Positions 1 through 64,000 of a stretch of 64,000 nucleotides of DNA are shown here, one piece after another. How positions within the stretch are numbered: position 1 is the first letter of the stretch; every line of letters begins with the position of its first letter. This stretch comes from Naegleria gruberi. Taxonomy: Eukaryota. The translations under genes were made by a program, and so were the position numbers. The stretch is taken from NCBI GenBank assembly GCA_000004985.1, contig GG738846.1. The stretch is one strand, 5' to 3'. Below the pieces are notes generated by a model. That model was given only the letters and a program-made list of their open reading frames with translations. It was not told the DNA's origin and ran no database searches.

Positions 1-1183
1 ATTTTCATTAATCACCCTACCAAATTCATTAAGGACAACTCCTCTCTTTTGATCGAAAGGAATGTCTGTATCAGCTTGCACGCTCTTGTATCCAATGCTT
101 TCAAAAACCAAATCGCATTCTATTTCTTCAAAAATGCCAGATCCAACAGCTTTTGGTTCTCCACCTTTTGGATCCTTTTCTATAAGTGTAATCTCAAATT
201 TTATAGATCCAACTCTGGAAGGATCACTCTTACTTGGAATGAATTCTACTGGATTTCTGAAAAACAAGAGTTGAACAAGCTTGGTGTCCTTATCGAGAGT
301 TGGTTTTTCAGTGGCTGTTTGTAAAAGTTGAACTAGTCTTTGCTTGGCTCTTCCCTCCTTTTCCAATTGTTCCTTTGAATTCTCGTCAATATATTCATTC
401 TTAACTTGAGTTGGATCAATATAGAGGCAGTTCAATTTGGTTAATTCTCTCAATTCCTTGGTAGTGGCTGCAATTTGAACAGGGCCTCTTCTACCTACAA
501 CAAGAATATGCTCCAATGTCTTGTTAGAATTTTCCAAAATATTAATTGCTTGAGATGTCAAATCATAACATTTGAGTGTATCAATAGGTCTTGCTAAAAT
601 TCTAGCAACATCTAGAGCTACATTTCCTTGCCCAATAATTACAGCCTTCTTGGATGTTTCAATTAATTGCCTATATCTGTTGAATGTTTCAGGTGTAGTA
701 TGTGAAGGAAGACCGTTATACCAAGAGACAAACTCACGAGCACTCTCCACTCCCTTCAAAGATTCTCCATTAATACCTAATGATCTTTCACTATCAGCTC
801 CATAGGTTAATACTACAACATCAAACATTTCACTAAGCTCTTTAAATCTGACATCTTTGCCCAGTGTCACATTTCCTAAAAACTTTACTCTTGAATCTGA
901 AGCGATACTATCGAAATCATTTTGAACATTTTTAACTTCGGGATGATCAGGAGCAACACCATACCTTACGAGACCGTATGGAGTTGGTAATTTTTCAAGA
1001 ATTGTAACATCAACCTTGTCTACATTCGATTCTTTTTGGAGCAACTGTTTTGCTGTGTAAAATCCAGCTGGGCCACTTCCAACAATGCAAATGTTCAAGT
1101 CTCTCTTTGAATAAGAAAGTACCGAAGCGATGTGATTAGTCTTGTTGGATAATGAAAAGGATGAGCATAGGCTTCTAAACATT
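1..1183 (-). CDS. FDXR: Adrenodoxin/ferredoxin-NADP+ reductase (mitochondrial), 5' part; the gene runs off the window start (3'-partial)
   Basis: Minus-strand translation from the ATG (complement 1181-1183) gives MFRSLCSS...SKRDLNICIVGSGPAGFYTAKQLLQKESNVDKVDVTILEKLPTPYGLVRYGVAPDHPEVKNVQNDF. This matches the hallmark FDXR/Arh1 N-terminus (GSGPAGFYTA...FGLVRxGVAPDHPEVKNV). The frame is open to position 1. Confidence 0.85.
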
Positions 1184-1457
1184 TTTTTGATTGAAAAAAC
1201 ACAATGATAGTCCTCTCTAGTGAGGATGTCCTACAAGAACCATGGTGCGCTTTGAGGACCACCTAACTCTGCGCAGTAAGTCAGCTGACTTCATAATAAC
1301 GCAAGCAAAGTTTTGACTTATGTCATCTTAGTTGCATTGATATATCGCATTGTTAAACATAATCATCTTGTCCATGTTCATAATCACTAGGAGCTTATTC
1401 TGAAATTTAGAACCCCGTCACCTCTTGTAAATAGTTGGAGAATAATCGAGTATTAAT

Positions 1458-1505
1458 AATAGTTAACTATTCTAATCTTATATTTAGGTGATCATCAATT
1501 GATGA
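1458..1505. repeat. Two perfect 14-bp palindromes (aatagttaactatt at 1458-1471; tcatcaattgatga at 1492-1505) 34 bp apart
   Basis: Each is its own reverse complement. They lie in the 360-bp spacer between the 3' end of the RGG gene and the 5' end of FDXR (both minus strand). Possible 3'-end or promoter element. Confidence 0.4.
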
Positions 1506-1543
1506 ATCTTATTAGTACAATCTCTAGAGTCTTTATCATCTAT

Positions 1544-1972
1544 TTATTCTGTTGATCCGGTGTTACTGGAGGCTTCTTCTTGCTTGTTTTCAGTACTATA
1601 ACCGAGGTGATCTTCAATTTCCTTGTCCAATTCAGCTTTAGTCTTTTTTTCCTTCTTTTCTCCTCTTGGTTTTCCACCTTTAGCACCACCTCTAGCACCT
1701 CCTCTAGCACCACCTTTGGCACCTCCTCTTGGTTTTCCACCTCTAGTGGTATTACTCTTCTTGGTAATACCTTTAACAGGTCCTTGTGAGGAGGACTTGT
1801 TTACTTGGCTAAATCTTTCAGAAAGAGTAAGACTCTTTTTAACAACTTCTCTCTTTCCTCCATCAGATTTAATAACCAATTCAGAATCGTTGTTGTCAGA
1901 GTTGGTTCTTCTTCCACCGTTGTTTTGTCTTGATCCGCCACGTCCACGACCACGTCCTCTTGGTGCAACCAT
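1544..1972 (-). CDS. Small RGG/GAR-repeat protein, CHTOP/FOP-like (chromatin target of PRMT1 family)
   Basis: 142-aa ORF, MVAPRGRGRGRGG... The segment KSLTLSERFSQVNK resembles the CHTOP N-terminal motif KMSLNERFT. A (GGAKGGARGG)n glycine-arginine block follows, and the C-terminus TKAELDKEIEDHLGY resembles the CHTOP/ALY LDxxLDAYM-type tail. The track's upstream extension (MCILGAEL...) is unlikely; the ATG at 1970-1972 is followed by the RG repeats. Confidence 0.6.
   Translation of the reverse strand: MVAPRGRGRGRGGSRQNNGGRRTNSDNNDSELVIKSDGGKREVVKKSLTLSERFSQVNKSSSQGPVKGITKKSNTTRGGKPRGGAKGGARGGARGGAKGGKPRGEKKEKKTKAELDKEIEDHLGYSTENKQEEASSNTGSTE
1682..1729 (-). repeat. Four tandem 12-nt units (agcacc[a/t]cctct) encoding the GGA(K/R) repeats of the RGG protein
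   Basis: Directly visible on the plus strand at 1682-1729; coding microsatellite-like repeat. Confidence 0.6.
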
Positions 1973-2251
1973 TTTTTTAAATTTTGTATGTTGTATTATT
2001 AATAATTCAGCTCCCAAAATACACATTAAATGATAAATGAGAAGATGAGCTAAAGGAAATCATAACAGTATACGAAAAGAATAAATTTATATTATGTTAT
2101 ATGTCAAATATTAAAAGAATACAAAATTAATTATTTTTATTATTAATTACACCAATAATAAATTCTTTCATCACAATGCAATTTGTTCAACAGCCAAATT
2201 TGTTTTTTCAAATTTATTGTTGAATTAAATTTTTGAAGACACTCTGAAAAA

Positions 2252-4360
2252 ATGCCTTCATCCAAAGCTGCACTCTTAAGCAAGATCAAGAACGCAAAGG
2301 CCTCTGTGAAGGTCGCTCCTAAACAACAAGAACAAGTATCTTCGGAAGAAAAGAAGAAACCTGTCAAGGTTACACAAAATCAAGTACCAAAGAAGGAAGA
2401 TAAGAAGAGAAAACTTGAAGTTCAAGAAGAAGAAGAAGAAGAGGATGTTCAATTAATGGGAGCTGATGATATTGATTTGGATGATTTTTCTGATGAAGAT
2501 GATATGGGTGATAATGATGAATTCGATGAAGAATTAGAAGATGACGATTTCTTTACAAAGAAAAAGCCAACCACTACATCCTCGACGAAATCAAACAAAC
2601 AACAACCAACAAAGAAGCGAAAGCAAGAAGAAGACGAAGATGATGAAGATGACGATGAAGAAGAAGAACAAGTAAACAAAAAGAAAAAGAAAGTCTTTTC
2701 CGAAGAAAACTTTTTCGAAAATGATGAGGATGAAGATGATGACTTCTCTGAATATACTGAGGAAGAACGTAAAAGATTGGAACAACTTTCTGGTATGGAA
2801 CGTGAACGATTGGCACAAATAGAAGAAGAATCGAGATTAGAAATGGCTGATGATGCAACCAGACAAGAAAAACCAACTGTTATGGCCAATTATTTGGAAG
2901 ACCATGAAGAATTGCCAGAGGCAGGAGAAGATCAAGATATTGGTATTGCTGGTGTTACTGAAGATTTGACTAAAATTCATGAACGTATTCAAGAAAATCT
3001 TGCAGTTTTGGCAAACTTTAAAGATTTGCGTGAAGATGGATTTACTCGTGAAGATTATCTCAATTTGTTAAAGACTGACTTGTCACTCTATTATGGTTAC
3101 AACTCTGAATTGATTGACGTTTTTGCTTCAATGTTTTCTTTACCTGAATTAATTGAATTTTTGGAAGCTAACGAAAAGCCACGTCCTCTTACAATCAGAA
3201 GTAACATTTTGAAAACAAGAAGAAGAGAACTTGCTCAAAATTTGATTAATCGTGGTATTAACTTGGATCCTCTTGATAAGTGGTCAAAGGCTGGTTTGAA
3301 GATTTATGATGCTAACGTACCAGTCGGTGCCACTCCTGAATATTTGGCTGGTCATTACATGTTACAAGGTGCTTCATCATTCTTGCCTGTCATGGCTCTT
3401 GCTCCAAAAGAAAATGAAAAAGTTATTGATATGGCTGCTGCTCCTGGTGGTAAGACAACATACTTATCAGCCCTCATGAAGAATACTGGTGTCATTTTTG
3501 CTAATGATGTCAATGTAGATCGTACAAAGGCCTTAATAGCAAATATTCACCGTATGGGTTGTCGTAATTGTATTGTTGCCAATTATGATGGTCGTGATAT
3601 GCCACAAATTTTACCAACTAAGGTTGACCGTGTCTTGCTTGATGCTCCTTGTACTGGTTTGGGTGTTATTTCACGTGATCCTTCGATAAAATCTCAAAAG
3701 GGTAAGAAGGATATTGAACTTTTGTGTAAATTGCAAAGAGAATTAATTTTGGCTGCCATTGATTGTGTTGATGCTGATTCTGAAACTGGTGGTTATATTG
3801 TATATTCTACTTGTAGTGTCAGTGTTGATGAAAATGAAGCTGTTGTCAATTATGCTCTCAAGAAGAGACATGTCAAGATTGTTCCAACTGGTCTTCAATT
3901 TGGTACTCCAGGTTTTATTAAGATTGGTGAACGTCATTTCGATCCAAGCTTGAAATTAACCATGCGTTATTTCCCTCATGTTCACAACATGGATGGTTTC
4001 TATGTTTGTAAATTGAAAAAGTTGAAGAATGGTAAGAAACTTTCTGAAGAAGAACAAGTTCGTGAAGAAAAGAATGAACAAAGGATTCAAAAAGACAAGT
4101 CTGATGAAAAGAATCGTAGAATTAGAGATCAAAAGGATAGAGAAGATAAGAATAAGAAATTATTGGAAGAAGCCATTAAACTTGCCAATGGTAACGAGCA
4201 AGCAGGTATTGAGCTTTTCCAAAAGAGAAAGGAAGAATTGTCACTGAGCCGAAAGAAATTCAAGACAAACAAACGTTCAGAAGACAAGTTTAGACCAATA
4301 CACGAGAGAAAGAAGAGTGGAAACAGAAAGCAAAAGGGAGAAAATATGAATTACGTATAA
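2252..4360 (+). CDS. NOP2: NOP2/NSUN1 nucleolar 25S/28S rRNA (cytosine-C5)-methyltransferase
   Basis: 702-aa single ORF. It has an acidic/Lys-rich N-terminus, then NOL1/NOP2/Sun catalytic-core motifs (DMAAAPGGKT, DAPCTGLGVISRDPSIK, YSTCSV). The C-terminal tail is Lys-rich. Confidence 0.9.
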   Translation: MPSSKAALLSKIKNAKASVKVAPKQQEQVSSEEKKKPVKVTQNQVPKKEDKKRKLEVQEEEEEEDVQLMGADDIDLDDFSDEDDMGDNDEFDEELEDDDFFTKKKPTTTSSTKSNKQQPTKKRKQEEDEDDEDDDEEEEQVNKKKKKVFSEENFFENDEDEDDDFSEYTEEERKRLEQLSGMERERLAQIEEESRLEMADDATRQEKPTVMANYLEDHEELPEAGEDQDIGIAGVTEDLTKIHERIQENLAVLANFKDLREDGFTREDYLNLLKTDLSLYYGYNSELIDVFASMFSLPELIEFLEANEKPRPLTIRSNILKTRRRELAQNLINRGINLDPLDKWSKAGLKIYDANVPVGATPEYLAGHYMLQGASSFLPVMALAPKENEKVIDMAAAPGGKTTYLSALMKNTGVIFANDVNVDRTKALIANIHRMGCRNCIVANYDGRDMPQILPTKVDRVLLDAPCTGLGVISRDPSIKSQKGKKDIELLCKLQRELILAAIDCVDADSETGGYIVYSTCSVSVDENEAVVNYALKKRHVKIVPTGLQFGTPGFIKIGERHFDPSLKLTMRYFPHVHNMDGFYVCKLKKLKNGKKLSEEEQVREEKNEQRIQKDKSDEKNRRIRDQKDREDKNKKLLEEAIKLANGNEQAGIELFQKRKEELSLSRKKFKTNKRSEDKFRPIHERKKSGNRKQKGENMNYV

Positions 4361-4532
4361 ATTATCTTTCTTTAACACCTTATTTACTCAATTTTTCTAG
4401 GATTTCAATCATCGGAGTTTAATCTTTCTTTAAAAAATTGCCCTCACTTGGAACTAGAAGATTTTTTCATTGTTGTTTGGAATATTCAAGAATAATTACG
4501 AGAGACGTATTACTATTATTATTGGAGGATAA

Positions 4533-5532
<1,000 letters not shown>

Positions 5533-5648
5533 TTACATTCACAACGTCTTATTCGAGTCAATACAGCTCTTTCCAATTAATTTTGGAATAGCCTTATTTA
5601 TTTTTGAGATTTGTAAAACAAGAATTCCATAAACAGTTAATTGTTTGT

Positions 5649-6103
5649 TTATTTGAAAAAATCATCATCCTCATCATCATCATCTTCGTCATCATTGTCA
5701 TCATCATCATCACTGTCAAATGAACTCTTCTTTCTTTGAATTTTTACTTTGGTCGATCCACTTCCGGACATTTGTTCCAACATTTTAACCAAGAGTTCTT
5801 CATTAATTTTACCTGGAAGTTTTCCACCTTGTGCCAATTTAATTGCATAATCCTCGAATGCTCTTGCTCTTTCTGGTCTTACAAGGAAAATTCTATTCAC
5901 TATTATTTTTAATAATATTAATAATTATTTGATCAAAAATATTCCGACATTCATCAATGGTGTGCTAACTTACATCTTTCTCTGGCATCGTGTTCAAGAA
6001 TTTGAGAGAGAATAGCTCTTCTCTTTTCTTCGGCCTCTTCCATGGCCTTCTTTTGTTGTTCTTGTTGTTTGGCTCTTTCTTCTTCGTTTTGTGGTTGTTG
6101 CAT
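5649..6103 (-). CDS. PDCD5: PDCD5/TFAR19 (programmed cell death protein 5) homolog, two exons: join(5649..5899,5974..6103) on the minus strand
   Basis: Exon 1 encodes MQQPQNEEERAKQQEQQKKAMEEAEEKRRAILSQILEHDARER. The donor is GTAAGT and the 74-nt intron ends ...aatag. Exon 2 encodes LNRIFLVRPERARAFEDYAIKLAQGGKLPGKINEELL... with an acidic tail. Both match the PDCD5 family (AILAQVL...ARxRL...LVKPEKA...). About 126 aa. Confidence 0.8.
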
Positions 6104-6169
6104 TTTTTATGATTTTACTACAATGTCTGACATTGTTATGTGGGGAAGCTAGATACAAGATAAACTTGG

Positions 6170-8077
6170 TTACATTTCATAATCTTCTTCTTGTTCTTCT
6201 TCATCTTGAGGAACGGATTCTTCTAATTTCAATAATTCCTGACGAGCAATTTCATTAAATCTATTCAATGAGAGAGCTTTGTGAAAACATTGGAATGCAT
6301 CTTCGAATCGTTGTTGTAGGAGGTATATTTGACCTAACTTGGTTTGAATAATGTCAGTATTTTGTTTAAGGTTTGGAGATTGAAGAGTTTTGATTGCTGA
6401 ATCAAAATGTTGTCTCTTAATATCTAATTCAACTTTGCCTAATAGTGCCTCTTCCATTCCAAATTCATTCTTTGTTTCTTGGCAGATTTTTAGAGCAGAC
6501 TCGAATTCTTTTTGAGCATTATCATGAAATTCTTCCTTCATTGTATATACACTTCCAAGAAGAATGTGAGGTTTGTAATCAAACTTTCCATGGTAAATTT
6601 TTTGAGCAGAGAGAGCAATATTCAAGGCATCTTGAAAATGTTGTGGAATTGATAGGTGAGCCTTAACTAGCCCTTGATAGATACGAATGTCTGTTGAGAT
6701 TTTTTTGGCTTGTTTGTAAATGAGAATGGCCTTGTTGTGTTGTTGAGCCATTAATAATAAATGACCTTTCCAAAGATAGGCTAGAATGAATGAGGGATTC
6801 AATTCGAGTGCTTTGTCAACAGCACGAATAGCCATTTCCATATTTTGTTGTAAAGAATTCTTATTAGATTCACTTTCATCAGAAACTACACTAAATAAGG
6901 TGGTTCTAGATGTGTAATAAATAGCAAGAACTAACCAGCATTCTGAGGAACCCTTATTTGTTTTAAGTAATCTGGTTGATAAACTTTGTAACTCTATAGG
7001 GTGTCCAGTTGTTTGTAAAAGAGTGGCAAATGTACTAGATTTACAATCTGTGTACGCATCCATTTTGTAACATTTTTTGAATAATTCAATAGCCTCATCA
7101 TACTTGGATAATTGATCATAGCATTCAGCCAAATTCAATTTTAGCTCAACATTATTAGGGAATGATTTTTCCAAAGATTTGAGAGATTGAATTAACTTTT
7201 CATGTTGGTTATTGTGAGAATAATATTTGACATCTACCAATTTAGCTAACCAATCTTCTTTTTTGTAATAATCAGTGAGATTTTTCTTCTTGTCTTCTGG
7301 AAGTCCTAACTTGATCAATTTTTCTACTGCAGAAATTGAATATCTGTCCAATCTTAAAACATCTTGATAGCAAGCTACAGCCTCTCTACTTTTATCATTT
7401 TTCATGTAGATATCTCCCAATTTCATACAATTTTTAACATTTCTAAATTCTTTTGGAATTGATTTTAAATGAATTTCTGCCTCATCATCCAAATTAATTT
7501 TCAAACAAGCATCGGCAAGCAGTTCACAAATGTAATAGTGCTTCTTTTGGTCTTCTTGAGTTTTTGATGATAAGTTCTCCAAAATATAGGATGATATTGC
7601 AGATGCCTGAGCCAGATAATGCTAAAATTGATTCCAATAAAAATTGATTCTATTAATTAAACAAACCTTTGCCTTTACAAATTCGTTATTTCCAAAAAGT
7701 GCTCTCGAATAGCTTACAATTAAATCAACAAATATTTGCAACATTTCCACTTCCTCTTGAGGAGAATTGCTTTTACAATTTTCTTTAAACGATACAAGAA
7801 CAACATTGGCCAATGTATCAACACAATATTCAGGTGATGAAAAATTCCAAGATGATTGATAGGGCGAAATATTCGAATCAGTTGACGGAGAACCTTTCAC
7901 AATAGAATTGAAACAGGCACTAATCATTAATGTCCCAATCTCACAGGCACTATCATAAAATTCATTATGTATTTGTTGATTTAATTTCTTGATAATAACT
8001 TTAAAGTTTTCCTTTCCGAAGAGCTGGTTCATACCTGATGGAGAAGGAATGTTGGATGATGATATTTGTGTTGGCAT
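6170..8077 (-). CDS. ANAPC7: Anaphase-promoting complex subunit 7 (APC7)-like TPR protein, two exons: join(6170..7621,7667..8077) on the minus strand
   Basis: A 45-nt intron (donor AAG|GTTTGT, acceptor ttttag|CAT) joins the 137-aa N-terminal ORF to the TPR ORF. The track's MENLSS start is a TTG artefact; the frame continues upstream as HYLAQASAISSYILENLSS. KSIPKEFRNVKNCMKLGDIYMKNDKSREAVACYQDVLRLDRYSISAVEKLIKL aligns with human APC7 GIPSRQRTPKINMMLANLYKKAGQERPSVTSYKEVLRQCPLALDAILGLLSL. Downstream TPR blocks also align (DWL..., ECWLV...). About 620 aa. Confidence 0.7.
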
Positions 8078-8107
8078 TTTTTTAATTTTTTGGCGGCAAA
8101 ATTTTTA

Positions 8108-9373
8108 TTATTGAGAAGACTCTCCATCATCGATACAAGCTCTTACATAGTGTTCAGAGAGTAATGACATGCATTCATCCAGAAGTAAGGATGAATCCCC
8201 TTCAAATACTTCTTTTGAATAATTCTCACAATCTTCATATTGGGATGGGGTAAGGTAGTATTTGTTAGAAAATCCTTTTTGATGAATATGAGGGGAGTGG
8301 GAAATTTTCAAAACTTGAACCAAACATGCTAGAGTCATTCCAGAAGAGTCTCTATGATTGAGAGATTTCTTACTATGAATAATAGAGAGTAAGGATTCTA
8401 ATACATCATTTAAAGTATTACCCTTTACCTTTACAAATTTTGTAAAAATTTCAGTAAGAGCACTACACAAGTCAAATTCACATTTAAATAAAGTGAAAAA
8501 GTTTTCCAATATCATTAGTTTGAATATTGGTTTTACATTTTCATCAAATAAGAGTCTAAATTCATGTTTTGAGACTCTACTATGTTTTTGATTTAACATG
8601 TGATAGAGACAAGAAATTATCTTGGAAACATTATTGATATTATTTGTGAGTTCTTCTGAAATCTTTAAATCCTCTTCTTCAGTACTATCCATCAATCCAA
8701 AAACATATTCATTAATAGATTCCAAAACACTCTTCTCAGTTTCATATTTTTGAACATAGAGTCTAATATTGAGATTATTATTCTTAGCATCTGATGCTTG
8801 ATCAATATATTCTATTGATTCATTAAAAAACAAAGTGGCATAATATCTTAAAATAGAAGCAGCCATTTCAAAATCCAAGTTTGGCATAATATGACGAGAG
8901 ATGGAAAAATCTGTTTGAAATTCTCCTTTTACATTTTCTATTATAATATTTCTATCAGAACTTCTATAATTAAAATAAGGGGATTTTGAAACATTCATAT
9001 TAAATCCAAAATATAAATTTTCCCTCATTTTAGGTTGTAAATAAATCCAAATTATATCCTCCAAATAATCTAAAATATCTTTAATATCATTATCCTCAAG
9101 TGTAAATATTTTCTTTCCATTTTTAATATGTGACTGAAATACAATTAATAAATTTTCCCAAACACTCTTCAATAATGCCCTATCGGGAACAGTGTATTTT
9201 GTACAGTCTCCACTCTCTGCTGATGATGACTTTGTTCTCAAACGAACTAAAAGTAGAGAAAGATAGGCACTAGATGCCTGTACATCGGAACGAGCACTTG
9301 TAATAAAGAATTTGTCTGTTGGTTGAATTACAGTAAAGACAACATTTTCTTTGTTAGTGTTTGTTGATGACAT
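8108..9373 (-). CDS. Hypothetical 421-aa helical protein; the N-terminal region weakly resembles a longin-type fold (Mon1/Ccz1/Fuzzy-like?)
   Basis: Clean ATG-initiated ORF with ordinary coding composition. I can assign no family with confidence. Its stop lies only 30 bp upstream of the APC7 ATG. Confidence 0.55.
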   Translation of the reverse strand: MSSTNTNKENVVFTVIQPTDKFFITSARSDVQASSAYLSLLLVRLRTKSSSAESGDCTKYTVPDRALLKSVWENLLIVFQSHIKNGKKIFTLEDNDIKDILDYLEDIIWIYLQPKMRENLYFGFNMNVSKSPYFNYRSSDRNIIIENVKGEFQTDFSISRHIMPNLDFEMAASILRYYATLFFNESIEYIDQASDAKNNNLNIRLYVQKYETEKSVLESINEYVFGLMDSTEEEDLKISEELTNNINNVSKIISCLYHMLNQKHSRVSKHEFRLLFDENVKPIFKLMILENFFTLFKCEFDLCSALTEIFTKFVKVKGNTLNDVLESLLSIIHSKKSLNHRDSSGMTLACLVQVLKISHSPHIHQKGFSNKYYLTPSQYEDCENYSKEVFEGDSSLLLDECMSLLSEHYVRACIDDGESSQ

Positions 9374-9656
9374 TTTTTATTTCATATTATTTCGTTTCAT
9401 TGTCAGTTATTATTATTTTTCGATTAAATGAAAACAACTTATTGGTCAATCGAAAAGTTTTTTTGATCTCTGTTCTAAACTCACAATCAATTGTTTTATG
9501 GGTGCCATTTAATAACAGTTTCTTGTTGGGGAGCCGAAAAGAGTTTTGGAATATGAGTAGAATTCTGGTAAGAGTTTCCCCATCCAATTTGCTCATTTGC
9601 TTAACTCAAAAGAAAAACCGTTAATTCTTGTTAACTCGAAATATGTACATGTTTTA

Positions 9657-10271
9657 TTAACAAACCAGCAGGGAAAATTGGTCTGTTTTGGATTCGGTTG
9701 GTGAGGAATTAGGGGAAGAAGTACTGGAAGATGATTCGGTAAAGGAATAGTTGGCATGTTCACGAAGTAATCGTTGAAGCTCTTCAAAATCAGAACACAC
9801 AGTGAGATTATGATAAGTTTGAGAAACTAAGGTATTGGATTTTTTGGATTTAGAACTTGATTTGCTATTAAACAAGTTCTTCTTATAGTACACCCTAATA
9901 CGCAAACAATGTATTTTGGTATTTTGACAAAGCGTCAGTGCTTCACCATACTCAGATTGTGATGAAAACTCTTTCCAAGAGTCATCGCTACTTAGGTATT
10001 TAAGAATAATATTATTCTTCTTTTCAATGCATGAATTGGTCTTTAAAGGTAACACAGAGTCACTGAGATGGTGACTGACTTTTGAGTCCTTTGCAAGACT
10101 AAGCATTATCTGATTATAAAACTCGTCATAAGATTGAGGAAGAGCAATCTTTCTAATTTCTTCGTGTTTTGGAGTACCAACAGATTCTGTTTTGGAATCT
10201 GATCTGCTTTTTTTTACGTAAAAATAAACCTTGCCATACAGTTTAGGAGCCGCATTTTCGTTTTGCATCAT
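9657..10271 (-). CDS. Hypothetical 204-aa protein with two PB1/ubiquitin-like-looking modules
   Basis: ORF MMQNENAAPKLYGKVYFYVKK...IILKYLSSDDSWKEF...LRIRVYY... has a PB1-like pattern (K-x-K/Y...D-x-E/L). No confident family. Confidence 0.45.
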   Translation of the reverse strand: MMQNENAAPKLYGKVYFYVKKSRSDSKTESVGTPKHEEIRKIALPQSYDEFYNQIMLSLAKDSKVSHHLSDSVLPLKTNSCIEKKNNIILKYLSSDDSWKEFSSQSEYGEALTLCQNTKIHCLRIRVYYKKNLFNSKSSSKSKKSNTLVSQTYHNLTVCSDFEELQRLLREHANYSFTESSSSTSSPNSSPTESKTDQFSLLVC

Positions 10272-10577
10272 TGTATTGATTTTGAAAAAAATAGTAACGG
10301 TAAAGTGTTACGACAAAGCGAAGGTAGTCAGCGCTAAAATGTTGCTAGTATCGGCAATAGGCCACGTGAATTTTTTTTAAAGAATTTGAGGGTTATCGTT
10401 GGGTTATTTTTAATTTATGTTTCGATATTTTTAGATCGTCCAACCAAAAAACGCCCCTAACAACATTTTACAATGCCCATTTATTTGCCAAGTTGAAGGT
10501 CTTGCGTGTATTCTGAAATGCACAACAAAATAAGCGTTTTGAACAGATTACGTTTATTTTACTGATTCAAATAACTT

Positions 10578-11812
10578 TTAATCAGCATACAATACCAGAG
10601 CAACACGTTCCTTATAAACTTGTCTAACATTTTCAATAACAGATTCAGAAGCAAAAATTCCACCAATAGACTCTTCTACAATTCTAATCAATTCAAAAAG
10701 TGAAGCATTAACCTCTCCACTTGGTTCAAACTTTAATTCATGTCTCTCATTATGAATTTTATCAATAATTTGAATAGCTTGTAAATATTCCTTTTCTAAA
10801 CTAGTTTGAAACACTCCTCTGTCATCTGTATTGATTGAAATTGGATGATTTGAGAGGTAGTACATGACTAATGGATGTTCATGGAGATTATTCACTGATT
10901 TACTCATCAAGTTTGATGTTAAATTAATTTCAACTGGAATTTTTTCAAAGAGACTATCGTCCTCCTTATCATAATAATTGTCAACTTTTAAAATTTGTTT
11001 CAATTCGTCATTCAAACAAACTCCATGTCCCAATCTGAATTTTAACTTTCCAACAAATTTGCTACAATGTTGTAACATTAATTTTGATTCTTCATAATTA
11101 TCAATTTCTGCAAAATGAATAGTTTGGTGCATATTACACTCTTCGAATAACTTTAAGAATGCAGAAAAGTTTCCTTTAAAATTTTAAACTTTCTAAATAT
11201 TTTCAAGAAGAGTAACCTACCTTTATAAGGATTTCCAGAAAGATCCAATCCAACAATACCACTACTTTTAAATATTTTTCCATTATTAATTTGCTCCTTT
11301 CTTTCATTTACAAGTTCTTGCATGACATTTACTGTTTCTCTTGCAAGTTCAATATTTTCTTCCCTGTTGACACTTACAAGCAAGCCTACATCAACAAAAT
11401 TATGTTCCCTTGTATTTAAAAAGTTTTCAATAGTGTCAATAACACATTGTAAATATTGTTTCTTTGTATAATTTGCATCACTTTTTGGAGTTGTTCTCAA
11501 TTCCAAATAAATAGTATTTTCATTGTCGTAATCTTCTAGTATTTCGGTTGTGATTCGTTCTAATATTCTCAAATCTCCACAAGTTACAGAATTGATTATT
11601 TTAAATATGTCAAAACATTGTTTTAAATTTCTATTATCTCCTTCAGTTAATTTGACTTGGGTGATGATTTCTTCAGGATTTGGATAAATTTCTGGATGTA
11701 ATTTAATTAATTCATAAATTGTATCGGAACGAATACATCCTCCAATATGTGTATGAAGATCAATCTTTGGGAGAAGTTGAATGATGGCTCTGATTCGTTT
11801 CTCATCTAACAT
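10578..11812 (-). CDS. ADAL: Adenosine deaminase-like protein (ADAL / N6-methyl-AMP deaminase family), two exons: join(10578..11173,11221..11812) on the minus strand
   Basis: Exon 1 encodes LPKIDLHTHIGG... and ...VGLDLSGNPYKG (ADA motifs HxHLxG and G-DL-G). The donor is AAAG|GTAGGT and the 47-nt intron ends ...ttaaag. Exon 2 encodes GNFSAFLKLFEECNMHQTIHFAEI...RLGHGV...EINLTSN...SINTDD (the HAGE, GHG and SxNTDDP equivalents). About 396 aa. Confidence 0.75.
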
Positions 11813-11895
11813 TTTATAAAAAGATATTTTTTAATCTGATTATTACTTTTCAACATTGCACATTCTTGCATAGATTTGAATTTACATTTTAAAAA
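11813..11895. promoter_or_regulatory. 83-bp bidirectional promoter region between divergent ADAL (minus) and CDC123 (plus)
   Basis: Only 83 A/T-rich bp separate the two start codons, which are in opposite orientation. Confidence 0.35.
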
Positions 11896-12969
11896 ATGTT
11901 AGAAAACAATGAAGAACTTTGTTTACCAACTCCTCTCCCTTCCAATAAAAAGTATCAGAGTAATCTTTCGGAAATTTTGTTATTTAATTTTGAAGAGTGG
12001 TTTTTACTATTAGATAAACTTTCCTCCAGAGAGAAAGAATTTAAAGGATTTTGGGCCCAAAATGTTATTTCATTTGAGTTATCCCAAAATGAAATGGTTG
12101 CCATTACAATGGCCTATCAAAGACTTCACTTGGGAGAAGATTTTACAGATCTCATCAACAAATATTTACATAACTTGAAAGAAAGGCTTGATCAAGCTTT
12201 ATTGAATGAAACCATTTCATACTTTGTTAGATGTGGACCGAGATCCCCTAAAGATTCTAGAGGTAAGTTAAAACACAAACCGTCGTTAATGGTTTTCACA
12301 GGAGGTATTCCAGAAATTTCATTTTCAACTCAAGTACTAAATCTACTAATCGAATCAGAGAGAGTATTCAAAGATATTCACCTCTACTTGGAAAATAGAA
12401 CAGAATTATTAGAGAGAAACAAGTATAACTTTTTTGTACACTTAATACCATGGAGAAATTTCAAGAAGGAAAATGAATTGAGATGTTTTTTCTTTAAGAA
12501 AAATCTTGTAGCCATCACTCAATATGACGTTCAACTCAACTACCCATTCAAAGGAAAGGAGAATATTTGTGTTAAAATCATTCAAAAATTAATGAATATG
12601 CATCATGGAATTTTGAAAAGTGTAATTCCTTATGAAAATTTTGTAATGGATGTTGAAATTTCGACAGATACCAATAGTATATACATTATTGAATTTAATC
12701 CCTATGGGAAAGATGGCACAACTGGACCAGTCCATTTCAATTGGAAACAGGATGAAAATATTCTCTTTCCTGAAACTTTCAATAATGATGTTCACTTTAG
12801 ATTTTCCCCTCATTTAACATCTAGATTTGAGGAAATTGTTATACATTCCTCAAACTACTCACTTGACAATTTCCTAATCAAACCATTTCCTAAACATGAA
12901 AGTAAGGTAATTTCTAATTTTTCTCTTCCTAAGGAGGTGAGTGAAAGTTTTCTTGAGTTTTTACAATAA
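11896..12969 (+). CDS. CDC123: CDC123 (cell division cycle protein 123 / D123) homolog
   Basis: 357-aa ORF. It carries the D123-family signatures YFVRCGPRSPKD (compare FVRLxSRSPKD) and ELRCFFFKKNLVAITQ (compare EFRCFV..kL.gISQ). Confidence 0.7.
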   Translation: MLENNEELCLPTPLPSNKKYQSNLSEILLFNFEEWFLLLDKLSSREKEFKGFWAQNVISFELSQNEMVAITMAYQRLHLGEDFTDLINKYLHNLKERLDQALLNETISYFVRCGPRSPKDSRGKLKHKPSLMVFTGGIPEISFSTQVLNLLIESERVFKDIHLYLENRTELLERNKYNFFVHLIPWRNFKKENELRCFFFKKNLVAITQYDVQLNYPFKGKENICVKIIQKLMNMHHGILKSVIPYENFVMDVEISTDTNSIYIIEFNPYGKDGTTGPVHFNWKQDENILFPETFNNDVHFRFSPHLTSRFEEIVIHSSNYSLDNFLIKPFPKHESKVISNFSLPKEVSESFLEFLQ

Positions 12970-13059
12970 AAGTTTATCTAAGATTTAGAATTTTTTTATA
13001 ATTGTAATAATAAATGTTTAGAATTTTCAAAATTTCCTTATTAATTATTTATAAAATTT

Positions 13060-14259
13060 TTATTGTTGAGATTTCTTTTTTTGCAAAATTTCATTTTCCA
13101 CTCTAAGTTTTTGAATGAGAGCCTTCTTCTTTTCAACTTGAGATTTAAGATGGCCTTCCAATTGAGCCTTTTCCTTTCTAACAGTTGTACGTGGATTCTT
13201 ACCGTTCTTTTCTGGTGGAATCCATTCAATAGTACCAGTCGTACTAATATTCTTAGCCAAGTTATCAAGATAGTATTTGGTATTATCGATTTGTTGAGAT
13301 TTAGTCAACATAATTTCTGTACGTTCCCTCAAATTGTGTTTTGTTGTTACATTTGGAAGTTCAATTTGATTCAAAAGATTTCCTTGTTCTAGAGAACCAC
13401 CAGTGTATGAAAGTAATCCCAAGAAACGAGCCTTCTTAACTTCAGTTTCAATTCTCTTGTGAGTTCTTCTACGAACACCAGTAAATCTCTTTGGAATGAT
13501 ACGACCAGATTGAGAAACAAACTTGAGAAGGAGGGATGGATTCTTATAAGAAATCTTTTCAATGTAATGTTGATTATTACCGAATGGATCTGGTGGACGT
13601 GTCTTAAATTGTGGTAATTGATGCAATTGATATTCCATCATCTTACGATGTTGCATATCATCACCAGTTAATTTACCTTCTCTCCAATCTTGAACAACAT
13701 CAGTGAATTGAGAGATGGTATTCATAAATTCTGTATGACCAGTTGGTGGTTTGTTATATAACCAGCCAGCTGTATTGGCATTTGTTGGAGTCTTTAAATC
13801 ATGATTAAAAACATCGCTGTCGGCTCTTTCTATAAAACGATAATAATCATACCAAGTACTAGCTTGTCCAGACATACTGGAACGTTCTTCGCTTGATTGA
13901 GATTTTGTTTGAGCGTAGAAAGGACTCTCGGGGTTAATTTGTTTAGAAGTACTCTTTCTTGTAGCAGCTTCATAAACATCAGAACCATCATAGTTAGCTC
14001 TTCCACCTCTAATTTTTGTAATATTGTCTTCAATGAGTTTGTGCATATCCTTGGCAGATAACTTCTTTTTAGACAATCTTCTCTTTGCTGCTTCATCCAA
14101 ATGTAAAGTTCTTACGCTATCATTTTTACAAATATTTTGATGGAAGAATTGTTGTTGTTGGCTATTAGAGGTAATAAAAACAACTTGTTGTAAGAGAGGA
14201 GACTTGGTACTGCTTCCCTTCAATGGCACTATTACTGTTGGGAAAACAAGTCTTTTCAT
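13060..14259 (-). CDS. Mitochondrial ribosomal protein bS18m-like (MRPS18/Rsm18) with long extensions
   Basis: 399-aa ORF. It contains the bS18 signature ISYKNPSLLLKFVSQSGRIIPKRFTGVRRRTHKRIETEVKKARFLGLLSY (compare idYKd..lL.rFiserGkIlprRiTG....QRkl..aIKrARflgLLPy). Confidence 0.6.
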   Translation of the reverse strand: MKRLVFPTVIVPLKGSSTKSPLLQQVVFITSNSQQQQFFHQNICKNDSVRTLHLDEAAKRRLSKKKLSAKDMHKLIEDNITKIRGGRANYDGSDVYEAATRKSTSKQINPESPFYAQTKSQSSEERSSMSGQASTWYDYYRFIERADSDVFNHDLKTPTNANTAGWLYNKPPTGHTEFMNTISQFTDVVQDWREGKLTGDDMQHRKMMEYQLHQLPQFKTRPPDPFGNNQHYIEKISYKNPSLLLKFVSQSGRIIPKRFTGVRRRTHKRIETEVKKARFLGLLSYTGGSLEQGNLLNQIELPNVTTKHNLRERTEIMLTKSQQIDNTKYYLDNLAKNISTTGTIEWIPPEKNGKNPRTTVRKEKAQLEGHLKSQVEKKKALIQKLRVENEILQKKKSQQ

Positions 14260-14457
14260 TTTTTTAAAACATTAAAATTTTTTTTAAATTTAATTCCTTG
14301 TTTGCTGTGATTCCTTCGCTTGCTAATGATCTAATTAATATTAATTTCTTTGCTAAATAATAATCATGTTACTAGTAGGAGAAATGGTAAGATATGTTAT
14401 TAATAAAAACAATTTGAATTTTAATAATTATTTTTAATTTTTTATTACCAGTATTGA

Positions 14458-14922
14458 TTACCATTCACTATTTTGATTGGTTGGTTGATAGTTTTGTTGA
14501 AGTCCTCTCTTACATTCATTCAATGTGTCAAAAGCATATTGGCATGAAGAAATATTATTTGATGACTGTTCCAAACATTGAGAGAAAGCTTGCATTTGAG
14601 AGAAACACTTTTGCATTTCTTGTTGAGAATATTGTGGTTGTTCTGAAGAGTCCTTTGATCCACCAGTGAAAGAATCATAGATAGCATGACCAATCATGTT
14701 ACCAACAACAGCACCAGCAATATTTGAAACTAATCCGGAACCCATTCCACCAGAGCTAGCCATTTGTGGTTGAGCAGTTGGTTGTGGAGTGGTATGTGAT
14801 TGGTGTGGAGCTTGTTGTTGTGGGGTTGAAGAATAGTTTCTTTGTGGTGGAGCTTGGGTTTGTGGTTGAGGAGGAGATGACTTTCTGGTTGCGCCAGTGA
14901 ATCTGCTTTTACGTTGGGCCAT
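14458..14922 (-). CDS. CHCH-domain protein of the CHCHD2/CHCHD10/Mix17 family
   Basis: 154 aa. The N-terminus is Q/P-rich. It has a glycine-zipper hydrophobic segment (GSGLVSNIAGAVVGNMIGHAIYDSF). Twin CX9C motifs follow (CFSQMQAFSQC ... CQYAFDTLNEC). Confidence 0.75.
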   Translation of the reverse strand: MAQRKSRFTGATRKSSPPQPQTQAPPQRNYSSTPQQQAPHQSHTTPQPTAQPQMASSGGMGSGLVSNIAGAVVGNMIGHAIYDSFTGGSKDSSEQPQYSQQEMQKCFSQMQAFSQCLEQSSNNISSCQYAFDTLNECKRGLQQNYQPTNQNSEW

Positions 14923-15338
14923 TTTTGTATTAGTTAATATTTTTTTTGATTATTAAATGATTGAGGATCTGGAATCGTGTTTTAAATAACCATTGTTAAA
15001 TTCCGATAAGTGTTATTAATAAACTGTTGGACCAAATCAATTTTGATTAGGCGCATTAATTATTATTGATTTTATTAATGTTCTAAATGAAATACATTCC
15101 GTTTTATTGTTTTATTAATTTCATAATTGTTTACTTTTATTTTTTGTGTGCAAATACAAAACTTTCTTTTATTTATTAATATATTTAAAATTTAACAATT
15201 ATTTTTATTATTGTTATTAGATGCACATAAAGAGAAAAGTTGTTTAACAATATTATTTTATTTAAATAATTTATTATTTAATAATAAAACTTTATATTTG
15301 CACAAACAAAACCCGCCAGTTGCAAAAGTTAGAAAAAA

Positions 15339-18300
15339 ATGAGTGATCATCTGTCTAGTCATCATGCGGCTGGATCGCAAACATCACCATCATCATCAAT
15401 ATTTGAATCATTTTATAGAAAATTCGAATCATTACGGAGGTCTAATGGTATGTAGTGTGATCATTAGGAATATTTTAAACAATGCTAATCCGAACATGTT
15501 GTTATTATTGTTGTTAATATCAAATAGATATAATCAACTTAACAAAAGTCTTAACAGAACTAAGAGACATTCTTGAAAGTGCCTCTCTATCAGAATGCTT
15601 TGAATTTTCTTCTATATTATTACGTCCACTTGTGGAATTTCTCAATGAAGGTACAACACCAAAATTTAAGAAGGATGACAAGGAACATCTTCTCAGACAA
15701 GTAATAATAGAAATTATACAAAAACTTCCACATACAGAGGTTAGTATTGAACTTTAAACTATCAACTAATGTGATTAATAGTTATTTGATGAAAGAGCTG
15801 GGAAAAAAGATGATTTAGTACTTTTAGTCAATTCTCTTATTAATGTCATCAAGACAGATAATGAAATCAATGGAGTGGTGGCTATTAGATTAATAATCGA
15901 AATTCAAAAATGTTTCAAATCAAACATTACAGACTTTGTTCAACCTCTTATTGAAATATTCCTACATTTTTTCGGAAATTTTGAAAAGATTGTTGAGAAA
16001 TATTTAGGAAGAAAACCAAAGAAAAATGCATCAGACCCAACAGTGGAAGGAGAATCATACCCTTTAACAGAATTGGATTTAATACCTTCCATGGATAGTT
16101 GTAAATTAATGTTAGAGTTACCAGTATTTATTATATTCTTCTTCCGTACATTAACAATCAAAGATACAAATAATAATATTTTTATCAAATTGGTTGAAAA
16201 GATGTATGATATTTTAAGATATGAAGTATCAGTTTCTGATTCAGTAATGTCATCTCCATTTGGAAAAGAAAGAGTTGAAGATTTCATGTTATTGAGGGTT
16301 AAAACTATTTCATTTTTGATTTATACCTCTTCTAAATATAAGAATAATGATAATTATACAACGGAAATACCTAGATTTGTTATTAAATGTCTTAGGGAAT
16401 GTCCAGACGAATGTATAGCTCCAAGAAAGGAAATGCTTTCACTAATGAGACATATTGTTGAAAGACAAAATGATGATTCTAATACTATTTGCAAATATTT
16501 TTTACCTTACATGAATGAAATGTTGGATGATACTATTTTAATTGGTAAAAGTAGATCTGCTCAAGAAACAGTAAGATCATCTGCTTATTCAACAGTTCTA
16601 GAAATATTGAAAAATCAATTGAAAAATATTGAATTTTCTCCTTCTAATATTGCTTCATGCATTTTATTTTGTACTAAGGTATTATTTGATTCATCTTTAG
16701 GAATTACAATTCATGGTTTAGCAACAGGATTGCTAGTAGCATTAACTCAAAATGTTTTTGATCAAATAAGAAAGATATCTGGAGTTTCAGATCCATCTGG
16801 TGATGTCTGTGCTGCCTTGTCTGGTATTTCAGAAGAGTCACTTTCACAAATCACCAAATTTAAGGATCATTTGTTGAGTATTATTCAAACATTTGTTCAA
16901 AAGATTAAGTTCATTTCTAATTTTATCAAAAAGATAATACAATATAAGAATATTCAAAAATCTTCAACATTGAACGAAAAGGAACAAACTGATGATATGA
17001 CAATGATTTTACCATTTAGTCCATACAAATCATGTGAAAATTTTAATGATGATATTTCTTATTGCTCCATGATGTTTAAACAAATAATTTTTGGTTTAAA
17101 GTCAACAGTACTTCTATATAATATGATACCAAGAAATGAGAAACAAAAATTCCCAGAATTATCAGTATTATCTAAACTTTTTAGATATGGATTGGATTGT
17201 TTCGATATTTTCAATTTATATTCAGAAGATACAGAATATGGTCAAAAGCAACGAGTATTAGATGAAAAGGAAATATTTAATAACTATTCATCTTTATATA
17301 CATCACTACCTTCGGCTTTATTTACAGAAATATTCAAAACTCAATTTGATTATCTATACAAAAAATTATTAGAAGGAAGAACAATGACATTTATCCATAT
17401 TCCATCAAATATTCTCTCATCTTCTCAACATATTGCTTCAATTCTCTCAGAGATACTCTTAAAATTTTTACTGAAAAGAATGGATAGAATACCAAAAGAT
17501 CGTAAAGAGGCTTATTATATTCACAACCTATACAAATTAGTATTTGGTTCAGTGGTAACATTCCCTAAGAATGAATCTATTTTAAAAAATCAAATGACCT
17601 CGATTGTTACATCATGTTTCAGTTATGCATCTAAATATAAGGATTGTTTAGATTATTATCTAATTTTAAGATCTTTATTCAGTTCAATCCTTACAGCTAA
17701 ATTTGATTTACTTTGCAAGGAATTCAGTCAATTACTTCCAACAGTTTTGGAAAAATTGTCTGATTTGGTAAATAATGCTCATGACAAGGAAACAAGGAAT
17801 ATATTTGTAGAGCTTTGTCTAACAGTTCCTTCCAAGTTACACGTTTTATGCCCTTATCTTTATTTATTAATCAAACCAATACTGTATGCTTTAGAGCCTG
17901 GTTCAAGTGAGAAGGCTGTTAGTGCAGCTTTAAGAAATCTGGATTTGTGGGTTACTAGTTTACGTAATGAATCATTAGAAGCCATTCTTAAACCTGTTAT
18001 ACCAGATTTACTTAAAGCACTATTCTCTCATTTGAAACCTCCTCCATACCCTCATGGATCTGCAGTAATGAAATTATTAGCTAAGTTGGGTGGTAGTCAC
18101 AGACAATATATGAGTGAATTAACTTCAGTTAGTGTCAAGTCACCAAATGCTTTATTCCTAAATATTAATTTTAATTCTAATCAAACGGAATCATTACCAA
18201 TGGATGAATTGGTTGATACTTCAATTGAAATTTGTTTCGATAAGGATCAAGATGTACAAACAAAAAAGAGTGCATTTGATTTTTTGAAAACATCATTACT

Positions 18301-21300
18301 TACTATGATGTCATGTACAGAGCAAAGTCTAGCTATACCAAATGATTTCAAATTTAGTTTTAAACATATTAACCCTAAAAAGTATTTCCACATTTCTGCA
18401 TCATCACCAAAAAGTTGTGATCCCTTCCAAAATATTTTAGATGTTTTGGAGCCAAAAGGATCAATGCTTTATGAAAGTGAAATTGCCATATTTACCAAAA
18501 TTTTGAAAAATATCTTCTTATTTATGAACTATGCTGTAAAGGAAAATCTGGTTGAATGTATAGAATTTACCAAATCCTTGATCAAACACTTTGCAATTTT
18601 ATCAATATTTGTGAATATTAATGTTGAACAAGCTTCAAAGTTTAGAATTAATCCTGATTGGTTCTATGAAGTTTTAATGAGTGTTTTTGAAGAGGATTGT
18701 ACAGAAACATCTCCATCTGTTAATGTAGGAGATTTTATCTTGTACATATTTACAGATTATGTTTATGAATTGTGTGATAATGATGCTGATATGGTAATTC
18801 AATTTGGTATTTGGGAAAGACTTCAATCAAGATTCACCAAATACCTATATCAACCTGAATGGTATAAGAAATGTGTTGGTGCAAAAGGTATAATCTTCTT
18901 AAGTGAAAATATTACACCAGCTTGGTTGGTTCATTATGAAGCTGATATTGTTCGTGCTCTATTCTTTTCACTGAAGAATCAACCTCCACATATGCTTTCT
19001 CATACCAATCAAATAACAATCATGGCAGCAGAGAGTATTATCAAAGCATGTTATAATACAGCTATCTTTGATATTACACATCTTTGCAATGGTCAAATCA
19101 ACGAAAAGATTGTAAAGGTTGATAATGCACCAGATTCTCTTACAGAAGGAGAAGTTGTAGTTCATGTTGAAAAAGTTGGAAGAGAATCTATATTCAGAAA
19201 GCGTTTGATTCTTCATTTGCTTTACACTGAATTGACTAGTACTCAATCTCATATTCGTAGATTGGCTCAATCACTCCTAAGATTATGTTCAGAATTAATG
19301 AACATTCCAGTTCTAGTAATACTTGAAAGGTTTAGACAAGAATTGCCTATTAAAGATGAAAAGCAAGCTAAGGATTTGTCTCAAATTACAGTTATGCTTG
19401 AACTTTTGGTCTTCCAATTGGCAACAAGGGATTCTAATCTTACAGGTTCCACTATTTCTGTAGCGTTTAATAAGGCTTTGACATTACTAAGAAATGATGA
19501 TTATGGGAAGGAGACAAAGGATCAAAAGAAAATTTTCAATGCAAAAATTGTTGCCTTGAAACTAATTAGAGAAGCTGTCGTAAGCAAAGAATTAAGATAT
19601 AATGAAAAAGATCAACTCAAGACAATGATTGAAACATTTTGTAAATTCCTTAACGCTCAGAATAAGGAAGTTGTCACTATTGCTAAAACAGCATTAATAT
19701 CATTCATATCTCAATTTAAAACTCCAAAGGATTCTTTACAACATTCCTTGAGACAAATATCTACAAACTTTCAAAAGCATGCTCACTTTACATTATTATT
19801 CCTTCAAGGAGCCTCATTTTTCCTCAAGTTTAACTCTAACATGCAAGGACTCAAATTTGGTCCTAACTTGCTTGATAACCTTAAGAAATGGCTAGATAAA
19901 TCATCAATCAAGCATATTCAAAATGTTAAAGAAAAACCTCTAGTTGCTGCAGAGATGATATCTTTATTTTCTATTACTGATTCAGCTGAGTTTTTGCCTC
20001 AAATAGTTCCTATGGTTCTTCAATTGGAAGCAGTATGGTCAGACGAAATTAAGAGTTCAAATCCATTTATTGCTCCTCTTGCCAAGTATTTGAACATATA
20101 TTATGAAGATGCTATCAAGTACTTCTTTGATCCAACTAGTGGGTGTTTTGTACTGTCTTCTAAGAGAAACTATCAATTCTTTATGGATATTTTGAAATGC
20201 AGAAAATCTATTGAACTTACAGCTCATTTATTGTCCCAATCTAATATTATTTCCAATTTATTGTCAAACATTACCAAATTAGATTTTTATTCAGATAATT
20301 TTGCTTCAGATCCAAATAATGTTCTGACACTAGTTGGTAGCATTACAAAATTATCTCCAGGTTGGTTTACTAAAAAGAAACCAGTATTCGATGAGATTTT
20401 ACGATTATGGCTTATGAATATCAAGTTTGCCAATAGTTTACACAATAGTAATCAGTCGAACCTAGAAATATCTCCATTGTTAGATGTTCAAATAATTAGG
20501 TTTACAAGAAAGCTTATCAAATTTATTATTAATTATTGTGATTGTAATTCAAATGAGGTTATATCACTCTTTGAAATTGTCAAGGTATTTGGATGTGGGC
20601 TTGTAATGGATTTGACTTTTGTTAAAGATTATTTCAGAACAAAAGTTGGTTTGGAGTATTCCACTGAAAGAAAGGAAGAGATATTACAAAACTTTTGTGC
20701 ATTGTTTAAACGTGATGAAATTTCTTTCCATTTGAAGTCTGATGCACTTAAACATATTGTTATACCAATAGTTAATGGTGCTGCTAAATCTGGTACTGTT
20801 TTTAATGTAAAAATTATGGGAATGTTATTTGAGGAAATTTTGCAAACATTACCACAATCATTAGCCAAGTTAACAGATAAGGAAAAATATTCTTTGAAAG
20901 TTGATTTACTACAACTAGCTACCTTGTTTGTAAAATACTTCCCAAAGTCCCATGTAGAGGCTTGTTGGAAGTCAATTGTAAAATTCTCCTATGAAAATTG
21001 CATTGTGGATGATATTACTACAAATCAATGTGCTTTTGTTTTGATTTCACACCTGATGAACAAGATAGGATTGCCAGCAAAAGTAGTCCAACAGGTATAT
21101 ATTGCATTCTTAAAGGATTGTAAGAAAGATAGCAAATCTCTTGTTTTACCTGCTTTGGATATGATTATTCAACCGGTTAAGGATGCACAATTACCATCTA
21201 ATGATTCTAAATTCCCAACCTGGATTAGAGTTACAAAGAAAACCCTATTGGAAGATTCTCCTTCAGCTATTCAACTCTTAAATATTTGGACAATATTTAT

Positions 21301-24300
21301 TAGACATGCAGATTCATTTTATGAATCAAGAGAGTTTTTCATGTCCAAGATGATAAACTCCCTCTCTAAAATTGGATATTCTTCAATGAATTTGGAGAAT
21401 AAGAAATTATATATACAATTGGTTGATTTAATAATATCTTGGGAAGAGAGGGCAGCTGGTGTTTATCACCCTGAGGATGATAACGACAAGAAGAGAAAAG
21501 TAGAGCAATTGGAACAACAAGACACAAATGGATCAAAGAAGAGAAAAGTAGATGAAGCTAGTTCAGTTCAATCCAATAACGGTCCTGTTGATGTGGACAC
21601 TTTTAGACTTAAGCCTCAATCTAGAAGCATTGTACTTAATTACCTTCTTCGTATGTGTGTATTTGTGAGCTCTTTCCAACCAAGAACAGAAAAACCACAA
21701 ATACTTTACAAAGAATGTATTAGTATCCTTAAAAGAGCTCTTAATTTGTGGAAGGAGGAAACTATTTCATTTAGTCAAATTGAAAAACAATTTCCTAACT
21801 CAGAGGAAGGTTCTTCCACTTTGAATCCAACATCCCTATGTTGTATTCTAGAACTGATGACTTTATTCGTAGAGTTGAATAGAGGAATTATTCAACTAAA
21901 CGCTCAATTTGCTAAAAAGCTCATTCCATTCTTGGCAAACTCAAATATTGATGTTAACAAGAATGCATGTAAATTCTTCAAGACTTTATTACAACATTTT
22001 GATCCTCTAGTTTCAAAAGATACTGACGTTCAGGAGTTTTATTCAGTTATTTGGTCATCAATCAAAGAAACTATTGGTAAATATGCTGGAAAAGAGAATA
22101 CCAATCAAGTAGATAATTTATCACACATTTACACAGTTGTTGTTGGTTCATTTGGCCATTTATTGCTCTTACATATTCTTTGTGACCATTACCAAAATGA
22201 AGAAACAAAACAACAATTTTTTAAACAAGTTTATGGACTTTTAAACAAAATATTGAAGCAAGTTGGACAAGTAGAATGGAAAGATCTTCTTGTTGGTTTT
22301 GTTGAACTTTGTCTATCTTTCCTTGTTGATGGTCATGATCCTGTTGGAAAACACTTCCTCTCTGCTATTATCTTCCTTGTTGAAAAACCTGACATTTTGA
22401 ACATATTCAGTCCTAATCTACTCCATTTAATAATTGATATTGTTTTCCATTTGGTAAAACCAAATCCATCCAATACTATTGTTAGAAGTTATACTCTTCC
22501 ACTTGGAGATGATTTGAAGATGACGAAGTTAGGAAAACGTGCCTACAAAGTACCAGACCTTCAAAAGGTTGGACTTCTCATCAAATTAGTTACACTTTTT
22601 GAGCAAGCTCCTGATGAACTTAATGATTTGAAACGTATTTATTTTACTTTGTTAATGGAAGTTTATCAACAAATGGATGATACCAACTCACCAATATCGA
22701 AGAGAATAGAGTTTTGCTTCATGTCTGGACTCAAGATTGAATCAAAGGATCTCAAAGATATCAAGACTAAATACCTATCTATTTTAAATAGAAAAGTCGA
22801 AAAAACAGCTTTTAAGAGATTGCAGTTTGTGATTGAGAGTTCAAGATGGGAGCCTTTGAGTGATAGATTCTGGATAAAATATGCTCTAGAACTTTTATTA
22901 GAATCAATTAATGGAGAAGAAAAATTGAATTGTGATAAGAATACAGCCAAAATTTCACCAATATCAATTGACTTTGGTAAGAGGGATGGAACAATTTTAA
23001 GAGGATATGAAAGAATATCTTATGCGTTAACGCAACACGAGACGTTTGTTAATACTATTCCAAATTTGAAGTCTATTGATATGATAAACCCACTCAAGGT
23101 ATTAATAAGAGCATCTACAAACATGTCGTTTAAGGCATGGGGAGCCTTTTTCGCAATTGCTTGGAATCAATTAAACATGGAAGAGAAGAGCATTATACAA
23201 GGACAATTACAAAAACTTCTCTCCGTAGAGTATCATTCCAAGCAATATGTCAAATATCCTAATGTTATTCAGGCATTATTACTTGGTGTTAATAATGTGG
23301 TACTTTGTGGAAAATCAGAAGCACCATTCCTATCAATTCATCCAGAAACCCTCAAATTTATTGGTAAATCTTTTAACGCTTGGTCTTTAACTATACCACT
23401 ACTTGAAGAAGAATTGAGAGGAATGCTGAACGTTGGCATTTTTGATGAGAAGACAGAAAAAGTATGCAATTCACTTGCAGAACTTTATAGAGTTTTGAAA
23501 GAGGATGATATTCTTGCTGGAATTTCTAGATCTTGTGACATTACTGATCAAACAAAATTAGTACTTTCCTTAGAACAAAGGAATAATTGGAATGAAGCAC
23601 AAGAGGCACTCAAAGAATTGACTAATGCTTATCACCGTGGCCAAATTAAAAAGAAAGTCACACATACTGAATTGCAATTATGGGAGGAACACTGGTTAAG
23701 TTGTTCCAAGAAACTTCAACAATGGGACGAACTTACTAAATATTCCCAAGCCTCTTCCAATGCCACATCTCTTCTTAGTTTAGAGTGTATGTGGAAGAAT
23801 GGAAATTGGCAACAGATGAAAGAACTTTTCCAAAAGCATGCATCAATGGAAAATCAACTTTTAAAATTCTTCCAAATCAGTTGTTTGATAATGCAAGATA
23901 AGGAAGTTGAAGCTGGTGAAACGTACATTGTTGCACAACAATTAGCTCTTCAACGTTGGTGTGCACTACCATCGTTCATGTGTGGTAATCACACTTTTAT
24001 GTTACATATTTTCCAACAATTGTATGAACTCAATGAGTCTGCTACACTCTTAACTGATACCAAGAAACCAATTTCTACCAATGAGTTGAAAGGTTTTTTG
24101 ACTACTTGGCGTGATAGACTTCCAAACAAATGGGAAGATATAGGTATTTGGAATGATATTTTCACTTGGAGATGTCATATTTTAAAGAAGGCAATCGAAA
24201 GATTTGATCAAAAGGAAGAATTTGCACACCATAGAGCCTTATTATTGAATGAAACCATTTGGTCGTTACACAAATTCTCTAAAATCTCTAGAAAACAAAA

Positions 24301-27295
24301 CTTTATTGAGCCTGCATTAAGAATGCTTTCAGAGACAGGTAAATTACTACCAACTCTAACAAGCGAAACAAGTGAAGTGTTTGTTAGAATAATTGAAATA
24401 ATTAAGAGCTTGATTAAGGATAGAAGATATAATGATGTTTTGGATTATATTGAATCTGATACAATTGCAACAACAAAACTCAAGACAACTCAAAAAATGG
24501 AAATTTTGAGGTTGAGAGGGGAAGTATATTCAATTTGTGGTCGTTATGATGAAAGTTACCAAACATATGCTCAATCTGTTTCCTACTTCCCTCAAGAACC
24601 AAAATATACCTCTTCAATTACAACAACACCATCATGGGGTAAAAGTTTCTTCAAGTGGGCACTAGTTTTAGACAAGTTATTTGTTGAAAAATGGAATTCA
24701 CCAAATAGACATCAAAGAACCAAACAAAATTCTACAAAACATCCAACTCTCTCAATGACTGCTTTGGAATTTGCTGAAAATTGTATTGCTGCCTATTTGT
24801 TGGCAATTAAATATTCTGGAGGTGCCACTAATCACCAAAGTATTCAGGCCTCAGGTGCTACAGTTAGACAGTATATTGGACGTGTATTGTGGTTATTATC
24901 ATTTGATGAAGCTCTACCAACAGAAAAATCAAAAGCAACTCAAGAAGCTGTTTATCCACTTCAAAAAGTTGCTGAAAAGACTATTGGTGACATTCCTGCA
25001 TGGATGTGGATTCCTTGGCATCAACAATTATTCTCCATGCTACATCGTCGTGACTGTGAAGCCAACATTGCCAAACAATTGTTGAAAGCCATTCTCCTCA
25101 ACTTCCCTCAGTCTTCATTCCATACATTTAGAAGCTTTGTTCATGATTTGAGAGAACTGTTATCTTCTATTACTAAGAAGGTATCCACTAAATCTGATAC
25201 CGGGGATGCTACAGCACCTGCTACTCTAAGAAGTAATAACTCTAATATTCATGTTTCTATCAAGACTAGTGCTGAATCGTCTCAAAATCATAATCAATTC
25301 TATCACGATTTCTTCAAAAAAGTGAGAAGTCGTCTTGATGAAATTATGCAAGAAGGTAATAAGCAATTATTTAATGATTTGGAATCAATGTACAAAGAGT
25401 TGACAAAATACAAGTCTGAACCTGAAGAAGAATTAGCCAAATCATTTGAATTAATGTTAGAAATAGCCTTCGGATTTAATATTTATTCAAATCAAGATGC
25501 CATGATTCTTGATGATGAGACCCATTTCATTCCTCCTATATTGATAGAGTATTCAAAGAGAATTATTGAATGTTACTTTGGTGATATTATTCAACCTGGA
25601 ACTGTTCCACAACAACCCCAACCACAACAAGCAAAGACTTCCTTCTTATCAGAATATCAAAGTGAAATTGTAGCTGATATTCTACCAAGAAAAGAAAGAC
25701 TTGAATATGCCAAGACTTTGAAATATGTAGCTAAAACTATAACTAATCTTGGTCCAAGAACAATAATAGAGCTTGTAAATAACTTGAAGAAATGGATTGG
25801 TGTTATTCAAAAGAAGAAAATCAATTTGATTCCAACTATTATTGGTATTGAAACTCAAAAAGCTAAATTAATGGAACACAAATCTTATCCTGATATTGAA
25901 ATTCCAGGACAATATGAACTCACTAGTGATAGGGAACCATTCGCTGAAAGGCATGAAAGAATTCTTTGTCTTCTTCCGTCAATATCTATGAAGAATAAGA
26001 AGAATAGAGAAACTGGTAGAAGTATTTCTTTGAGAAGTGTTTCAGGAAAGATCTTTAAATTCTTTATTCAATCAACCTCTTCTGTTGATGATACTACTCT
26101 CAAGACAGAAGAAAAAATGGCCTCTCTCATTAGACATATTAACAGATTGTTAGATAAGGATAAAACTGCAAAGAGTCATAACAATGTTCACTTGGAATAT
26201 CCTATAATCATTACCGCCAATCAAAGAATTAGATTTATTCGTGAAGATTATGATTATATTTCCTTGGATGAAATATATCATGATTATTGTGAATCCATGG
26301 CTAAATCCATTGATACTCCAATACTTAAATATTGGCAAGAAATGAATAAGGCATGTTCTGAGCACCAAAATGAGCTTGAAACAAAATTGAATGTATTTAA
26401 CACCATTCTTGAATCTAGAGGAAATGATGATTTATCTCTAAAAATTCCTGATACAATAATGCTCAACTACTTTAGAGGTATTTGTCCAAGTTGGAGTGAA
26501 TTTTACAAGATTCGAAAGACATTTGGTGGCCAATTGGGTATTTATAATGTGTTGAATTATTTACTACATACCAAGGATAGGCAACCATATAAGATTCTCA
26601 TTGCAAAGAATAGTGGTAATCTTTTCCAATTCGATTTAAGACCTAATATTCAAAAATCTACTGGTTTAATTGTTAGGGATGACCCAACACCTTTTAGACT
26701 TACTAGAAATATGATTCAATTCCTCTCTCAATTTGGTGTTGAAGGCTACTTGTTGAATTCAATGTCTTCTGTTGCTTGTTCCCTTTCTGATAACAAGGAT
26801 GTTTTCGAATCTCTTATTCAATTATTTATTAGAGACGAACTCATCTCTTATCATAACTTTAATGTAGATTTACTCAATAATGAGAGTAGCACTCCAATGG
26901 GAGAAAACCGTTTCTGTTTCAATGATGACCTTGTTAAGGGTTGCGTTCAACAAAACCTAGATTCAATTATGGGATTAGTTGCTGAAATGGCTCCACCAAT
27001 TCCACAAAATTTGACTTGTAATCCACCACAAGTTCTTCCAGCAAAGAAGAAGTCCAAGAAGGAGTCCGTATCTTCAGACACTATTGATAATATTTCTGCT
27101 GCTTCTCCAAGTGTTACAACACCATCTACTCCATCTTCTTTCATATCAACTCCAACGATTTCAGCGAGCTCCCAACCTGTTTCTAATATTTTAGACTTGC
27201 CACCCCTCAATAGCAAGGTCTATGAACTCATTCAACAAGCTTCACAACCTGAAAGATTATGTTTGAAAGATCCAAGTTATTATGCATGGTTCTAA
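15339..27295 (+). CDS. TRRAP: Tra1/TRRAP (SAGA/NuA4 scaffold, PIKK family), three exons: join(15339..15447,15528..15739,15782..27295)
   Basis: The 3,806-aa main ORF covers the HEAT/FAT region, a catalytically dead PI3K-like region and a FATC tail (...DPSYYAWF). Two tiny 5' introns (80 nt GTATGT..aaatag; 42 nt GTTAGT..taatag) add two upstream exons. These encode MSDHLSSHH...ESLRRSN and DIINLTKVLTELRDILESASLSECFEFSSILLRPLVEFLNEGTTPKFKKDDKEHLLRQVIIEIIQKLPHTE, which are Tra1 N-terminal homology. The track's 15875 start is a GTG. Confidence 0.9.
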
Positions 27296-27505
27296 GTAAA
27301 TAAAATCAATAAATGATTATGTTGCATGATTCAAATAATTGACTCGGAAATTTTCAAAATATTGAAGTATCAACTAATAGTCAACTCATCCAGTCAATTA
27401 TGATCATCCTAACAAGTTTGAGCCGCATCATTCAAGTCGGACTTTTGTTTCAAGTATTAATGGTACAAATAAGAGTCCGAACACCAAAAACCCAATAAAA
27501 AAAAC

Positions 27506-29597
27506 ATGATGCACACCACTACTCCTTGCAAAAGCATGATACTGGATACAAGCGCCTTGTTTACTATCATGCATTATAAATCAGAGAAAGTACACATTCT
27601 CAAAACTCCACAAGAAATTGCAGAACAAGTTTCCGATAAAATAATTCAAACAATCAATTCCAATAATTTGAAAGGAAAACCAACAGTATTGTGTCTACCA
27701 ACTGGTAGTACTCCAATTCTTACCTACAAAGCCCTTGTAGAAAAGTATAAGAAGGGATTGGTATCATTTGAAAATGTTATAACTTTTAATTTGGATGAAT
27801 ATTATCCAATGGAATCAACCCACAAACAATCCTATCATTACTTTATGAATGAAAATTTATTTTCCCATATTAATATCAAGAAGGAAAATATCCATATTCC
27901 AGATGGTCAACTCCCAATCGAAAAAGTTGCTCAATTTTGTGAAGATTATGAAAATGAGATTCAGCAATTAGGAGGTTTTGATTTGGCTATTTTGGTATGT
28001 TTTTACAATTATCATTACTTCTCATTTTAATCAATTTTATATTAAATACCTTCTTAAATAGGGAATTGGAAGAACTGGTCACATTGGTTTCAATGAACCT
28101 GGTAGTCATTTAACAGATGGTACTAGAATGGTCCTATTAGATCAAAAAACCAGACTTGATGCAGCTTCCTCATTCAAAGGAATTCAAAATGTTCCAACCA
28201 GAGCAATCACACAAGGTATTAGTACTATTCTCAATTCAAAAGAAATTCTTCTCCTTGCAACTGGTGAATCCAAATCTGAAATTATCAAAAAGGCTATGGA
28301 AGACAAATTTGAAGATCCAACAGAATGTCCAGCAACATTTTTACGAGTTCATCCAAATACTCACTATTATTTGGATATTGCTGCTAGTAATTTATTGAAA
28401 ATTGTTAAAACTCCATGGTTGGTAGATCGTAATTTTAATGATTGGTCATTCGAATGGAAAAAGAAGGCTGTTGTTAATTTGGCAAAAGAAACTCGAAAGG
28501 GAATTTGTGAATTGAGTGCTGAAGATTTCTCAAAACATGGGCTCACCAGTTTATTATCTCATGAAAAGTATAACACTGACAAGTTGTGCTTCTCAATTTT
28601 CCAAGATTTAATGAAGAGAATTGCCTTTGCTACTGAAAAATCTGACATTGTTCCTGATAACATCAACGATCCAGTTCTCATCTTTTCTCCTCATCCAGAT
28701 GATGATGTCATTTCTATGGGTGCAATGATGCATTGTATTATTTCTAGAAGAAAGGAGCAATTACCACCAGAACAAAGGGATCAAACTGACATTAATGTCA
28801 AAGTTTGTTACATGACTAATGGATCAGTTGCTGTACATGAAAACAATGTAAAGAATCATTTAAGATTCAGCTCTCTAACAAGTGAAACACTTGGAAAGGA
28901 TTTTATTAACAATCAAGATATTTCTCAAATTTTGGAAAAGAAGGATAAGAATGACCCAGATAGTGAACTGGTACAAAAGTTGAAGGCAAATATCAGAAAA
29001 GCTGAAGCTATGGATGCAGTTGATGTGTTGTAAGTACTTCTTTAATCGATTCAATTCTTAATCTTTTTTAGAGGATTGCACGGAGAAAGAGATTGCATAT
29101 TCCTTGATCTTCCTTTTTATAGAACTGGAAAAGTACAAAAGAAGCCACTTGGACAGGAAGATGTAGATATGGTCAAAGACTTAATTACACAAAGAAAACC
29201 AAAACATATCTTTATTGCTGCAGATTTGTCCGATCCTAATGGAACACATCGTGTGGTTTATAGAGCTATCAAGATGGCTCTTGAACAATTGGCAGATCAA
29301 GTTAGTGACGTGTTGTGTTGGCTTTACAGAGGAGCTTGGCAAGAATGGGATATTGAGGAAGCAACCTATTTCATTCCATTTACAAAATATCAAATGGATT
29401 TGAAGATTGATGCCATTTACAAACATCAATCCCAAAAAGATAGAGCACTCTATCCAGGTGATGATGCTCGTGAATTTTGGCAAAGAGCAAAGGATAGAAA
29501 TACTGAAACAGCTGTCACTTTAGGTAATTTAGGGTTGCCAAAATTTTGTGGTGTGGAAGCCTATGTTACTGTTAAACCATCACAAATTCCAGAATAA
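27506..29597 (+). CDS. Fusion protein of glucosamine-6-phosphate deaminase/isomerase (NagB) and a C-terminal LmbE/PIG-L-family de-N-acetylase domain, three exons: join(27506..27994,28062..29029,29072..29597), about 660 aa
   Basis: The N-terminal domain reads LCLPTGSTP...TFNLDEYYP...SYHYFMNENLFSHINI...GGFDLAIL. After a 67-nt GTATGT..aaatag intron it continues GIGRTGHIGFNEPGSHL.... These are canonical GlcN6P deaminase motifs. The C-terminal half carries the PIG-L signature VLIFSPHPDDDVISMGAMMH. A 42-nt GTAAGT..tttag intron is placed by phase; it then continues into the second part of the LmbE domain. Confidence 0.85.
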
Positions 29598-29756
29598 AGC
29601 TCAAATAAACTGAACTCAAATATTCAGATCTTTTCAAAAATTTAAGAAAAAATATTATAAATTTATTCACATTAAGGTGAGAAAAGGAAGCCTTCACTAA
29701 GGTATTAAATCATTAAATAGCAGCTACCAAAACACCTGGTAAAACTATTTGGCTAA

Positions 29757-31340
29757 TTATTTCTTGTTAGCAACAACAGATACCCAAGAAACTGGTTGAT
29801 CAGTTGAAGTGGTTGGAGCTAGTACTGGAGTAGCGTTGGTTACATTAATGGATGGAGCTGATGATTCAGTTGTAGCAACATTGGTTTTTGATTGTTGTTT
29901 TGGCTCTTTGGTTTCCTTAGTTTCGGATTTTTGAGGCTTGCTATAATGAGGCTTTTGATGTGTAAGAGTATGAGCTGGAGCATTGCTTCCTCTTCTTTTC
30001 CTTGACTTGGCAAAGAAATGAGAAGTGGATGGGGTATCAGGTGTCTTGATGTCCTTAGCTGTTATAGCAGCTTCAGCGAATGAAGACTTTGGAATCAACA
30101 AGTTGGTTGGCTTAACTGATTGGACAGATGGTGTGGTTCCTTCCTTTTCAGTTTCGAGTGGGAGAGTTTGATTGGCAAGTTGACTCTTATCCATTTGAGG
30201 TTTGTGTAACTCTAAATCCTTTTTAGGTTCCTTCAAAATTGCTATACATTCAGTTCCGTTCAAAATTTCTGGTTTGGTATCGTGTTCACCCTTTTCTTGT
30301 TGTTCCATATAAACACTCATAACAGTTTGCTTACTATAACGCAAGAACTTTTGATTTCCGTATCCAGCTTGTTCAGTTTCATTCATCTTTGGAAGTGGAG
30401 GGAAACTCTTTGTGCTACTCAAGTTCAACATATCTTTACGTGGTCTAGTTTGTTTACTAACATTACTAGCTTGGCTGTTTCTACTACCACTGTTGCTTCT
30501 AGTTCTTCCTCCTCGTTGACTAGTTCCCCTATTGTTGTTGTTGTTGTTGTTATTATTGTTTCTATTGCCATTTTGAGAGGATTGAGGTGTAGTAGTGGCG
30601 GAAGTTGAAGGAGAAGTTTGTTGTTGTTTGTTGAAACTTCTTTCCTTTGGTTGTTGGCTTCCATTATTTTGATTTGTTCTATTGTTGTTATTGAATTTTC
30701 TATTTCCTCTATTGTTATTGTAAGAGTATTGATAACCATTTTGTGGAGTTTGTGGAGTTGGAGTAGTACCAACAGTCTTTAACAAGCTTTCAGTTTTAAT
30801 TCTTGCCTGTATTGGTTTTTCATCCCATTGTTGAGTCTTTAAGTGTTGAACAGCTTCAATGGTTTTTTCTTCTGTTTCAAATGAAGTGAACCATGTATTT
30901 CCAATGTCGCTATGGATATTAACAGGTTGGTTATCATGAGAGAAAAGTTTAAGGATTTCTTCTTTTGGAACATTTTGAGAAATGTCTCGGATAATGACTG
31001 TATTTCTCTTCAAGACAATGTTTGGTTTGAGTTTCTTGTTTGCTGCATCAAGAATAACCTGATTCGAGTTCTTTACAGCCTCACAAATCAAATCCAAGTC
31101 GTTAGTGAGGGTTTTAATCATTTTGAAATTAGCAATGACAGAAACTGGGACAAAGAGGTCATGACTCATTTGGGAAACCAAATAGTGGTCAGTAGAGAGG
31201 TTTTGACGAGAAAAGTAGTATTCAACTTGTTTACAAATGGCTTCTTTCAACTCATCTCTAGTTAATTGTTTCTTTTCAGTTGTTTGCTCAACATTTTCAG
31301 TAGCTGGTGTTGCTTGGGTGGATTCGCTTTGTTGACTCAT
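29757..31340 (-). CDS. La-related protein (La motif plus RRM-like domain; LARP4/LARP6-like)
   Basis: 527 aa. The La motif reads LKEAICKQVEYYFSRQNLSTDHYLVSQM...PVSVIANFKMIKTL. An RRM-like segment (NTVIIRDISQNVPKEEILKLF) follows, then an Asn/Gln/Ser-rich tail with a poly-N tract. Confidence 0.7.
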   Translation of the reverse strand: MSQQSESTQATPATENVEQTTEKKQLTRDELKEAICKQVEYYFSRQNLSTDHYLVSQMSHDLFVPVSVIANFKMIKTLTNDLDLICEAVKNSNQVILDAANKKLKPNIVLKRNTVIIRDISQNVPKEEILKLFSHDNQPVNIHSDIGNTWFTSFETEEKTIEAVQHLKTQQWDEKPIQARIKTESLLKTVGTTPTPQTPQNGYQYSYNNNRGNRKFNNNNRTNQNNGSQQPKERSFNKQQQTSPSTSATTTPQSSQNGNRNNNNNNNNNNRGTSQRGGRTRSNSGSRNSQASNVSKQTRPRKDMLNLSSTKSFPPLPKMNETEQAGYGNQKFLRYSKQTVMSVYMEQQEKGEHDTKPEILNGTECIAILKEPKKDLELHKPQMDKSQLANQTLPLETEKEGTTPSVQSVKPTNLLIPKSSFAEAAITAKDIKTPDTPSTSHFFAKSRKRRGSNAPAHTLTHQKPHYSKPQKSETKETKEPKQQSKTNVATTESSAPSINVTNATPVLAPTTSTDQPVSWVSVVANKK

Positions 31341-31874
31341 GATGTTGCTCTGTGTGTTTAGAATTCCCTTTTAAAGTCGAGAATAATGATAATGATGTTG
31401 TTTTTAAAAAACTCAAAGAGTAATTTGCTCTCCGTAAAAGAATTTGTGCTTTTTAGAAGGAGAGAATGTTGTTTGCTTGCTGTGTCTAACAAGTTAGCCT
31501 GCTGATGAGAGATGCAACAAGAGGGAAAAGTATATTTTTTTTGCGTTCTTCTCTCGGAAAACAGAGATGCAAGCTTTTGTTGTTGGCAAGCCTTTGGTTG
31601 AGTCGGCAGAGGTTCAGAGTGAAAAGGCTTTACAAAATAATGTTGTTTATCACTGTGGGGAAGATATCTTTGCATTTCCATAGTAGAGATAATCACCTTG
31701 TTCTCTTCTAATTGCAACTAAACTACTAAATCTAATTGTTTTACTTTGAGAGAAGAGAATCAATATTCTTCATGAAGTAGTGTTGTCGTGAATCCATTTT
31801 AGAGGCTACTGGTTATTGTACATGTTATCTCAAAGTGGATAATGAAATTAGGTAATGCAAACTAGAATCATTTA

Positions 31875-33026
31875 TTAATTTCCTTCTTCTCCAATAATTT
31901 CACCTAACGATGGTTCATCGCTGTACAATGCTGATGATGTTGTAGGATTAAAAAAACCTATGTTAATATCCAAAGTTTGAGTCTTTTTAGATAATTCATT
32001 CGTTTCCTCGTTTGAAACAATTGAATAGGTTTGTGAATTAATTGGAGGTGTAGAAATTTCCTTAATTTCTACTACATTTGTAACGGAAACTATTTCTTCC
32101 TTATTATTTCTTATTGACTGGTTGATTTGAGTAATTTCTTGTTGTTTCATATCATGAGAACTATTGAGGTGATTAACAAATACGTATTCAGAATCTATAG
32201 GATCACTTAATTTCTCGAGAGCTATCTCACCACCATTTAACATATTGTGATGTTCAGATTGAGTCTCCATAAATTGTGAAGGTGGAGGAATGATATGCAA
32301 ATAACCAGTTCCTAATTCTATCCCTAAATGTCCACCATCACTCATGTTCACAACTACATGTCTAAATGAATCTGTTTTCCAATTATAAACAAATAAAGAC
32401 AAATAAATAGATGATGCTGAAATGCCTTGATAATGGCTCAATAATTCTGTTAGTTCATTTGGCTCAGAGAATAGTCTATTATCATAACCAACAATATAAT
32501 CAGTTCCGTCAGAAGATATAGAGGCTCTTTCTGCTGGTGAATCAGGTTTAACTCCAATAACATGCCAAACACAATTCAAAGCATTTTTTACCGATTCATA
32601 CCTAATAGAACATCCTAAATGCATTGCACTTTTTGATTGCTTTAATTTTTCCAAATCATCACTTGTACTATTATTGTGTTCCTCGTTTTGTTGCTGATCA
32701 TGAGGTTCTATCCAATCCGATCTAGGAATTACTGTTACTAGTCTTTGTTTCATTGTCTTTAGGCTATATACATTCATTTTGAGGGGTTGATTCAAACTTC
32801 TGGAAATCTTTTGGGGTTGAAATGATCATTACCTTCGGAATGAATCACTTACATAAGTTAAAAAAAATTGTCTATTCTCCTGTGTAAGATCAATATCGTC
32901 CATAGAGAGAATGAAATCAAAATATGGGCAAAGTCCAGCTTTTTCTGCAGGGGAATGGTGAGTTACCGAAATAACTTGGTAACCAAAAATATTTTCAGTT
33001 GGAATAGAAGAGTCGACATTGCCCAT
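31875..33026 (-). CDS. GRASP (Golgi reassembly-stacking protein) homolog, two exons: join(31875..32807,32853..33026) on the minus strand
   Basis: Exon 1 encodes MGNVDSSIPTENIFGYQVISVTHHSPAEKAGLCPYFDFILSMDD... (N-myristoylation MG; PDZ-like GRASP domain; compare GRASP65 [35 protein letters not shown]). Exon 2 encodes ...QPLKMNVYSLKTMKQRLVTVIPRSDW...LGCSIRY...HVIGVKPDSPAE...GTGYLHIIPPP. I placed a 45-nt intron (TAT|GTAAGT..ccaaaag). An alternative 33-nt intron (CGAAG|GTAATG..ttccag) would add six residues. Confidence 0.7.
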
Positions 33027-33123
33027 TTTTTTTAATTTAATTTATTAATATAATTGATCATTCTAATTTATTTACTATCAACTCTATCAAGAGTTGTTTC
33101 AGACAAATATAACGAATATATTA

Positions 33124-33609
33124 TTATTGACAGCTACCTCCAGTACAAGATGGACAATTATTACTGAGCTTGGTTAAATCAACAGACATTCCACTCCTTC
33201 CAATGATATTTAAATTATTGATTTGTGTAGTATTAGCACCAAAGTTATTTGTGACAAATAGTGTTAGCACACTTATATTCTTAAATTTGGCAATTTTTAG
33301 AGGAATGGCAACTTCCTTAACACATTGTTCTGGATCCATTTCAATCACTTGCGTAGGTTCATTGGAATCAACGTTATCAAAATCTATTGAAACGCCATTC
33401 TTGTTTGTAAAGACTAAAATTTCTCTTGGGCATTTCAACCTGTCAAGGCATTTGATTATCAAGCAGGTTATATCTACATTACTAATGAATGGAATTCGAA
33501 TGATAAGTTGCTCATCAACATCAGATTCTAAAAATTTTCTATCACTCAATTCGAATATATTTTGTACAATATTTGGTTTCTTTTGATTTAAACATTCAAT
33601 TGATTTCAT
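33124..33609 (-). CDS. PITHD1: PITH-domain protein (PITHD1-like)
   Basis: MKSIECLNQKKPN...FLESDVDEQLIIRIPFISNVDITCLIIK...FGANTTQINNLNIIGRSG aligns with the PITHD1 segments LQCLNES...ESDADEELLFNIPFTGNVKLKGIII...FGADTTKVFYIGLRG. The track's 33627 start is a GTG; the first ATG is at 33609. Confidence 0.7.
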   Translation of the reverse strand: MKSIECLNQKKPNIVQNIFELSDRKFLESDVDEQLIIRIPFISNVDITCLIIKCLDRLKCPREILVFTNKNGVSIDFDNVDSNEPTQVIEMDPEQCVKEVAIPLKIAKFKNISVLTLFVTNNFGANTTQINNLNIIGRSGMSVDLTKLSNNCPSCTGGSCQ

Positions 33610-33709
33610 ATTTACAATGTTATTCACACTGGTAAAGATATTTTGATTTTCATGTTTTTCAATATTAGAATTATCAAAAAATTGTTTAACCTTTCCACCA
33701 TCAAACGAA

Positions 33710-34265
33710 TTAAGAAATATTGAAACTTACCTGTGCTTGGTCAATTAAACTTTGCTCGGTTTTCTTTGGTAAGAAATTGCTGAAAAAGCTACCAACACTG
33801 GAAGTTCTATTTACCCAAGAAGGAATGTTGGCACCAACCAGTATTTTACATAATTCATTTGAAAAATGATTACAATTTTTCCTTAGAGGATGATATTCTG
33901 ATGGTTTGAAGCTTGTTTTCAATTGATTAATAATATTATTCAATTCCAAAATCGTTGTATACTCTGTATTTCCCATAAAAATTGATTGCATAAAGGTTGC
34001 TCCATTCGGATATTTTGGTTTATGTGATACAACTCCTGCAGTAGTAACCAAAATATTTTCAAAGAGTGAGTTGATTTACCAATTATTGCTTACCTTCAGA
34101 AGAGAACATGTATTCCGTATTTCTAATCTCTACACCGGAATGGTAGGTTCCCAAACCAACAGAATTTTGTAAACCAGAGAAAAACCCTTGTTGTTTTTGA
34201 AGATCATAAACGTTCAAATACACCTTTAAACCCTCTTCCGAAGAGATCTTTTTGTTTTGAAGCAT
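33710..34265 (-). CDS. DESI2: PPPDE/DeSI-family deSUMOylating isopeptidase (DESI2-like), two exons: join(33710..34035,34094..34265) on the minus strand
   Basis: Exon 1 encodes ...VYLNVYDL...GLGTYHSGVEIRNTEYMFSSEG, ending at the donor G|GTAAGC. The 58-nt intron ends ...ctgcag. Exon 2 encodes VVSHKPKYPNGATF...YHPLRKNCNHFSNELCKILVGANIPSWVNR (PPPDE catalytic H...C dyad; NCNHFS and IPxWVNR motifs). Confidence 0.75.
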
Positions 34266-34748
34266 TTTTTTAAAATGTTATTGTAATAAGATCATATGAA
34301 TGGATATTGACAATTCCAATCTTAATCAATTTTTATATTGATAATAATTACAATACAGCTCAATTCCAGAGGAGCAATTCAATTTGTCTAATAGATGGTT
34401 TGAAGCTTTATTAATTTGGTGTAATTCGGGGTGAGAGGAAACCGAAGCAAAATTGGCGGGAATTTTATTCTGCATATTCGTTGGAACCTGACAGCACAAA
34501 ATCGTGGTAAAAAACGCTTTCACATTTTCATTTTACTCAACAAAAAACTTGCCAACACTGCTGCTTACGTAAGTCTCTTGTTTAAAACAATGTAAAGTAA
34601 CACCTCTTCTTGCTGTTTATGTTTGATTATTTACACGAATAATTCTCCGTGTGGAATGAACTATTTCAAAACATTTATCACCCAATTTTATTATTATCTA
34701 ATGCGTTCATCATGATTGGTGTGAAACTTTATAATTTGACGAATAGAC

Positions 34749-36134
34749 ATGAGCGTAAAGACTTTTTCTTGGGAAGAAATTGAAAAGCACAACCATGAAG
34801 GAAGTGCTTGGTTAGTCATTCACGGAAAGGTTTATGATGTAACCAAGTTTATTCCTCAACATCCTGGTGGTGATATGATCTTGTTGGGTGCCGGTAGACA
34901 CTCTACAGAACTCTTCATCAGTCACCATCCAACCAAGACCATCACCAATACTAAATTCTTGGAAAAGTTTTACATTGGAGATGTTGAACAAGAACAATCA
35001 GTTACCAAGGAAATGGTAATCAAACAATACACAAAGCATATTTTCGCTCCTGATAGTCAAACCACGTTCTATGATGAATGTAGAGCTGAAGTCGAAAAAT
35101 ACTTTAAAGAAAATAATTTAACTCCACGTGATGTACCTGCAATGTACTTGAAGACCATTCTCTCCCTCTCTGTTTGGTTCATTTTGTACTTGGCTACCTT
35201 TTATTATTTTAATTCCATAATCCTTTCTTTGCTTGTTGCTATTGTGTGGGGTTGGTCTAATGCCAATATTGGTATGGGTATGATGCACGACGCTAATCAT
35301 GGAGGTTATTCTGATAATCCAACTATTAACAGAATTGTCGGATTGTGTTTCGATATTTTGGGTGGTTCTTCTTTTACTTGGAAGATGATTCACTCTGTTG
35401 GACACCACGTTAATACCAATGTCGAAGAACGTGATCCTGATATTCACACCAATGAACCTCATTTTAGAAAGATTAAGGAAGGTCAAAAACAACACTGGTG
35501 GTATTCATATCAACATATTTATTTGCCATTCCTCTATTGCACTTTACTTTTTGAATTGGCTTTCCGTGACTTTGCTGCCATGATGATTGGTGCTTGGGGC
35601 GGTGTTAAATTCCAACCTGCTCCAAAGAATGAATATCTTCTCTTTGTTTCTTCCAAGATGTGTTGGTTGACTTATTCATTGGCTTTCCCATTAATGTTCT
35701 CTCATCATTCTACTGCTACTGTCTTTATGTTGTGGACCATTGCTTATATGGTTGCTTCATTCATTTTGGTTTTGATGTTCCAAGTCAATCACGTCACACC
35801 ACTTACTGATACTTATCATGTTGAAAATGATGGTATGGTTCATGCTGACTGGGGTGTAACTCAAGTCAGTGGTTCTAGTAACTTTGCTTGTCGTTCTTGG
35901 TTGTGGAATCACATTAGTGGTGGTTTGTGTCATCAAACCGAACACCATCTTTTCCCAACTATTTGTCACATTCACTACCCTCAAATTCAACCAATTGTTG
36001 AAAAGTGTGCCAAAAAGTATAACATTAGATATAACGCTTATCCATCTTTCTGGGACGCTGTTGTTGGTCACTTTACCTTATTGAAGGAAATGGGTGCACA
36101 AGGAAAGAAAGTTACCGGATGGAAAGATTTGTAA
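34749..36134 (+). CDS. Front-end (delta-5/delta-6 type) fatty-acid desaturase with N-terminal cytochrome b5 domain
   Basis: 461 aa. It has the cytochrome b5 HPGG motif (FIPQHPGGD) and three His boxes (HDANHGG; HSVGHHVNTN; QTEHHLFP, where the Q-for-H substitution is typical of front-end desaturases). There are multiple transmembrane segments. Confidence 0.9.
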   Translation: MSVKTFSWEEIEKHNHEGSAWLVIHGKVYDVTKFIPQHPGGDMILLGAGRHSTELFISHHPTKTITNTKFLEKFYIGDVEQEQSVTKEMVIKQYTKHIFAPDSQTTFYDECRAEVEKYFKENNLTPRDVPAMYLKTILSLSVWFILYLATFYYFNSIILSLLVAIVWGWSNANIGMGMMHDANHGGYSDNPTINRIVGLCFDILGGSSFTWKMIHSVGHHVNTNVEERDPDIHTNEPHFRKIKEGQKQHWWYSYQHIYLPFLYCTLLFELAFRDFAAMMIGAWGGVKFQPAPKNEYLLFVSSKMCWLTYSLAFPLMFSHHSTATVFMLWTIAYMVASFILVLMFQVNHVTPLTDTYHVENDGMVHADWGVTQVSGSSNFACRSWLWNHISGGLCHQTEHHLFPTICHIHYPQIQPIVEKCAKKYNIRYNAYPSFWDAVVGHFTLLKEMGAQGKKVTGWKDL

Positions 36135-36286
36135 ACTAGATCACAATTTTGAATAAAATTTAATTTATAAATTAATTTTCTTTTTATTAAAAAGCTTATT
36201 ATTTATGCTATTTAAATTATAAATAATAAATTATAAAAAAGCTATTTAAGCTTTATTTTAAACAACATTACATTTATTCTTAAAAA

Positions 36287-37192
36287 ATGGCAGGAAAATC
36301 AAAACGTAAAACACCCTCTAAAAAAACACCTGTTGAAACTTTATCACAACAAAACAAAAAGGAGGGAGAACAATTGAAAAGAAAAAATCCTATTCTAATC
36401 ACAAAACCAATTGTATTAGGAAATTTTGCAGTCGGAATTAAAAAGAAGGATGGTGATCAAACTTGGTGTAAATGGGTTTGTTATGTGAGAGGACTGACTT
36501 TGGATGATGACTTGAGTTATATTTCACAAATTACTTTTCATCTTCATGAATCCTTCAGCCCACCACAGGAAACAATCACCAAAGCACCTTTTGAAGTCGA
36601 AAAGGAGGGATGGGGACAATTTCCTCTACGAATTGAGATACATTTCCACGAATCAAGCGGATTACAGCCACTATCTCTTGACTATGACCTTCAATTACCT
36701 GCGGAAAGTCAAAAAAAGAAGAAAAAACCTTGTGTTTATGAAAAATATGAGGAATTACTTTTCTATGATCCTACAGAGAAATTTGAACAGTTGTTGAGAG
36801 AGAATACAGAGCAAGTTCAAAACTCTGTAAAGAAGATTAAATTATCAACAGAGATGGAATTAAAAAATGCAGATCTATCCGAATCAGAACAAGAAGTCTC
36901 CCCTTTAACATCCAAAAAACCATCGGAGGATATTTCATCTGCACCTTCGAATAGTACTACAACTAATAGGTTATCAATTGCTTCAATGATTGAACAATAT
37001 GCTACAATTATTAAGGAGGAAAATTCTCTTAAAGCACTAAATGAATTGAGTGAAAAACTGAAAGAGAAAATCAAAGAAAAAGAAGACCCATCATTTATCA
37101 AAACCGAAAGTTCTAGAACAAAAACAAAGAAATCTAAAAAGCAAACAAAGAAGGAAAGTAGTGACGAGGATGATAGTGATTATGTTGATTAA
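36287..37192 (+). CDS. YAF9: YEATS-domain protein (Yaf9/GAS41 family)
   Basis: ITKPIVLGNFAVGIKKKDGDQTWCKWVCYVRGL...ISQITFHLHESFSPPQETITKAPFEVEKEGWGQFPLRIEIHF parallels the GAS41 segments IVKPIVYGNVARYFGKK...HTHQWTVYVKP...[38 protein letters not shown]. The C-terminus is a coiled-coil with a Ser/Asp tail. Confidence 0.8.
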   Translation: MAGKSKRKTPSKKTPVETLSQQNKKEGEQLKRKNPILITKPIVLGNFAVGIKKKDGDQTWCKWVCYVRGLTLDDDLSYISQITFHLHESFSPPQETITKAPFEVEKEGWGQFPLRIEIHFHESSGLQPLSLDYDLQLPAESQKKKKKPCVYEKYEELLFYDPTEKFEQLLRENTEQVQNSVKKIKLSTEMELKNADLSESEQEVSPLTSKKPSEDISSAPSNSTTTNRLSIASMIEQYATIIKEENSLKALNELSEKLKEKIKEKEDPSFIKTESSRTKTKKSKKQTKKESSDEDDSDYVD

Positions 37193-37199
37193 TTTATTA

Positions 37200-38315
37200 T
37201 CATGGAATTGAATTCTCTACGGTATTGTTGCTTCCACTATTTCCATACTCTTTCGTCAAGATAAATCTACAAACATAACTAATCTTACAAAACACTTTCC
37301 AATAGTAAACTATTGATTTTAAGCTTGTTCCTTTTGGAGGAGTCATTGTTGAGAGATCAAAAGGATCAGATGGTAATCCTTGACTCTCAAATAAGGTAAC
37401 CACAGCTTGTTGCATGTTATTTAATGGTTGTCTGGGTGCTCCTCCAATAATAAAGTTGCTTGCTGTTGCTAAGAGAGGATTTTGAACCTTAGTGTTTGTT
37501 GAAATTCTTTCTCTGTTTCTATAGAATTGAATGAGTTGCTTGTCCCGTTGGGATTGTTTCTCTAGAAAGGTTAAATTTTGAGAAACAGATTCGATTTTTT
37601 CCTCTAAATCCCTTGTTGCCTTGACAAGTAGAGTGTTTTCCTTTGTTTTCTTTTCAATTTCAGATAAAATTTGTTTGGATTCCACATGCTGAGCTTCATC
37701 TGAATTTAATTGTCTTTTTTTCCTTTCCATTTCCACAAATTTGATTAAGAACTTTTTTGAAGTTTTCCTTAAACTTTTTTTCGTGTTTACTCCTTTTGGG
37801 GCATACCTATCTGTCAAGTTTTTAACTGCCTTCAACGACTTGTGAGATAATTGAGGGATGGGATAGGAAGTCGTATTAAGTTGTATTGGTGTTCCAGGAG
37901 TTGATGATAATGGTGTCAATCGTTTTCCTTCATCTATATGTACACTGTTTCTTCTGGGAGAGAATTTTTCCTTTTTCTTTGATTCCAAATTATTGTTCGA
38001 TAAGGCTATGATTTTACTTTGTATATTTGGTATTGTATTTACATTGGAAGATGTATGTTGATTTGGATCATTGTTTGAAGCGAGAATGGGTGAAGAAGAA
38101 GGGAAGGCATTATTTCCAACTATTGATGTTGTTGTGGTACTAGTAGAATTATTAAGGGATTGAGATTCTTTCCGTAGCAATGCATTATTAGACAATACTC
38201 TACTTTGTGAATCATTTAATTGTTGTTGAATTTGTTGATGTTGCATTGAAAATTGCATCATTAGTGAGGGAGAAGAAAACCCATGACGATTACTCTCCAA
38301 TTTATTTAGAGGCAT
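37200..38315 (-). CDS. Hypothetical 371-aa Ser/Asn/Gln-rich protein with a central basic/coiled-coil segment
   Basis: ATG-initiated ORF with low-complexity termini. A Lys/Arg-rich helical segment (KKFLIKFVEMERKKRQL...LEEKIESVSQNLTFLEKQ) could be a DNA-binding or dimerisation region. No family assigned. Its stop is 7 bp from the YEATS stop on the other strand. Confidence 0.45.
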   Translation of the reverse strand: MPLNKLESNRHGFSSPSLMMQFSMQHQQIQQQLNDSQSRVLSNNALLRKESQSLNNSTSTTTTSIVGNNAFPSSSPILASNNDPNQHTSSNVNTIPNIQSKIIALSNNNLESKKKEKFSPRRNSVHIDEGKRLTPLSSTPGTPIQLNTTSYPIPQLSHKSLKAVKNLTDRYAPKGVNTKKSLRKTSKKFLIKFVEMERKKRQLNSDEAQHVESKQILSEIEKKTKENTLLVKATRDLEEKIESVSQNLTFLEKQSQRDKQLIQFYRNRERISTNTKVQNPLLATASNFIIGGAPRQPLNNMQQAVVTLFESQGLPSDPFDLSTMTPPKGTSLKSIVYYWKVFCKISYVCRFILTKEYGNSGSNNTVENSIP

Positions 38316-38567
38316 TATTTTTTATCTCTAAATTTAATTATTAATAATAAACAGCCACCTGGAAATGTATTGTTTGGAAGAGATAAATATTTCGATTTAA
38401 TTTGATAAATAAATTTATTAATGATGGTGATTTACAAGTGTAAAAAATTAGGGTATGAATAACTAGCAGTGGTCGCTCTAATAACAAGTAAATGATGATG
38501 ATTATTCCAATCTATCATTCGCATGCTATCAGTAAAATTAAATTTGTTTCAATATCTTTCCAATAAA

Positions 38568-39257
38568 TTAAACAACATAACGATATGTAACATATCTGCC
38601 AGCTGTTTCCGAAGAACGAATAATCTTTACAATAGCACCTCTTTGAAGACCATAATATCTTGCAATCGGATCCGTGACCTTCATTCTTGGTAATTGTGTT
38701 TCTTTCAATTTATATCTTTGGAGCAATTCTTCATGTTGGGCCTTGTTGAGTGGAACGTGTTGTGGCACCAAGACATGTTCTGTAATATTTACCAAAAGTT
38801 CAGTTTCCTTGAATGTTTCAAGAATATATCCAATAGCTTGAAGAGCTTCAATTGCTCTCTTAGCTTGAGAGCTGAGATCCTTTTGTTGGAATGAATCAGC
38901 TGGTCTCAAGACAAGAATAGCTCTCTTTACATTGTTATCCTTCATTTTAGAGTGATAATCCTTGATTTGTTTCATACCAATAGCTTTTGTTGCTGGGAAG
39001 AAAACAAATATCATTTCGGAAGGATCATCAGCCATTGATGTAACAATACTAAGTCTGTCTCTTCCTATTGTTGTATACCCACGGGCTTGACCAGATTGAG
39101 AAACATTATTAGGTCCTGTACCAAATTTACTTTCAAATTCAGCAAGGTCCATATTCTTTTCAGATTCAAGAACCATATAACCACGAGCATCCAACATTTG
39201 GAGGACAGTCTTTCTTATTCTCCACAAACGATAGCTTTCAGAATTTGCGTTGTTCAT
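38568..39257 (-). CDS. RPB5: RNA polymerase I/II/III common subunit RPB5 (RPABC1)
   Basis: 229 aa. LWRIRKTVLQMLDARGYMV... and DPIARYYGLQRGAIVKIIRSSETAGRYVTYRYVV are near-identical to the conserved RPB5 N- and C-terminal motifs. Confidence 0.9.
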   Translation of the reverse strand: MNNANSESYRLWRIRKTVLQMLDARGYMVLESEKNMDLAEFESKFGTGPNNVSQSGQARGYTTIGRDRLSIVTSMADDPSEMIFVFFPATKAIGMKQIKDYHSKMKDNNVKRAILVLRPADSFQQKDLSSQAKRAIEALQAIGYILETFKETELLVNITEHVLVPQHVPLNKAQHEELLQRYKLKETQLPRMKVTDPIARYYGLQRGAIVKIIRSSETAGRYVTYRYVV

Positions 39258-39474
39258 TTTTTTTTGAAGTTGGTGAAAAATATTGGCAATCTATTTTTCT
39301 ATGCATAATGATAATGGCAGTTATCAAATAGTAGTTAAACTAAAATTTAAATATTTAATTAAATAATTATGTGATCAAAGTAATAAATAATAAAACCAAA
39401 ACAACATTCATAGTATTCGATTAAAAAATATTATTCAATTCTGAAGAGGAAGGAAAAAATTCGAAGATAAAAAA
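39258..39474. promoter_or_regulatory. 217-bp bidirectional promoter region between divergent RPB5 (minus) and OLA1 (plus)
   Basis: Divergent start codons flank an A/T-rich spacer. Confidence 0.3.
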
Positions 39475-40687
39475 ATGTCAGAATCCAAATTAATTGCTTT
39501 CGGTAGAGTTGCCACCACTCTTGAAATCGGTATTGTTGGTTTGCCAAACGTTGGTAAATCCACCTTCTTCAACGTTTTAACTAATTCTCAAGTTCCTGCT
39601 GAAAACTTTCCTTTCTGTACCATTGATCCAGCCACATCTCGTGTTGCTGTTCCTGATGAAAGATTTGATTGGTTAGTTGGACATTGGCAACCAGCTAATC
39701 ATGTTCCAGCTATCTTGAACGTTACCGATATTGCTGGTTTGGTTAAGAATGCTTCCGAAGGTTTGTATTTAATGTTGTGATGATGTTTATTGTTATTCCA
39801 AAATAATAATAGGTGAGGGTTTGGGTAACGCTTTCTTGTCTCACATTCGTGCCACCGATGCCATCTTCCATATGGTTAGAACTTTTGATTCTAAGAATAT
39901 TACTCACGTAGAAGGTAGTATTGACCCAGTTAGAGACATCAAGATTATTGAAACTGAATTGATTAAAAAGGATATCTCCTACTTGGAAAATATTAGAGGA
40001 CCAACTGAAAAGCTTGCCAAGCAAAAGAAGGAAAAGAAGGATGAATTGGACAGTATTGACAAGGCTCTTGCCATGTTGAAGGAAGGTCGTGAAGTTAGAT
40101 TTGGTGATTGGAATGGAAAGGAAATTGAAATTTTGAATCCTCACCAATTGTTGACTACCAAACCAATGATTTACCTTGTCAACATGACTCCAAAGGATGT
40201 TGTTGATCCAGAAAAGAATGAATGGATTGCCAAGATTAGAGAATATGTCAGCTCAAAGGGTGATGCTGAACCAGTCATTCCATACAGTGCTGCTTTCGAA
40301 AAGAAATGGCAAGAAACTGATGAAGAAAAGAGAAAGGAATTGACAGGAAAGGGTATCACATCCAAGCTTCCAGAAATCATCAAGATTGGTTACAAGACTC
40401 TTAACTTGATTTACTACTTTACTGCTGGTAAGGATGAAGTCAAGGCTTGGACAATTAAGAGAGGTACTAAGGCTCCACAAGCTGCCGGTAAAATTCACTC
40501 TGACTTTGAAAAGGGTTTCATTTGTTGCGAAGTTATGAAGTTTGAAGATTACAAACAATATGGAAGTGAACTTGAATGTAAGAACAATGGTAAACTCAAA
40601 GAAAAGGGTAAAGTTTACGAAGTCGAAGATGGTGACATTATCTTCTTCAAATTCAACACTGCTGGTGGTGGTCCAAAGAAGAAGTAA
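39475..40687 (+). CDS. OLA1: Obg-like ATPase 1 (OLA1/YchF), two exons: join(39475..39760,39813..40687)
   Basis: Exon 1 encodes ...[35 protein letters not shown]...[12 protein letters not shown], ending at the donor G|GTTTGT. The 52-nt intron ends ...aataatag. Exon 2 begins [24 protein letters not shown] and runs through the TGS domain to ...[16 protein letters not shown]. It is nearly collinear with human OLA1. Confidence 0.9.
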
Positions 40688-40786
40688 ATTATAAAGATAA
40701 TTAAATTATTATTATGAATGAAATTATCGATCCGAACCTAAATTGCATCCAATTTTAAAATTGCACAAAAAGTGGAAGAATAAAAA

Positions 40787-42850
40787 ATGGCACCAAATGA
40801 CGTAACAACCTTGAAAGCTTTGGAAACTGTCCACAGTATCAATCCATCCCTCTTTCTTAGTGTATGTAAAGAATTTGATATTAAATTTTATTTAAACATT
40901 GATTTATTCGGAAAATAGGCAAGAAGAGAAGAATTGAAAAATCTCCAAAGAGAAGTGTTATCATCATCAGGAAGTGCTCGTGTATTTCAAAGGCTTCCTA
41001 GATATTCGAGAAGGAGGGCCATGTCAAAAGTTCCTCACCTTCTACCAAGACATTTACGTAATGCAGCTATTAGAGAAATGACTCTTCCGAAACGAGTTAG
41101 ACAAAGAAAAAGAAGAAAGGATTTGAAAAGAAAACAACATAGAAAAGAATTTATTGTTAAATTACATGATTTACCGTCTCTCAATAATGATCAAGAGAAA
41201 AAATCATTTAGACTCTCAACACATTTATATCATGCCAAGAGAATGAAAATGGACGATAGATGGGGATTTAGAATTGCTGTAGAACATATTACGGACAAAA
41301 TATTTAGGAATGGTTACAGATATATGAGGAGACATTGCACTCTTCATGAAAGAAGTTACATGATTTGCTTGCAAATTGAGTTTAATTCAAGTGGAAATGT
41401 GGAAAAACTTTTAAAATCAATGATGCAAATCCATCAAGAATCACAATTACCATTCCATGAGGATTATTTGATTGGAAAAAGAGAGGGAACTTTCGAATGG
41501 TTGGATGATAGTAATTTTACAATTTCACCAGTGGATTTTCTAGTAAAACCTTCTGAATCAGCAAATTGTGCTAATACAATTATGATATGGCTCCATCCAT
41601 CAACTCTTCCAGAGAGCTATCATCACTTGACAGATATAGTTACAAAATTGAATGGAAAAGTACACCACAGAAATGATCTTTCAAGATTTGAAATAAGAGG
41701 GCCATTAACTATGAAAACAATTTCAAATGTCATTAGAATTCACATAGAAGATACAATTAATGAACTAAGACAAAGAAATGGCTCAGATAGTGCAATTAAA
41801 TCAATAGTTAATGAATGGGAAAGAATGAAGACAGACATTCAAATGGCAACGTCCCTCCCATCAGATATGGTTCTAGGTTTCATGGCAAAACATCCAATCT
41901 ATACATCGTCATTTAATTCAACGTTTGAAGATTACAAGAGAGAGTCTCGTTTATTGGCAAACGCTGTCACACCAAACACATCTTACACTTCTCCAAATCA
42001 TGAAGAGAATCTTAATGCATTACAAAAAAAGATTATGGTAAATATACCAAACCAATTGAATGATATTGGATTAATTTGGAGTCATTCAGAATGTAAAGAG
42101 AGATATCATTTTCCATATTTAAGAAAAAATAAGAGGACTAAAAAGTTGTATACTCAAGGTGCAGAAGGTCCAAGGTCTTTCCCAGTTATTTTGATACAAA
42201 AAACGTCTAGTTTGAATAGTGGAAGCACAATGGGAGGTGGATTTGATATTATTTTACCAACAGTAGACGTTTCTGCTCATGTTTGGTCGAAATTGTCTGA
42301 ACAAAAGAATACTATGGTTCTTCCACTTTTAGATAGGAATAGACTCTTACTAGAACAGGGTAAACGTGTATTTCCAGATGACTATCCTTCCAGTCAAGCT
42401 TTTCAAAGAATGGCAATTGAAAAGGAAGAATCAATGGAAACATTAATTCAGAATCTTTCTTGCCCTCTTCCTTCTTTCAGATCTATTCACATTTTTGGTA
42501 TTTGGGGAGGAAGCTTGGCGCCTTTTGATACCATTCACTTGCCAACCAATCCAACTCAAATCAAAGAGCTACTGAAAAGAGCCAAACCAAAATCTAAAAA
42601 GGGAGAACTAGATACCAAGATGCATGCTATACACAATTCTCTCATTGATACAACTTGTATTGGATTTGTGACTTCTGCCAATTATTCACTTTTGCGAGGT
42701 AAAAAGTTTGGAATTGGTTTCATTACGGCCAATTCAAGCCAACAACTTCCCTTCATACCAGGGCATCACCAAAACTTAATTCTTATCAAGAGAAAAGAAA
42801 AATCCAATGAATACTTTTATCCTTTTCAGGTTGCTGTTACCTCTAAATAA
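40787..42850 (+). CDS. POP1: POP1 (RNase P/MRP protein subunit), two exons: join(40787..40861,40919..42850)
   Basis: Exon 1 encodes MAPNDVTTLKALETVHSINPSLFLS, ending at the donor |GTATGT. The 57-nt intron ends ...gaaaatag. Exon 2 begins ARREELKNLQREV...LPRHLRNAA...THLYHAKRMKMDDRWGFRIA (the POP1 N-terminal signature THxWHAKRfxM..WG). Later conserved POP1 blocks follow. The track's 40934 start is a TTG. Confidence 0.75.
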
Positions 42851-42866
42851 ATATTTTAGTTTAATT

Positions 42867-43718
42867 TTACAAGTTTTTGGTTGATAATGAGCTTTGAGCT
42901 TGACTCACAAGTCTTTTTGCTTCTTCCTTTTGTTTTTCAAGTTCTTCAATACGTTTCCTCATTTCCTCAATTTCCCTTGTCAATTGCAAGACAGTGTTAG
43001 AAGTTTTTTCATTCTTAATTTTAAGCTCTTGGTTTTGATTTGAAAGCGACGAGAGGGAAGATACAGAAACTGATCCAATTTTACAAATAATGAAATTAAA
43101 ATTATACTTACTATTTGAGTTTTTAGCTCTACAAACAATTCTGTCAGTGTCTGTGATATCCTTCATTGAATTAATAGGTTGTAAAATAAATAATTCCAAA
43201 TCTTCTCGTTTTATGCTATTGTCAAGTTCGGCCTCAATTCGTGCCTTGACATCTTCAGTATCTGCAGAATCCAAGCTTAGTGTACATAAATTAGGGATTA
43301 ATAGGTCAACGGAAAGTTGGTCAGTTTTAACAGTTGTAGGAGCTGATTTGCTGACATCAGCATTCGACATGCTAGGAAGTTTCAAACTAAATTTTGGAAT
43401 TGTTGGGGATGTAATGGTAGCTTTTGGAGATTCTTCCATATCCTCACTGTCAAATTCGTCTTCCTCTTCAACTTGAATTTTTCTTCCTGATGAATCCCCT
43501 CCTATTCCACTCAAATTTAAACTAAATCCACCAGTGCGAGCAGCACCACCAAGTTGAAGTGATGGTACTTTTGCTACTTGATCTTCACTGGTATCCATAC
43601 TATTTTCACCTGTTGTTAGAGATGATTCCGGAGTGGTAGTTGATGTTGCAGTTGATGATGATTCCAAACTTGTCTCATCTTTTTTCGTTAACGCACCCAT
43701 ATTCAAAGAGAGCTTCAT
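42867..43718 (-). CDS. Hypothetical 283-aa protein with a Ser/Thr-rich N-terminus and a C-terminal coiled-coil
   Basis: ATG-initiated ORF with no assignable family. Its stop is 16 bp from the POP1 stop on the other strand. Confidence 0.45.
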   Translation of the reverse strand: MKLSLNMGALTKKDETSLESSSTATSTTTPESSLTTGENSMDTSEDQVAKVPSLQLGGAARTGGFSLNLSGIGGDSSGRKIQVEEEDEFDSEDMEESPKATITSPTIPKFSLKLPSMSNADVSKSAPTTVKTDQLSVDLLIPNLCTLSLDSADTEDVKARIEAELDNSIKREDLELFILQPINSMKDITDTDRIVCRAKNSNSKYNFNFIICKIGSVSVSSLSSLSNQNQELKIKNEKTSNTVLQLTREIEEMRKRIEELEKQKEEAKRLVSQAQSSLSTKNL

Positions 43719-43850
43719 TTTTTTTAATTTAATTTTTATTAAAATATATATTATTTTAAATATTAAACAAATTGTAATGTTCTTTAATTTAGATTGATAC
43801 TATTTGTATCTTTGGATTCTCTAAAGAACGTTGGTTTAAATTTAAAAAAA

Positions 43851-44622
43851 ATGAAATTCAGCAAGCTTGTCGATCCATCAATTGTTAACTATGTTCGTGA
43901 TCATTGCGTAAGGGAGAGCACAGAACAGACAGAGTTGAGAAGAGTTACTGGAGAAAAGCTTGAAGATAAATCAAGAATGATTTCAAGCCCAGAACAAGTG
44001 AGTACACTTTCAATTCCGATCATCACAACAATTATATATTAAATTAATATTGATTCAATTTATTCGAGATGGCATTATTGCAATTGTTGTTGAAATTGAC
44101 TGGAGCAAAAAAGATATTAGAGATTGGTTGCTTCACTGGTTATAGTGCCCTTTCATTTGCTCTTGCCACAGAAGCAACAAAAGCAACCATTGTTACTCTT
44201 GATGTGAGTTCAGAGTTTGTTGATATTGGAAGAGAATTTTGGGATAAGGCAGGTGTTAGTGATAGAATTACAACAATGATTGCTCCTGCTTTGGACAGTT
44301 TACAAGTTTTGAAGAATAATAATGAAACTTTTGATTTTGTTTTTATTGATGCAGACAAGTAAGTGATTGACTATTGTTGAATATTAATCTTGTTAGAGTC
44401 AATTATCCAAAATATGTTGATTTGGTCTATGATTTAGTCAATTCAAACGGTTTGGTGGTCATTGATAATACATTATGGTCTGGTAGAATATTAGATGAAC
44501 AAGATACAACCCCAGAAACTCAAGCCATCAGAGAATGTAATGATAAGGTAAGGGATGACTATAGATGGGATATTGCATTGGAGATTATTGCTGATGGAGT
44601 GTTTTTCCTTAGAAAAAAGTAA
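43851..44622 (+). CDS. Class I SAM-dependent O-methyltransferase, family 3 (caffeoyl-CoA OMT/COMTD1-like), three exons: join(43851..43997,44069..44358,44397..44622)
   Basis: Exon 1 encodes MKFSKLVDPSIVNYVRDHCVRESTEQTELRRVTGEKLEDKSRMISSPEQ, with donor |GTGAGT and a 71-nt intron. Exon 2 encodes MALLQLLLKLTGAKKILEIGCFTGYSALSFALA...FDFVFIDADK, with donor AA|GTAAGT and a 38-nt intron. Exon 3 encodes VNYPKYVDLVYDLVNSNGLVVIDNTLWSGR.... This is collinear with plant CCoAOMT (QFLNMLLKL..EIGVYTGYS...FDFIFVDADKDNY...GGVIGYDNTLWNG). Confidence 0.75.
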
Positions 44623-44646
44623 ATAAAAATCTCTGGAGTTCAATCT

Positions 44647-44716
44647 AAGTATTATAATATATGAGAATACTTATATTGAAGTATGAGACTCAAGTATTAT
44701 ATATGAGAATACTCAT
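44647..44716. repeat. Two copies of an approximately 25-bp direct repeat (aagtattata[a]tatatgagaatact[t/c]at) in the 74-bp convergent 3' spacer between the OMT and POT1 genes, running into the POT1 stop
   Basis: Copy 1 lies at about 44647-44674 and copy 2 at about 44692-44716. Possible 3'-end processing or termination element shared by convergent transcripts. Confidence 0.45.
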
Positions 44717-46478
44717 CTGGTTGAAGAATGGATGTTCCAAACATGTTAAATCTCTTCTCCTTTCCAACTCTATAAGAAACAAGACAAGTTTCAATAACGT
44801 GCTCTGCACTAGTGAGTTGATTAATCTTTTCCTCTAAAATACGTTTGCTTGTAGGATTTTCTTTGAGATTACATGCTGGCATTTGTAATAAATATTCAGC
44901 TTCTTGATCTAAAACAAAACACGTCAGACAACATCCACTCTCTAAATCCTTAATTAAAAATTGGAAGAGAAATCTATACTCTTGATTGGAATGATTATTG
45001 TTTGCTTTGGTAAAGTTTTCAATATTTTTTGGAAAGTAATCAATAATCTTTCCCCTAGTTCTGTACTTGTATGGGATATTATCTGTATTTACAATGTCTG
45101 ATATTGGTGTAAGATTCGCTTGTAAAAAGTCAACTTTCGTAACTATGTACTTGTTGTACAAAATTTGAGTCTGGTGAGCATTTTCGATACACCTAGTTAC
45201 ATAGAAATGATCATTTGGAAGAATAACAATAGATCCATTATAAATTCTGAGTGGAATTAAGGATTCATCAGCCCATTCAGAGAGTGGTGGACATTGGGCA
45301 TTTCTTAACTTTACCCATACATCTCTTCCATTGAAAGCTGAGCGAACTTCTTTCATGATATAATCGGTGAGTTCAATAGATTTCACTTGAACTGTTGAAC
45401 GTAAATTACTGCAGTCATTAACAGTGAGACTAATTGATGTTTCGTCTTCGTGTAAATGGGTAACCTTACATATCACATCTACAAAGAAGGATACTGACAT
45501 TTTGCTGGCTTTTTCTTTAGCTTGGTTTAAAGTCGTAAGATATTTCTGATCAGCCATTACAATTGGCTGTTTTTCAACATTGGAAAAGGGTTGTGAAAAG
45601 TATTTTCTAGAGAATATTTTCAATTGTTTGATTCTTTCAAAATCTTCATCAGTAAAAGTTTTCCTGCATAGTATCTCGTCTGGTATTGATTCATCAATAT
45701 CATTACTCAAAAAGAAATAATCAAAACCAGGGCCGACATTGGCCTGATACCCGTACCTCGAGTTCTTAACAATGAATCTATGGCATCTAAATATTGATCC
45801 AACTTTTTTACAATTGAAGAGATTTTTCTGATTGGTATGATTAATGGTTATAAGGAGAGAATCTGTTTTAGAGTTTGAATCAAAACAAGTGTCATCAATA
45901 ATTTTCAATGTAAGACTGTAGGCCTTGTTTTCCATTTGTCTCATTGTTTTATAATCATAAACAATTCCATAAATATTATGATTCCCTTCCTGCAGTTCAG
46001 ATAGTTTAGTATAGATATAGTCAGTATTTTTTCTTTTCTTTTTTGTCAAATCTGTTGTAGATTCCAAATCCACTTGTTTACCATTAAGCATAATAACGGA
46101 ATCCTTGTCAGCAACTAAAAGATATGGGTGATGTGAATCTTGATGAGTAGTATTATACTCATCATCACGATCGGAATCATCATCCTCAATACAGGGCACA
46201 ACCATAACATTATATATTGTCAGAACATTCTTTTTTACATCACTAATCCATTCATCAATTTCCAAACCACTAATCCTCGTTTTTGTAAATACTAATTCAA
46301 TAATAGATGATCGGAGTTGTGTTTTATCAACATGTACATCTTCCAAAAGGAGAGAATAATGTGATTGTATTTTTCTCTTCTTCTTTAAATGATCACCAGA
46401 AGTGTGATGGAGACGAACTTGTAGAGGGTTTGATTGATCAATACGGGAAAAGGTTCCATCAATTTGATGTATTTTCAT
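44697..46478 (-). CDS. POT1: POT1-like telomeric ssDNA-binding protein (protection of telomeres 1)
   Basis: [10 protein letters not shown]...[31 protein letters not shown] parallels the human POT1 OB1 segments [11 protein letters not shown]...[57 protein letters not shown] parallels POT1 [25 protein letters not shown]. The track's 46505 start is a GTG; the first ATG is at 46478, so the protein is about 593 aa. Confidence 0.55.
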   Translation of the reverse strand: [593 protein letters not shown]

Positions 46479-46574
46479 TTTTTTAACAAGAAGTTTTATT
46501 TCCACTCGAACTGTATCAGATAACTTTTAACAAGTTTACAATTAATATATTTACAATTTGTCAGTTGGCACAGC

Positions 46575-47399
46575 TTATCCAAAATATATTGAACCATCAC
46601 CAGGACCTAAATAACCAACACTCACAAGAACTAGATCAACTATTGCCCACAACCCAACACCACCTTTTATAATAATAAAATTGTCACTTAATTGTCACAA
46701 CTATTAACTTACCTAGTGTAAATAATTTGAAAACTCCCCAACCAGCATGACCCAAATAAAATCTATCAGCAGAAAATCCAGATAAACTAATATTTCATTT
46801 TGTAATGAGCAATTTCAATAGATTTTTCAAGTTGAAGTTCTGAAATTAAAAAGAAAACTTACAATAGGGAAAATACAAAAGTAGATGACCATTTCTTTCC
46901 AGTACTATAATTCACTTGGGATACTTTTGAGAAGGATCTATTTCCTAAACAAATAATATTTCTATTCACTTTACAATTTACAATAGTTGTATCTTGGCCT
47001 GATTGGAGTCCAGTTTGTGATGGTTTATAATCACAAATATAATGAACATTTTCAATTAATTGCCAACAATATTTACAATAATAAGTCTTTGCAAAACTTG
47101 TATCACCATCACAATTTGTTGCTGTACTATTAATTGTACATTGTGTATGATAAATATTTCCTAAAGTACAATTGGATGACATGTTACAACTCAAATAATC
47201 AGCACTTAAATCACTGCAATATTCCTAAAATAATGATCATCCGATTAGTAATTCCGAATATATTTATCATCAATTAATAACATACTCTCAATTCCGCACT
47301 GGTAATTTGAATTTGTAAAAAACCCAATACAACAACCATCACAAGAAGGGTAGAATAATTCGTTAATGATGGACGAAATCGTCCATTTTGTTGTGTCAT
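46575..47399 (-). CDS. TM2-domain protein (TM2D1/2/3 family) with signal peptide and Cys-rich ectodomain, four exons on the minus strand: join(46575..46663,46713..46786,46863..47224,47286..47399), about 212 aa
   Basis: Exon 1 encodes MTQQNGRFRPSLTNYSTLLVMVVVLGFLQIQITSAELR (a signal peptide), with donor |GTATGT and a 61-nt intron. Exon 2 is the Cys-rich region EYCSDLSADYLSCN...CKYCWQLIENVHYICDY...WSSTFVFSL. The track's stop at 46859 lies inside a 76-nt GTAAGT..tattag intron. Exon 3 encodes FLSGFSADRFYLGHAGWGVFKLFTLG, with donor G|GTAAGT and a 49-nt intron. Exon 4 encodes GGVGLWAIVDLVLVSVGYLGPGDGSIYFG. This is the TM2 consensus (..DRFYLG..GlGvlKL.TlGG.GiW.lvDlil). Confidence 0.65.
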
Positions 47400-47517
47400 T
47401 TTTTATTTCCTTCTTTTTTAAAATTGTAAATAATTCAATTTTGCCAATTTAAATATTATTAAATCTTTCCAATCTTGTAACAATAAGAATATGTTCTCTC
47501 AAGTCACAATGCAAAAG

Positions 47518-48189
47518 TCAATCAATAGAATCTATGATATATTGTAGAGAAAATAATCTAATTGATGGCACACCATCAAAATATCTTTGACTTTTCACTC
47601 TATCGAATAAATTTGATAATAATGTTGAATTTTGATAGTCCAATCTAAGAGTTAATCCAATTTCATGGTAATGAGTTGAATTTTCATGATCTAATAGATT
47701 TTGAATTGTATTCTTGCATTCCTGATGTACTTTGGCAGCTTGTTGCATTTTCCACATCCAAAAACAAAATAAAATTACAAAGCAACACAAACATAAAATT
47801 ATAATTCCAATAATTATCAATGTTAACACTAGCTCGAATAATCCTTCATCAACAAGTAAATTTTCTCTCACCATCACAACAAATGTAACAAATAATAATA
47901 TTAGAAATAAAACAAATCCTCCAATCATGATAAAAAATAACCAGAATACAAGCCATCCGACAGGTACATTTACATTCCTTAAATAATGTTTAAATATTTG
48001 TGAAGATTCTATCAGGGTTTTTGAAATTTCATCCTCATGATCTTTAATGATATATTGAACACTGGTGAAAAATTCCAAACTCTTCAAATCCAATTTGAAT
48101 TCGGACAAACATAATTCATGTTCCTCATCTTCAATAGGATCAAATACTGATTGTTTCAGAGTTGGTTCTTGTTTTTGGATTTGAGACAT
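47518..48189 (-). CDS. Hypothetical 223-aa membrane protein with two long hydrophobic helices
   Basis: ATG-initiated ORF. There is a central pair of transmembrane segments (WLVFWLFFIMIGGFVLFLILLFVTFVVM and LVLTLIIIGIIILCLCCFVILFCFWMW). No family assigned. Confidence 0.45.
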   Translation of the reverse strand: MSQIQKQEPTLKQSVFDPIEDEEHELCLSEFKLDLKSLEFFTSVQYIIKDHEDEISKTLIESSQIFKHYLRNVNVPVGWLVFWLFFIMIGGFVLFLILLFVTFVVMVRENLLVDEGLFELVLTLIIIGIIILCLCCFVILFCFWMWKMQQAAKVHQECKNTIQNLLDHENSTHYHEIGLTLRLDYQNSTLLSNLFDRVKSQRYFDGVPSIRLFSLQYIIDSID

Positions 48190-48248
48190 TTTTTTATTTA
48201 TTTAAAGTTTAAAATATTAAGATAATATATTATTCAGGATTATCAATT

Positions 48249-51200
48249 TCAATACACCACCTCTTCTTGATCATGATGTGAATGAAGGGATGGTTTTGTC
48301 TCCACAACTTCAATATCATTTTCTTCTAAATTTATACAACTACTTGATACTTGATGTTGTAAAGTTGGAGGGGTTTTGGAAAAAATTGGATTTACATGAT
48401 GTTTTTCTTTCAAGAGATAGGTTTGACACATTCCTTTTCCTTTCACTTCAATACTTCTCTCCTCAAATTCATACAGGTCATATATTCTTTCATATGTTGA
48501 ACGAGAAATATGGATTCTTCCTGGAATTCCAGTTGACTCCATCCTAGATGACAAATTAATAGTATCTCCCCATAAATCATAGGCAAACTTTTTACGTCCA
48601 ATCACTCCAGCGACAACACTTCCTGTATTTAATCCAATTCTGTATCAAATGAGTCAATCAATTTAGTGATAAATGAAAGTTATTAAACAATGATGAGGAT
48701 GAAATCAACACATACCTGATATTAACTTGAGAAGATGGATTTTCTGCATTATACGTTCTAATAACAGTCAGAGTTTCAATAGAGAACTTGATACACCTCT
48801 CTGGATGATCGGATTGAGGATTATTATGTAGACCACCCACACAGAAATAAGCATCTCCAATGGTTTTAATCTTTTCCAAACTGTACTTATCAGTCAGGTC
48901 ATCAAAACCATTCACAATACTATTTAACATTAGAACTAATTCAGATGGATTCATATTAGAAGATAGTTTGGTAAACCCAACCATATCACTGAAAAAACAT
49001 GTAATGTCTGCAAACTTTTCAGCAATAAAAGTTTCACCATTCTTTAATTTGGTTGCAACAGCGTCAGGTAAAATATTTCTCAATAAATTCTCAGAATTCT
49101 TTTTCTCTTCGGCAAGAAGTGCATTTTGCTTCTTTTCTGTTGTAATGTCCTTAATTACAAGTGAAATAATAATTGATCCATTATTGACCTCCGTTCCAAA
49201 TATACTTATTTGGGCTGGGAATTTTGTTTGATTTTTTCTGATACACTCAATTTCTATCACTTCACCCACAGACAGTTCATCACTGTTATCAGTTGAATGA
49301 ATTAAATGATGGGTAAGGTTTTTGATCAATTCATGTGAAATTTCATCAAATAAAATTATACAAGGCAGACCAATGACATCAGTTGCAGATTTTCCAAACA
49401 TTTTCTGTGCAGCAACATTAAAAAGTGTAATTTCTCCCTTTTCATTACATAGAACAGCCCCTTCAACCATAGAATTGAGTAGATTTCTTATGGAATCATC
49501 AGTATCAATTTTCTTTCGTTTGGTGCTATGTTTAGTCATGGTATTATACAAGGCAAAGTTTTTCAAAGTATCATTTGAATCAAAATAATCCACTGGGATA
49601 TAATTCAAAAAGGACCGAAGCATGGTAATTTCATTATCACTCATTTGATAATTCAAAAAGATTATATAATTGAAAAGTGGCAATGTAATAATCCCAACAA
49701 TAAAAAATACAATACTAATAGCCTTGGAAGAGTTTGAAGTATTGGTTGATAGAGAGTTCAGTAATTCTGTCAAACGATTAATCATTTCATCAGTTAAATT
49801 AAAAATATCGAGATAACTTATGAATGTATCTTGTCTAATTGCAAAGAATGGATTCCAAATGTCTTCGTTAAATTTGCTACAAGCATGTGTAACAATGGCA
49901 ACTAATTCCTGTAGCTTGTAACAAGTACCATTGAACGAACATGTGAGTGGTGATGTTATGATTTCGTCCACTCTCGAATACTTTCCAATAATAGGGGCTG
50001 TAACTTCACTACCAAATAATAGTTCTGTAAATCTTGTTTGAACCTCAGATATATAATCTCTATTATCTGTTCTATAGGTAGCCAATTGTGATGCAGAACC
50101 TATAGCAACATTGTTAACATTTCTACCAGGTTTAACACCCAAAAACGCGTATAGCTCACTCAATCGAACTGTTAATCTGATCGCTGCTCTCATAACAGCA
50201 GTTGCAGTGTCAATATTAACCATTGTTTCAGAGGCTGTTTGGACATTGAGATAATTCTCCATATACATCAATGAAACGTATAATGAAAAACAGAGTAATG
50301 CAAGAAATCCTACAGCTATGGATATCCATTTTGGATTCATAAACTCACCCAAATGTTTAGCCTCTTGGTTTGTCTTTCGCTGCAAGTCTTGATAGATATT
50401 TCCAATAATATCCTTGGGCAATCTCTTAAATAGAGTAATGATATTTGTCGATTTTCTCATTTCAATTCTACTGATAACTAGAAACATGGAATAAATGATA
50501 ATCAATACGCCAGTCGAAATAAATAGATAATATCTGAGAATGAGGTCAATGTCTGCATTTTGTACTCGTTTGCTTTCTTGAAATTTAGAACAAAATAGTG
50601 CATTAGCATCTGCTGCAGTTCTTCTATTCAAATACAAGTACATAAATAAATAAGATGTTATAGTTTCATTGTAATCTTTTGGTGTCCAATCAATGAATGA
50701 CTTGGTTAAGGTCATGAATTCTTGAGTGAGTTCACTCATTGATACATTCTTTTTGTAACTTGTCAAATAAGATATTGTACTCTTCTCTACTGAAGCAATT
50801 GGAACAACAATGGGATTTTCTGGGGATGTATAATCATTAAACATTTGTTCTGTATACTTTGAAGTCATTGAATTATCAGCCAGTTGTTGCAAATATAGCA
50901 AATGTCTCTCGAATCTCATTTTGTGATTTGTTGTGAAATAATTGAGTACTTTACCATCTGTTGAATTTTCATTAGGAATTGCCCAATTCTGATTACCATA
51001 TAGCTCCTTATATATTTGTCCCATTCTCACCTTTAACAATAAGCACACAATATAATATGATGAAAAACATTAAACTTACCTCTCTGATGAGGGCACTAGG
51101 TGATGTACCTGGAAGACAACTCTGAAGAGTTAATGGAATTTCTGTAACTAAACTTCCAAATATCATACATAAAGCAAAAGCCACCACTAACATTAGAACT

Positions 51201-53476
51201 GATAGAATTGACAAACCAATTAAAAACACATTTCTAAATTTTGATTGGTAGGGAGTATTGAGAGAATTTCTGAAAAACACTTGTTTCTTATCAATAGTTT
51301 CTTCTGCATTCTCAATACCGTCAAAGTGGTCTTCCTTCTCATGATCTTCCATTGGATTATCGACAAGTGTGAAGGAATTCTTTCTAATATCAAATACATT
51401 GACTGGAGAGTTTGGAGTGGAATTAAAATAGGGAGTTATCTTGTTTTTAAATCGTTTCTCGCTCTTTCCTCTGGAGAATAATGAAACTGTTCTTGTTTTT
51501 GACTCTTCTTCTTCCATTTGAAAGGCTTGTTCAAAGAGTATGGATGATGTCTCTTTATCAAATTTGAAATTTTCCAAATAACTTGCATAAAATCTCAAAA
51601 CAGTCTTGTCATGTTTAAAATTTGTCATAAGGTGGTTGAATAGTTTGTCACAATACACTGTGAGAGAGGTTGCTTTTGAATTGAGCTGAGAAATTTTCTT
51701 TTCATTTGGTAGGTCGCTTAAAACTTCTTTCCAAAACATTCTATGCACGGCCCACAATTCATCTTCTTTCCTTTCAATGTCGTTCAACATTGCCTTAACT
51801 TCCACTTGATTTATGCCATTACTTTTTGTGGAATTATCAATTTCAATTTCCTTCATTCTCTCATGAATTAAAGTTCTGGTCCATGAGTTTTCCACAAATC
51901 TGAGTGCCTTCTTCAAGATGAAAGAACTGAATGAAGTTCTATTCTCATCAACCCATTGATAGGCAATGATGAGAGCACTCGTGAGTAGAATTTCTGGTGA
52001 CTGCACGCACTTGTTTGCAATGACCAATTTAATGAAAGTTAATGCCATAGCCGAATCATCTGAATTCTCTCCTGAAAATCGAAGAAATAAATTCAAATTC
52101 CTTAAAGACTCCTGTTCCATATAGATTGCAACTGCCTCCTTTTCCATGACACTAGTGCTCTTTCTATTCTCATCGAGTGAAGTTGCGTGTATTATTCCTT
52201 TCCTTAGAACTTTCCTCACTTTATAACACACCACCCTAGTGTAAATTTCCATTGCTATTCCACCCAAAATTCCACCAACAACAATGAGAGAAAGAGTAAG
52301 GCCCATCAACCCCAAGCTCTTCTCCTTATTGTAAGTGGGATCAAAGACAAAGACTAATTGATTGATGAAAACACCAATTGATGCTCCGAAACGCCCGAAT
52401 ACTGCACTCGAATAAACACTGTTGAAATTTCTCTTCAGTAAAGGAACCAGTTTTAACAAGAGAAATATTTGTAATATGGAGCTTAAGATGTGAATAATTC
52501 CTCGAATAAAAATTAAATGTTGTGGAATTAGAAATATGACAAATATTTCCAAACCAATAGATGCTACTGTTGACATGATTGGAAAATTATCGTTGGATGT
52601 GAAAGGCAGTGAGCTATGTCCATGATTGGGCATTAACAGAATAGAACAAGATGTTGCAAAAATTATCACAGGAGCCATGCAGCACATTACAATGAATAAT
52701 ATTAAATTAGGATCTCCATGACATGCTACAGTGCTATTTCTTGTCAACATGTAAAGATAAACATTTTCCTTCTCAGCATACACCTGAACAGTGGTATTAC
52801 ATTGAATGAAATAACTCATTAGGAACATGGTTAATGGAGATAGAATGGCACAAACAGCTCCAGCTCTCTGTCTCAAGTTTCTTAAACGTGTGTGGGCTTT
52901 TCCTTTTAGAGTCTTGTACTCAATGAATAATACGAGGAAGAAGAGACAATACAACGATAACAGAATACAGGTCAGTATGATGGTGGATGTGTAGTCAATA
53001 TCATCGAGAGAGAACGTAATGGGATAGTTCAAAACTTTGAATACCCAACCAGAATAGACGCCATATGGCCCAATCACATGTTCTGTTTCCTTCAGGTCAT
53101 ATCTTGTATCGGAGGAAATGGTTGGAAATATTACATTCACCCAATAGAGGTAAGCGTAAGCCAAATAGATGAGTATCTTTTCATATTTCTTTACGCTTAC
53201 CTCACTACTCTTCACTGAAATGTAAAAATTGATAAGTTTTTCATTAAAGACATGAAGGAAGGAGCTGTGAGTATGTGAAGTGGCAGAAGTTTCTGAATTT
53301 GCTGTTGAACCTCCGTCAACAACAGACTGGGTGTAGTAGCTTAGTCCGCCACCACCACTTCCTACATGGCTTTGATTTCCTTGCAGGAAAGGAATTGTAA
53401 TATTACTTGATGAGACATTGATCAATGGTCCACTATTTGAGTGTGGCTGTTGAGGATGCAACTCATGACTTTGCAT
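48249..53476 (-). CDS. Large polytopic-membrane sensor adenylyl cyclase: N-terminal multi-TM domain, second TM block, PAS domain and one C-terminal class III cyclase catalytic domain. Three exons on the minus strand: join(48249..48639,48716..51030,51080..53476), about 1,700 aa
   Basis: A 49-nt intron (GAG|GTAAGT..ttaaag) joins the 799-codon N-terminal exon to the 771-codon middle exon. A 76-nt intron (AG|GTATGT..gatacag) joins the C-terminal exon. PAS: ...VEGAVLCNEKGEITLFNVAAQKMFGKSATDVIGLPCIILFDE.... Cyclase: FADITCFFSDMVGFT (metal Asp), EKIKTIGDAYFCVGG (second Asp; Lys before TIGD), IGLNTGSVVAGVIGRKKFAYDLWGDTINLSSRMESTG (Asp before LWG; Asn/Arg transition-state residues). The K/D pair predicts ATP specificity. 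Confidence 0.85.
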
Positions 53477-54001
53477 GGTGTTGTGATATTAGTTTTAATA
53501 ACCAAAGGCGGTTCAATTCATGAGAAGAAGGTAAATTTCAATTGAGCGTTGGGCCGACTTTCAATCAGTTAAATGGATATTAAGGAGTTTAAAATGTTGA
53601 TATCCTGATTTGAATATTTTGAACAGCTCTAATAACTGTAACTGTACTGGGTGAGCGATCCTCAATTTTCTTGACATTAAAAAGGGATTTATTTTGATAT
53701 TCACAAAGTTCTATGATGAGAGAATTTAAAAGACTTTTTGACTCGAACCATCCTCAATATTTACTTGCTAATTTCAGGTTTTAAGAAGCTGATCATTAAA
53801 GAATAATGGGTGAGGAAATTGAAAGGAAAAATAAACCGTTTCATTTAAAACGTGTTCCTTGTTTGCTACAACAAAAAGGAATTCTGCTTGGGTTCTATCT
53901 TGAGTTAAGGAACATTCTAAAAAAAAACTATTATTAAAAAAACGTCTCGATTGTCGTCTTCTACCCTCTCGGAAACAAATAGCACCACCATCACGTTTAA
54001 A

Positions 54002-57000
54002 ATGTACCAAGTCTATTGTGCTGCAACAGGAAAAGCTGAGCAACAAGATCAAGTTGAGTACAAAGAATCTGTTTTAGAACTTGATGCCACAAAAAAGATT
54101 ATTCCATTCCGTCTTGCTTTGGATGAGAGCACACAATTCCTCTATCAACCAAGCAAATTTTCTATTGAGACTAATACCCCTTTAAACTCTCAACCAGCTA
54201 CTTTGCAATCTCTCGTCAATCATTCAAATTTTCTTGATGTCCAAAATATTTACGAAAGATTGAATTTGATTGTCAATCAGGCTCAAGAAATTTGTCAAGT
54301 TACTGAGGCAAGATTTGTAGAATGTGACGATAAGAAAAATAAGAGATTCATTATCCAATCAGCAAAGGACACTCTTGTATCATTTATTAGAGAAAAAACC
54401 TTCAAAAACTATTGTGATATTATTGAAGAACTCTCCAATAGTTTTTCCTCTAACAGTCAATATGTAAATGACCTCTCTTTTGAGAGCATCAAGGATGAAC
54501 TCACCCAAAACAAAACTGTAAATAACTGTGACCTCATGACTGCTCTCAAATTGGATGAGAAAATGTTATCAAACCTCATTACAACTGTAAAATCACAGCA
54601 ACAAATGATCAATTTGAATCAGAGTAAGACCTACATTCTCGAGCAATTGAATGAAATTTCAGGAAAGGACGAAGAACAAGTCGAAGAATTATCATCACTC
54701 GACCAAAGAATGCAATCACTTATCCAACACCAAAGAGAAAAGATTCAAACTCTCCTTTCAGAATACGAATCAGTTAAATTGACCAACGATGATCTTCAAT
54801 TGTACAGCTTTGAATATCAAGCAAGAAATTTGCACGAAGAAATTTTAACAATCGAAAATAATGTAAGAGAGAATCAAAGTATTTACTTGGTAAAAGATTA
54901 TGCATTCAGAGTATTATTGAACCAACAAATGTTAAAGGTTTGCGAGAGAACAACACTCATTTTGTTAATGATGAGATTTTTCAATCAATCAAAAGAAGGA
55001 GGTGCTCTTGAAAAGTTAATATTCCTCTCAAAGCTCCCAGACGTTAATAGACAATTGATGAATGAAATTGTAGCCAGAAGAGAAAACTTTGTTGAGAATA
55101 TTCTTATTCAAAACTTTAGAAGTTTTACTGAGTCTATCAAGCAAGCATGTCAAGATGAAAATGATAGAAGAGATCAAGTAGAGAAGAGTGCTATTGATGG
55201 TTTAACTGAGATTCAAACTCAAGAATTGAAATCGATTATTCCTGGTATTGTAGGGGAAAGAATTCCAATTAATCTTATAATTGATGGTCTTGCCAAATTG
55301 GAAAGAAGCATCTCTAGAACTATTGATACTCATCTTCCACAATCTAATTCAGGAGAAAATGAAGAGAATGACTTTTTCTTAATTTCAAAGCCATCAGAAA
55401 ACCTCACCCAATCCACTCATGACTTGTCAAGTATGACTACTAGTGCTTTGATTGAATATACTGACCGTAAAACTGAGGCATTACCAAATCCAAATTTTAT
55501 TTACCAAAATGTAGATAATGAATTTGTTGAAGTACCAACACAACTTTTACAATCTGTGGTACAACAACCATCTGAAGACTATTCACAACTTCAAAATACC
55601 ATTCTCATGCTTAAAAAAGAAGTTGATTCTTTGAAAGAACAACTTGAAAAGAGTGAAGAGCAAATCAAAGAGAGTGAAGAACAAATCAAAGTTAGCTATG
55701 CCAAGCTCATTGATAGAGAAAATACAATTGACGAACAAATGAGATCAATCAAAAATCTCGAAAGTAATCTTTCAGAAATGAAAAAAGAATTAGATGAAAG
55801 TGCACAATATGTTCAAACTCTCAGTAATAATGTCGAAGATTTGACCTGCAAGATTGAACAAAGTGAAAGAGAAAAGCTTCTGAACTCTGGAGTGCACTCA
55901 GAATCAGTTTCACAACTTGAATCTGTAGTAACTCAATTAGAAACATCCAAGAAGGATCTTCAAGACAAGTTGATTAGAATGGCCACTGAATTCAGCAAGC
56001 TAGACCAATCATCAAAGGCTAAAGATGAACAAATCAAGGCCAGCGATGAACAACTTAAGGCTCAAGACGAGAAAATTCATTCTGATGCCGAACAAATTAT
56101 GTTACTTACAAAGTCATTGCAAGATTCTGAATCAGTTAACGAAAAGTTACAACAAGATCTTGACTCTTTGAATGAAAAACTTGAACAACAATGTATGAAC
56201 TTGTTGTTATCTGATAGAAAAGTAGAAACTCTAGAAGAAGCAACCAAGAACCTCACTCAACAACTTGATGACTGCCAGACCGAGTTGAATGTAGTGAAGG
56301 AAGAAAGAGTTCTAGTAGAAAGAAATTTGAGAGTACAAGTTAATGAACTCACCGAATCTGTTAACAAATTATCAGAAACCAACAATCAATTGAAAGAGAA
56401 ACATTCCGACCTCTCAAATAAGCATTCTTCTACTATTTCCGAATTAGAATCCCTCTCTCAAAATTTGTTTGCTCAACACAAAACTGCTCAAGAGAACGAT
56501 ATCAAGCTGAAGGTAGCAGATGAAACTAACAAAGTTCTGCAAGAAAAACTTACTTCTAGTGAAGAAAAGTTAGCACACTCACAAGAGAAAATTAACACTT
56601 TAACCTTCGAGTTGGAAAATACCAGAACAATGCTCGAAAAAGCCAAGTCCCAACCTCCAGTAGTCCATTCACCTGTTATTTCCTCCAACAACGATGAAAA
56701 CGAAAAGTTAAAGAAAGAAGTTAAGGAACTCACCATTAAGGCTCAAATGTACGAGACAGCAACTCTTAAGAGCGCTGCCTCAGTAACTACTTTACAAAAG
56801 AAGATTCAAGAACAACAAATTGCTCTCAAAGAACAAGAAGATACACTCAAATTCCTTCAAGAGCAATATTCTCAATTAGAAAAGAGCTATATTCAAGTTC
56901 AAAACGACAAGACACAACAACCAACAGGAAAGACCTTTGTTAGTTTAGAGCCAGAATTGAATGATCTTGTCATTTTCTTCAAAGGAAACAACAGCAATAA

Positions 57001-57211
57001 GGATATTTTCACTGCTATTAGCAAGAATGCCAATAGAATTATAATAGCTCCTGAATCTCTCGGCACTTTGAAGGAAAGATATGGCGAGGCATTCGAAAAA
57101 TTGAACATTGTTGTAGGTAAAATTGTTTATTTGGAACAATCCAATCCTTCCTACAACCCATTCAATTTGAACACTCCTTACGCAACTGCTTTTATTGAAG
57201 AGTTGTTGTAA
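54002..57211 (+). CDS. ATG11: ATG11/FIP200 (RB1CC1)-family autophagy scaffold protein
   Basis: About 1,069 aa. The N-terminus is ubiquitin-like (MYQVYCAATGKA... compare FIP200 MKLYVFLVNTGTT). The central 600 aa are coiled-coil. The C-terminal ATG11/'claw' region reads LNDLVIFFKGNNSNKDIFTAI...IVVGKIVYLEQ (compare FIP200 FQVGDLVLIILDERHDNYVLF...VLGKVMEKEY). The track's 53951 start is a TTG; the first ATG is at 54002. Confidence 0.65.
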   Translation: MYQVYCAATGKAEQQDQVEYKESVLELDATKKIIPFRLALDESTQFLYQPSKFSIETNTPLNSQPATLQSLVNHSNFLDVQNIYERLNLIVNQAQEICQVTEARFVECDDKKNKRFIIQSAKDTLVSFIREKTFKNYCDIIEELSNSFSSNSQYVNDLSFESIKDELTQNKTVNNCDLMTALKLDEKMLSNLITTVKSQQQMINLNQSKTYILEQLNEISGKDEEQVEELSSLDQRMQSLIQHQREKIQTLLSEYESVKLTNDDLQLYSFEYQARNLHEEILTIENNVRENQSIYLVKDYAFRVLLNQQMLKVCERTTLILLMMRFFNQSKEGGALEKLIFLSKLPDVNRQLMNEIVARRENFVENILIQNFRSFTESIKQACQDENDRRDQVEKSAIDGLTEIQTQELKSIIPGIVGERIPINLIIDGLAKLERSISRTIDTHLPQSNSGENEENDFFLISKPSENLTQSTHDLSSMTTSALIEYTDRKTEALPNPNFIYQNVDNEFVEVPTQLLQSVVQQPSEDYSQLQNTILMLKKEVDSLKEQLEKSEEQIKESEEQIKVSYAKLIDRENTIDEQMRSIKNLESNLSEMKKELDESAQYVQTLSNNVEDLTCKIEQSEREKLLNSGVHSESVSQLESVVTQLETSKKDLQDKLIRMATEFSKLDQSSKAKDEQIKASDEQLKAQDEKIHSDAEQIMLLTKSLQDSESVNEKLQQDLDSLNEKLEQQCMNLLLSDRKVETLEEATKNLTQQLDDCQTELNVVKEERVLVERNLRVQVNELTESVNKLSETNNQLKEKHSDLSNKHSSTISELESLSQNLFAQHKTAQENDIKLKVADETNKVLQEKLTSSEEKLAHSQEKINTLTFELENTRTMLEKAKSQPPVVHSPVISSNNDENEKLKKEVKELTIKAQMYETATLKSAASVTTLQKKIQEQQIALKEQEDTLKFLQEQYSQLEKSYIQVQNDKTQQPTGKTFVSLEPELNDLVIFFKGNNSNKDIFTAISKNANRIIIAPESLGTLKERYGEAFEKLNIVVGKIVYLEQSNPSYNPFNLNTPYATAFIEELL

Positions 57212-57268
57212 ATAAATTTGTAATAATACGTCTACTTTGGATAGCATTTATATTTATTATTAACTGAT

Positions 57269-58601
57269 TTACATATATTGATCGATTTTAGCTGGCATTT
57301 CCTCAATGGTTGTGGAATAGTGTTGTTCAATATCTTTCAAAACACCAACATCCATTTCTGTAACAAAGTTAATTGCAACACCCTTTCTTCCATATCTACC
57401 AGATCTACCAATTCTGTGAATATAATTTTCTCTATTTGTTGGCAAATCATAATTGATAACAAGTGACACCTGTTGTACATCAATACCTCTAGCCCACACA
57501 TCTGTAGTGATTAACACTCTCGATTGACCTTTTCTGAATTCTTCCATAATGGCTTCACGTTCCTTCTGTGGCATTTGTCCATGCATAAATGATACTGTAA
57601 AGTTATGTTTCTTCATTTGTTTAGCAAGCCATTCTACTTTATCTCTCTTATTACAAAATATGACAGCTTGTGTAACAGTAAGAGAGTCATATAAATCACA
57701 TAAAGTTTCAAATTTCCAATCTTCCTTTTCTACAGCAATGAAAAATTGTTTAATTCCTTCCAAAGTAACTTCATCTCTCTTTACAAGAATTCTAATTGGA
57801 TCAGTCATAAATTGTTGTGTAATTTCCAAAACTTCTGCAGGAAGTGTAGCAGAAATTAATACAATTTGTGTATTATTCAATAGACGATAAATTTGATAAA
57901 TTTGTTCCTTAAATCCTTGACTTAACATTTCATCAGCTTCATCCAATACCAGTAATTTGATATGTTTAGTATTGAGGTGTTGTTGTCTCATCATATCATA
58001 AACTCTTCCAGGTGTACCACTCACAACATGAACTCCACTTTCCAATTTTTTAATATCCTCACCAACTTTATTACCTCCAACACAGGCATGGACTTGTGCA
58101 TGAAGATAATCTCCTAGGTATGACATGACTCTTTGAGTTTGTTGAGCGAGTTCACGTGTTGGTGAGAGAACAATTGCTTGTGGATGTAATTGTTTAATGT
58201 TTAACATTTGCAAAATTGCAATTGAAAATGTTGCAGTTTTACCTATAATGATGATTAATTTTTTAATTCTTTTTAAACTTACCTGTTCCTGATTGACTTT
58301 GTGCAATTAAATCATTTCCTTGTGTAATTGGTTTAATAGCTCGCTGTTGGATAGCTGATGGTTTTGTAAATCCATATTGATAAATTCCACGAAGTAAATC
58401 ATCATTTAATCCCATATCTTCAAAAGTAGGACAAACTTCCAACTTGACAGAAGCACTAATATCCTCTCCAGTTTCTGTTTTTCCTTGTTTTTTTAAATTA
58501 TTTACAGATGATTCCGATTTTTTTGATGTTTTACTTGAATGAGAAGTAGTGGAGGAGGAAGCTGCTGATGATGACTTTTTACCTGATGATGTTGATTTCA
58601 T
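57269..58601 (-). CDS. EIF4A3: DEAD-box RNA helicase eIF4A-III/FAL1-like with a Ser/Lys-rich N-terminal extension, two exons: join(57269..58242,58283..58601) on the minus strand
   Basis: Exon 1 ends ...[31 protein letters not shown], with donor G|GTAAGT and a 40-nt intron ending ...cattatag. Exon 2 begins [12 protein letters not shown]...PTRELAQQ...[18 protein letters not shown]...SAT...[19 protein letters not shown]...[14 protein letters not shown]. This is closer to eIF4A3 (GFKEQIY; IKQFF.AVE; [13 protein letters not shown]) than to eIF4A1. Confidence 0.85.
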
Positions 58602-58887
58602 TTTTTATTTTCTTTTATTGCATTCATGTACATATTGAACATCATAAAGAGGATACACCAAAATTCTCAACAACAGGAGATGAAGCCAATTCGTTATTAA
58701 AGTGGATCCACACTGGTTAAATTGGAGATGTTTCCTCTCTGCATATGTATATCCTTCTCGGAAAACAATATTGCCCTCTATGGAACACATAAAAAGAATA
58801 CACAAAACAATCATTATTACAATTTAAAAACAATTTTATTTTGTTATTATATATTTTGTTAATATAATTTTAATGTACATTCACAAT

Positions 58888-59317
58888 TTACAAGCCAAGA
58901 AGTTGCTTCTTCTTCAAATCAAACTCTTTTTGAGTAATGACACCCTTATCCCTCAAGCTGGCCAATTTTTCCAATTCAGAATATTTATCAGAATCACCAA
59001 CACCTCCAGTTTTAACTTCTCTCTTCACTTCACTCTTTAAAGATTGTTTCGTCTCTGTTGTAGTTATGGAAGGAACTTGACCCTTCTCATATGGATTTTG
59101 GTTGACAGTTTTTTGTTTATTCCAATCGTGAAGTACTTTTTGATTGGAGAAGGTAATTTTACTATCATCCTTTTCTTTTGCATTGAGTGTTAACATGGTA
59201 TTGTACTTGTGAGCTGAGTGAAAAAAACTTATTCCAAATTTTATATAAATTGTGTAAAAACTCACCTTCCTTGTCTTTTTGCTCAAAGCTGTTTAATCTA
59301 TCTCTGATTGAACTCAT
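58888..59317 (-). CDS. Small SHOCT-domain protein; two-exon model join(58888..59213,59266..59317) on the minus strand, about 125 aa
   Basis: The C-terminus LEKLASLRDKGVITQKEFDLKKKQLLGL matches the SHOCT consensus (L..L..L...GvIteeEFe..Ka.LL). The model joins an ATG exon (MSSIRDRLNSFEQKDKE, donor G|GTGAGT) through a 52-nt intron with a pyrimidine-rich ...tttttttcactcag acceptor to the SHOCT ORF (AHKYNTMLTLNAKEKDD...). The splice is inferred, not proven. Confidence 0.4.
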
Positions 59318-59564
59318 TTTTTTTTATAATTATTGTTTGATGACATTTGAAGGATTTTTTAACTTCCTCTCATCAAATTTAAAGAGTTTTCATATGTAAG
59401 AGAGAGTGTAAAAAGAAATATATTGCCTTTACAAACAATAACCATTCAATTGTTTTCTTTTACTGTTTTCTTTTACAAAAACTTTCAAAAGTAAATTTAA
59501 ATTCAACAACACATCAAACTCATTTGGTCCAGTCAAGTCAAAAGCCAAATCAATCAAAAAAAAA

Positions 59565-60071
59565 ATGACATCTAACACAACAGTTGCTAATGATGCTTTA
59601 ACCAAAGTAAAGGAGAACGTGGAAAAACTCAAGAAGGATGCTCTTAACCTTGTAAATAATGTCAAAACCAAGAAACAACTTGAATCAGATGATCTCAGAG
59701 TTGTTTCACTTGCCTTGTTAACACTCTGGACAGTTCTTTCCTTACTTTTACCTGGTGTGATCAGATTTATTTTAGCTAGTGGTTTATCTTTCTCAATTTC
59801 TGATAATTATGATAGTGTAAGAGTTGTTGATGAATTTATCAGATTGAGTGGATGTTTCACTCTTGCATTATTCATCTTGAATTACTTGTCAATTAATTGG
59901 AACAATGATGCTCAAACAGATGTTTTACGTGTAATGGCCTTCTTCAATGCACTTGTTGTGGCAGTTGGTATTTTAAATTTGGTTTCAGGTGGTTCATTTG
60001 CCTATTTGCTTCTTTCCATTGTTGCTGGTGGTTTGGCCTTCTTTTATGCAAAGGCTTCAAAATTATTCTAA
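59565..60071 (+). CDS. Hypothetical 168-aa membrane protein with four predicted TM helices
   Basis: ATG in an A-rich context. The N-terminus is an amphipathic helix followed by four hydrophobic segments. No family assigned. Confidence 0.5.
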   Translation: MTSNTTVANDALTKVKENVEKLKKDALNLVNNVKTKKQLESDDLRVVSLALLTLWTVLSLLLPGVIRFILASGLSFSISDNYDSVRVVDEFIRLSGCFTLALFILNYLSINWNNDAQTDVLRVMAFFNALVVAVGILNLVSGGSFAYLLLSIVAGGLAFFYAKASKLF

Positions 60072-60234
60072 ATTATTAACAATTTCTTGTTATTATTTTA
60101 TAATAAATAGCAATTAAAATAAATATGTGATCAAATGATATTGAAGAAACGTGTTTAATAAAACGTGTCTATTTGGAATCTATTATTAAAAGGTTGGTTA
60201 TCATCATCATCATCAGATGTATTAAAGTTGTATT

Positions 60235-61629
60235 ATGTACATGATTTTAGTTACAAACAAAAAAATGTCTACCGAGAAGGAGGAATCAACAAGGGAAAAC
60301 ACAACAACTGTTGTTCCTTCCACTAATGACGATAATCAAAAGAAAAATATTACATCATCAAGTGGTAGCAGTAGTACTAATGCATCCACATCATTACCGG
60401 AAGAGAGTGATTTTATTTCTAAAGCCCTCAGCCTGTTAATCATGTTGGGAGTTGTTGGAGTAGCACTGTATTTGAGGTCAGTCAATCAATCAGAAAAAGT
60501 CTCTCGCTTAGATACTTTTCAAAAAGTTGAAATTATTCCCGAATTATTTATTACTTCTGAGGATGGTAGTAGAAGAAAGGACAATATTGATTCACTTGTT
60601 GTCTATAAACATGAATGGTTAATAACTACAGCTAAAGCATCCAATGCATTATTTATATTTGAAGCCAAGACTGGAAAATACTTGTTTACTAAATCTCTGA
60701 AAACTGGAGACTACGAAGCAAATAGACCAAATGGAATTACTCTCTTCACCATTCTTGATAAGGAATATTTATTTGTCACAGAAAGAGATGGAAGGAGAGT
60801 TTGTATTGTAGATATTGGAGATGATTTCAAAATTGTCTACTCATTCGGAGAGGAAGTATTGAAGAGACCTTATGCTCTCGATTTGATGAAAACAAATTCT
60901 AATCAAGACGAGGAAACTTATCATGTCTTTGTAACTGATAATTACATGCTCAAAGATTCTAAAGGAAAACTCAAAGTGGTTCCACCATCTGACAAGTTGG
61001 ACAAGAGAATTCAACTCTTTGAAATTATCGCCAATAAGAAGGATTATACATTCCAATCTAAATATGTCAAAAAGATTGGAAGCATACTTGAGGAGGCAAC
61101 ATCTGGAGTTTTGAACATTGTGGAAACTGTCGTTATTGATGAGGCATATGATAGATTACTCATTGCTGATGAGCATATTTTGAATATCAAAATATACAAT
61201 TTTTCCTCACACGAATTTTCAGGTAATACCATTGGATTGGCAGCAGGTCAAACCACTAGTACCAATAATGTAAAATGTCCAAAAGATTTTTCATTTGCTG
61301 GCGAACCAGAAGGGTTCGTTATTTATTCCTGTCAAACCACCAATAAGGCTAGAAGTGTAGAAACAGGATTTTACATTTTCACAGATCAACTTGATGATAG
61401 AACCAAGTTCCACATTGTAAGAAGAGACAATTTGTGTTATGTTGGATCTTTTATGGGCAATGTTGTTTCCAAGACTGATGGTGTCACTATTGATGAAACA
61501 TTGGGAATTTTCTACGCTGTACATAATGATAGTGTTATTGGTACATTTAAAATTAAAGATATTCTCAATCGTGTAGTGAAGAAGAATTTGAGTGCAAGTG
61601 AGCTAGCTCAAATATGTCCACCTCTCTAA
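60235..61629 (+). CDS. Beta-propeller-phytase (BPP/3-phytase, PF02333)-like protein with an N-terminal signal-anchor (type II membrane or secreted)
   Basis: [22 protein letters not shown] parallels Bacillus PhyC [47 protein letters not shown] parallels [37 protein letters not shown]...[15 protein letters not shown]...[13 protein letters not shown] parallels DIEGLTIYYA...YAIYERQGQNKYVADF...SDTDGIDVLGFGLG. Two in-frame ATGs (60235 and 60265) are possible starts. The hydrophobic anchor is [16 protein letters not shown]. Confidence 0.6.
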   Translation: [464 protein letters not shown]

Positions 61630-61795
61630 AATCTATTTTTCAAACCAGAATGCATAACAATTTCAATTTTCTAATTTGAAGATTTTGAACGGCACCCAAT
61701 AGTATTAAGATATTTGAAAATCATATTGCTAGCCATTCAACTTCAATTATAAAAATAATAATAGATAATTTATTGAATATCAAAAAATTTAAAAA

Positions 61796-62559
61796 ATGGC
61801 CTCTACATCACACCACAACTCGGAAACTGTTGTTCTTTCCCAAGCTCTTGATGCTACAAATAAACCAATTGTTGCTGTAGATATTGATGAAGTATTGGCA
61901 CCTTTTGTACCATTATTGATTGAATTTTATAACAAACATCATTTACTTGAAGGACAAGAGCCATTAACTATGGATTTGTTTCATAATTATCATTTTAGAT
62001 ATGTATGGGGAGGAAGTGAAGAAAGATCAAGAGAAATTGTGAATCAATTTCTTGAAAGTGATTTATTTATTAATCAACCAATGTTGGACAAGTCATCATT
62101 TAATGTTTTACAAAAATTAGGAGAAAAGTACAAGTTGGTTATTGTCACATCTAGACAATACAAGATTAAGAATCAAACAGAAAATCTTTTAAAGACATAT
62201 TTTCCAGAAACATTTGCTGAAATTCTTTTAGGTAAGTATTGTTAAATATTTATTTTAATAATTCTAAAATATTTTCATTAAAATGATTTAAAAAAGGAAA
62301 CCATTATGGTGACAATGGAGAAACCCAAATGTCTAAACCAGAAATGTGTAAACAATTGAATGCAGTATTACTTATTGATGATTCTCTGAAATATTGTGAA
62401 CAATGTGTAAGTGAGAAAATACCTGCCATTCTATTTGGAAATTATGCTTGGAATAAAAATACTGAACCATTGGATAATGGGTGGATCATTAGGGTAGATG
62501 GATGGAGTCAAGTTGAACAAGCTGTAGAAAACATGCTTAAACAACATAATCACATATAA
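61796..62559 (+). CDS. HAD-superfamily 5'(3')-deoxyribonucleotidase (NT5C/NT5M family), two exons: join(61796..62231,62297..62559)
   Basis: Exon 1 encodes IVAVDIDEVLAPFV (HAD motif I DxDxV)...VIVTSRQ..., ending at the donor G|GTAAGT. The 65-nt intron ends ...aaaaaag. Exon 2 begins GNHYGDNGETQMSKPEMCKQLNAVLLIDDSLKY... (HAD motif III). About 232 aa. Confidence 0.7.
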
Positions 62560-62890
62560 ACATTTTAGAATAATTTTAACTAAACAACACAAAAATAATT
62601 GAAAAATCAGGTCATTATATTTTCAAGTATTCCAATGTAACGCTCTTAATAACAACCTAATTTCCACAAGGTTCGCTCCCATTAAGGTGCTTAGTTTTTG
62701 ACTATTCGAGAAGAGTGCTGTAATTCAATTTTCCAAATTGGTCCAATAGCTCCATTGCTTGCATTAATATGAAGTTGTGGATTTCATAATGCCAATCTGC
62801 ATAATATTATTAGCGTGTGTTATCTTAGTGGCTGCACATTATCTTCAATTTAAAGAAATTAAAAAAAATTGCAACCACTTTATCAAGAAA

Positions 62891-64000
62891 ATGTCCTCTT
62901 TTCGAAGAAAAGGTGTAAAAACAATACTTACACTCCTCTCCGCCACAACAGCTGTTTTTACAGGTTATCAATTTAATGAATTTTTGAAGAAACAAGATAG
63001 ATTTATGAAGAATGATATTTCGGAAGAGACAAGTAATTTACTAACCTATGACAGAAGTAAATTATTAAATAGTAAAACAAGGATTGGAGAAAATTTAACT
63101 GATAAATTAGTATTAAAAACAGATAGAGAAGAAAATATTAGAAAATTGGAAAGTCAAGAATTATTTGACATTATTGTTATTGGTGGAGGTTCTGTTGGAA
63201 GTTCTGCTGCTCTAGATGCCACATCGAGAGGCTTAAAAGTTGCACTCATTGAAAGAAATGATTGGGCAAGTGGTACATCATCACGTGCTACTAAAATGGC
63301 TCATGGTGGTGTTAGATATTTAGAAAAGGCTGTCATGAATTTAGATTGGAATGAATTGATGCTTGTTTATGAATGTTTGAGAGAGAGAAAGCATTTTTAT
63401 CAAGTTGCACCACACCTTTCATCACCTTTACAATTATTAACACCTTGTTATACTCTGTATGATTCTGTGAAAATGTTTGCTGGTTTGACATTATACGATT
63501 TTCTCAGTGGTTCTGAAGCTAGATTGGGTAATTCTGGGTGGGTATCAAAGAAAAGTGCTCTCACTGTTTGGCCATCTCTAAAAGAAAAAGGACTCTATGG
63601 TTGTATGACATATTATGATGGTGTATTCAATGATTCTAGAGTGAATGTGAGTACAGTTTTGACATCCAATGCTCTAGGTGCTGTAACTGTTAATTATTTG
63701 GAAGTAATTGATTTGTTAAAATCAACAGAGAATGGTGAAGTTAATGGTGTTAAAGTGAAAGATAGATTGACAGGTAAAGAATTTGAAATTAAGGGTAAAT
63801 GTGTTGTAAATGCTACTGGTGCTTTTGTTGACAAGATTAGACAAATGGATGATCCAACATGTGCTCCAATCATTTCCCCAAGCGCTGGTACTCATATCAT
63901 GTTAAATATGGATAAATTTGTTAAGGGTATAGGAAAGCAACTTGGCATATTAGTACCAAAGACAAGTGATGGAAGAGTTTTATTCCTCGTCCCATGGGAA
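62891..64000 (+). CDS. GPD2: Mitochondrial FAD-dependent glycerol-3-phosphate dehydrogenase (GPD2/Gut2); the gene runs off the window end (3'-partial)
   Basis: MSSFRRKGVKTILTLLSATTAVF (presequence-like)...DIIVIGGGSVGSSAALDATSRGLKVALIERNDWASGTSSRATKMAHGGVRYLEKA. This is the FAD-binding GxGxxG motif plus the GPD2 signature. The frame is open to 64000. An in-frame upstream ATG at 62789 is an alternative start. Confidence 0.85.
   Translation, partial: MSSFRRKGVKTILTLLSATTAVFTGYQFNEFLKKQDRFMKNDISEETSNLLTYDRSKLLNSKTRIGENLTDKLVLKTDREENIRKLESQELFDIIVIGGGSVGSSAALDATSRGLKVALIERNDWASGTSSRATKMAHGGVRYLEKAVMNLDWNELMLVYECLRERKHFYQVAPHLSSPLQLLTPCYTLYDSVKMFAGLTLYDFLSGSEARLGNSGWVSKKSALTVWPSLKEKGLYGCMTYYDGVFNDSRVNVSTVLTSNALGAVTVNYLEVIDLLKSTENGEVNGVKVKDRLTGKEFEIKGKCVVNATGAFVDKIRQMDDPTCAPIISPSAGTHIMLNMDKFVKGIGKQLGILVPKTSDGRVLFLVPWE

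Follow-up and report, generated by a model that had tools for sequence, protein, structure and literature searches.

Which organism would carry protein genes only a few nucleotides apart, interrupted by introns of 38 to 83 nt, and do these features reflect real gene structure? A first-pass annotation of the 64,000-nucleotide stretch analyzed here (the window) had held that this combination of features constrains the organism, and it did. The NOP2 ORF was 100% identical over 702 amino acids to an NCBI Naegleria gruberi protein, compared with 77% identity to N. fowleri and 76% to N. lovaniensis. Including NOP2, eight gene models were residue-identical to N. gruberi RefSeq proteins (the others being XP_002682733, XP_002682734, XP_002682735, XP_002682736, XP_002682739, XP_002682954, and XP_002682956). 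The GC content of the window (~32%) and its 1.69 exons per gene agreed with the values of 33% and 1.7 given for N. gruberi in PMC8296547; the NEG-M statistics used here are those of Fritz-Laylin et al. (2010, Cell 140:631), as quoted in Table 2 of PMC8296547 and in PMC8040595. With such figures published for this genome, the compact style is already known. We are highly confident that the window is a gene-dense nuclear stretch of the heterolobosean amoeboflagellate N. gruberi, strain NEG-M or a near-identical one, and that its compactness is the normal, published style of this genome.

Independent hand-built models resolved the 64 kb into 36 protein genes, 16 of them intron-bearing, with 0.69 introns per gene (25/36). 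In a leave-one-out codon model, all 36 coding sequences scored highest in their own frame. An A-run precedes the ATG in every gene (36/36), and the stop codons are TAA (31), TGA (3), and TAG (0). Even large genes of 11.8 kb and 5.1 kb carry just two short introns apiece. Packing is dense both here and in NEG-M as a whole, but the window exceeds the average in the quoted statistics (87% coding versus 57.8%; one gene per 1.8 kb versus ~2.6 kb), and the "extreme density" is therefore partly a property of this window.

The 25 GT-AG introns in our models reproduced the count and range given by the first-pass annotation (median, 52 nt; mean, 56 nt), with lengths of 38, 40, 40, 42, 42, 45, 45, 47, 47, 49, 49, 52, 52, 54, 57, 58, 61, 65, 67, 71, 74, 76, 76, 80, and 83 nt. 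The lengths it had named were correct (O-methyltransferase [OMT], 38 nt; eIF4A3, 40 nt; Tra1 and NagB-LmbE, 42 nt), as was the placement of only two Tra1 introns (80 and 42 nt) at the extreme 5′ end, within the gene's first 443 nt and ahead of one 11,514-nt exon. Its donor list (GTAAGT, GTATGT, GTAGGT, GTGAGT, or GTTTGT) was incomplete, since GTTAGT (Tra1) and GTAAGC (PPPDE-PITH) also occur; its acceptor list (tag, aag, or cag) has one exception, GAG in OMT intron 1, whose gene model is RefSeq-identical. The introns outside Rab2 are as follows:

5900..5973, minus strand: PDCD5 intron, 74 nt; removal makes Pfam dsDNA_bind a single stretch (profile 6-106 of 106)
7622..7666, minus strand: APC7-like TPR gene intron, 45 nt, GTTTGT...TAG; in-frame stop; human APC7 alignment crosses the junction
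11174..11220, minus strand: adenosine-deaminase-like (ADAL) intron, 47 nt; spliced product equals XP_002682956.1; Pfam match continuous, residues 15-331
15448..15527, plus strand: Tra1 intron 1, 80 nt; reopens the reading frame begun at ATG 15339, canonical sites, without homology support
15740..15781, plus strand: Tra1 intron 2, 42 nt, GTTAGT...TAG
27995..28061, plus strand: NagB-LmbE intron 1, 67 nt; Glucosamine_iso becomes one stretch, residues 34-258, E = 9e-25
29030..29071, plus strand: NagB-LmbE intron 2, 42 nt; PIG-L match extended from profile 1-21 to 1-128 of 129
32808..32852, minus strand: GRASP intron, 45 nt; links a first exon beginning MGN to the remainder; GRASP55_65 E improves from 1.5e-29 to 2.9e-40
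33691..33730, minus strand: PPPDE-PITH intron 2, 40 nt; joins the PPPDE and PITH frames, canonical sites, without homology across the junction
34036..34093, minus strand: PPPDE-PITH intron 1, 58 nt, GTAAGC...CAG; a single Peptidase_C97 match then covers profile 2-148 of 151
39761..39812, plus strand: YchF/OLA1 intron, 52 nt; spliced product equals XP_002682734.1
40862..40918, plus strand: POP1 intron, 57 nt; spliced product equals XP_002682735.1
43998..44068, plus strand: OMT intron 1, 71 nt, acceptor GAG; spliced product equals XP_002682736.1
44359..44396, plus strand: OMT intron 2, 38 nt, the shortest in the window; same spliced product, XP_002682736.1
46664..46712, minus strand: TM2-domain gene intron 3, 49 nt; junction inside the TM2 Pfam match, residues 147-195
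46787..46862, minus strand: TM2-domain gene intron 2, 76 nt; junction inside the TM2 Pfam match
47225..47285, minus strand: TM2-domain gene intron 1, 61 nt; placed solely by an uninterrupted ORF and canonical sites
48640..48715, minus strand: adenylate/guanylate cyclase intron 2, 76 nt; flanking ORFs match contiguous Guanylate_cyc profile segments, 3-103 and 103-182
51031..51079, minus strand: cyclase intron 1, 49 nt; joins overlapping ORFs in different frames via GTAAGT...AAG, without homology across the junction
58243..58282, minus strand: eIF4A3 intron, 40 nt; DEAD match unbroken over profile 2-165 of 167, with a run of 10 residues restored
59214..59265, minus strand: SHOCT-domain gene intron, 52 nt; placed solely by an uninterrupted ORF and canonical sites
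62232..62296, plus strand: 5′-nucleotidase (NT5C) intron, 65 nt; spliced product equals XP_002682739.1

The Rab2 gene contributes three introns and two microexons:

4828..4874, plus strand: Rab2 intron 1, 47 nt, GTAAGT...AAG; spliced product gapless against human Rab2A across switch II
4875..4884, plus strand: Rab2 microexon, 10 nt, CTTTTAGATC; part of AFRS of switch II, missing from reference model P0128
4885..4967, plus strand: Rab2 intron 2, 83 nt, GTATGT...TAG; the longest in the window
4968..4979, plus strand: Rab2 microexon, 12 nt, TATTGCAAGATC; encodes IAR(S) of switch II
4980..5033, plus strand: Rab2 intron 3, 54 nt, GTAGGT...TAG

The median spacer between genes was 166 bp (n = 35). 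The tightest spacings previously reported were exact when read from the sequence (37192/37200, 7 bp; 42850/42867, 16 bp; 8077/8108, 30 bp), and those of a minus-strand run, given as 59 to 118 bp, measured 59, 118, and 96 bp. Several intergenic regions under 100 bp had also been said to host divergent start codons; 12 of the 35 spacers are indeed that short, but just one of these is divergent (ADAL/CDC123), the remaining seven divergent pairs being 132 to 525 bp apart. Key spacers are listed below:

8078..8107, minus strand: 30-bp spacer from the G07 stop (8108-8110) to the APC7-like ATG (8077); G07 is XP_002682954.1
11813..11895, unstranded: 83-bp spacer separating the start codons of ADAL and CDC123; the sole divergent pair under 100 bp
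37193..37199, unstranded: 7-bp spacer between the convergent stops of YEATS (TAA, 37190-37192; XP_002682733.1) and G20 (TGA, 37200-37202)
42851..42866, unstranded: 16-bp spacer between the convergent stops of POP1 (identical to RefSeq) and G24
48190..48248, minus strand: 59-bp spacer from the cyclase stop to the G28 ATG

If the frame breaks were sequencing or assembly errors, or pseudogene frameshifts, the short "introns" would go unspliced, and ORF-bridging GT...AG pairs are indeed numerous by chance. Such pairs alone are no evidence, because a scan yields hundreds of them inside long ORFs; we relied instead on frame-breaking, domain continuity, and identity to reference proteins. All 25 introns carry an in-frame stop and/or a frame shift. 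A strong donor stands at every break (GTAAGT or GTATGT in 17/25), with YAG or AAG acceptors, and the candidate introns are AT-rich (GC, 0.23 versus 0.34 in coding sequence). Removal of 12 of the 25 fused split Pfam matches into one stretch with contiguous profile coordinates, human Rab2A (gapless) and human APC7 align through the respective junctions, and six spliced products match RefSeq proteins residue for residue. For seven introns, placement came solely from an uninterrupted ORF and consensus splice sites (the two Tra1 introns, PPPDE-PITH intron 2, TM2 intron 1, cyclase intron 1, SHOCT, and in part APC7-like). In an independent metagenome assembly, two contigs match 3.5 kb of the window at 99.5 to 99.9% identity, although neither covers an intron. 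Sixteen pseudogenes among 36 housekeeping genes would be implausible, and we give the error explanation almost no credence; from the observed frame breaks and homology continuity, we infer that each intron is actually spliced. It is also unlikely, though less so, that the reference annotation is right wherever the models differ, with a substantial class of introns of at least 200 nt and the 38- to 83-nt range an artifact of model building. The reference Rab2 model (P0128; 241 amino acids) has one 202-nt intron (4832-5033), the annotated N. fowleri Rab2 introns are 80, 129, and 244 nt, and the mean intron length of the N. gruberi reference annotation, as tabulated in PMC8296547, is 203 bp. The window mean of 56 nt is much shorter, and the window or our models may therefore be unrepresentative of the annotated genome. 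Against this, the reference Rab2 model lacks the switch II segment, which is universally conserved, and uses the donor GTAGAA, whereas the microexon model has strong donors (GTAAGT, GTATGT, and GTAGGT) and restores AFRSIARS, the exact peptide of N. fowleri Rab2; an ENA homologue has the similar TFRSIARS, and human Rab2A has SFRSITRS. The N. fowleri introns differ in being longer, at other positions, and without microexons. As judged from sequence, the conserved Rab2 protein is fitted by three short introns and two microexons and not by the 202-nt intron. The GRASP reference protein (XP_002682960.1) equals our model minus exon 1, which betters the domain match, and this shows that the reference annotation does miss short introns.

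Exact-sequence lookup returned no reference-identical model for 13 of 21 genes, two of which (Rab2 and GRASP) nonetheless had a recoverable reference model; it found no identical protein for the APC7-like model in the N. gruberi reference set, and the 3,944-amino-acid Tra1 model was absent from the reference protein set. The exact proteins of G20 (37200-38315) and G24 (42867-43718) were likewise absent from the NCBI N. gruberi set, and no Pfam domain was found in either, as would be expected if neither were a real gene and the 7- and 16-bp spacers were artifacts. In UniProt, the run D2UZT3-D2UZT7 has a single free slot between the YEATS and YchF entries, and the POP1 and OMT entries leave no slot between them. 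However, G20 and G24 stay open for 371 and 283 codons in DNA of 33% GC, score best in frame under the codon model, begin after A-runs, and end in TGA followed by AATAAA and TAA followed by ATTAAA, respectively. An exhaustive HMMER search recovered homologues reaching the C termini of both: 46 to 52% identity for G20, with an invariant SIVYYWKVFCKISYVC motif ~20 residues from its stop, and 34 to 49% for G24, including one end-to-end match at 49%. That the two are spurious is thus very improbable. They appear instead to be conserved genes missing from the reference annotation, as the lack of room in the UniProt run suggests, and for at least four genes here (Rab2, GRASP, G20, and G24) the reference model differs from the best-supported structure or appears to be absent.

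How do genes this close end and begin? Nanopore direct-RNA data give N. gruberi a median 3′ UTR of 39 nt, with AAUAAA 15 to 20 nt ahead of the cleavage site and known dual-use stop codons (PMC11529991). From these values and the spacers, which are read directly, we infer every UTR boundary and transcript end. At the 7- and 16-bp pairs, the 3′ ends look forced to enter the neighbor's coding sequence: the minus-strand AATAAA of G20 begins 2 nt past its stop, with cleavage predicted ~15 to 20 nt inside YEATS. The 3′ ends of the two mRNAs in each such convergent pair would have to overlap, by a few tens of nucleotides. Similarly, the promoter and 5′ UTR of the APC7-like gene look confined to the 30-bp spacer plus the tail of the gene upstream. 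The earlier suggestion that many promoters, UTRs, and terminators overlap neighboring genes therefore holds for a few pairs, but "many" overstates it, given the 166-bp median spacer and the predicted 3′ ends, which pass the next coding-sequence boundary in only 3 of 34 genes. A stop codon overlapping AATAAA is present in 11 of the 34 (32%), compared with 11 to 13% genome-wide (PMC11529991, whose subject does not extend to convergent overlap). Dual-use stop/poly(A) signals, described in that paper for Giardia, Entamoeba, and N. gruberi, are thus shared by the window. The stops of POP1 and G07, the genes upstream of the 16- and 30-bp spacers, are among them, which explains how these spacers can hold a complete 3′ end. 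Since this known device keeps 3′ UTRs short, most transcription units can probably fit without overlap. The genome style is one of ~0.7 spliceosomal introns per gene with canonical GT-AG boundaries and a strong GTAAGT/GTATGT donor, in which the AT-rich introns, at roughly 40 to 80 nt, are short enough for recognition by intron definition and intergenic spacers are short. Such packing is made workable in part by the A-run ahead of start codons and by very short 3′ UTRs, with AAUAAA often overlapping or directly following the (mostly TAA) stop codon.

Tiny introns are known elsewhere, in Paramecium (~25 nt) and chlorarachniophyte nucleomorphs (18 to 21 nt), and microsporidia have compact genomes with overlapping transcripts. 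The Naegleria genome shares with these genomes introns of a size suited to intron definition, very little intergenic DNA, and transcription units that overlap, but it differs in its longer introns (~40 to 80 nt), standard code (TGA as stop), mitochondrial proteins, and large gene repertoire; it is neither a reduced parasite genome nor an organellar one. The same style extends across the genus to N. fowleri (GCA_008403515.1; PMC8296547). No synteny with the window was found there around the NOP2 or Rab2 loci. The published coding fraction of N. fowleri is ~71% (PMC8296547), and two loci of 20 kb each together contain 16 complete genes, 10 of them intronless, with spacers that include 83 to 567 bp.

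Every junction was inspected in three-frame views, from which gene models were constructed manually; each model translates without interruption from ATG to stop. In a six-frame view, both strands of the window are almost fully tiled by ORFs, and Pfam matches are to typical eukaryotic housekeeping and signaling domains, often divided over adjacent ORFs in different frames. The models comprise 36 protein genes, 16 of which carry the 25 predicted introns (1.69 exons per gene); coding sequence makes up 86.9% of the window, with one gene per 1.8 kb, and GC content lies between 30 and 36% throughout (0.30 to 0.36 per 4 kb). Under a leave-one-out codon model, its own frame scores best for all 36 genes, and every one of the 36 starts shares an A-run before the ATG (positions −6 to −1, 70 to 97% A, typically AAAAAAATG). 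Among 34 stop codons, TAA predominates (31, with 3 TGA and 0 TAG). No coding potential was detected in the ORFs of any intergenic gap in the window, and scans of the whole window found no tRNA or Rfam family.

The compact, intron-poor, short-intron organization of Naegleria has reportedly been known since the 2010 genome paper; the genome-architecture finding is already known, and nothing new is added to it here. The first-pass annotation had proposed that this style narrows down the organism, which is correct; such a style is well documented for Naegleria gruberi. The NOP2 ORF (2252 to 4360, 702 amino acids) is 100% identical to an NCBI N. gruberi protein, compared with 77% identity to N. fowleri, 76% to N. 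lovaniensis, and 67% to Willaertia. Seven further models are residue-identical to RefSeq entries (XP_002682733, XP_002682734, XP_002682735, XP_002682736, XP_002682739, XP_002682954, and XP_002682956). These identities place the window in the nuclear genome of N. gruberi. The seven entries, NOP2, and XP_002682960, which equals our GRASP model without its first exon, belong to one 1,001,995-bp scaffold. The N. gruberi NEG-M genome is published as 41.0 Mb with 33% GC and 15,708 genes, in which exons average 1.7 per gene, coding sequence occupies 57.8%, and the mean intron length is 203 bp (PMC8296547 Table 2; PMC8040595); base composition and intron density in the window agree with the 33% GC and 1.7 exons per gene (PMC8296547 Table 2). 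In addition, ENA ERZ929261 metagenome contigs (run ERR1078381, project PRJEB11402) match two segments of the window, at 99.9% identity for 36332 to 39109 (L003) and 99.5% for 47476 to 48262 (L004), indicating that the sample contains DNA of N. gruberi or of a strain very close to it.

The independent models returned exactly the number and size range of introns previously noted from sequence inspection (25 introns of 38 to 83 nt; median 52, mean 56), and the four introns named there as examples, in the O-methyltransferase (OMT), eIF4A3, Tra1, and NagB-LmbE genes, have the sizes it gave. The two Tra1 introns do lie at the extreme 5′ end (80 and 42 nt, inside the first 443 nt), followed by a single exon of 11,514 nt in a gene encoding 3,944 amino acids. 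As expected of U2-type (major) spliceosomal introns, all 25 predicted introns have GT...AG boundaries and an extended donor consensus, with donors GTAAGT (11), GTATGT (6), GTAGGT (2), GTTTGT (2), GTGAGT (2), GTTAGT (1), and GTAAGC (1) and acceptors TAG (14), AAG (7), CAG (3), and GAG (1). GC content is 0.23 in introns versus 0.34 in coding sequence. A YTAAY motif occurs 7 to 25 nt from the acceptor in about 10 of the 25, although such a motif is little informative in DNA this AT rich. Because a scan of the window returned hundreds of ORF-compatible GT...AG pairs, splice signals alone prove little. Each of the 25 introns carries a frameshift or an in-frame stop, and homology continuity (Pfam, PDB, or RefSeq) backs 18 of them; the evidence for the remaining 7 is ORF continuity plus consensus. 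Intron removal merges split Pfam matches in NagB-LmbE (both), PPPDE, and TM2 (two introns), as well as in eIF4A3, the adenosine-deaminase-like gene (ADAL), PDCD5, the 5′-nucleotidase (NT5C), and GRASP. Two ORFs of the cyclase gene match contiguous profile positions (3 to 103 and 103 to 182), alignments of human Rab2A and human APC7 cross the junctions of the spliced models, and the spliced OMT, YchF, POP1, ADAL, and NT5C products equal RefSeq proteins exactly. No published intron-length distribution was found in literature searches.

Two models differ visibly from their counterparts in the reference, that is, the 2010 NEG-M annotation and RefSeq set:

4605-5532, plus strand, Rab2 gene with microexons of 10 nt (4875-4884) and 12 nt (4968-4979)
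31875-33026, minus strand, GRASP gene with exon 1 at 32853-33026 (58 amino acids), joined via a 45-nt intron

In the adopted Rab2 structure (model G), the 47-nt intron has donor GTAAGT, the 83-nt intron GTATGT, and the 54-nt intron GTAGGT, and the two microexons encode the switch II segment AFRSIARS. The resulting protein reads GQEAFRSIARSYYRG, the same as in the N. fowleri orthologue, and aligns with human Rab2A without gaps. The reference protein (P0128, 241 amino acids) instead reflects one 202-nt intron with donor GTAGAA; it reads GQEG-NYYRG and skips both microexons. A model with that 202-nt intron (model F) equals the reference, yet it deletes the conserved switch II segment, and we rejected it. 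A 238-nt intron (model A) was likewise set aside, its protein not being found among the reference proteins, and other microexon combinations (models B to E) were tried before model G was adopted. In contrast to this structure, N. fowleri Rab2 has no microexons: the peptide lies in an ordinary exon, and the annotated introns (80, 129, and 244 nt) are elsewhere in the gene. For GRASP, the reference protein (XP_002682960.1, 300 amino acids, starting MNVYSL) is our model minus the 58-residue first exon, inclusion of which improves the E value of the GRASP55/65 domain from 1.5e-29 to 2.9e-40. The peptide encoded by this exon starts with MGN, which is likely to be a site of N-myristoylation. We conclude that, where our models and the visible reference models differ (Rab2 and GRASP), ours are better supported.

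Besides Rab2 and GRASP, 11 genes gave no reference match in an exact-sequence look-up. Two of these are ORFs that face a neighbor in convergent orientation, YEATS for G20 and POP1 for G24:

37200-38315, minus strand, G20, 371 codons, no Pfam domain
42867-43718, minus strand, G24, 283 codons, no Pfam domain

Neither exact protein was found in the NCBI N. gruberi set, nor was G24 when begun at Met7. In the consecutive UniProt accessions of the neighboring genes, there is no place for G24 and a single place for G20 plus Rpb5. An exhaustive HMMER search over 1.84 billion representatives recovered homologues of both, at 46 to 52% identity for G20 and 34 to 49% for G24. Some 20 residues ahead of the stop, the motif SIVYYWKVFCKISYVC is invariant among the G20 homologues, and G24 aligns end to end with its best homologue. 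On the basis of ORF length, the codon model, the A-run before the ATG, and these homologues, we conclude that G20 and G24 are genuine genes; they appear to be conserved genes absent from the reference annotation.

Several other models have features of their own. The NagB-LmbE gene (27506 to 29597, plus strand, 660 amino acids) fuses glucosamine-6-phosphate deaminase (NagB) and PIG-L/LmbE-type deacetylase domains; no reference protein equals the 660-residue model, and a shortened variant (486 amino acids) has no match in NCBI N. gruberi proteins. Nor was a match found in that set for eIF4A3 begun at Met63 or for the PPPDE-PITH gene with a shifted acceptor. In the latter gene (33124 to 34265, minus strand, 347 amino acids), a PPPDE (Peptidase_C97) domain is linked to a PITH domain via a 40-nt intron, and the fusion depends on this single intron, across whose junction there is no homology. 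The cyclase gene (48249 to 53476, minus strand, 1,700 amino acids) has only two short introns; its N-terminal half comprises a long multipass membrane region and a TmcB-like TPR, followed by PAS and adenylate/guanylate cyclase domains. In CDC123, an in-frame, stop-free 39-nt segment (12263 to 12301, plus strand) has perfect intron signals (GTAAGT...TTTTCACAG). This segment is probably coding, since Schizosaccharomyces pombe Cdc123 aligns through it, and it could be a retained or alternative intron; neither the spliced form (344 amino acids, 39 nt removed) nor the unspliced form matches a reference protein.

Taken together, the reference for this 64-kb window appears to get one intron structure wrong, to truncate one gene, and to leave at least two conserved genes without annotation. 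Such apparent faults within a single window of this size suggest that re-annotation would alter both the number of genes and the intron statistics, figures that underlie comparative studies of early eukaryote evolution. Rab2, GRASP, G20, and G24 are compatible with a broader explanation, to which we assign somewhat less than an even chance: that the 2010 annotation systematically mishandles very short introns and microexons and drops genes abutting a convergent neighbor. If so, the real genome would be denser than 57.8% coding, intron lengths would be narrower than the 203-bp mean implies, and 3′-end overlap of convergent mRNAs would be a regular feature. The practical value is as a check on annotation quality, and the residual value is modest; material for re-annotation exists in public RNA-seq (PRJEB23822) and nanopore direct-RNA data (PMC11529991).

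Gene packing bears out the earlier description to the base, save in one respect. The convergent spacers of 7 bp (37193 to 37199) and 16 bp (42851 to 42866), the 30-bp tandem spacer (8078 to 8107), and those of the minus-strand run (59, 118, and 96 bp) are exact. The median spacer is 166 bp, and 12 of 35 are shorter than 100 bp (five convergent, six tandem, one divergent). The claim that several spacers under 100 bp host divergent starts was overstated: ADAL/CDC123 (83 bp) is the only such pair, and the other divergent pairs are 132 to 525 bp apart.

Long-read mapping of the ultrashort 3′ untranslated regions (UTRs) of Naegleria dates from 2024 (PMC11529991); the long-read 3′-end mapping suggested in the first-pass annotation is already in print. 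By nanopore direct-RNA sequencing, the median N. gruberi 3′ UTR is 39 nt, and the AAUAAA signal lies 15 to 20 nt ahead of the cleavage site; dual-use stops, which overlap AAUAAA, occur in 11 to 13% of genes, with a median 3′ UTR of 22 nt (PMC11529991). In the window, AATAAA overlaps the stop in 11 of 34 genes, including POP1 and G07 (the minus-strand gene upstream of the 30-bp tandem spacer), compared with 11 to 13% genome-wide (PMC11529991). We predicted convergent overlap from the 7- and 16-bp spacers, the AATAAA/ATTAAA positions, and the published 15- to 20-nt signal-to-cleavage distance. With AATAAA at +2 in G20 and ATTAAA at +2 in G24, cleavage should fall about 15 to 20 nt and about 6 to 11 nt, respectively, within the neighbor's coding sequence; for G20 the predicted position is about 37173 to 37180. 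For G07, the 30-bp spacer has room for the 3′ end of the mRNA, in which case the promoter and 5′ UTR of the next gene, an APC7-like TPR gene, must overlap the G07 3′ region. The proposal that many promoters, UTRs, and terminators overlap neighboring genes would thus hold locally, at the tight pairs, and not as a pervasive feature, given that predicted 3′ ends pass the next coding-sequence boundary in only 3 of 34 genes. Judged from these predicted transcript ends, overlap is local without being pervasive.

Two spacers have further features. The longest (534 bp, 31341 to 31874) separates the stop of GRASP from the start of LARP and is somewhat GC richer than other spacers; its 119-codon ORF has no coding signal, and the spacer has no tRNA or Rfam match. 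A motif of approximately 15 nt, ATATATGAGAATACT, is present in two copies about 43 nt apart (44657 to 44714). They straddle the 74-bp spacer across which OMT and the OB-fold gene converge, with the second copy within the 3′ end of the OB-fold gene.

What the first reader, a model, noticed from the sequence alone, without database searches (positions are those of the whole stretch)
27506..29597. Bacteroidetes-type long NagB-LmbE fusion (GlcN6P deaminase plus PIG-L de-N-acetylase) in a eukaryote, carrying spliceosomal introns
Seen in sequence: one ~660-aa reading frame, restored by two short GT-AG introns (67 and 42 nt), joins a canonical glucosamine-6-phosphate deaminase domain to a C-terminal LmbE/PIG-L domain. 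The NagB motifs are PTGSTP, FNLDEY, SYHYFM and GIGRTGHIGFNEPGS; the LmbE hallmark is SPHPDDDVISMGA. To my knowledge this two-domain long NagB is characteristic of Bacteroidetes/Porphyromonas-like bacteria, where it is about 660 aa. Standard eukaryotic GNPDA is single-domain, about 270-290 aa. Inference: a horizontally acquired gene that has gained introns and sits among housekeeping genes. It could collapse GlcNAc-6-P deacetylation and GlcN-6-P deamination into one polypeptide for amino-sugar or chitin catabolism.
Basis: partly seen in the sequence, partly recalled or inferred. Interest (0 to 1): 0.75.

Follow-up and report, generated by a model that had tools for sequence, protein, structure and literature searches.

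The report
Bacterial-type two-domain NagB gene in Naegleria-like amoeba
This is a real, intron-containing amoeba gene for a bacterial-type two-domain amino-sugar enzyme (glucosamine-6-phosphate deaminase fused to a PIG-L/LmbE deacetylase), but this "long NagB" and its transfer from bacteria into protists have been described since 2006, so it is a new member of a known kind.

Summary
Removing two canonical GT-AG introns (27995-28061, 67 nt; 29030-29071, 42 nt) from 27506-29597 (+) gives a 660-aa protein. It matches NCBIfam NF002557 (NagB + PIG-L) end to end at 712 bits against a cut-off of 384. The orthologues in Willaertia magna (78% identity) and Naegleria fowleri (79%) read straight through one or both intron sites, which confirms the splicing.

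The gene sits between eukaryotic Tra1 and La-domain genes, and its codon usage matches theirs. It is present across Heterolobosea. The nearest prokaryotic relatives are Rhodothermales/Bacteroidota, at 47-48% identity. Ancient transfer from bacteria with later intron gain is therefore well supported. The donor is not resolved, and the family is much wider than Bacteroidetes.

It is not new as a kind. Long NagB in Entamoeba, Mastigamoeba, Dictyostelium, ciliates and Trichomonas was published as lateral transfer in 2006, and a "nagB-PIGL" fusion in ciliates in 2026.

A combined deacetylase-deaminase function is plausible. Supporting it are ROK kinase-NagB-PIG-L fusions, NagB-NagA fusions, a chitin-locus context in Hymenobacter, and archaeal chitobiose deacetylase as the closest solved relative of the C-terminal domain. 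None of this is biochemical. The Naegleria/Willaertia clade also carries NxxH in place of the family's HxxH motif. Interest is low to moderate.

The parts
27506..29597 (+). Complete long-NagB (NagB + PIG-L/LmbE) gene with three exons and two introns, encoding a 660-aa product
   Evidence: NF002557 matches full length at 712 bits. Identity is 78% to Willaertia magna P0001 and 79% to N. fowleri P0002.
27506..27994 (+). Exon 1 (aa 1-163): N-terminal leader and the first part of the NagB domain, including PTGSTP and the catalytic Asp97 codon (27794-27796)
   Evidence: The alignment to E. coli NagB maps D72 to D97.
27995..28061 (+). Intron 1: 67 nt, GTATGT...ATAG, phase 0, 18% GC
   Evidence: N. 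fowleri has a 195-nt GTAGGT...TTAG intron at the same codon boundary (LALL|GIGRTGH). Willaertia is uninterrupted here.
28062..29029 (+). Exon 2 (aa 164-485 plus 2 nt of codon 486). It holds the rest of the NagB domain (His170 at 28080-28082, Glu175 at 28095-28097), a helical linker (about aa 286-363), and the first half of the PIG-L domain with the SPHPDDD zinc/base motif (His374-Asp378, 28692-28706).
29030..29071 (+). Intron 2: 42 nt, GTAAGT...TTAG, phase 2, 24% GC. Unspliced, it gives an in-frame TAA.
   Evidence: N. fowleri and Willaertia code uninterrupted across this site (DAVDVLGL[Q/K]GERDC).
29072..29597 (+). Exon 3 (last nt of codon 486 to aa 660, plus the stop): second half of the PIG-L domain. 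It includes DPNGTH (Asn542 at 29238-29240, His545 at 29247-29249), which corresponds to the family's HxxH motif.
   Evidence: The profile alignment to archaeal Dac places hGTH on HPDH.
15875..27295 (+). Upstream neighbour: an intronless 3806-aa Tra1/TRRAP-like ORF. This is eukaryotic context, not part of the enzyme.
   Evidence: Tra1 also lies about 3 kb from nagB in N. fowleri locus L002. RSCU r=0.93 with nagB.
29757..31340 (-). Downstream convergent neighbour: a La-domain (LARP-like) protein. This is eukaryotic context.

Best explanation
The window comes from a heterolobosean amoeba of the Naegleria/Willaertia clade. The gene at 27506-29597 is the lineage's orthologue of the 'long NagB' family. 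That family has an N-terminal glucosamine-6-phosphate deaminase/isomerase domain (GlcN-6-P <-> Fru-6-P + NH3), joined by a helical linker to a C-terminal zinc-type PIG-L/LmbE de-N-acetylase domain.

The gene entered eukaryotes already fused, from a bacterium related to Rhodothermales/Bacteroidota or a neighbouring lineage. That happened before the sampled heteroloboseans diverged. Since then it has taken on host codon usage and gained lineage-specific spliceosomal introns.

Most likely mechanism (inferred, not shown): GlcNAc from digested bacterial peptidoglycan or chitin is phosphorylated. The PIG-L domain removes the acetyl group from GlcNAc-6-P, or from GlcNAc/chitobiose before phosphorylation. 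The NagB domain converts the resulting GlcN-6-P to fructose-6-P and ammonia, which feeds glycolysis.

Shown here: gene structure, domain identity, conservation of the NagB catalytic residues and PIG-L zinc ligands, orthology, phylogenetic neighbourhood and codon amelioration. Inferred: direction of transfer, the substrate of the PIG-L domain, and the catabolic direction.
For: Gene and domains.

Orthologues: Willaertia, N. fowleri, Acrasis, Heterolobosea sp. BB2 and Pharyngomonas. There is partial Tra1 synteny with N. fowleri.

Introns: confirmed by uninterrupted homologous coding in relatives and by one shared intron position.

Bacterial affinity: the best prokaryotic hits are Rhodothermus and Rhodothermales at 47-48% identity over 95% of the length. 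In the NJ tree, WIN+Willaertia has 100% bootstrap and core Heterolobosea 88-90%. A larger clade containing the Rhodothermales-type cluster, Omnitrophota and the protists has 75%. Both domains have the same nearest neighbours.

Amelioration: GC3 is 0.25 against 0.24 for Tra1 and 0.85 for the Rhodothermus orthologue. RSCU r is 0.93 with Tra1 and -0.62 with Rhodothermus.

NagB domain: catalytic D97, H170, E175 and K234 are conserved. The AlphaFold2 model of the Willaertia orthologue has pLDDT 88, and its N-domain matches solved NagBs at TM about 0.9.

C-terminal domain: a profile hits archaeal diacetylchitobiose deacetylase PH0499 at E=1.6e-13, then BshB and MshB. Foldseek's best non-NagB hit is 4xm1, the P. 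furiosus Dac.

Function by association: ROK kinase-NagB-PIG-L triple fusions exist (P0256, P0426), as do NagB-Amidohydro_1 (NagA-type) fusions (P0351, P0311). The Hymenobacter locus reads LacI | long NagB-MFS-GH18-SusC-SusD. The Rhodothermus locus includes a BcrAD_BadFG (GlcNAc-kinase family) gene and SusC/D.

Constraint: both domains are equally conserved between the window and Willaertia, with Kimura distances of 0.23 and 0.24.
Against: There is no transcript or biochemical evidence. I found no paper in the searchable library that characterises the PIG-L domain of any long NagB.

In Naegleria and Willaertia the first His of the HxxH motif is Asn (DPNGTH). This residue aligns with the first His of HPDH in solved PIG-L enzymes, where, from my memory of the MshB literature, it is catalytically important. 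The same H-to-N change does recur in about 5% of sampled family members, including bacteria, so it may be tolerated.

In Entamoeba, knock-down of glucosamine-6-P isomerase blocks chitin cyst-wall formation (PMC3581238). That shows a NagB enzyme running in the biosynthetic direction in an amoeba.

I recall (not verified here) that Bacteroides species carry NagA as well as long NagB. If so, the PIG-L domain need not replace NagA.

The tree is NJ with Kimura distances only. It lacks the previously published Amoebozoa, ciliate and Trichomonas sequences.
Confidence: 0.6

Rival explanations
1. The gene and its origin are as described, but in the amoeba the enzyme runs mainly in the biosynthetic direction (Fru-6-P + NH3 -> GlcN-6-P). 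It would supply UDP-GlcNAc for cyst-wall polysaccharide during encystment, as reported for Giardia and Entamoeba. The PIG-L domain would have a salvage or regulatory role.
For: The NagB reaction is reversible (established biochemistry). Knock-down of Entamoeba Gln6Pi abolishes the chitin wall (PMC3581238). Andersson et al. note that NagB is required for the Giardia cyst wall (PMC1484493). Naegleria forms cysts.
Against: Bacterial contexts point to catabolism: GH18, SusC/D, an MFS transporter, LacI repressors and kinase fusions. A deacetylase domain makes little sense in a purely biosynthetic enzyme. I found no literature linking Naegleria cyst walls to this enzyme. I could not check whether Naegleria has GFAT.
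Confidence: 0.2
2. In the Naegleria/Willaertia clade the PIG-L domain is no longer a deacetylase. It would serve as a scaffold for oligomerisation or as a ligand-sensing domain (for example for GlcNAc-6-P) that regulates the deaminase.
For: The clade has Asn in place of the first His of HxxH. The E. coli-type allosteric-site residues K160, T161 and Y254 are not conserved in the N-domain, so any regulation would have to come from elsewhere.
Against: The zinc ligands (H374, D377, H545) and the putative base D376 are intact. The C-domain is as conserved as the N-domain between the window and Willaertia. H-to-N recurs in unrelated bacterial members that otherwise keep all motifs, which suggests a tolerated catalytic variant.
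Confidence: 0.15
3. Long NagB was already present in an early eukaryote, or in the common ancestor of Discoba and Metamonada, and was inherited vertically with many losses. On this view it did not arrive by a specific bacterium-to-Heterolobosea transfer.
For: In the NJ tree the heteroloboseans group loosely with Anaeramoeba and an unnamed relative (74%), and then with Pharyngomonas (52%). Stygiella (a jakobid) and Barthelona lie in the same larger clade. None is nested inside the Rhodothermales-type cluster, which is itself 100% monophyletic. The family also exists in Helarchaeota.
Against: The distribution across eukaryotes is patchy. Andersson et al. 2006 found eukaryotic long NagBs polyphyletic, with Trichomonas near Bacteroidetes/Chlorobi and the Amoebozoa plus ciliates elsewhere. 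Here Barthelona groups with Omnitrophota, and the Helarchaeota sequence falls in a distant part of the tree. Support for one eukaryotic clade is weak (15% or less once Stygiella is added).
Confidence: 0.1
4. The region is bacterial contamination, an assembly chimera or a decaying pseudogene.
For: None beyond the bacterial affinity of the protein.
Against: Canonical introns are present. Host-like GC3 and codon usage apply. The gene is flanked within 210 bp and 160 bp by eukaryotic genes. An independent metagenome contig has the same arrangement at 99.7% identity. Intact orthologues exist in five heterolobosean genera. There are no frameshifts or internal stops after splicing.
Confidence: 0.01

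Closest known systems
Long NagB of protists and bacteria ('box B' of Andersson et al. 2006, BMC Evol Biol 6:27; NCBIfam NF002557/PRK02122 'glucosamine-6-phosphate deaminase-like protein'; 'nagB-PIGL' of PMC13198582)
   Same: The two-domain architecture and length (about 610-680 aa) are the same, and the profile matches end to end. The evolutionary story is the same too: a bacterial-type gene patchily present in microbial eukaryotes and interpreted as lateral transfer.
   Different: Heterolobosea were not in the published data sets I could read. This clade carries NxxH instead of HxxH in the PIG-L domain, and the introns are lineage-specific. I could not obtain the Entamoeba, Dictyostelium, ciliate or Trichomonas sequences, so the relationship to them is untested.
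Rhodothermales/Bacteroidota long NagB (for example Rhodothermus marinus P0015, Salinibacter ruber P0165, Hymenobacter P0470)
   Same: Identity is 47-48% over 95% of the length and all catalytic motifs are shared. These genes sit in carbohydrate or chitin utilisation loci.
   Different: They are prokaryotic: no introns, GC3 of 0.85, and regulation by adjacent LacI-type repressors. The amoeba gene lies outside this cluster in the tree.
Canonical eukaryotic GNPDA1/2 and bacterial short NagB (PDB 1ne7, 1dea, 3hn6, 2bkv)
   Same: The N-terminal domain has the same fold (TM about 0.9 to the target) and the same catalytic Asp, His and Glu.
   Different: These are single-domain proteins of about 240-290 aa. 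The E. coli/human-type allosteric residues are not conserved here. The N-domain is no closer to human GNPDA (E=1.8e-45) than to Borrelia (2e-52) or Bacillus (8e-49) NagB.
Archaeal diacetylchitobiose deacetylase Dac (PH0499/Tk-Dac; PDB 3we7, 4xm1, 8bgn) and other PIG-L/LmbE zinc deacetylases (BshB, MshB)
   Same: This is the closest solved relative of the C-terminal domain (profile E=1.6e-13; Foldseek). The HPDD and HxxH zinc/catalytic motifs are shared. The substrates are GlcNAc-containing.
   Different: Dac is a stand-alone protein of about 270 aa. The long-NagB C-domain has a helical insertion of about 90 residues and a C-terminal extension. Its substrate is unknown, and here the first His of HxxH is Asn.
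NagA (amidohydrolase-family GlcNAc-6-P deacetylase)
   Same: It catalyses the step the PIG-L domain is proposed to perform. NagA-type domains occupy the equivalent slot in other NagB fusions (P0351, P0311).
   Different: The fold and family are unrelated. There is no Amidohydro_1 domain in this protein.

Membership tests
Long NagB (NF002557 / PRK02122, NagB + PIG-L) | Full-length match to the family profile above the curated cut-off | tested here: met
   712.1 bits against a cut-off of 384. Protein aa 22-654 align to profile positions 22-651 of 653.
Long NagB (NF002557 / PRK02122, NagB + PIG-L) | N-terminal NagB domain with the catalytic Asp, His and Glu | tested here: met
   PF01182 E=9e-25 and TIGR00502 at 248.6 bits against 236.9.
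Long NagB (NF002557 / PRK02122, NagB + PIG-L) | C-terminal PIG-L domain with SPHPDDD and DPHG[TA]H motifs | tested here: inconclusive
   SPHPDDD is present. It occurs in 427 of the 436 sampled sequences in which this motif pattern was found. The second motif is DPNGTH: the zinc-ligand His545 is kept and the first His is Asn542. The Asn variant is seen in 20 of about 410 sampled members.
Long NagB (NF002557 / PRK02122, NagB + PIG-L) | Enzymatic activities of the two domains | not testable with these tools
   This needs recombinant protein assays. I found no published assay of the PIG-L domain of any family member.
Canonical eukaryotic GNPDA (single-domain, allosteric hexamer) | Single NagB domain of about 270-290 aa | tested here: not met
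   The protein is 660 aa with an additional PIG-L domain.
Canonical eukaryotic GNPDA (single-domain, allosteric hexamer) | GlcNAc-6-P allosteric-site residues (E. coli K160, T161, Y254) | tested here: not met
   The aligned residues are V187, L188 and N287.
PIG-L/LmbE zinc de-N-acetylases (PF02585) | Pfam match above the gathering score, PIG-L fold, and His/Asp/His zinc ligands | tested here: met
   PF02585 scores 44.8 bits against 28.2. The profile hits Dac at E=1.6e-13. Foldseek finds 4xm1 and 6iiy. H374, D377 and H545 are present.
PIG-L/LmbE zinc de-N-acetylases (PF02585) | First His of the HxxH motif (catalytic acid or oxyanion stabiliser in MshB, from memory) | tested here: not met
   Asn542 aligns to the first His of HPDH in PH0499.
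NagA (amidohydrolase GlcNAc-6-P deacetylase) | Amidohydro_1 TIM-barrel domain | tested here: not met
   There is no such Pfam or NCBIfam hit. Any NagA-like role would be by analogy, not by family membership.
Horizontally acquired gene in a eukaryote | Integrated in the host genome, with host-like composition and introns | tested here: met
Horizontally acquired gene in a eukaryote | Phylogeny nesting the eukaryotic clade within prokaryotic diversity with strong support and an identified donor | tested here: inconclusive
   NJ bootstrap is 75% for the larger clade of the Rhodothermales-type cluster, Omnitrophota and the protists. The heteroloboseans are not inside the Rhodothermales cluster. No ML program was available, and the published eukaryotic sequences were not retrieved.

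The most novel reading that the evidence does not exclude
The PIG-L domain of long NagB is a so far uncharacterised, NagA-independent deacetylase for GlcNAc-6-P (or GlcNAc/chitobiose). That would make the protein a self-contained two-step 'GlcNAc to fructose-6-P' enzyme. In heterolobosean amoebae this bacterial import would be the main route by which amino sugars from eaten bacteria enter glycolysis. The clade's NxxH variant would represent an alternative catalytic solution within the PIG-L family.
Probability: 0.35. Interest if true: 0.45.

Novelty: new member of a known kind. Interest (0 to 1): 0.22.

Why it matters
The finding adds Heterolobosea to the protist lineages known to carry the bacterial long NagB, and by the same searches a jakobid (Stygiella), Anaeramoeba and Barthelona. 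It is also a clean example of what happens to a gene after inter-domain transfer. Codon usage is fully ameliorated, and the introns, all of them necessarily gained after the transfer, sit at different positions in the window species, N. fowleri and Willaertia, with only one position shared.

The open question is at the level of the family, not this locus. Nobody appears to have shown what the PIG-L domain does. Because N. fowleri is a human pathogen and animals have no two-domain homologue, the enzyme could be of minor interest as a parasite-specific target.

None of this would surprise a specialist in protist LGT.

Tried and rejected
I used the 78%-identical Willaertia orthologue P0001 there and for structure prediction.

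(2) I spent the second and third homologue searches on Anaeramoeba P0086 and on P0307, hoping to pull in Entamoeba, Dictyostelium, ciliate or Trichomonas long NagBs. Both returned almost only prokaryotes: Rhodothermales for P0086, Margulisiibacteriota and Elusimicrobia for P0307. The relationship to the previously published eukaryotic sequences is therefore untested.

(3) Twenty cluster look-ups named only a few representatives.

(4) The afdb50 fold library was unavailable.

(5) A single-sequence PDB search with the C-domain gave nothing significant. A 14-sequence profile was needed.

(6) Literature searches for LmbE or PIG-L together with NagB, and for Naegleria together with GlcNAc-6-P, found no functional study. 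The search on Naegleria, chitin synthase and cyst wall gave nothing relevant.

(7) I could not test whether Naegleria has NagA/AMDHD2, a GlcNAc kinase, GFAT or chitin synthase, because no whole-genome search of the host was possible.

(8) I looked for amino-sugar genes near the gene in the window. The ten large ORFs scanned with Pfam include none.

(9) tRNA and Rfam scans of the window were empty.

(10) Contamination and pseudogene readings were rejected (see the rival explanations).
Full report
OBSERVATION

The region 27506-29597 (+) contains three ORFs in different frames: 27506-28030, 28128-29033 and 29076-29597. Two short AT-rich segments separate them, and both have canonical splice signals.
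- Intron 1 is 27995-28061: 67 nt, GTATGT...ATAG, phase 0.
- Intron 2 is 29030-29071: 42 nt, GTAAGT...TTAG, phase 2, with an in-frame TAA if retained.

Splicing gives a 1983-nt CDS and a 660-aa protein. Pfam finds Glucosamine_iso (aa 34-258, E=9e-25) and PIG-L (aa 369-555, E=2e-11). NCBIfam NF002557/PRK02122, 'glucosamine-6-phosphate deaminase-like protein', matches end to end at 712 bits against a cut-off of 384.

ARE THE INTRONS REAL?

There is no transcript evidence, but the comparative evidence is strong.
- In a multiple alignment, both junctions restore gap-free colinearity with bacterial and eukaryotic homologues...FDLAIL|GIGRTGHIGFNEPGS... and ...DAVDVL|GLHGERDC....
- tblastn of the spliced protein against the Willaertia magna locus L001 shows uninterrupted coding across both sites. 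Willaertia has its own 49-nt GTAAGT...TTAG intron elsewhere, between AADL and SDPNG.
- The N. fowleri locus L002 has a 195-nt GTAGGT...TTAG intron at exactly the window's intron-1 position. It has no intron at the intron-2 position. It has extra in-frame 54-nt interruptions after GFNEPG and after DPNG.

So intron positions differ between close relatives and only one is shared. That is the pattern expected for introns gained after a bacterial gene arrived.

HOST AND CONTEXT

The best hits are Willaertia magna (78% identity, 98% coverage) and N. fowleri (79%; the annotated model is truncated to 475 aa). Next come Acrasis kona (51%), Heterolobosea sp. BB2, Pharyngomonas kirbyi, and environmental sequences that cluster with Acrasis.

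The window gene lies 210 bp downstream of an intronless 3806-aa Tra1/TRRAP-like ORF. It converges on a La-domain gene 160 bp away. In N. fowleri, Tra1 is also within about 3 kb of nagB, but on the other strand with a peptidase S9 gene in between.

The La protein of the window has an exact match only on an ENA metagenome contig. That contig is 99.7% identical to window 26757-32349, and a prokaryotic gene caller split nagB there into the same three ORFs.

Composition is host-like. GC3 is 0.25 for nagB, against 0.24 for Tra1 and 0.29 for La. RSCU correlates at r=0.93 with Tra1 and at -0.62 with the Rhodothermus orthologue, whose GC3 is 0.85. Contamination, chimera and pseudogene readings are excluded.

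WHERE DOES IT COME FROM?

Beyond the heteroloboseans, the top 120 hits are almost all Rhodothermales/Bacteroidota (Rhodothermus, Salinibacter, Rhodocaloribacter, Rubrivirga) at 44-48% identity over 95% of the length. Interspersed among them are Stygiella incarcerata (a jakobid) and Anaeramoeba flamelloides.

An exhaustive HMMER search with the Willaertia orthologue found 1102 cluster representatives at E<=1e-30. The named ones include Barthelona, Omnitrophota and Helarchaeota. A further search added Margulisiibacteriota, Elusimicrobia, Pirellulaceae, Phycisphaeraceae, Abditibacteriaceae, Hymenobacter and a YNP archaeon. The architecture is therefore far wider than Bacteroidetes.

I built an NJ tree with Kimura distances on 608 columns, 67 sequences and 100 bootstraps. 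Support values were:
- window + Willaertia: 100%
- core Heterolobosea: 88-90%
- core Heterolobosea plus BB2: about 70%
- plus Anaeramoeba and an unnamed relative: 74%
- the Rhodothermales-type cluster: 100%, excluding all eukaryotes
- a larger clade joining that cluster, Omnitrophota/Barthelona and the protists: 75%

Separate N-domain and C-domain analyses give the same nearest neighbours, so the fusion predates the transfer. The Helarchaeota sequence falls in a distant part of the tree.

The N-domain is no closer to human GNPDA than to Borrelia or Bacillus NagB.

Taken together, a bacterial origin is well supported. The transfer happened before the sampled heteroloboseans diverged. The donor is not identified. 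Whether Discoba and Metamonada share one acquisition cannot be decided with NJ and this sampling.

WHAT IS ALREADY KNOWN?

Andersson et al. 2006 (PMC1484493) described exactly this 'long version' of NagB, with a conserved C-terminal extension they estimated at roughly 500 aa (the domain boundaries here put it at about 375-400 aa). They found it in Entamoeba, Mastigamoeba, Dictyostelium, ciliates, Trichomonas and several bacteria, and interpreted it as lateral gene transfer. Trichomonas was possibly from the Bacteroidetes/Chlorobi group. A 2026 study lists 'nagB-PIGL' among LGTs to anaerobic ciliates and places it in amino-sugar and peptidoglycan degradation (PMC13198582).

None of the papers I found that mention both Naegleria and glucosamine-6-phosphate describes a Naegleria nagB. 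The orthologues are, however, deposited: Acrasis kona is annotated as glucosamine-6-phosphate deaminase, and the Willaertia and N. fowleri proteins as hypothetical proteins. This is a new member of a known kind.

HOW IT PROBABLY WORKS

N-terminal domain. It keeps the NagB catalytic residues. D97, H170, E175 and K234 align to E. coli D72, H143, E148 and K208. It lacks E. coli-type allosteric residues: K160, T161 and Y254 align to V, L and N.

Structure. An AlphaFold2 model of the Willaertia orthologue (pLDDT 88, pTM 0.84) shows a NagB fold, with TM about 0.9 to 3hn6, 1dea and 2bkv. A helical linker joins it to a PIG-L-like alpha/beta domain. The best solved matches to that domain are P. furiosus diacetylchitobiose deacetylase (4xm1) and teicoplanin deacetylase (6iiy). 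A 14-sequence profile of the C-domain hits archaeal Dac PH0499 at E=1.6e-13, followed by BshB, BC1534 and MshB.

PIG-L motifs. The SPHPDDD motif is intact. The family's second motif, DPHG[TA]H, aligns to HPDH of Dac. In the window, N. fowleri and Willaertia it reads DPNGTH. The zinc-ligand His is kept, and the first His is replaced by Asn. That change occurs in 20 of about 410 sampled family members, including unrelated bacterial ones. The C-domain is also as conserved as the N-domain between the window and Willaertia. I therefore read it as a tolerated variant and not as inactivation.

Evidence for substrate and direction is indirect.
- Metagenomic proteins fuse a ROK sugar kinase to NagB-PIG-L (P0256, P0426). 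Other proteins fuse short NagB to a NagA-type amidohydrolase (P0351, P0311). The PIG-L domain thus sits where NagA sits in analogous fusions.
- In Hymenobacter the gene lies in LacI | long NagB-MFS-GH18-SusC-SusD, a chitin/GlcNAc-type utilisation locus.
- In Rhodothermus it is near LacI, CBM9, a GHL10 gene, a GlcNAc-kinase-family gene and SusC/D.

The best-supported mechanism is therefore catabolic. GlcNAc(-6-P) is deacetylated by the PIG-L domain, and GlcN-6-P is deaminated and isomerised to Fru-6-P by the NagB domain. In a bacterivorous amoeba this would most plausibly salvage peptidoglycan and chitin amino sugars. This is inference.

The main rival is use in the biosynthetic direction for the cyst wall, as in Entamoeba (PMC3581238) and Giardia. 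A second rival is a non-catalytic PIG-L domain.

VERDICT

Its core inference, a bacterial-type fused gene acquired horizontally and now carrying introns, is supported. Its sense of rarity is not: the family is broad in prokaryotes and has been documented in protists for two decades. The functional proposal is reasonable and somewhat strengthened here, but remains untested. Interest is low to moderate (0.22). The only truly open point, the activity of the PIG-L domain, concerns the whole family and not this locus.

Noticed in passing
window 15875-27295 (+); L002 7728-14931 (-): The window has a 3806-aa Tra1/TRRAP-like ORF with no intron, ending 210 bp upstream of nagB. In N. fowleri, Tra1 lies on the opposite strand about 3 kb from nagB, with a peptidase S9 gene in between. 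This is a local inversion or insertion relative to the window.
   Followed up: partly
L007 (ENA ERZ929261, PRJEB11402 metagenome contig), matching window 26757-32349: An environmental metagenome contig is 99.68% identical to the window over 5.6 kb. The prokaryotic gene caller split nagB into three ORFs of 174, 301 and 173 aa. No annotated protein set in the collection holds this species' proteins, so the window species seems absent from annotated genomes.
   Followed up: partly
L002 2650-5002 (N. fowleri VFQX01000059.1, FDP41_008059): The deposited N. fowleri model (P0002, 475 aa) is truncated or mis-spliced. tblastn recovers nearly the whole 660-aa protein, but with frame changes near aa 58-63, 150-155 and 527/528. 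There are also unannotated in-frame 54-nt introns after GFNEPG and after DPNG. Either assembly indels or missed introns could explain this.
   Followed up: partly
P0256 (1013 aa), P0426 (1044 aa; locus L010 7001-10135), P0351 (859 aa), P0311 (782 aa): Metagenomic triple fusions of ROK sugar kinase + NagB + PIG-L exist. So do fusions of short NagB with a NagA-type Amidohydro_1 domain, one of them with DUF218. They serve as Rosetta-stone evidence for a kinase-deacetylase-deaminase pathway.
   Followed up: partly
P0246 cluster (P0380-P0382, Candidatus Helarchaeota); P0422 (archaeon YNP-LCB-003-016): Full-length long NagB occurs in Asgard (Helarchaeota) and other archaeal MAGs. Andersson et al. 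2006 had found no archaeal nagB. In the NJ tree these sequences are far from the eukaryotic ones.
   Followed up: partly
L004 5062-7403 and L005 5286-7746: In both Rhodothermus and Salinibacter, long NagB is divergently adjacent to a gene pair of GMC oxidoreductase and Gluconate_2-dh3 subunit. In Salinibacter it is followed by GFO_IDH_MocA, AP_endonuc_2 and 3-keto-disaccharide hydrolase genes. This may link it to an oxidative (3-keto-sugar) glycoside pathway.
   Followed up: no
P0281 (3144 aa), P0282 (2622 aa), P0290 (6766 aa), P0359 (5036 aa), P0315, P0330, P0343: Several very large predicted proteins contain a long-NagB-like segment embedded far from their ends. They are probably run-on gene calls in eukaryotic or metagenomic contigs, but I did not check.
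   Followed up: no
window 29757-31340 (-): The La-domain/LARP-like protein has a long low-complexity middle region with poly-Asn and Ser/Thr/Gln-rich runs (for example NNNNNNNNNN).
   Followed up: no
window 2252-4360, 11896-12969, 13060-14259, 31875-32795, 34749-36134, 36287-37192: The other window genes are ordinary eukaryotic housekeeping types. They are a NOP2/RsmB-F-like methyltransferase, D123, a ribosomal S18-domain protein, GRASP55/65, a cytochrome b5-fatty acid desaturase fusion and a YEATS protein. The ten large ORFs scanned include no further amino-sugar gene, and there are no tRNA or Rfam hits in the 64 kb.
   Followed up: partly

What the first reader, a model, noticed from the sequence alone, without database searches (positions are those of the whole stretch)
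48249..53476. Roughly 1,700-aa polytopic-membrane PAS-class III cyclase whose active-site residues predict an adenylyl (not guanylyl) cyclase
Three exons joined by 49- and 76-nt introns encode three parts. First, an N-terminal block of about ten hydrophobic helices, then a long cytoplasmic helical region. Second, a further block of TM helices. Third, a PAS domain followed by a single class III cyclase homology domain. The catalytic domain has both metal-binding Asp (FFSDMVGFT and IGDAY). It has Lys before TIGD and Asp in YDLWG, the ATP-specifying pair; guanylyl cyclases have Glu and Cys there. It also has the Asn and Arg transition-state residues (DTINLSSRME). A single catalytic domain implies a homodimer with two complete sites. 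The very large membrane moiety has no family I can recognise. It may be a ligand-binding or transporter-like sensor. This architecture differs from mammalian 6TM-C1-6TM-C2 tmACs and from fungal Cyr1. It recalls the expanded sensor-cyclase repertoires of some free-living protists.
Basis: partly seen in the sequence, partly recalled or inferred. Interest (0 to 1): 0.7.

Follow-up and report, generated by a model that had tools for sequence, protein, structure and literature searches.

The report
Naegleria membrane PAS adenylyl cyclase gene
This is a real three-exon gene of the amoeba Naegleria gruberi for a 1,700-residue, 12-helix membrane enzyme that most likely makes cyclic AMP, but it is already in the public databases and belongs to a known, expanded family of sensor cyclases.

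Summary
On the minus strand, exons 53476-51080, 51030-48716 and 48639-48249 join across introns of 49 and 76 nt. They give a stop-free 1,700-aa protein.

This protein is 100% identical over its full length to a deposited "predicted protein [Naegleria gruberi]". Pfam finds a PAS domain (aa 1322-1429) and one class III cyclase domain (aa 1469-1648, E 2e-54). All six canonical catalytic residues are present, including the ATP-type Lys1521/Asp1592 pair. The adenylyl cyclase call is therefore supported by sequence only.

- The N-terminal block has about 8 transmembrane helices, not about 10.
- The second block is 4 helices bracketing two loops of roughly 175-190 aa. These are modelled as helical bundles and predicted to be extracellular.
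- The membrane part is not family-less. Its cytosolic helical region matches Pfam TPR_TmcB, which I recall is named after Dictyostelium "tiny macrocysts" protein B, a regulator of cAMP signalling.

The full architecture recurs in many paralogues. Every named one is from Heterolobosea: Naegleria, Willaertia, Pharyngomonas and Acrasis. One N. gruberi paralogue is already named "membrane bound adenylate/guanylate cyclase with PAS domain".

The ligand, the role of the 8-helix block and the enzyme activity remain untested. Verdict: correct but ordinary, and of low-to-moderate interest.

The parts
51080..53476 (-). Exon 1 (aa 1-799): low-complexity N-terminus, 8-TM block, cytosolic helical/TPR_TmcB region, TM9, start of loop L1
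   Evidence: ORF and splice donor read directly. Identical to the deposited protein.
51031..51079 (-). Intron 1, 49 nt, GTAAGT...AAAG
   Evidence: Removing it keeps the frame, and the junction lies in a conserved motif.
48716..51030 (-). Exon 2 (aa 800-1571, last codon split): L1, TM10, linker, TM11, L2, TM12, PAS, CTE, first two thirds of the cyclase domain
48640..48715 (-). Intron 2, 76 nt, GTATGT...ACAG, phase 2, splits the Arg1571 codon inside the cyclase domain
   Evidence: It restores the invariant NIR|IGLNTG motif.
48249..48639 (-). Exon 3 (aa 1571-1700 plus stop): last third of the cyclase domain (D1592, N1599, R1603) and the C-terminal tail
52247..53200 (-). N-terminal block of about 8 TM helices (aa 93-410). 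Hydropathy peaks at 101-117, 166-182, 208-224, 258-274, 301-317, 326-342, 359-375 and 388-404.
   Evidence: Hydropathy averaged over 24 family members. Helices in the low-confidence AF2 model. Conserved Cys226/Cys252 lie in the TM3-TM4 loop.
51497..51835 (-). TPR_TmcB (PF25474) match, aa 548-660, within a cytosolic helical region of about aa 420-745
   Evidence: Pfam E 6e-10, 39.5 bits against a cutoff of 27. 43 bits when the segment is scanned alone.
49672..51223 (-). Second membrane block (aa 752-1252): TM9, loop L1 (about 775-965), TM10, a roughly 45-aa cytosolic linker, TM11, loop L2 (about 1058-1232), TM12. The span includes intron 1.
49141..49491 (-). PAS domain (aa 1313-1429)
   Evidence: PAS_9 E 8e-13 and PAS E 3e-7. 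The nearest solved relatives are the FixL/DosP PAS domains.
49042..49110 (-). Signalling helix / cyclase-transducing element (aa about 1440-1462, ...EEKKNSENLLRNILPDAVATKLK...) with an NxLP centre
   Evidence: Read directly. N1451, I1452 and P1454 are invariant. The NxLP centre of the CTE is described in PMC9552081. PDB alignments to guanylyl cyclases (ANP receptor, sGC) and to AC5 begin here.
48408..49023 (-). Class III (IIIa-like) cyclase homology domain, aa 1469-1648 (span includes intron 2). Key residues: D1481, K1521, D1525, D1592, N1599, R1603.
   Evidence: PF00211 E 1.9e-54. Alignments to AC9 C1/C2. Family conservation.

Best explanation
This is a Naegleria gruberi gene for a receptor-type class IIIa adenylyl cyclase, one member of a paralogue family known only from Heterolobosea.

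Predicted layout, N- and C-termini inside, 12 TM helices:
- an 8-TM block;
- a cytosolic helical-repeat region of about 330 aa carrying the TPR_TmcB signature;
- four more TM helices that display two loops of about 175-190 aa, modelled as helical bundles and predicted to be extracellular, with conserved cysteines and N-glycosylation sequons;
- then, in the cytosol, PAS, a signalling helix (CTE with an NxLP centre) and a single catalytic domain.

Shown: the gene structure, the domains, the catalytic residue set and the family distribution.

Inferred:
- Two chains dimerise head-to-tail through the catalytic domains and form two symmetric ATP sites.
- A signal changes the register or rotation of TM12, PAS and the signalling helix, and so switches cAMP synthesis. 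The signal could be an extracellular ligand on the loop bundles, a ligand or state sensed by the 8-TM block, or a ligand or redox state sensed by PAS.
- The cAMP feeds the PKA/RegA-type pathway that Naegleria possesses.
For: - Gene model. It is identical to the deposited protein.
- An intronless 1,676-aa relative has the same architecture. A Pharyngomonas transcript-derived complete ORF (P0115) carries TPR, PAS and CHD on one mRNA.
- Domains.
- Catalytic residues align to AC9 C1 (metal Asp) and C2 (Lys, Asp, Asn, Arg) and are conserved across the family.
- The best solved relatives are class IIIa enzymes: AC9, AC8 and AC5 at E 1e-71 to 1e-61, and bacterial adenylate cyclase chains that I take to be Rv1625c-type mycobacterial Cya at about 1e-47. 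CyaB, PAC and CyaC types score only 1e-14 to 1e-6.
- The Lys/Asp rule: PMC7384201.
- CTE centre NxLP.
- Topology: family-averaged hydropathy gives 8+4 TM helices. Conserved Cys pairs and sequons fall in the predicted outside loops, and Lys/Arg-rich segments fall on the predicted inside.
- Family: 121 representative relatives of the membrane part. All of those that carry a name are Heterolobosea.
- Naegleria has PKA, RegA and many cyclases (PMC5055082; PMC9928731).
Against: - No enzymatic, expression or localisation data exist for this protein.
- The structural models are weak. For the loop region only one of five models reached pLDDT 70. For the 8-TM/TPR region pLDDT is 57.
- No Pfam sensor domain (4HB_MCP, Cache, CHASE, HAMP) is detected in the loops.
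- The PAS cofactor is unknown. The FixL proximal His aligns to Ile.
- Topology was inferred from hydropathy and the positive-inside rule, not from a dedicated predictor.
- With many paralogues, heterodimers are possible.
Confidence: 0.75

Rival explanations
1. The enzyme is a guanylyl cyclase or a dual-specificity cyclase despite its Lys/Asp pair.
For: Solved guanylyl cyclases are nearly as similar as bacterial ACs: ANP receptor E 1e-44, fungal RhGC 1e-37. The CTE resembles those of GCs. Specificity in class III enzymes is partly set during catalysis rather than at binding (PMC7384201).
Against: K1521 and D1592 align exactly to the adenine-specifying Lys and Asp of AC9 C2. Across 31 family members the positions are Lys in 30 and Asp in 31. 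GCs carry Glu and Cys/Ser there.
Confidence: 0.08
2. The conserved 8-TM block is a channel or transporter, as in the K+-channel-AC or P4-ATPase-GC fusions of alveolates. The protein would then couple transport or membrane state to cAMP rather than binding an extracellular ligand.
For: A polytopic 8-helix block is conserved across genera and has polar or charged residues within helices (E306, Q314/H315, R322, H326 in P0001). Transporter-cyclase fusions exist elsewhere (PMC13466520, listed).
Confidence: 0.12
3. The gene model is an artefact that fuses a TmcB-like membrane-protein gene to a separate PAS-cyclase gene.
For: Several N. fowleri annotations split relatives into two adjacent genes, for example FDP41_006142/006143 and FDP41_007427/007428.
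Against: In the window the exon ORFs overlap or abut with no intervening stop-start pair, and the junctions restore conserved motifs. A relative is one continuous 1,676-codon ORF. Alternative N. fowleri annotations and a Pharyngomonas transcript give full-length proteins.
Confidence: 0.02

Closest known systems
Deposited N. gruberi paralogues, e.g. 'membrane bound adenylate/guanylate cyclase with PAS domain' (P0012) and NAEGRDRAFT_72081, _73350, _71278, _81665; also relatives in N. fowleri, N. lovaniensis, Willaertia, Pharyngomonas and Acrasis
   Same: Same end-to-end architecture: 8TM, TPR_TmcB, TM-loop-TM twice, PAS, CHD. Identity is 23-59% over the membrane part. Catalytic residues are the same.
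   Different: None in kind. This is simply one paralogue. P0012's deposited model lacks parts of the 8-TM block and of the CHD, probably through mis-called introns.
Mycobacterial Rv1625c-type and other homodimeric class IIIa membrane adenylyl cyclases
   Same: A single CHD per chain carrying all six catalytic residues, a CTE before the CHD, and a membrane anchor proposed to act as a receptor (PMC4821796 listed). That the bacterial adenylate cyclase chains hit at about 1e-47 are Rv1625c-type is my own attribution.
   Different: Rv1625c has a 6-TM anchor joined directly to the CTE-CHD. Here there are 12 TM helices, a cytosolic TPR_TmcB region, two large loops and an intervening PAS domain.
Mammalian tmACs (6TM-C1-6TM-C2)
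   Same: The best-scoring solved relatives of the catalytic domain (AC9, AC8, AC5). Twelve TM helices in total.
   Different: Mammalian enzymes are pseudo-heterodimers with two non-equivalent CHDs and one active site. Here there is one CHD, no C1/C2 split, no forskolin/Gs-type asymmetry expected, and unrelated membrane domains.
Soluble guanylyl cyclase C-terminal module (PAS, coiled coil, CHD)
   Same: The same order: PAS, signalling helix, cyclase domain. Alignments extend into the helix.
   Different: sGC is a soluble heterodimer with an H-NOX haem sensor and Glu/Cys specificity residues.
Dictyostelium TmcB/TmcC ('tiny macrocysts' proteins)
   Same: They share the Pfam TPR_TmcB region. TmcB is reported to regulate the cAMP pathway during macrocyst formation (PMC12750705, citing Muramoto et al. 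2005).
   Different: From memory, TmcB proteins carry no cyclase domain. Homology outside the TPR region was not tested because no TmcB sequence could be retrieved.
Bacterial TM-4HB-TM sensor modules (Tar/Tsr, NarX, TorS, PcaY; NIT domain of NasR)
   Same: The predicted fold and the TM-bundle-TM placement of loops L1 and L2.
   Different: No sequence-level match. Two such modules lie in tandem on one chain. The similarity is generic for helical bundles.

Membership tests
Class III nucleotidyl cyclase (PF00211), subclass IIIa | Cyclase homology domain above the Pfam gathering score | tested here: met
   184.4 bits against a cutoff of 21.9, aa 1469-1648 covering model positions 3-182 of 183.
Class III nucleotidyl cyclase (PF00211), subclass IIIa | Two metal-binding Asp residues | tested here: met
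   D1481 (FFSDMVGFT) and D1525 (IGDAY) align to the AC9 C1 Asp residues. Each is Asp in 28 of 31 family members.
Class III nucleotidyl cyclase (PF00211), subclass IIIa | Transition-state Asn and Arg | tested here: met
   N1599 and R1603 (DTINLSSRME) align to AC9 C2. Each is conserved in 29 of 31 members.
Class III nucleotidyl cyclase (PF00211), subclass IIIa | Cyclase-transducing element (19-aa helix with an SxL/MP or NxLP centre) just upstream of the CHD | tested here: met
   LLRN-I-L-P at aa 1448-1454, about 15 aa before the CHD, invariant in 6 of 6 sequences. Motif definition from PMC9552081.
Adenylyl (not guanylyl) cyclase | Lys and Asp at the two base-specifying positions (GCs have Glu and Cys/Ser) | tested here: met
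   K1521 and D1592 align to the Lys and Asp of AC9 C2. Lys in 30 of 31 and Asp in 31 of 31 family members. Rule from PMC7384201.
Adenylyl (not guanylyl) cyclase | Measured preference for ATP and production of cAMP | not testable with these tools
   Needs an enzyme assay.
PAS domain | Profile match above the curated cutoff | tested here: met
   PAS_9 49 bits against 27, and PAS 30.7 bits against 22.6.
Haem-binding PAS of FixL/DosP type | Proximal His on the F-alpha helix | tested here: not met
   In the HMMER alignment the FixL His (RSRHDSY) aligns to Ile in the query. No His is conserved there among the six aligned homologues in A1.
TmcB/TmcC (tiny macrocysts) family | TPR_TmcB (PF25474) region above the gathering score | tested here: met
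   39.5 bits (43 bits for the segment alone) against a cutoff of 27.
TmcB/TmcC (tiny macrocysts) family | Homology of the polytopic membrane block to Dictyostelium TmcB | not tested
   No TmcB sequence or AlphaFold DB library was reachable (afdb50 unavailable). The profile search returned nothing.
Mammalian-type tmAC (6TM-C1-6TM-C2) | Two cyclase homology domains in one chain | tested here: not met
   There is only one PF00211 stretch. tblastn with the CHD finds only this one gene in the window.
Four-helix-bundle extracytoplasmic sensor (4HB_MCP / NIT-like) | Sequence-profile or specific fold match of the loops | tested here: inconclusive
Channel- or transporter-cyclase fusions (K+ channel-AC, P4-ATPase-GC) | Recognisable ion-channel or P-type ATPase domain | tested here: not met

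The most novel reading that the evidence does not exclude
The TmcB-like module (8-TM block plus TPR_TmcB region) is a dedicated sensor or regulator of adenylyl cyclases. Its covalent fusion to a PAS-cyclase throughout Heterolobosea would then be a 'Rosetta-stone' clue. It would predict that free-standing Dictyostelium TmcB/TmcC, reported genetically as regulators of the cAMP pathway, act by directly binding and controlling an adenylyl cyclase. That would define a new, ancient class of cyclase-coupled membrane receptor.
Probability: 0.15. Interest if true: 0.55.

Novelty: already known. Interest (0 to 1): 0.25.

Why it matters
The gene itself adds little. It is a correctly predicted member of the already noted Naegleria cyclase expansion ("at least 81 cyclases", PMC9928731), and its sequence and Pfam domains are already public.

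Its value is as a worked example. The membrane part of this paralogue family now has a concrete anatomy: 8 TM helices, TPR_TmcB, then two TM-bundle-TM units. It also has a testable link to Dictyostelium TmcB, a poorly understood regulator of cAMP signalling.

If the membrane modules are real sensors, this family would be a route to finding what free-living and pathogenic Naegleria sense when they switch between amoeba, flagellate and cyst.

Tried and rejected
1. A profile search (A3, 10 sequences of the 8TM+TPR region) with the search for homologous proteins returned nothing. This is a word-index limitation and says nothing about biology.

3. The afdb50 Foldseek library was unavailable, so I could not compare with Dictyostelium TmcB models.

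4. Profile searches of the membrane parts against PDB sequences found nothing better than E 0.4.

5. Pfam at E up to 5 on the 8-TM block and both loops gave no family.

6. I tested whether L1 and L2 are an internal duplication. hhalign gave probability 2.7%, so there is no detectable homology.

7. A FixL-type haem PAS is rejected because the proximal His is not aligned.

8. The look-up of encoding contigs had no record for the window protein or for P0012.

9. The Fritz-Laylin 2010 and Muramoto 2005 papers are not held. They are cited only through papers that cite them.

10. No tRNAs and no second cyclase gene occur in the window.
Full report
**1. Observation**

The region holds three long minus-strand ORFs that overlap or abut: 53476-51008, 51048-48658 and 48605-48249. 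Reading the junctions shows a GTAAGT...AAAG intron at 51079-51031 (49 nt) and a GTATGT...ACAG intron at 48715-48640 (76 nt). Joining exons 53476-51080, 51030-48716 and 48639-48249 gives a 5,103-nt CDS and a 1,700-aa protein with no internal stop.

A search of 5.8 billion proteins returned a 1,700-aa "predicted protein [Naegleria gruberi]" that is 100% identical over 100% of the length.

Three results give independent support:
- Both junctions restore motifs that are invariant in relatives, E799/R801/Q804 and R1571/I1572/G1573.
- A relative named as N. fowleri, from an ENA assembly, encodes the same architecture as one uninterrupted ORF of 1,676 codons.
- A Pharyngomonas kirbyi transcript-derived complete ORF carries the TPR, PAS and cyclase parts on one mRNA.

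**2. Domains**

Pfam finds Guanylate_cyc at aa 1469-1648 (E 1.9e-54), PAS_9 at 1322-1429 (E 8e-13) and PAS at 1314-1371. There is only one cyclase domain, and no second cyclase gene lies in the window.

**3. Catalytic domain**

Against PDB sequences the best relatives are class IIIa enzymes. Mammalian AC9, AC8 and AC5 score E 1e-71 to 1e-61. Bacterial adenylate cyclase chains that I take to be Rv1625c-type mycobacterial Cya score about 1e-47. Receptor and soluble guanylyl cyclases score 1e-44 to 1e-22. CyaB, PAC and CyaC types are far weaker.

In the printed alignments:
- D1481 and D1525 align to the two metal Asp residues of AC9 C1.
- K1521, D1592, N1599 and R1603 align to the Lys, Asp, Asn and Arg of AC9 C2.

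Across 31 family members with a full domain, these positions are D 28, D 28, K 30, D 31, N 29 and R 29. Lys/Asp in ACs against Glu/Cys (or Ser) in GCs is the accepted discriminator (PMC7384201).

Just upstream lies a helix...EEKKNSENLLRNILPDAVATKLK..., with the NxLP centre described for cyclase-transducing elements (PMC9552081). N1451, I1452 and P1454 are invariant.

The prediction is therefore a homodimeric, two-site adenylyl cyclase whose activity is set through a signalling helix. This is a sequence-based inference, and no assay exists.

**4. PAS domain**

The nearest solved PAS domains are the haem sensors FixL and DosP (E about 1e-5). The FixL proximal His aligns to Ile, and no His is conserved there among the six aligned homologues. 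A FixL-type haem site is not supported, and the ligand is unknown.

**5. Membrane part**

Hydropathy averaged over 24 full-length family members gives 8 peaks in the N-terminal block: 101-117, 166-182, 208-224, 258-274, 301-317, 326-342, 359-375 and 388-404. Four more peaks follow at 752-768, 969-985, 1038-1054 and 1236-1252. The total is 12 TM helices, and the first block has 8 rather than about 10.

A consistent topology places the N-terminus, the TPR_TmcB region, the 990-1034 linker and PAS-CHD in the cytosol. It places the TM3-TM4 loop and the two large loops, L1 (about 775-965) and L2 (about 1058-1232), outside. Three observations fit this topology:
- Lys/Arg-rich segments lie on the predicted inside.
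- Conserved Cys pairs (226/252, 787/946, 1163/1169) lie in the predicted outside loops.
- The NxS/T sequons at 227, 247, 821, 894, 920, 1166, 1210 and 1229 lie in those outside loops, including the invariant N920-x-T922.

L1 and L2 show no detectable homology to each other (hhalign probability 2.7%). No Pfam family matches either loop or the 8-TM block.

**6. Family and distribution**

An exhaustive HMMER scan of 1.84 billion representatives with aa 88-1281 found 121 relatives, 49 of them at E 1e-30 or better. Local domain mapping shows the full order 8TM, TPR, L1, L2, PAS, CHD in many of them. The shorter hits are mostly fragments or split gene calls.

I looked up 30 representatives. Every one that carried a name was from Heterolobosea: N. 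gruberi (at least seven paralogues counting this one), N. fowleri, N. lovaniensis, Willaertia magna, Pharyngomonas kirbyi or Acrasis kona. One N. gruberi paralogue, 58% identical over the 64% of the membrane-part query that aligns, is already named "membrane bound adenylate/guanylate cyclase with PAS domain". UniProt auto-names some relatives "TmcB/TmcC TPR repeats domain-containing protein".

The literature I could reach notes that Naegleria has "at least 81 cyclases" and a full PKA/RegA cAMP pathway (PMC9928731; PMC5055082; PMC4399386). I found no paper that dissects this particular architecture.

**7. The TmcB link**

TmcB is the Dictyostelium "tiny macrocysts protein B". That this is what the Pfam family name refers to rests on my own knowledge and on UniProt's paired "TmcB/TmcC" naming. 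[quoted passage not shown] 2005.

In Heterolobosea the same signature is covalently fused to an adenylyl cyclase. This suggests, but does not show, a functional coupling between this module and cAMP synthesis. I could not test whether the 8-TM block is also shared, because no TmcB sequence was retrievable and the afdb50 library was unavailable.

**8. Mechanism, with status**

Shown: the gene, the exon structure, the domain order, the catalytic residue set and the family distribution.

Inferred from class IIIa precedent: head-to-tail homodimer, two ATP sites, and regulation through TM12, PAS and the CTE.

Speculative: extracellular ligand binding by the L1/L2 bundles, and a sensing or regulatory role for the 8-TM/TPR_TmcB module.

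Rivals:
- GTP or dual specificity: unlikely given K/D.
- The 8-TM block acts as a transporter or channel: not excluded because the model is poor.
- A fused gene-model artefact: essentially refuted.

**9. Verdict**

However, the protein is already deposited and domain-annotated, and it belongs to a recognised expanded family. It is an ordinary member of a known kind. The one thread worth following is the TmcB-cyclase fusion.

**10. Surroundings**

The neighbouring genes are ordinary housekeeping genes: Tra1/TRRAP, a NOP2/Sun-type methyltransferase, POP1, a La-domain protein, a cytochrome b5-desaturase fusion and a TPR protein. There are no tRNAs. GC content is about 28-37% throughout.

Noticed in passing
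window 15875-27295 (+): One uninterrupted 3,806-aa ORF encodes a Tra1/TRRAP homologue (Tra1_central, Tra1_ring, FAT, PI3_PI4_kinase). It is notable as a very long intron-free gene next to intron-containing ones.
   Followed up: partly
window 34749-36134 (+): A 461-aa ORF with an N-terminal cytochrome b5 domain fused to a fatty-acid desaturase domain, which is a front-end desaturase type.
   Followed up: no
P0012 (N. gruberi paralogue), alignment A1 columns ~290-630 and ~1672-1692: The deposited model of the closest paralogue lacks about 270 aa of the 8-TM block and 21 residues inside the cyclase domain (MVGFTKLSSNMNPSELVLMLNS) that all other members have. These are probably mis-called introns in the public annotation.
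   Followed up: partly
N. fowleri relatives (clusters): Several N. fowleri family members are annotated as two adjacent genes (FDP41_006142/006143, 007427/007428, 000410/000411), while an alternative annotation (CAG47...) gives single proteins of about 1,650-1,820 aa. The NCBI gene models appear to be split.
   Followed up: partly
L001 2001-7031: The relative named as N. fowleri (P0014) is intron-free, whereas the N. gruberi gene has two short introns. Intron presence therefore differs between these two family members.
   Followed up: partly
window 53951-57211 (+): A 1,086-aa coiled-coil-rich ORF is transcribed divergently from the cyclase gene, about 475 bp from its start codon. It has no Pfam match at E 1e-5 or better.
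   Followed up: no
window 47518-48189 (-): A 223-aa ORF with a strongly hydrophobic central region lies only about 60 nt downstream of the cyclase stop codon on the same strand. It is uncharacterised.
   Followed up: no
P0100 (Acrasis kona, 1,441 aa): A family member with a cyclase domain is named 'cob' in the Acrasis kona annotation, which looks like a mislabel.
   Followed up: no
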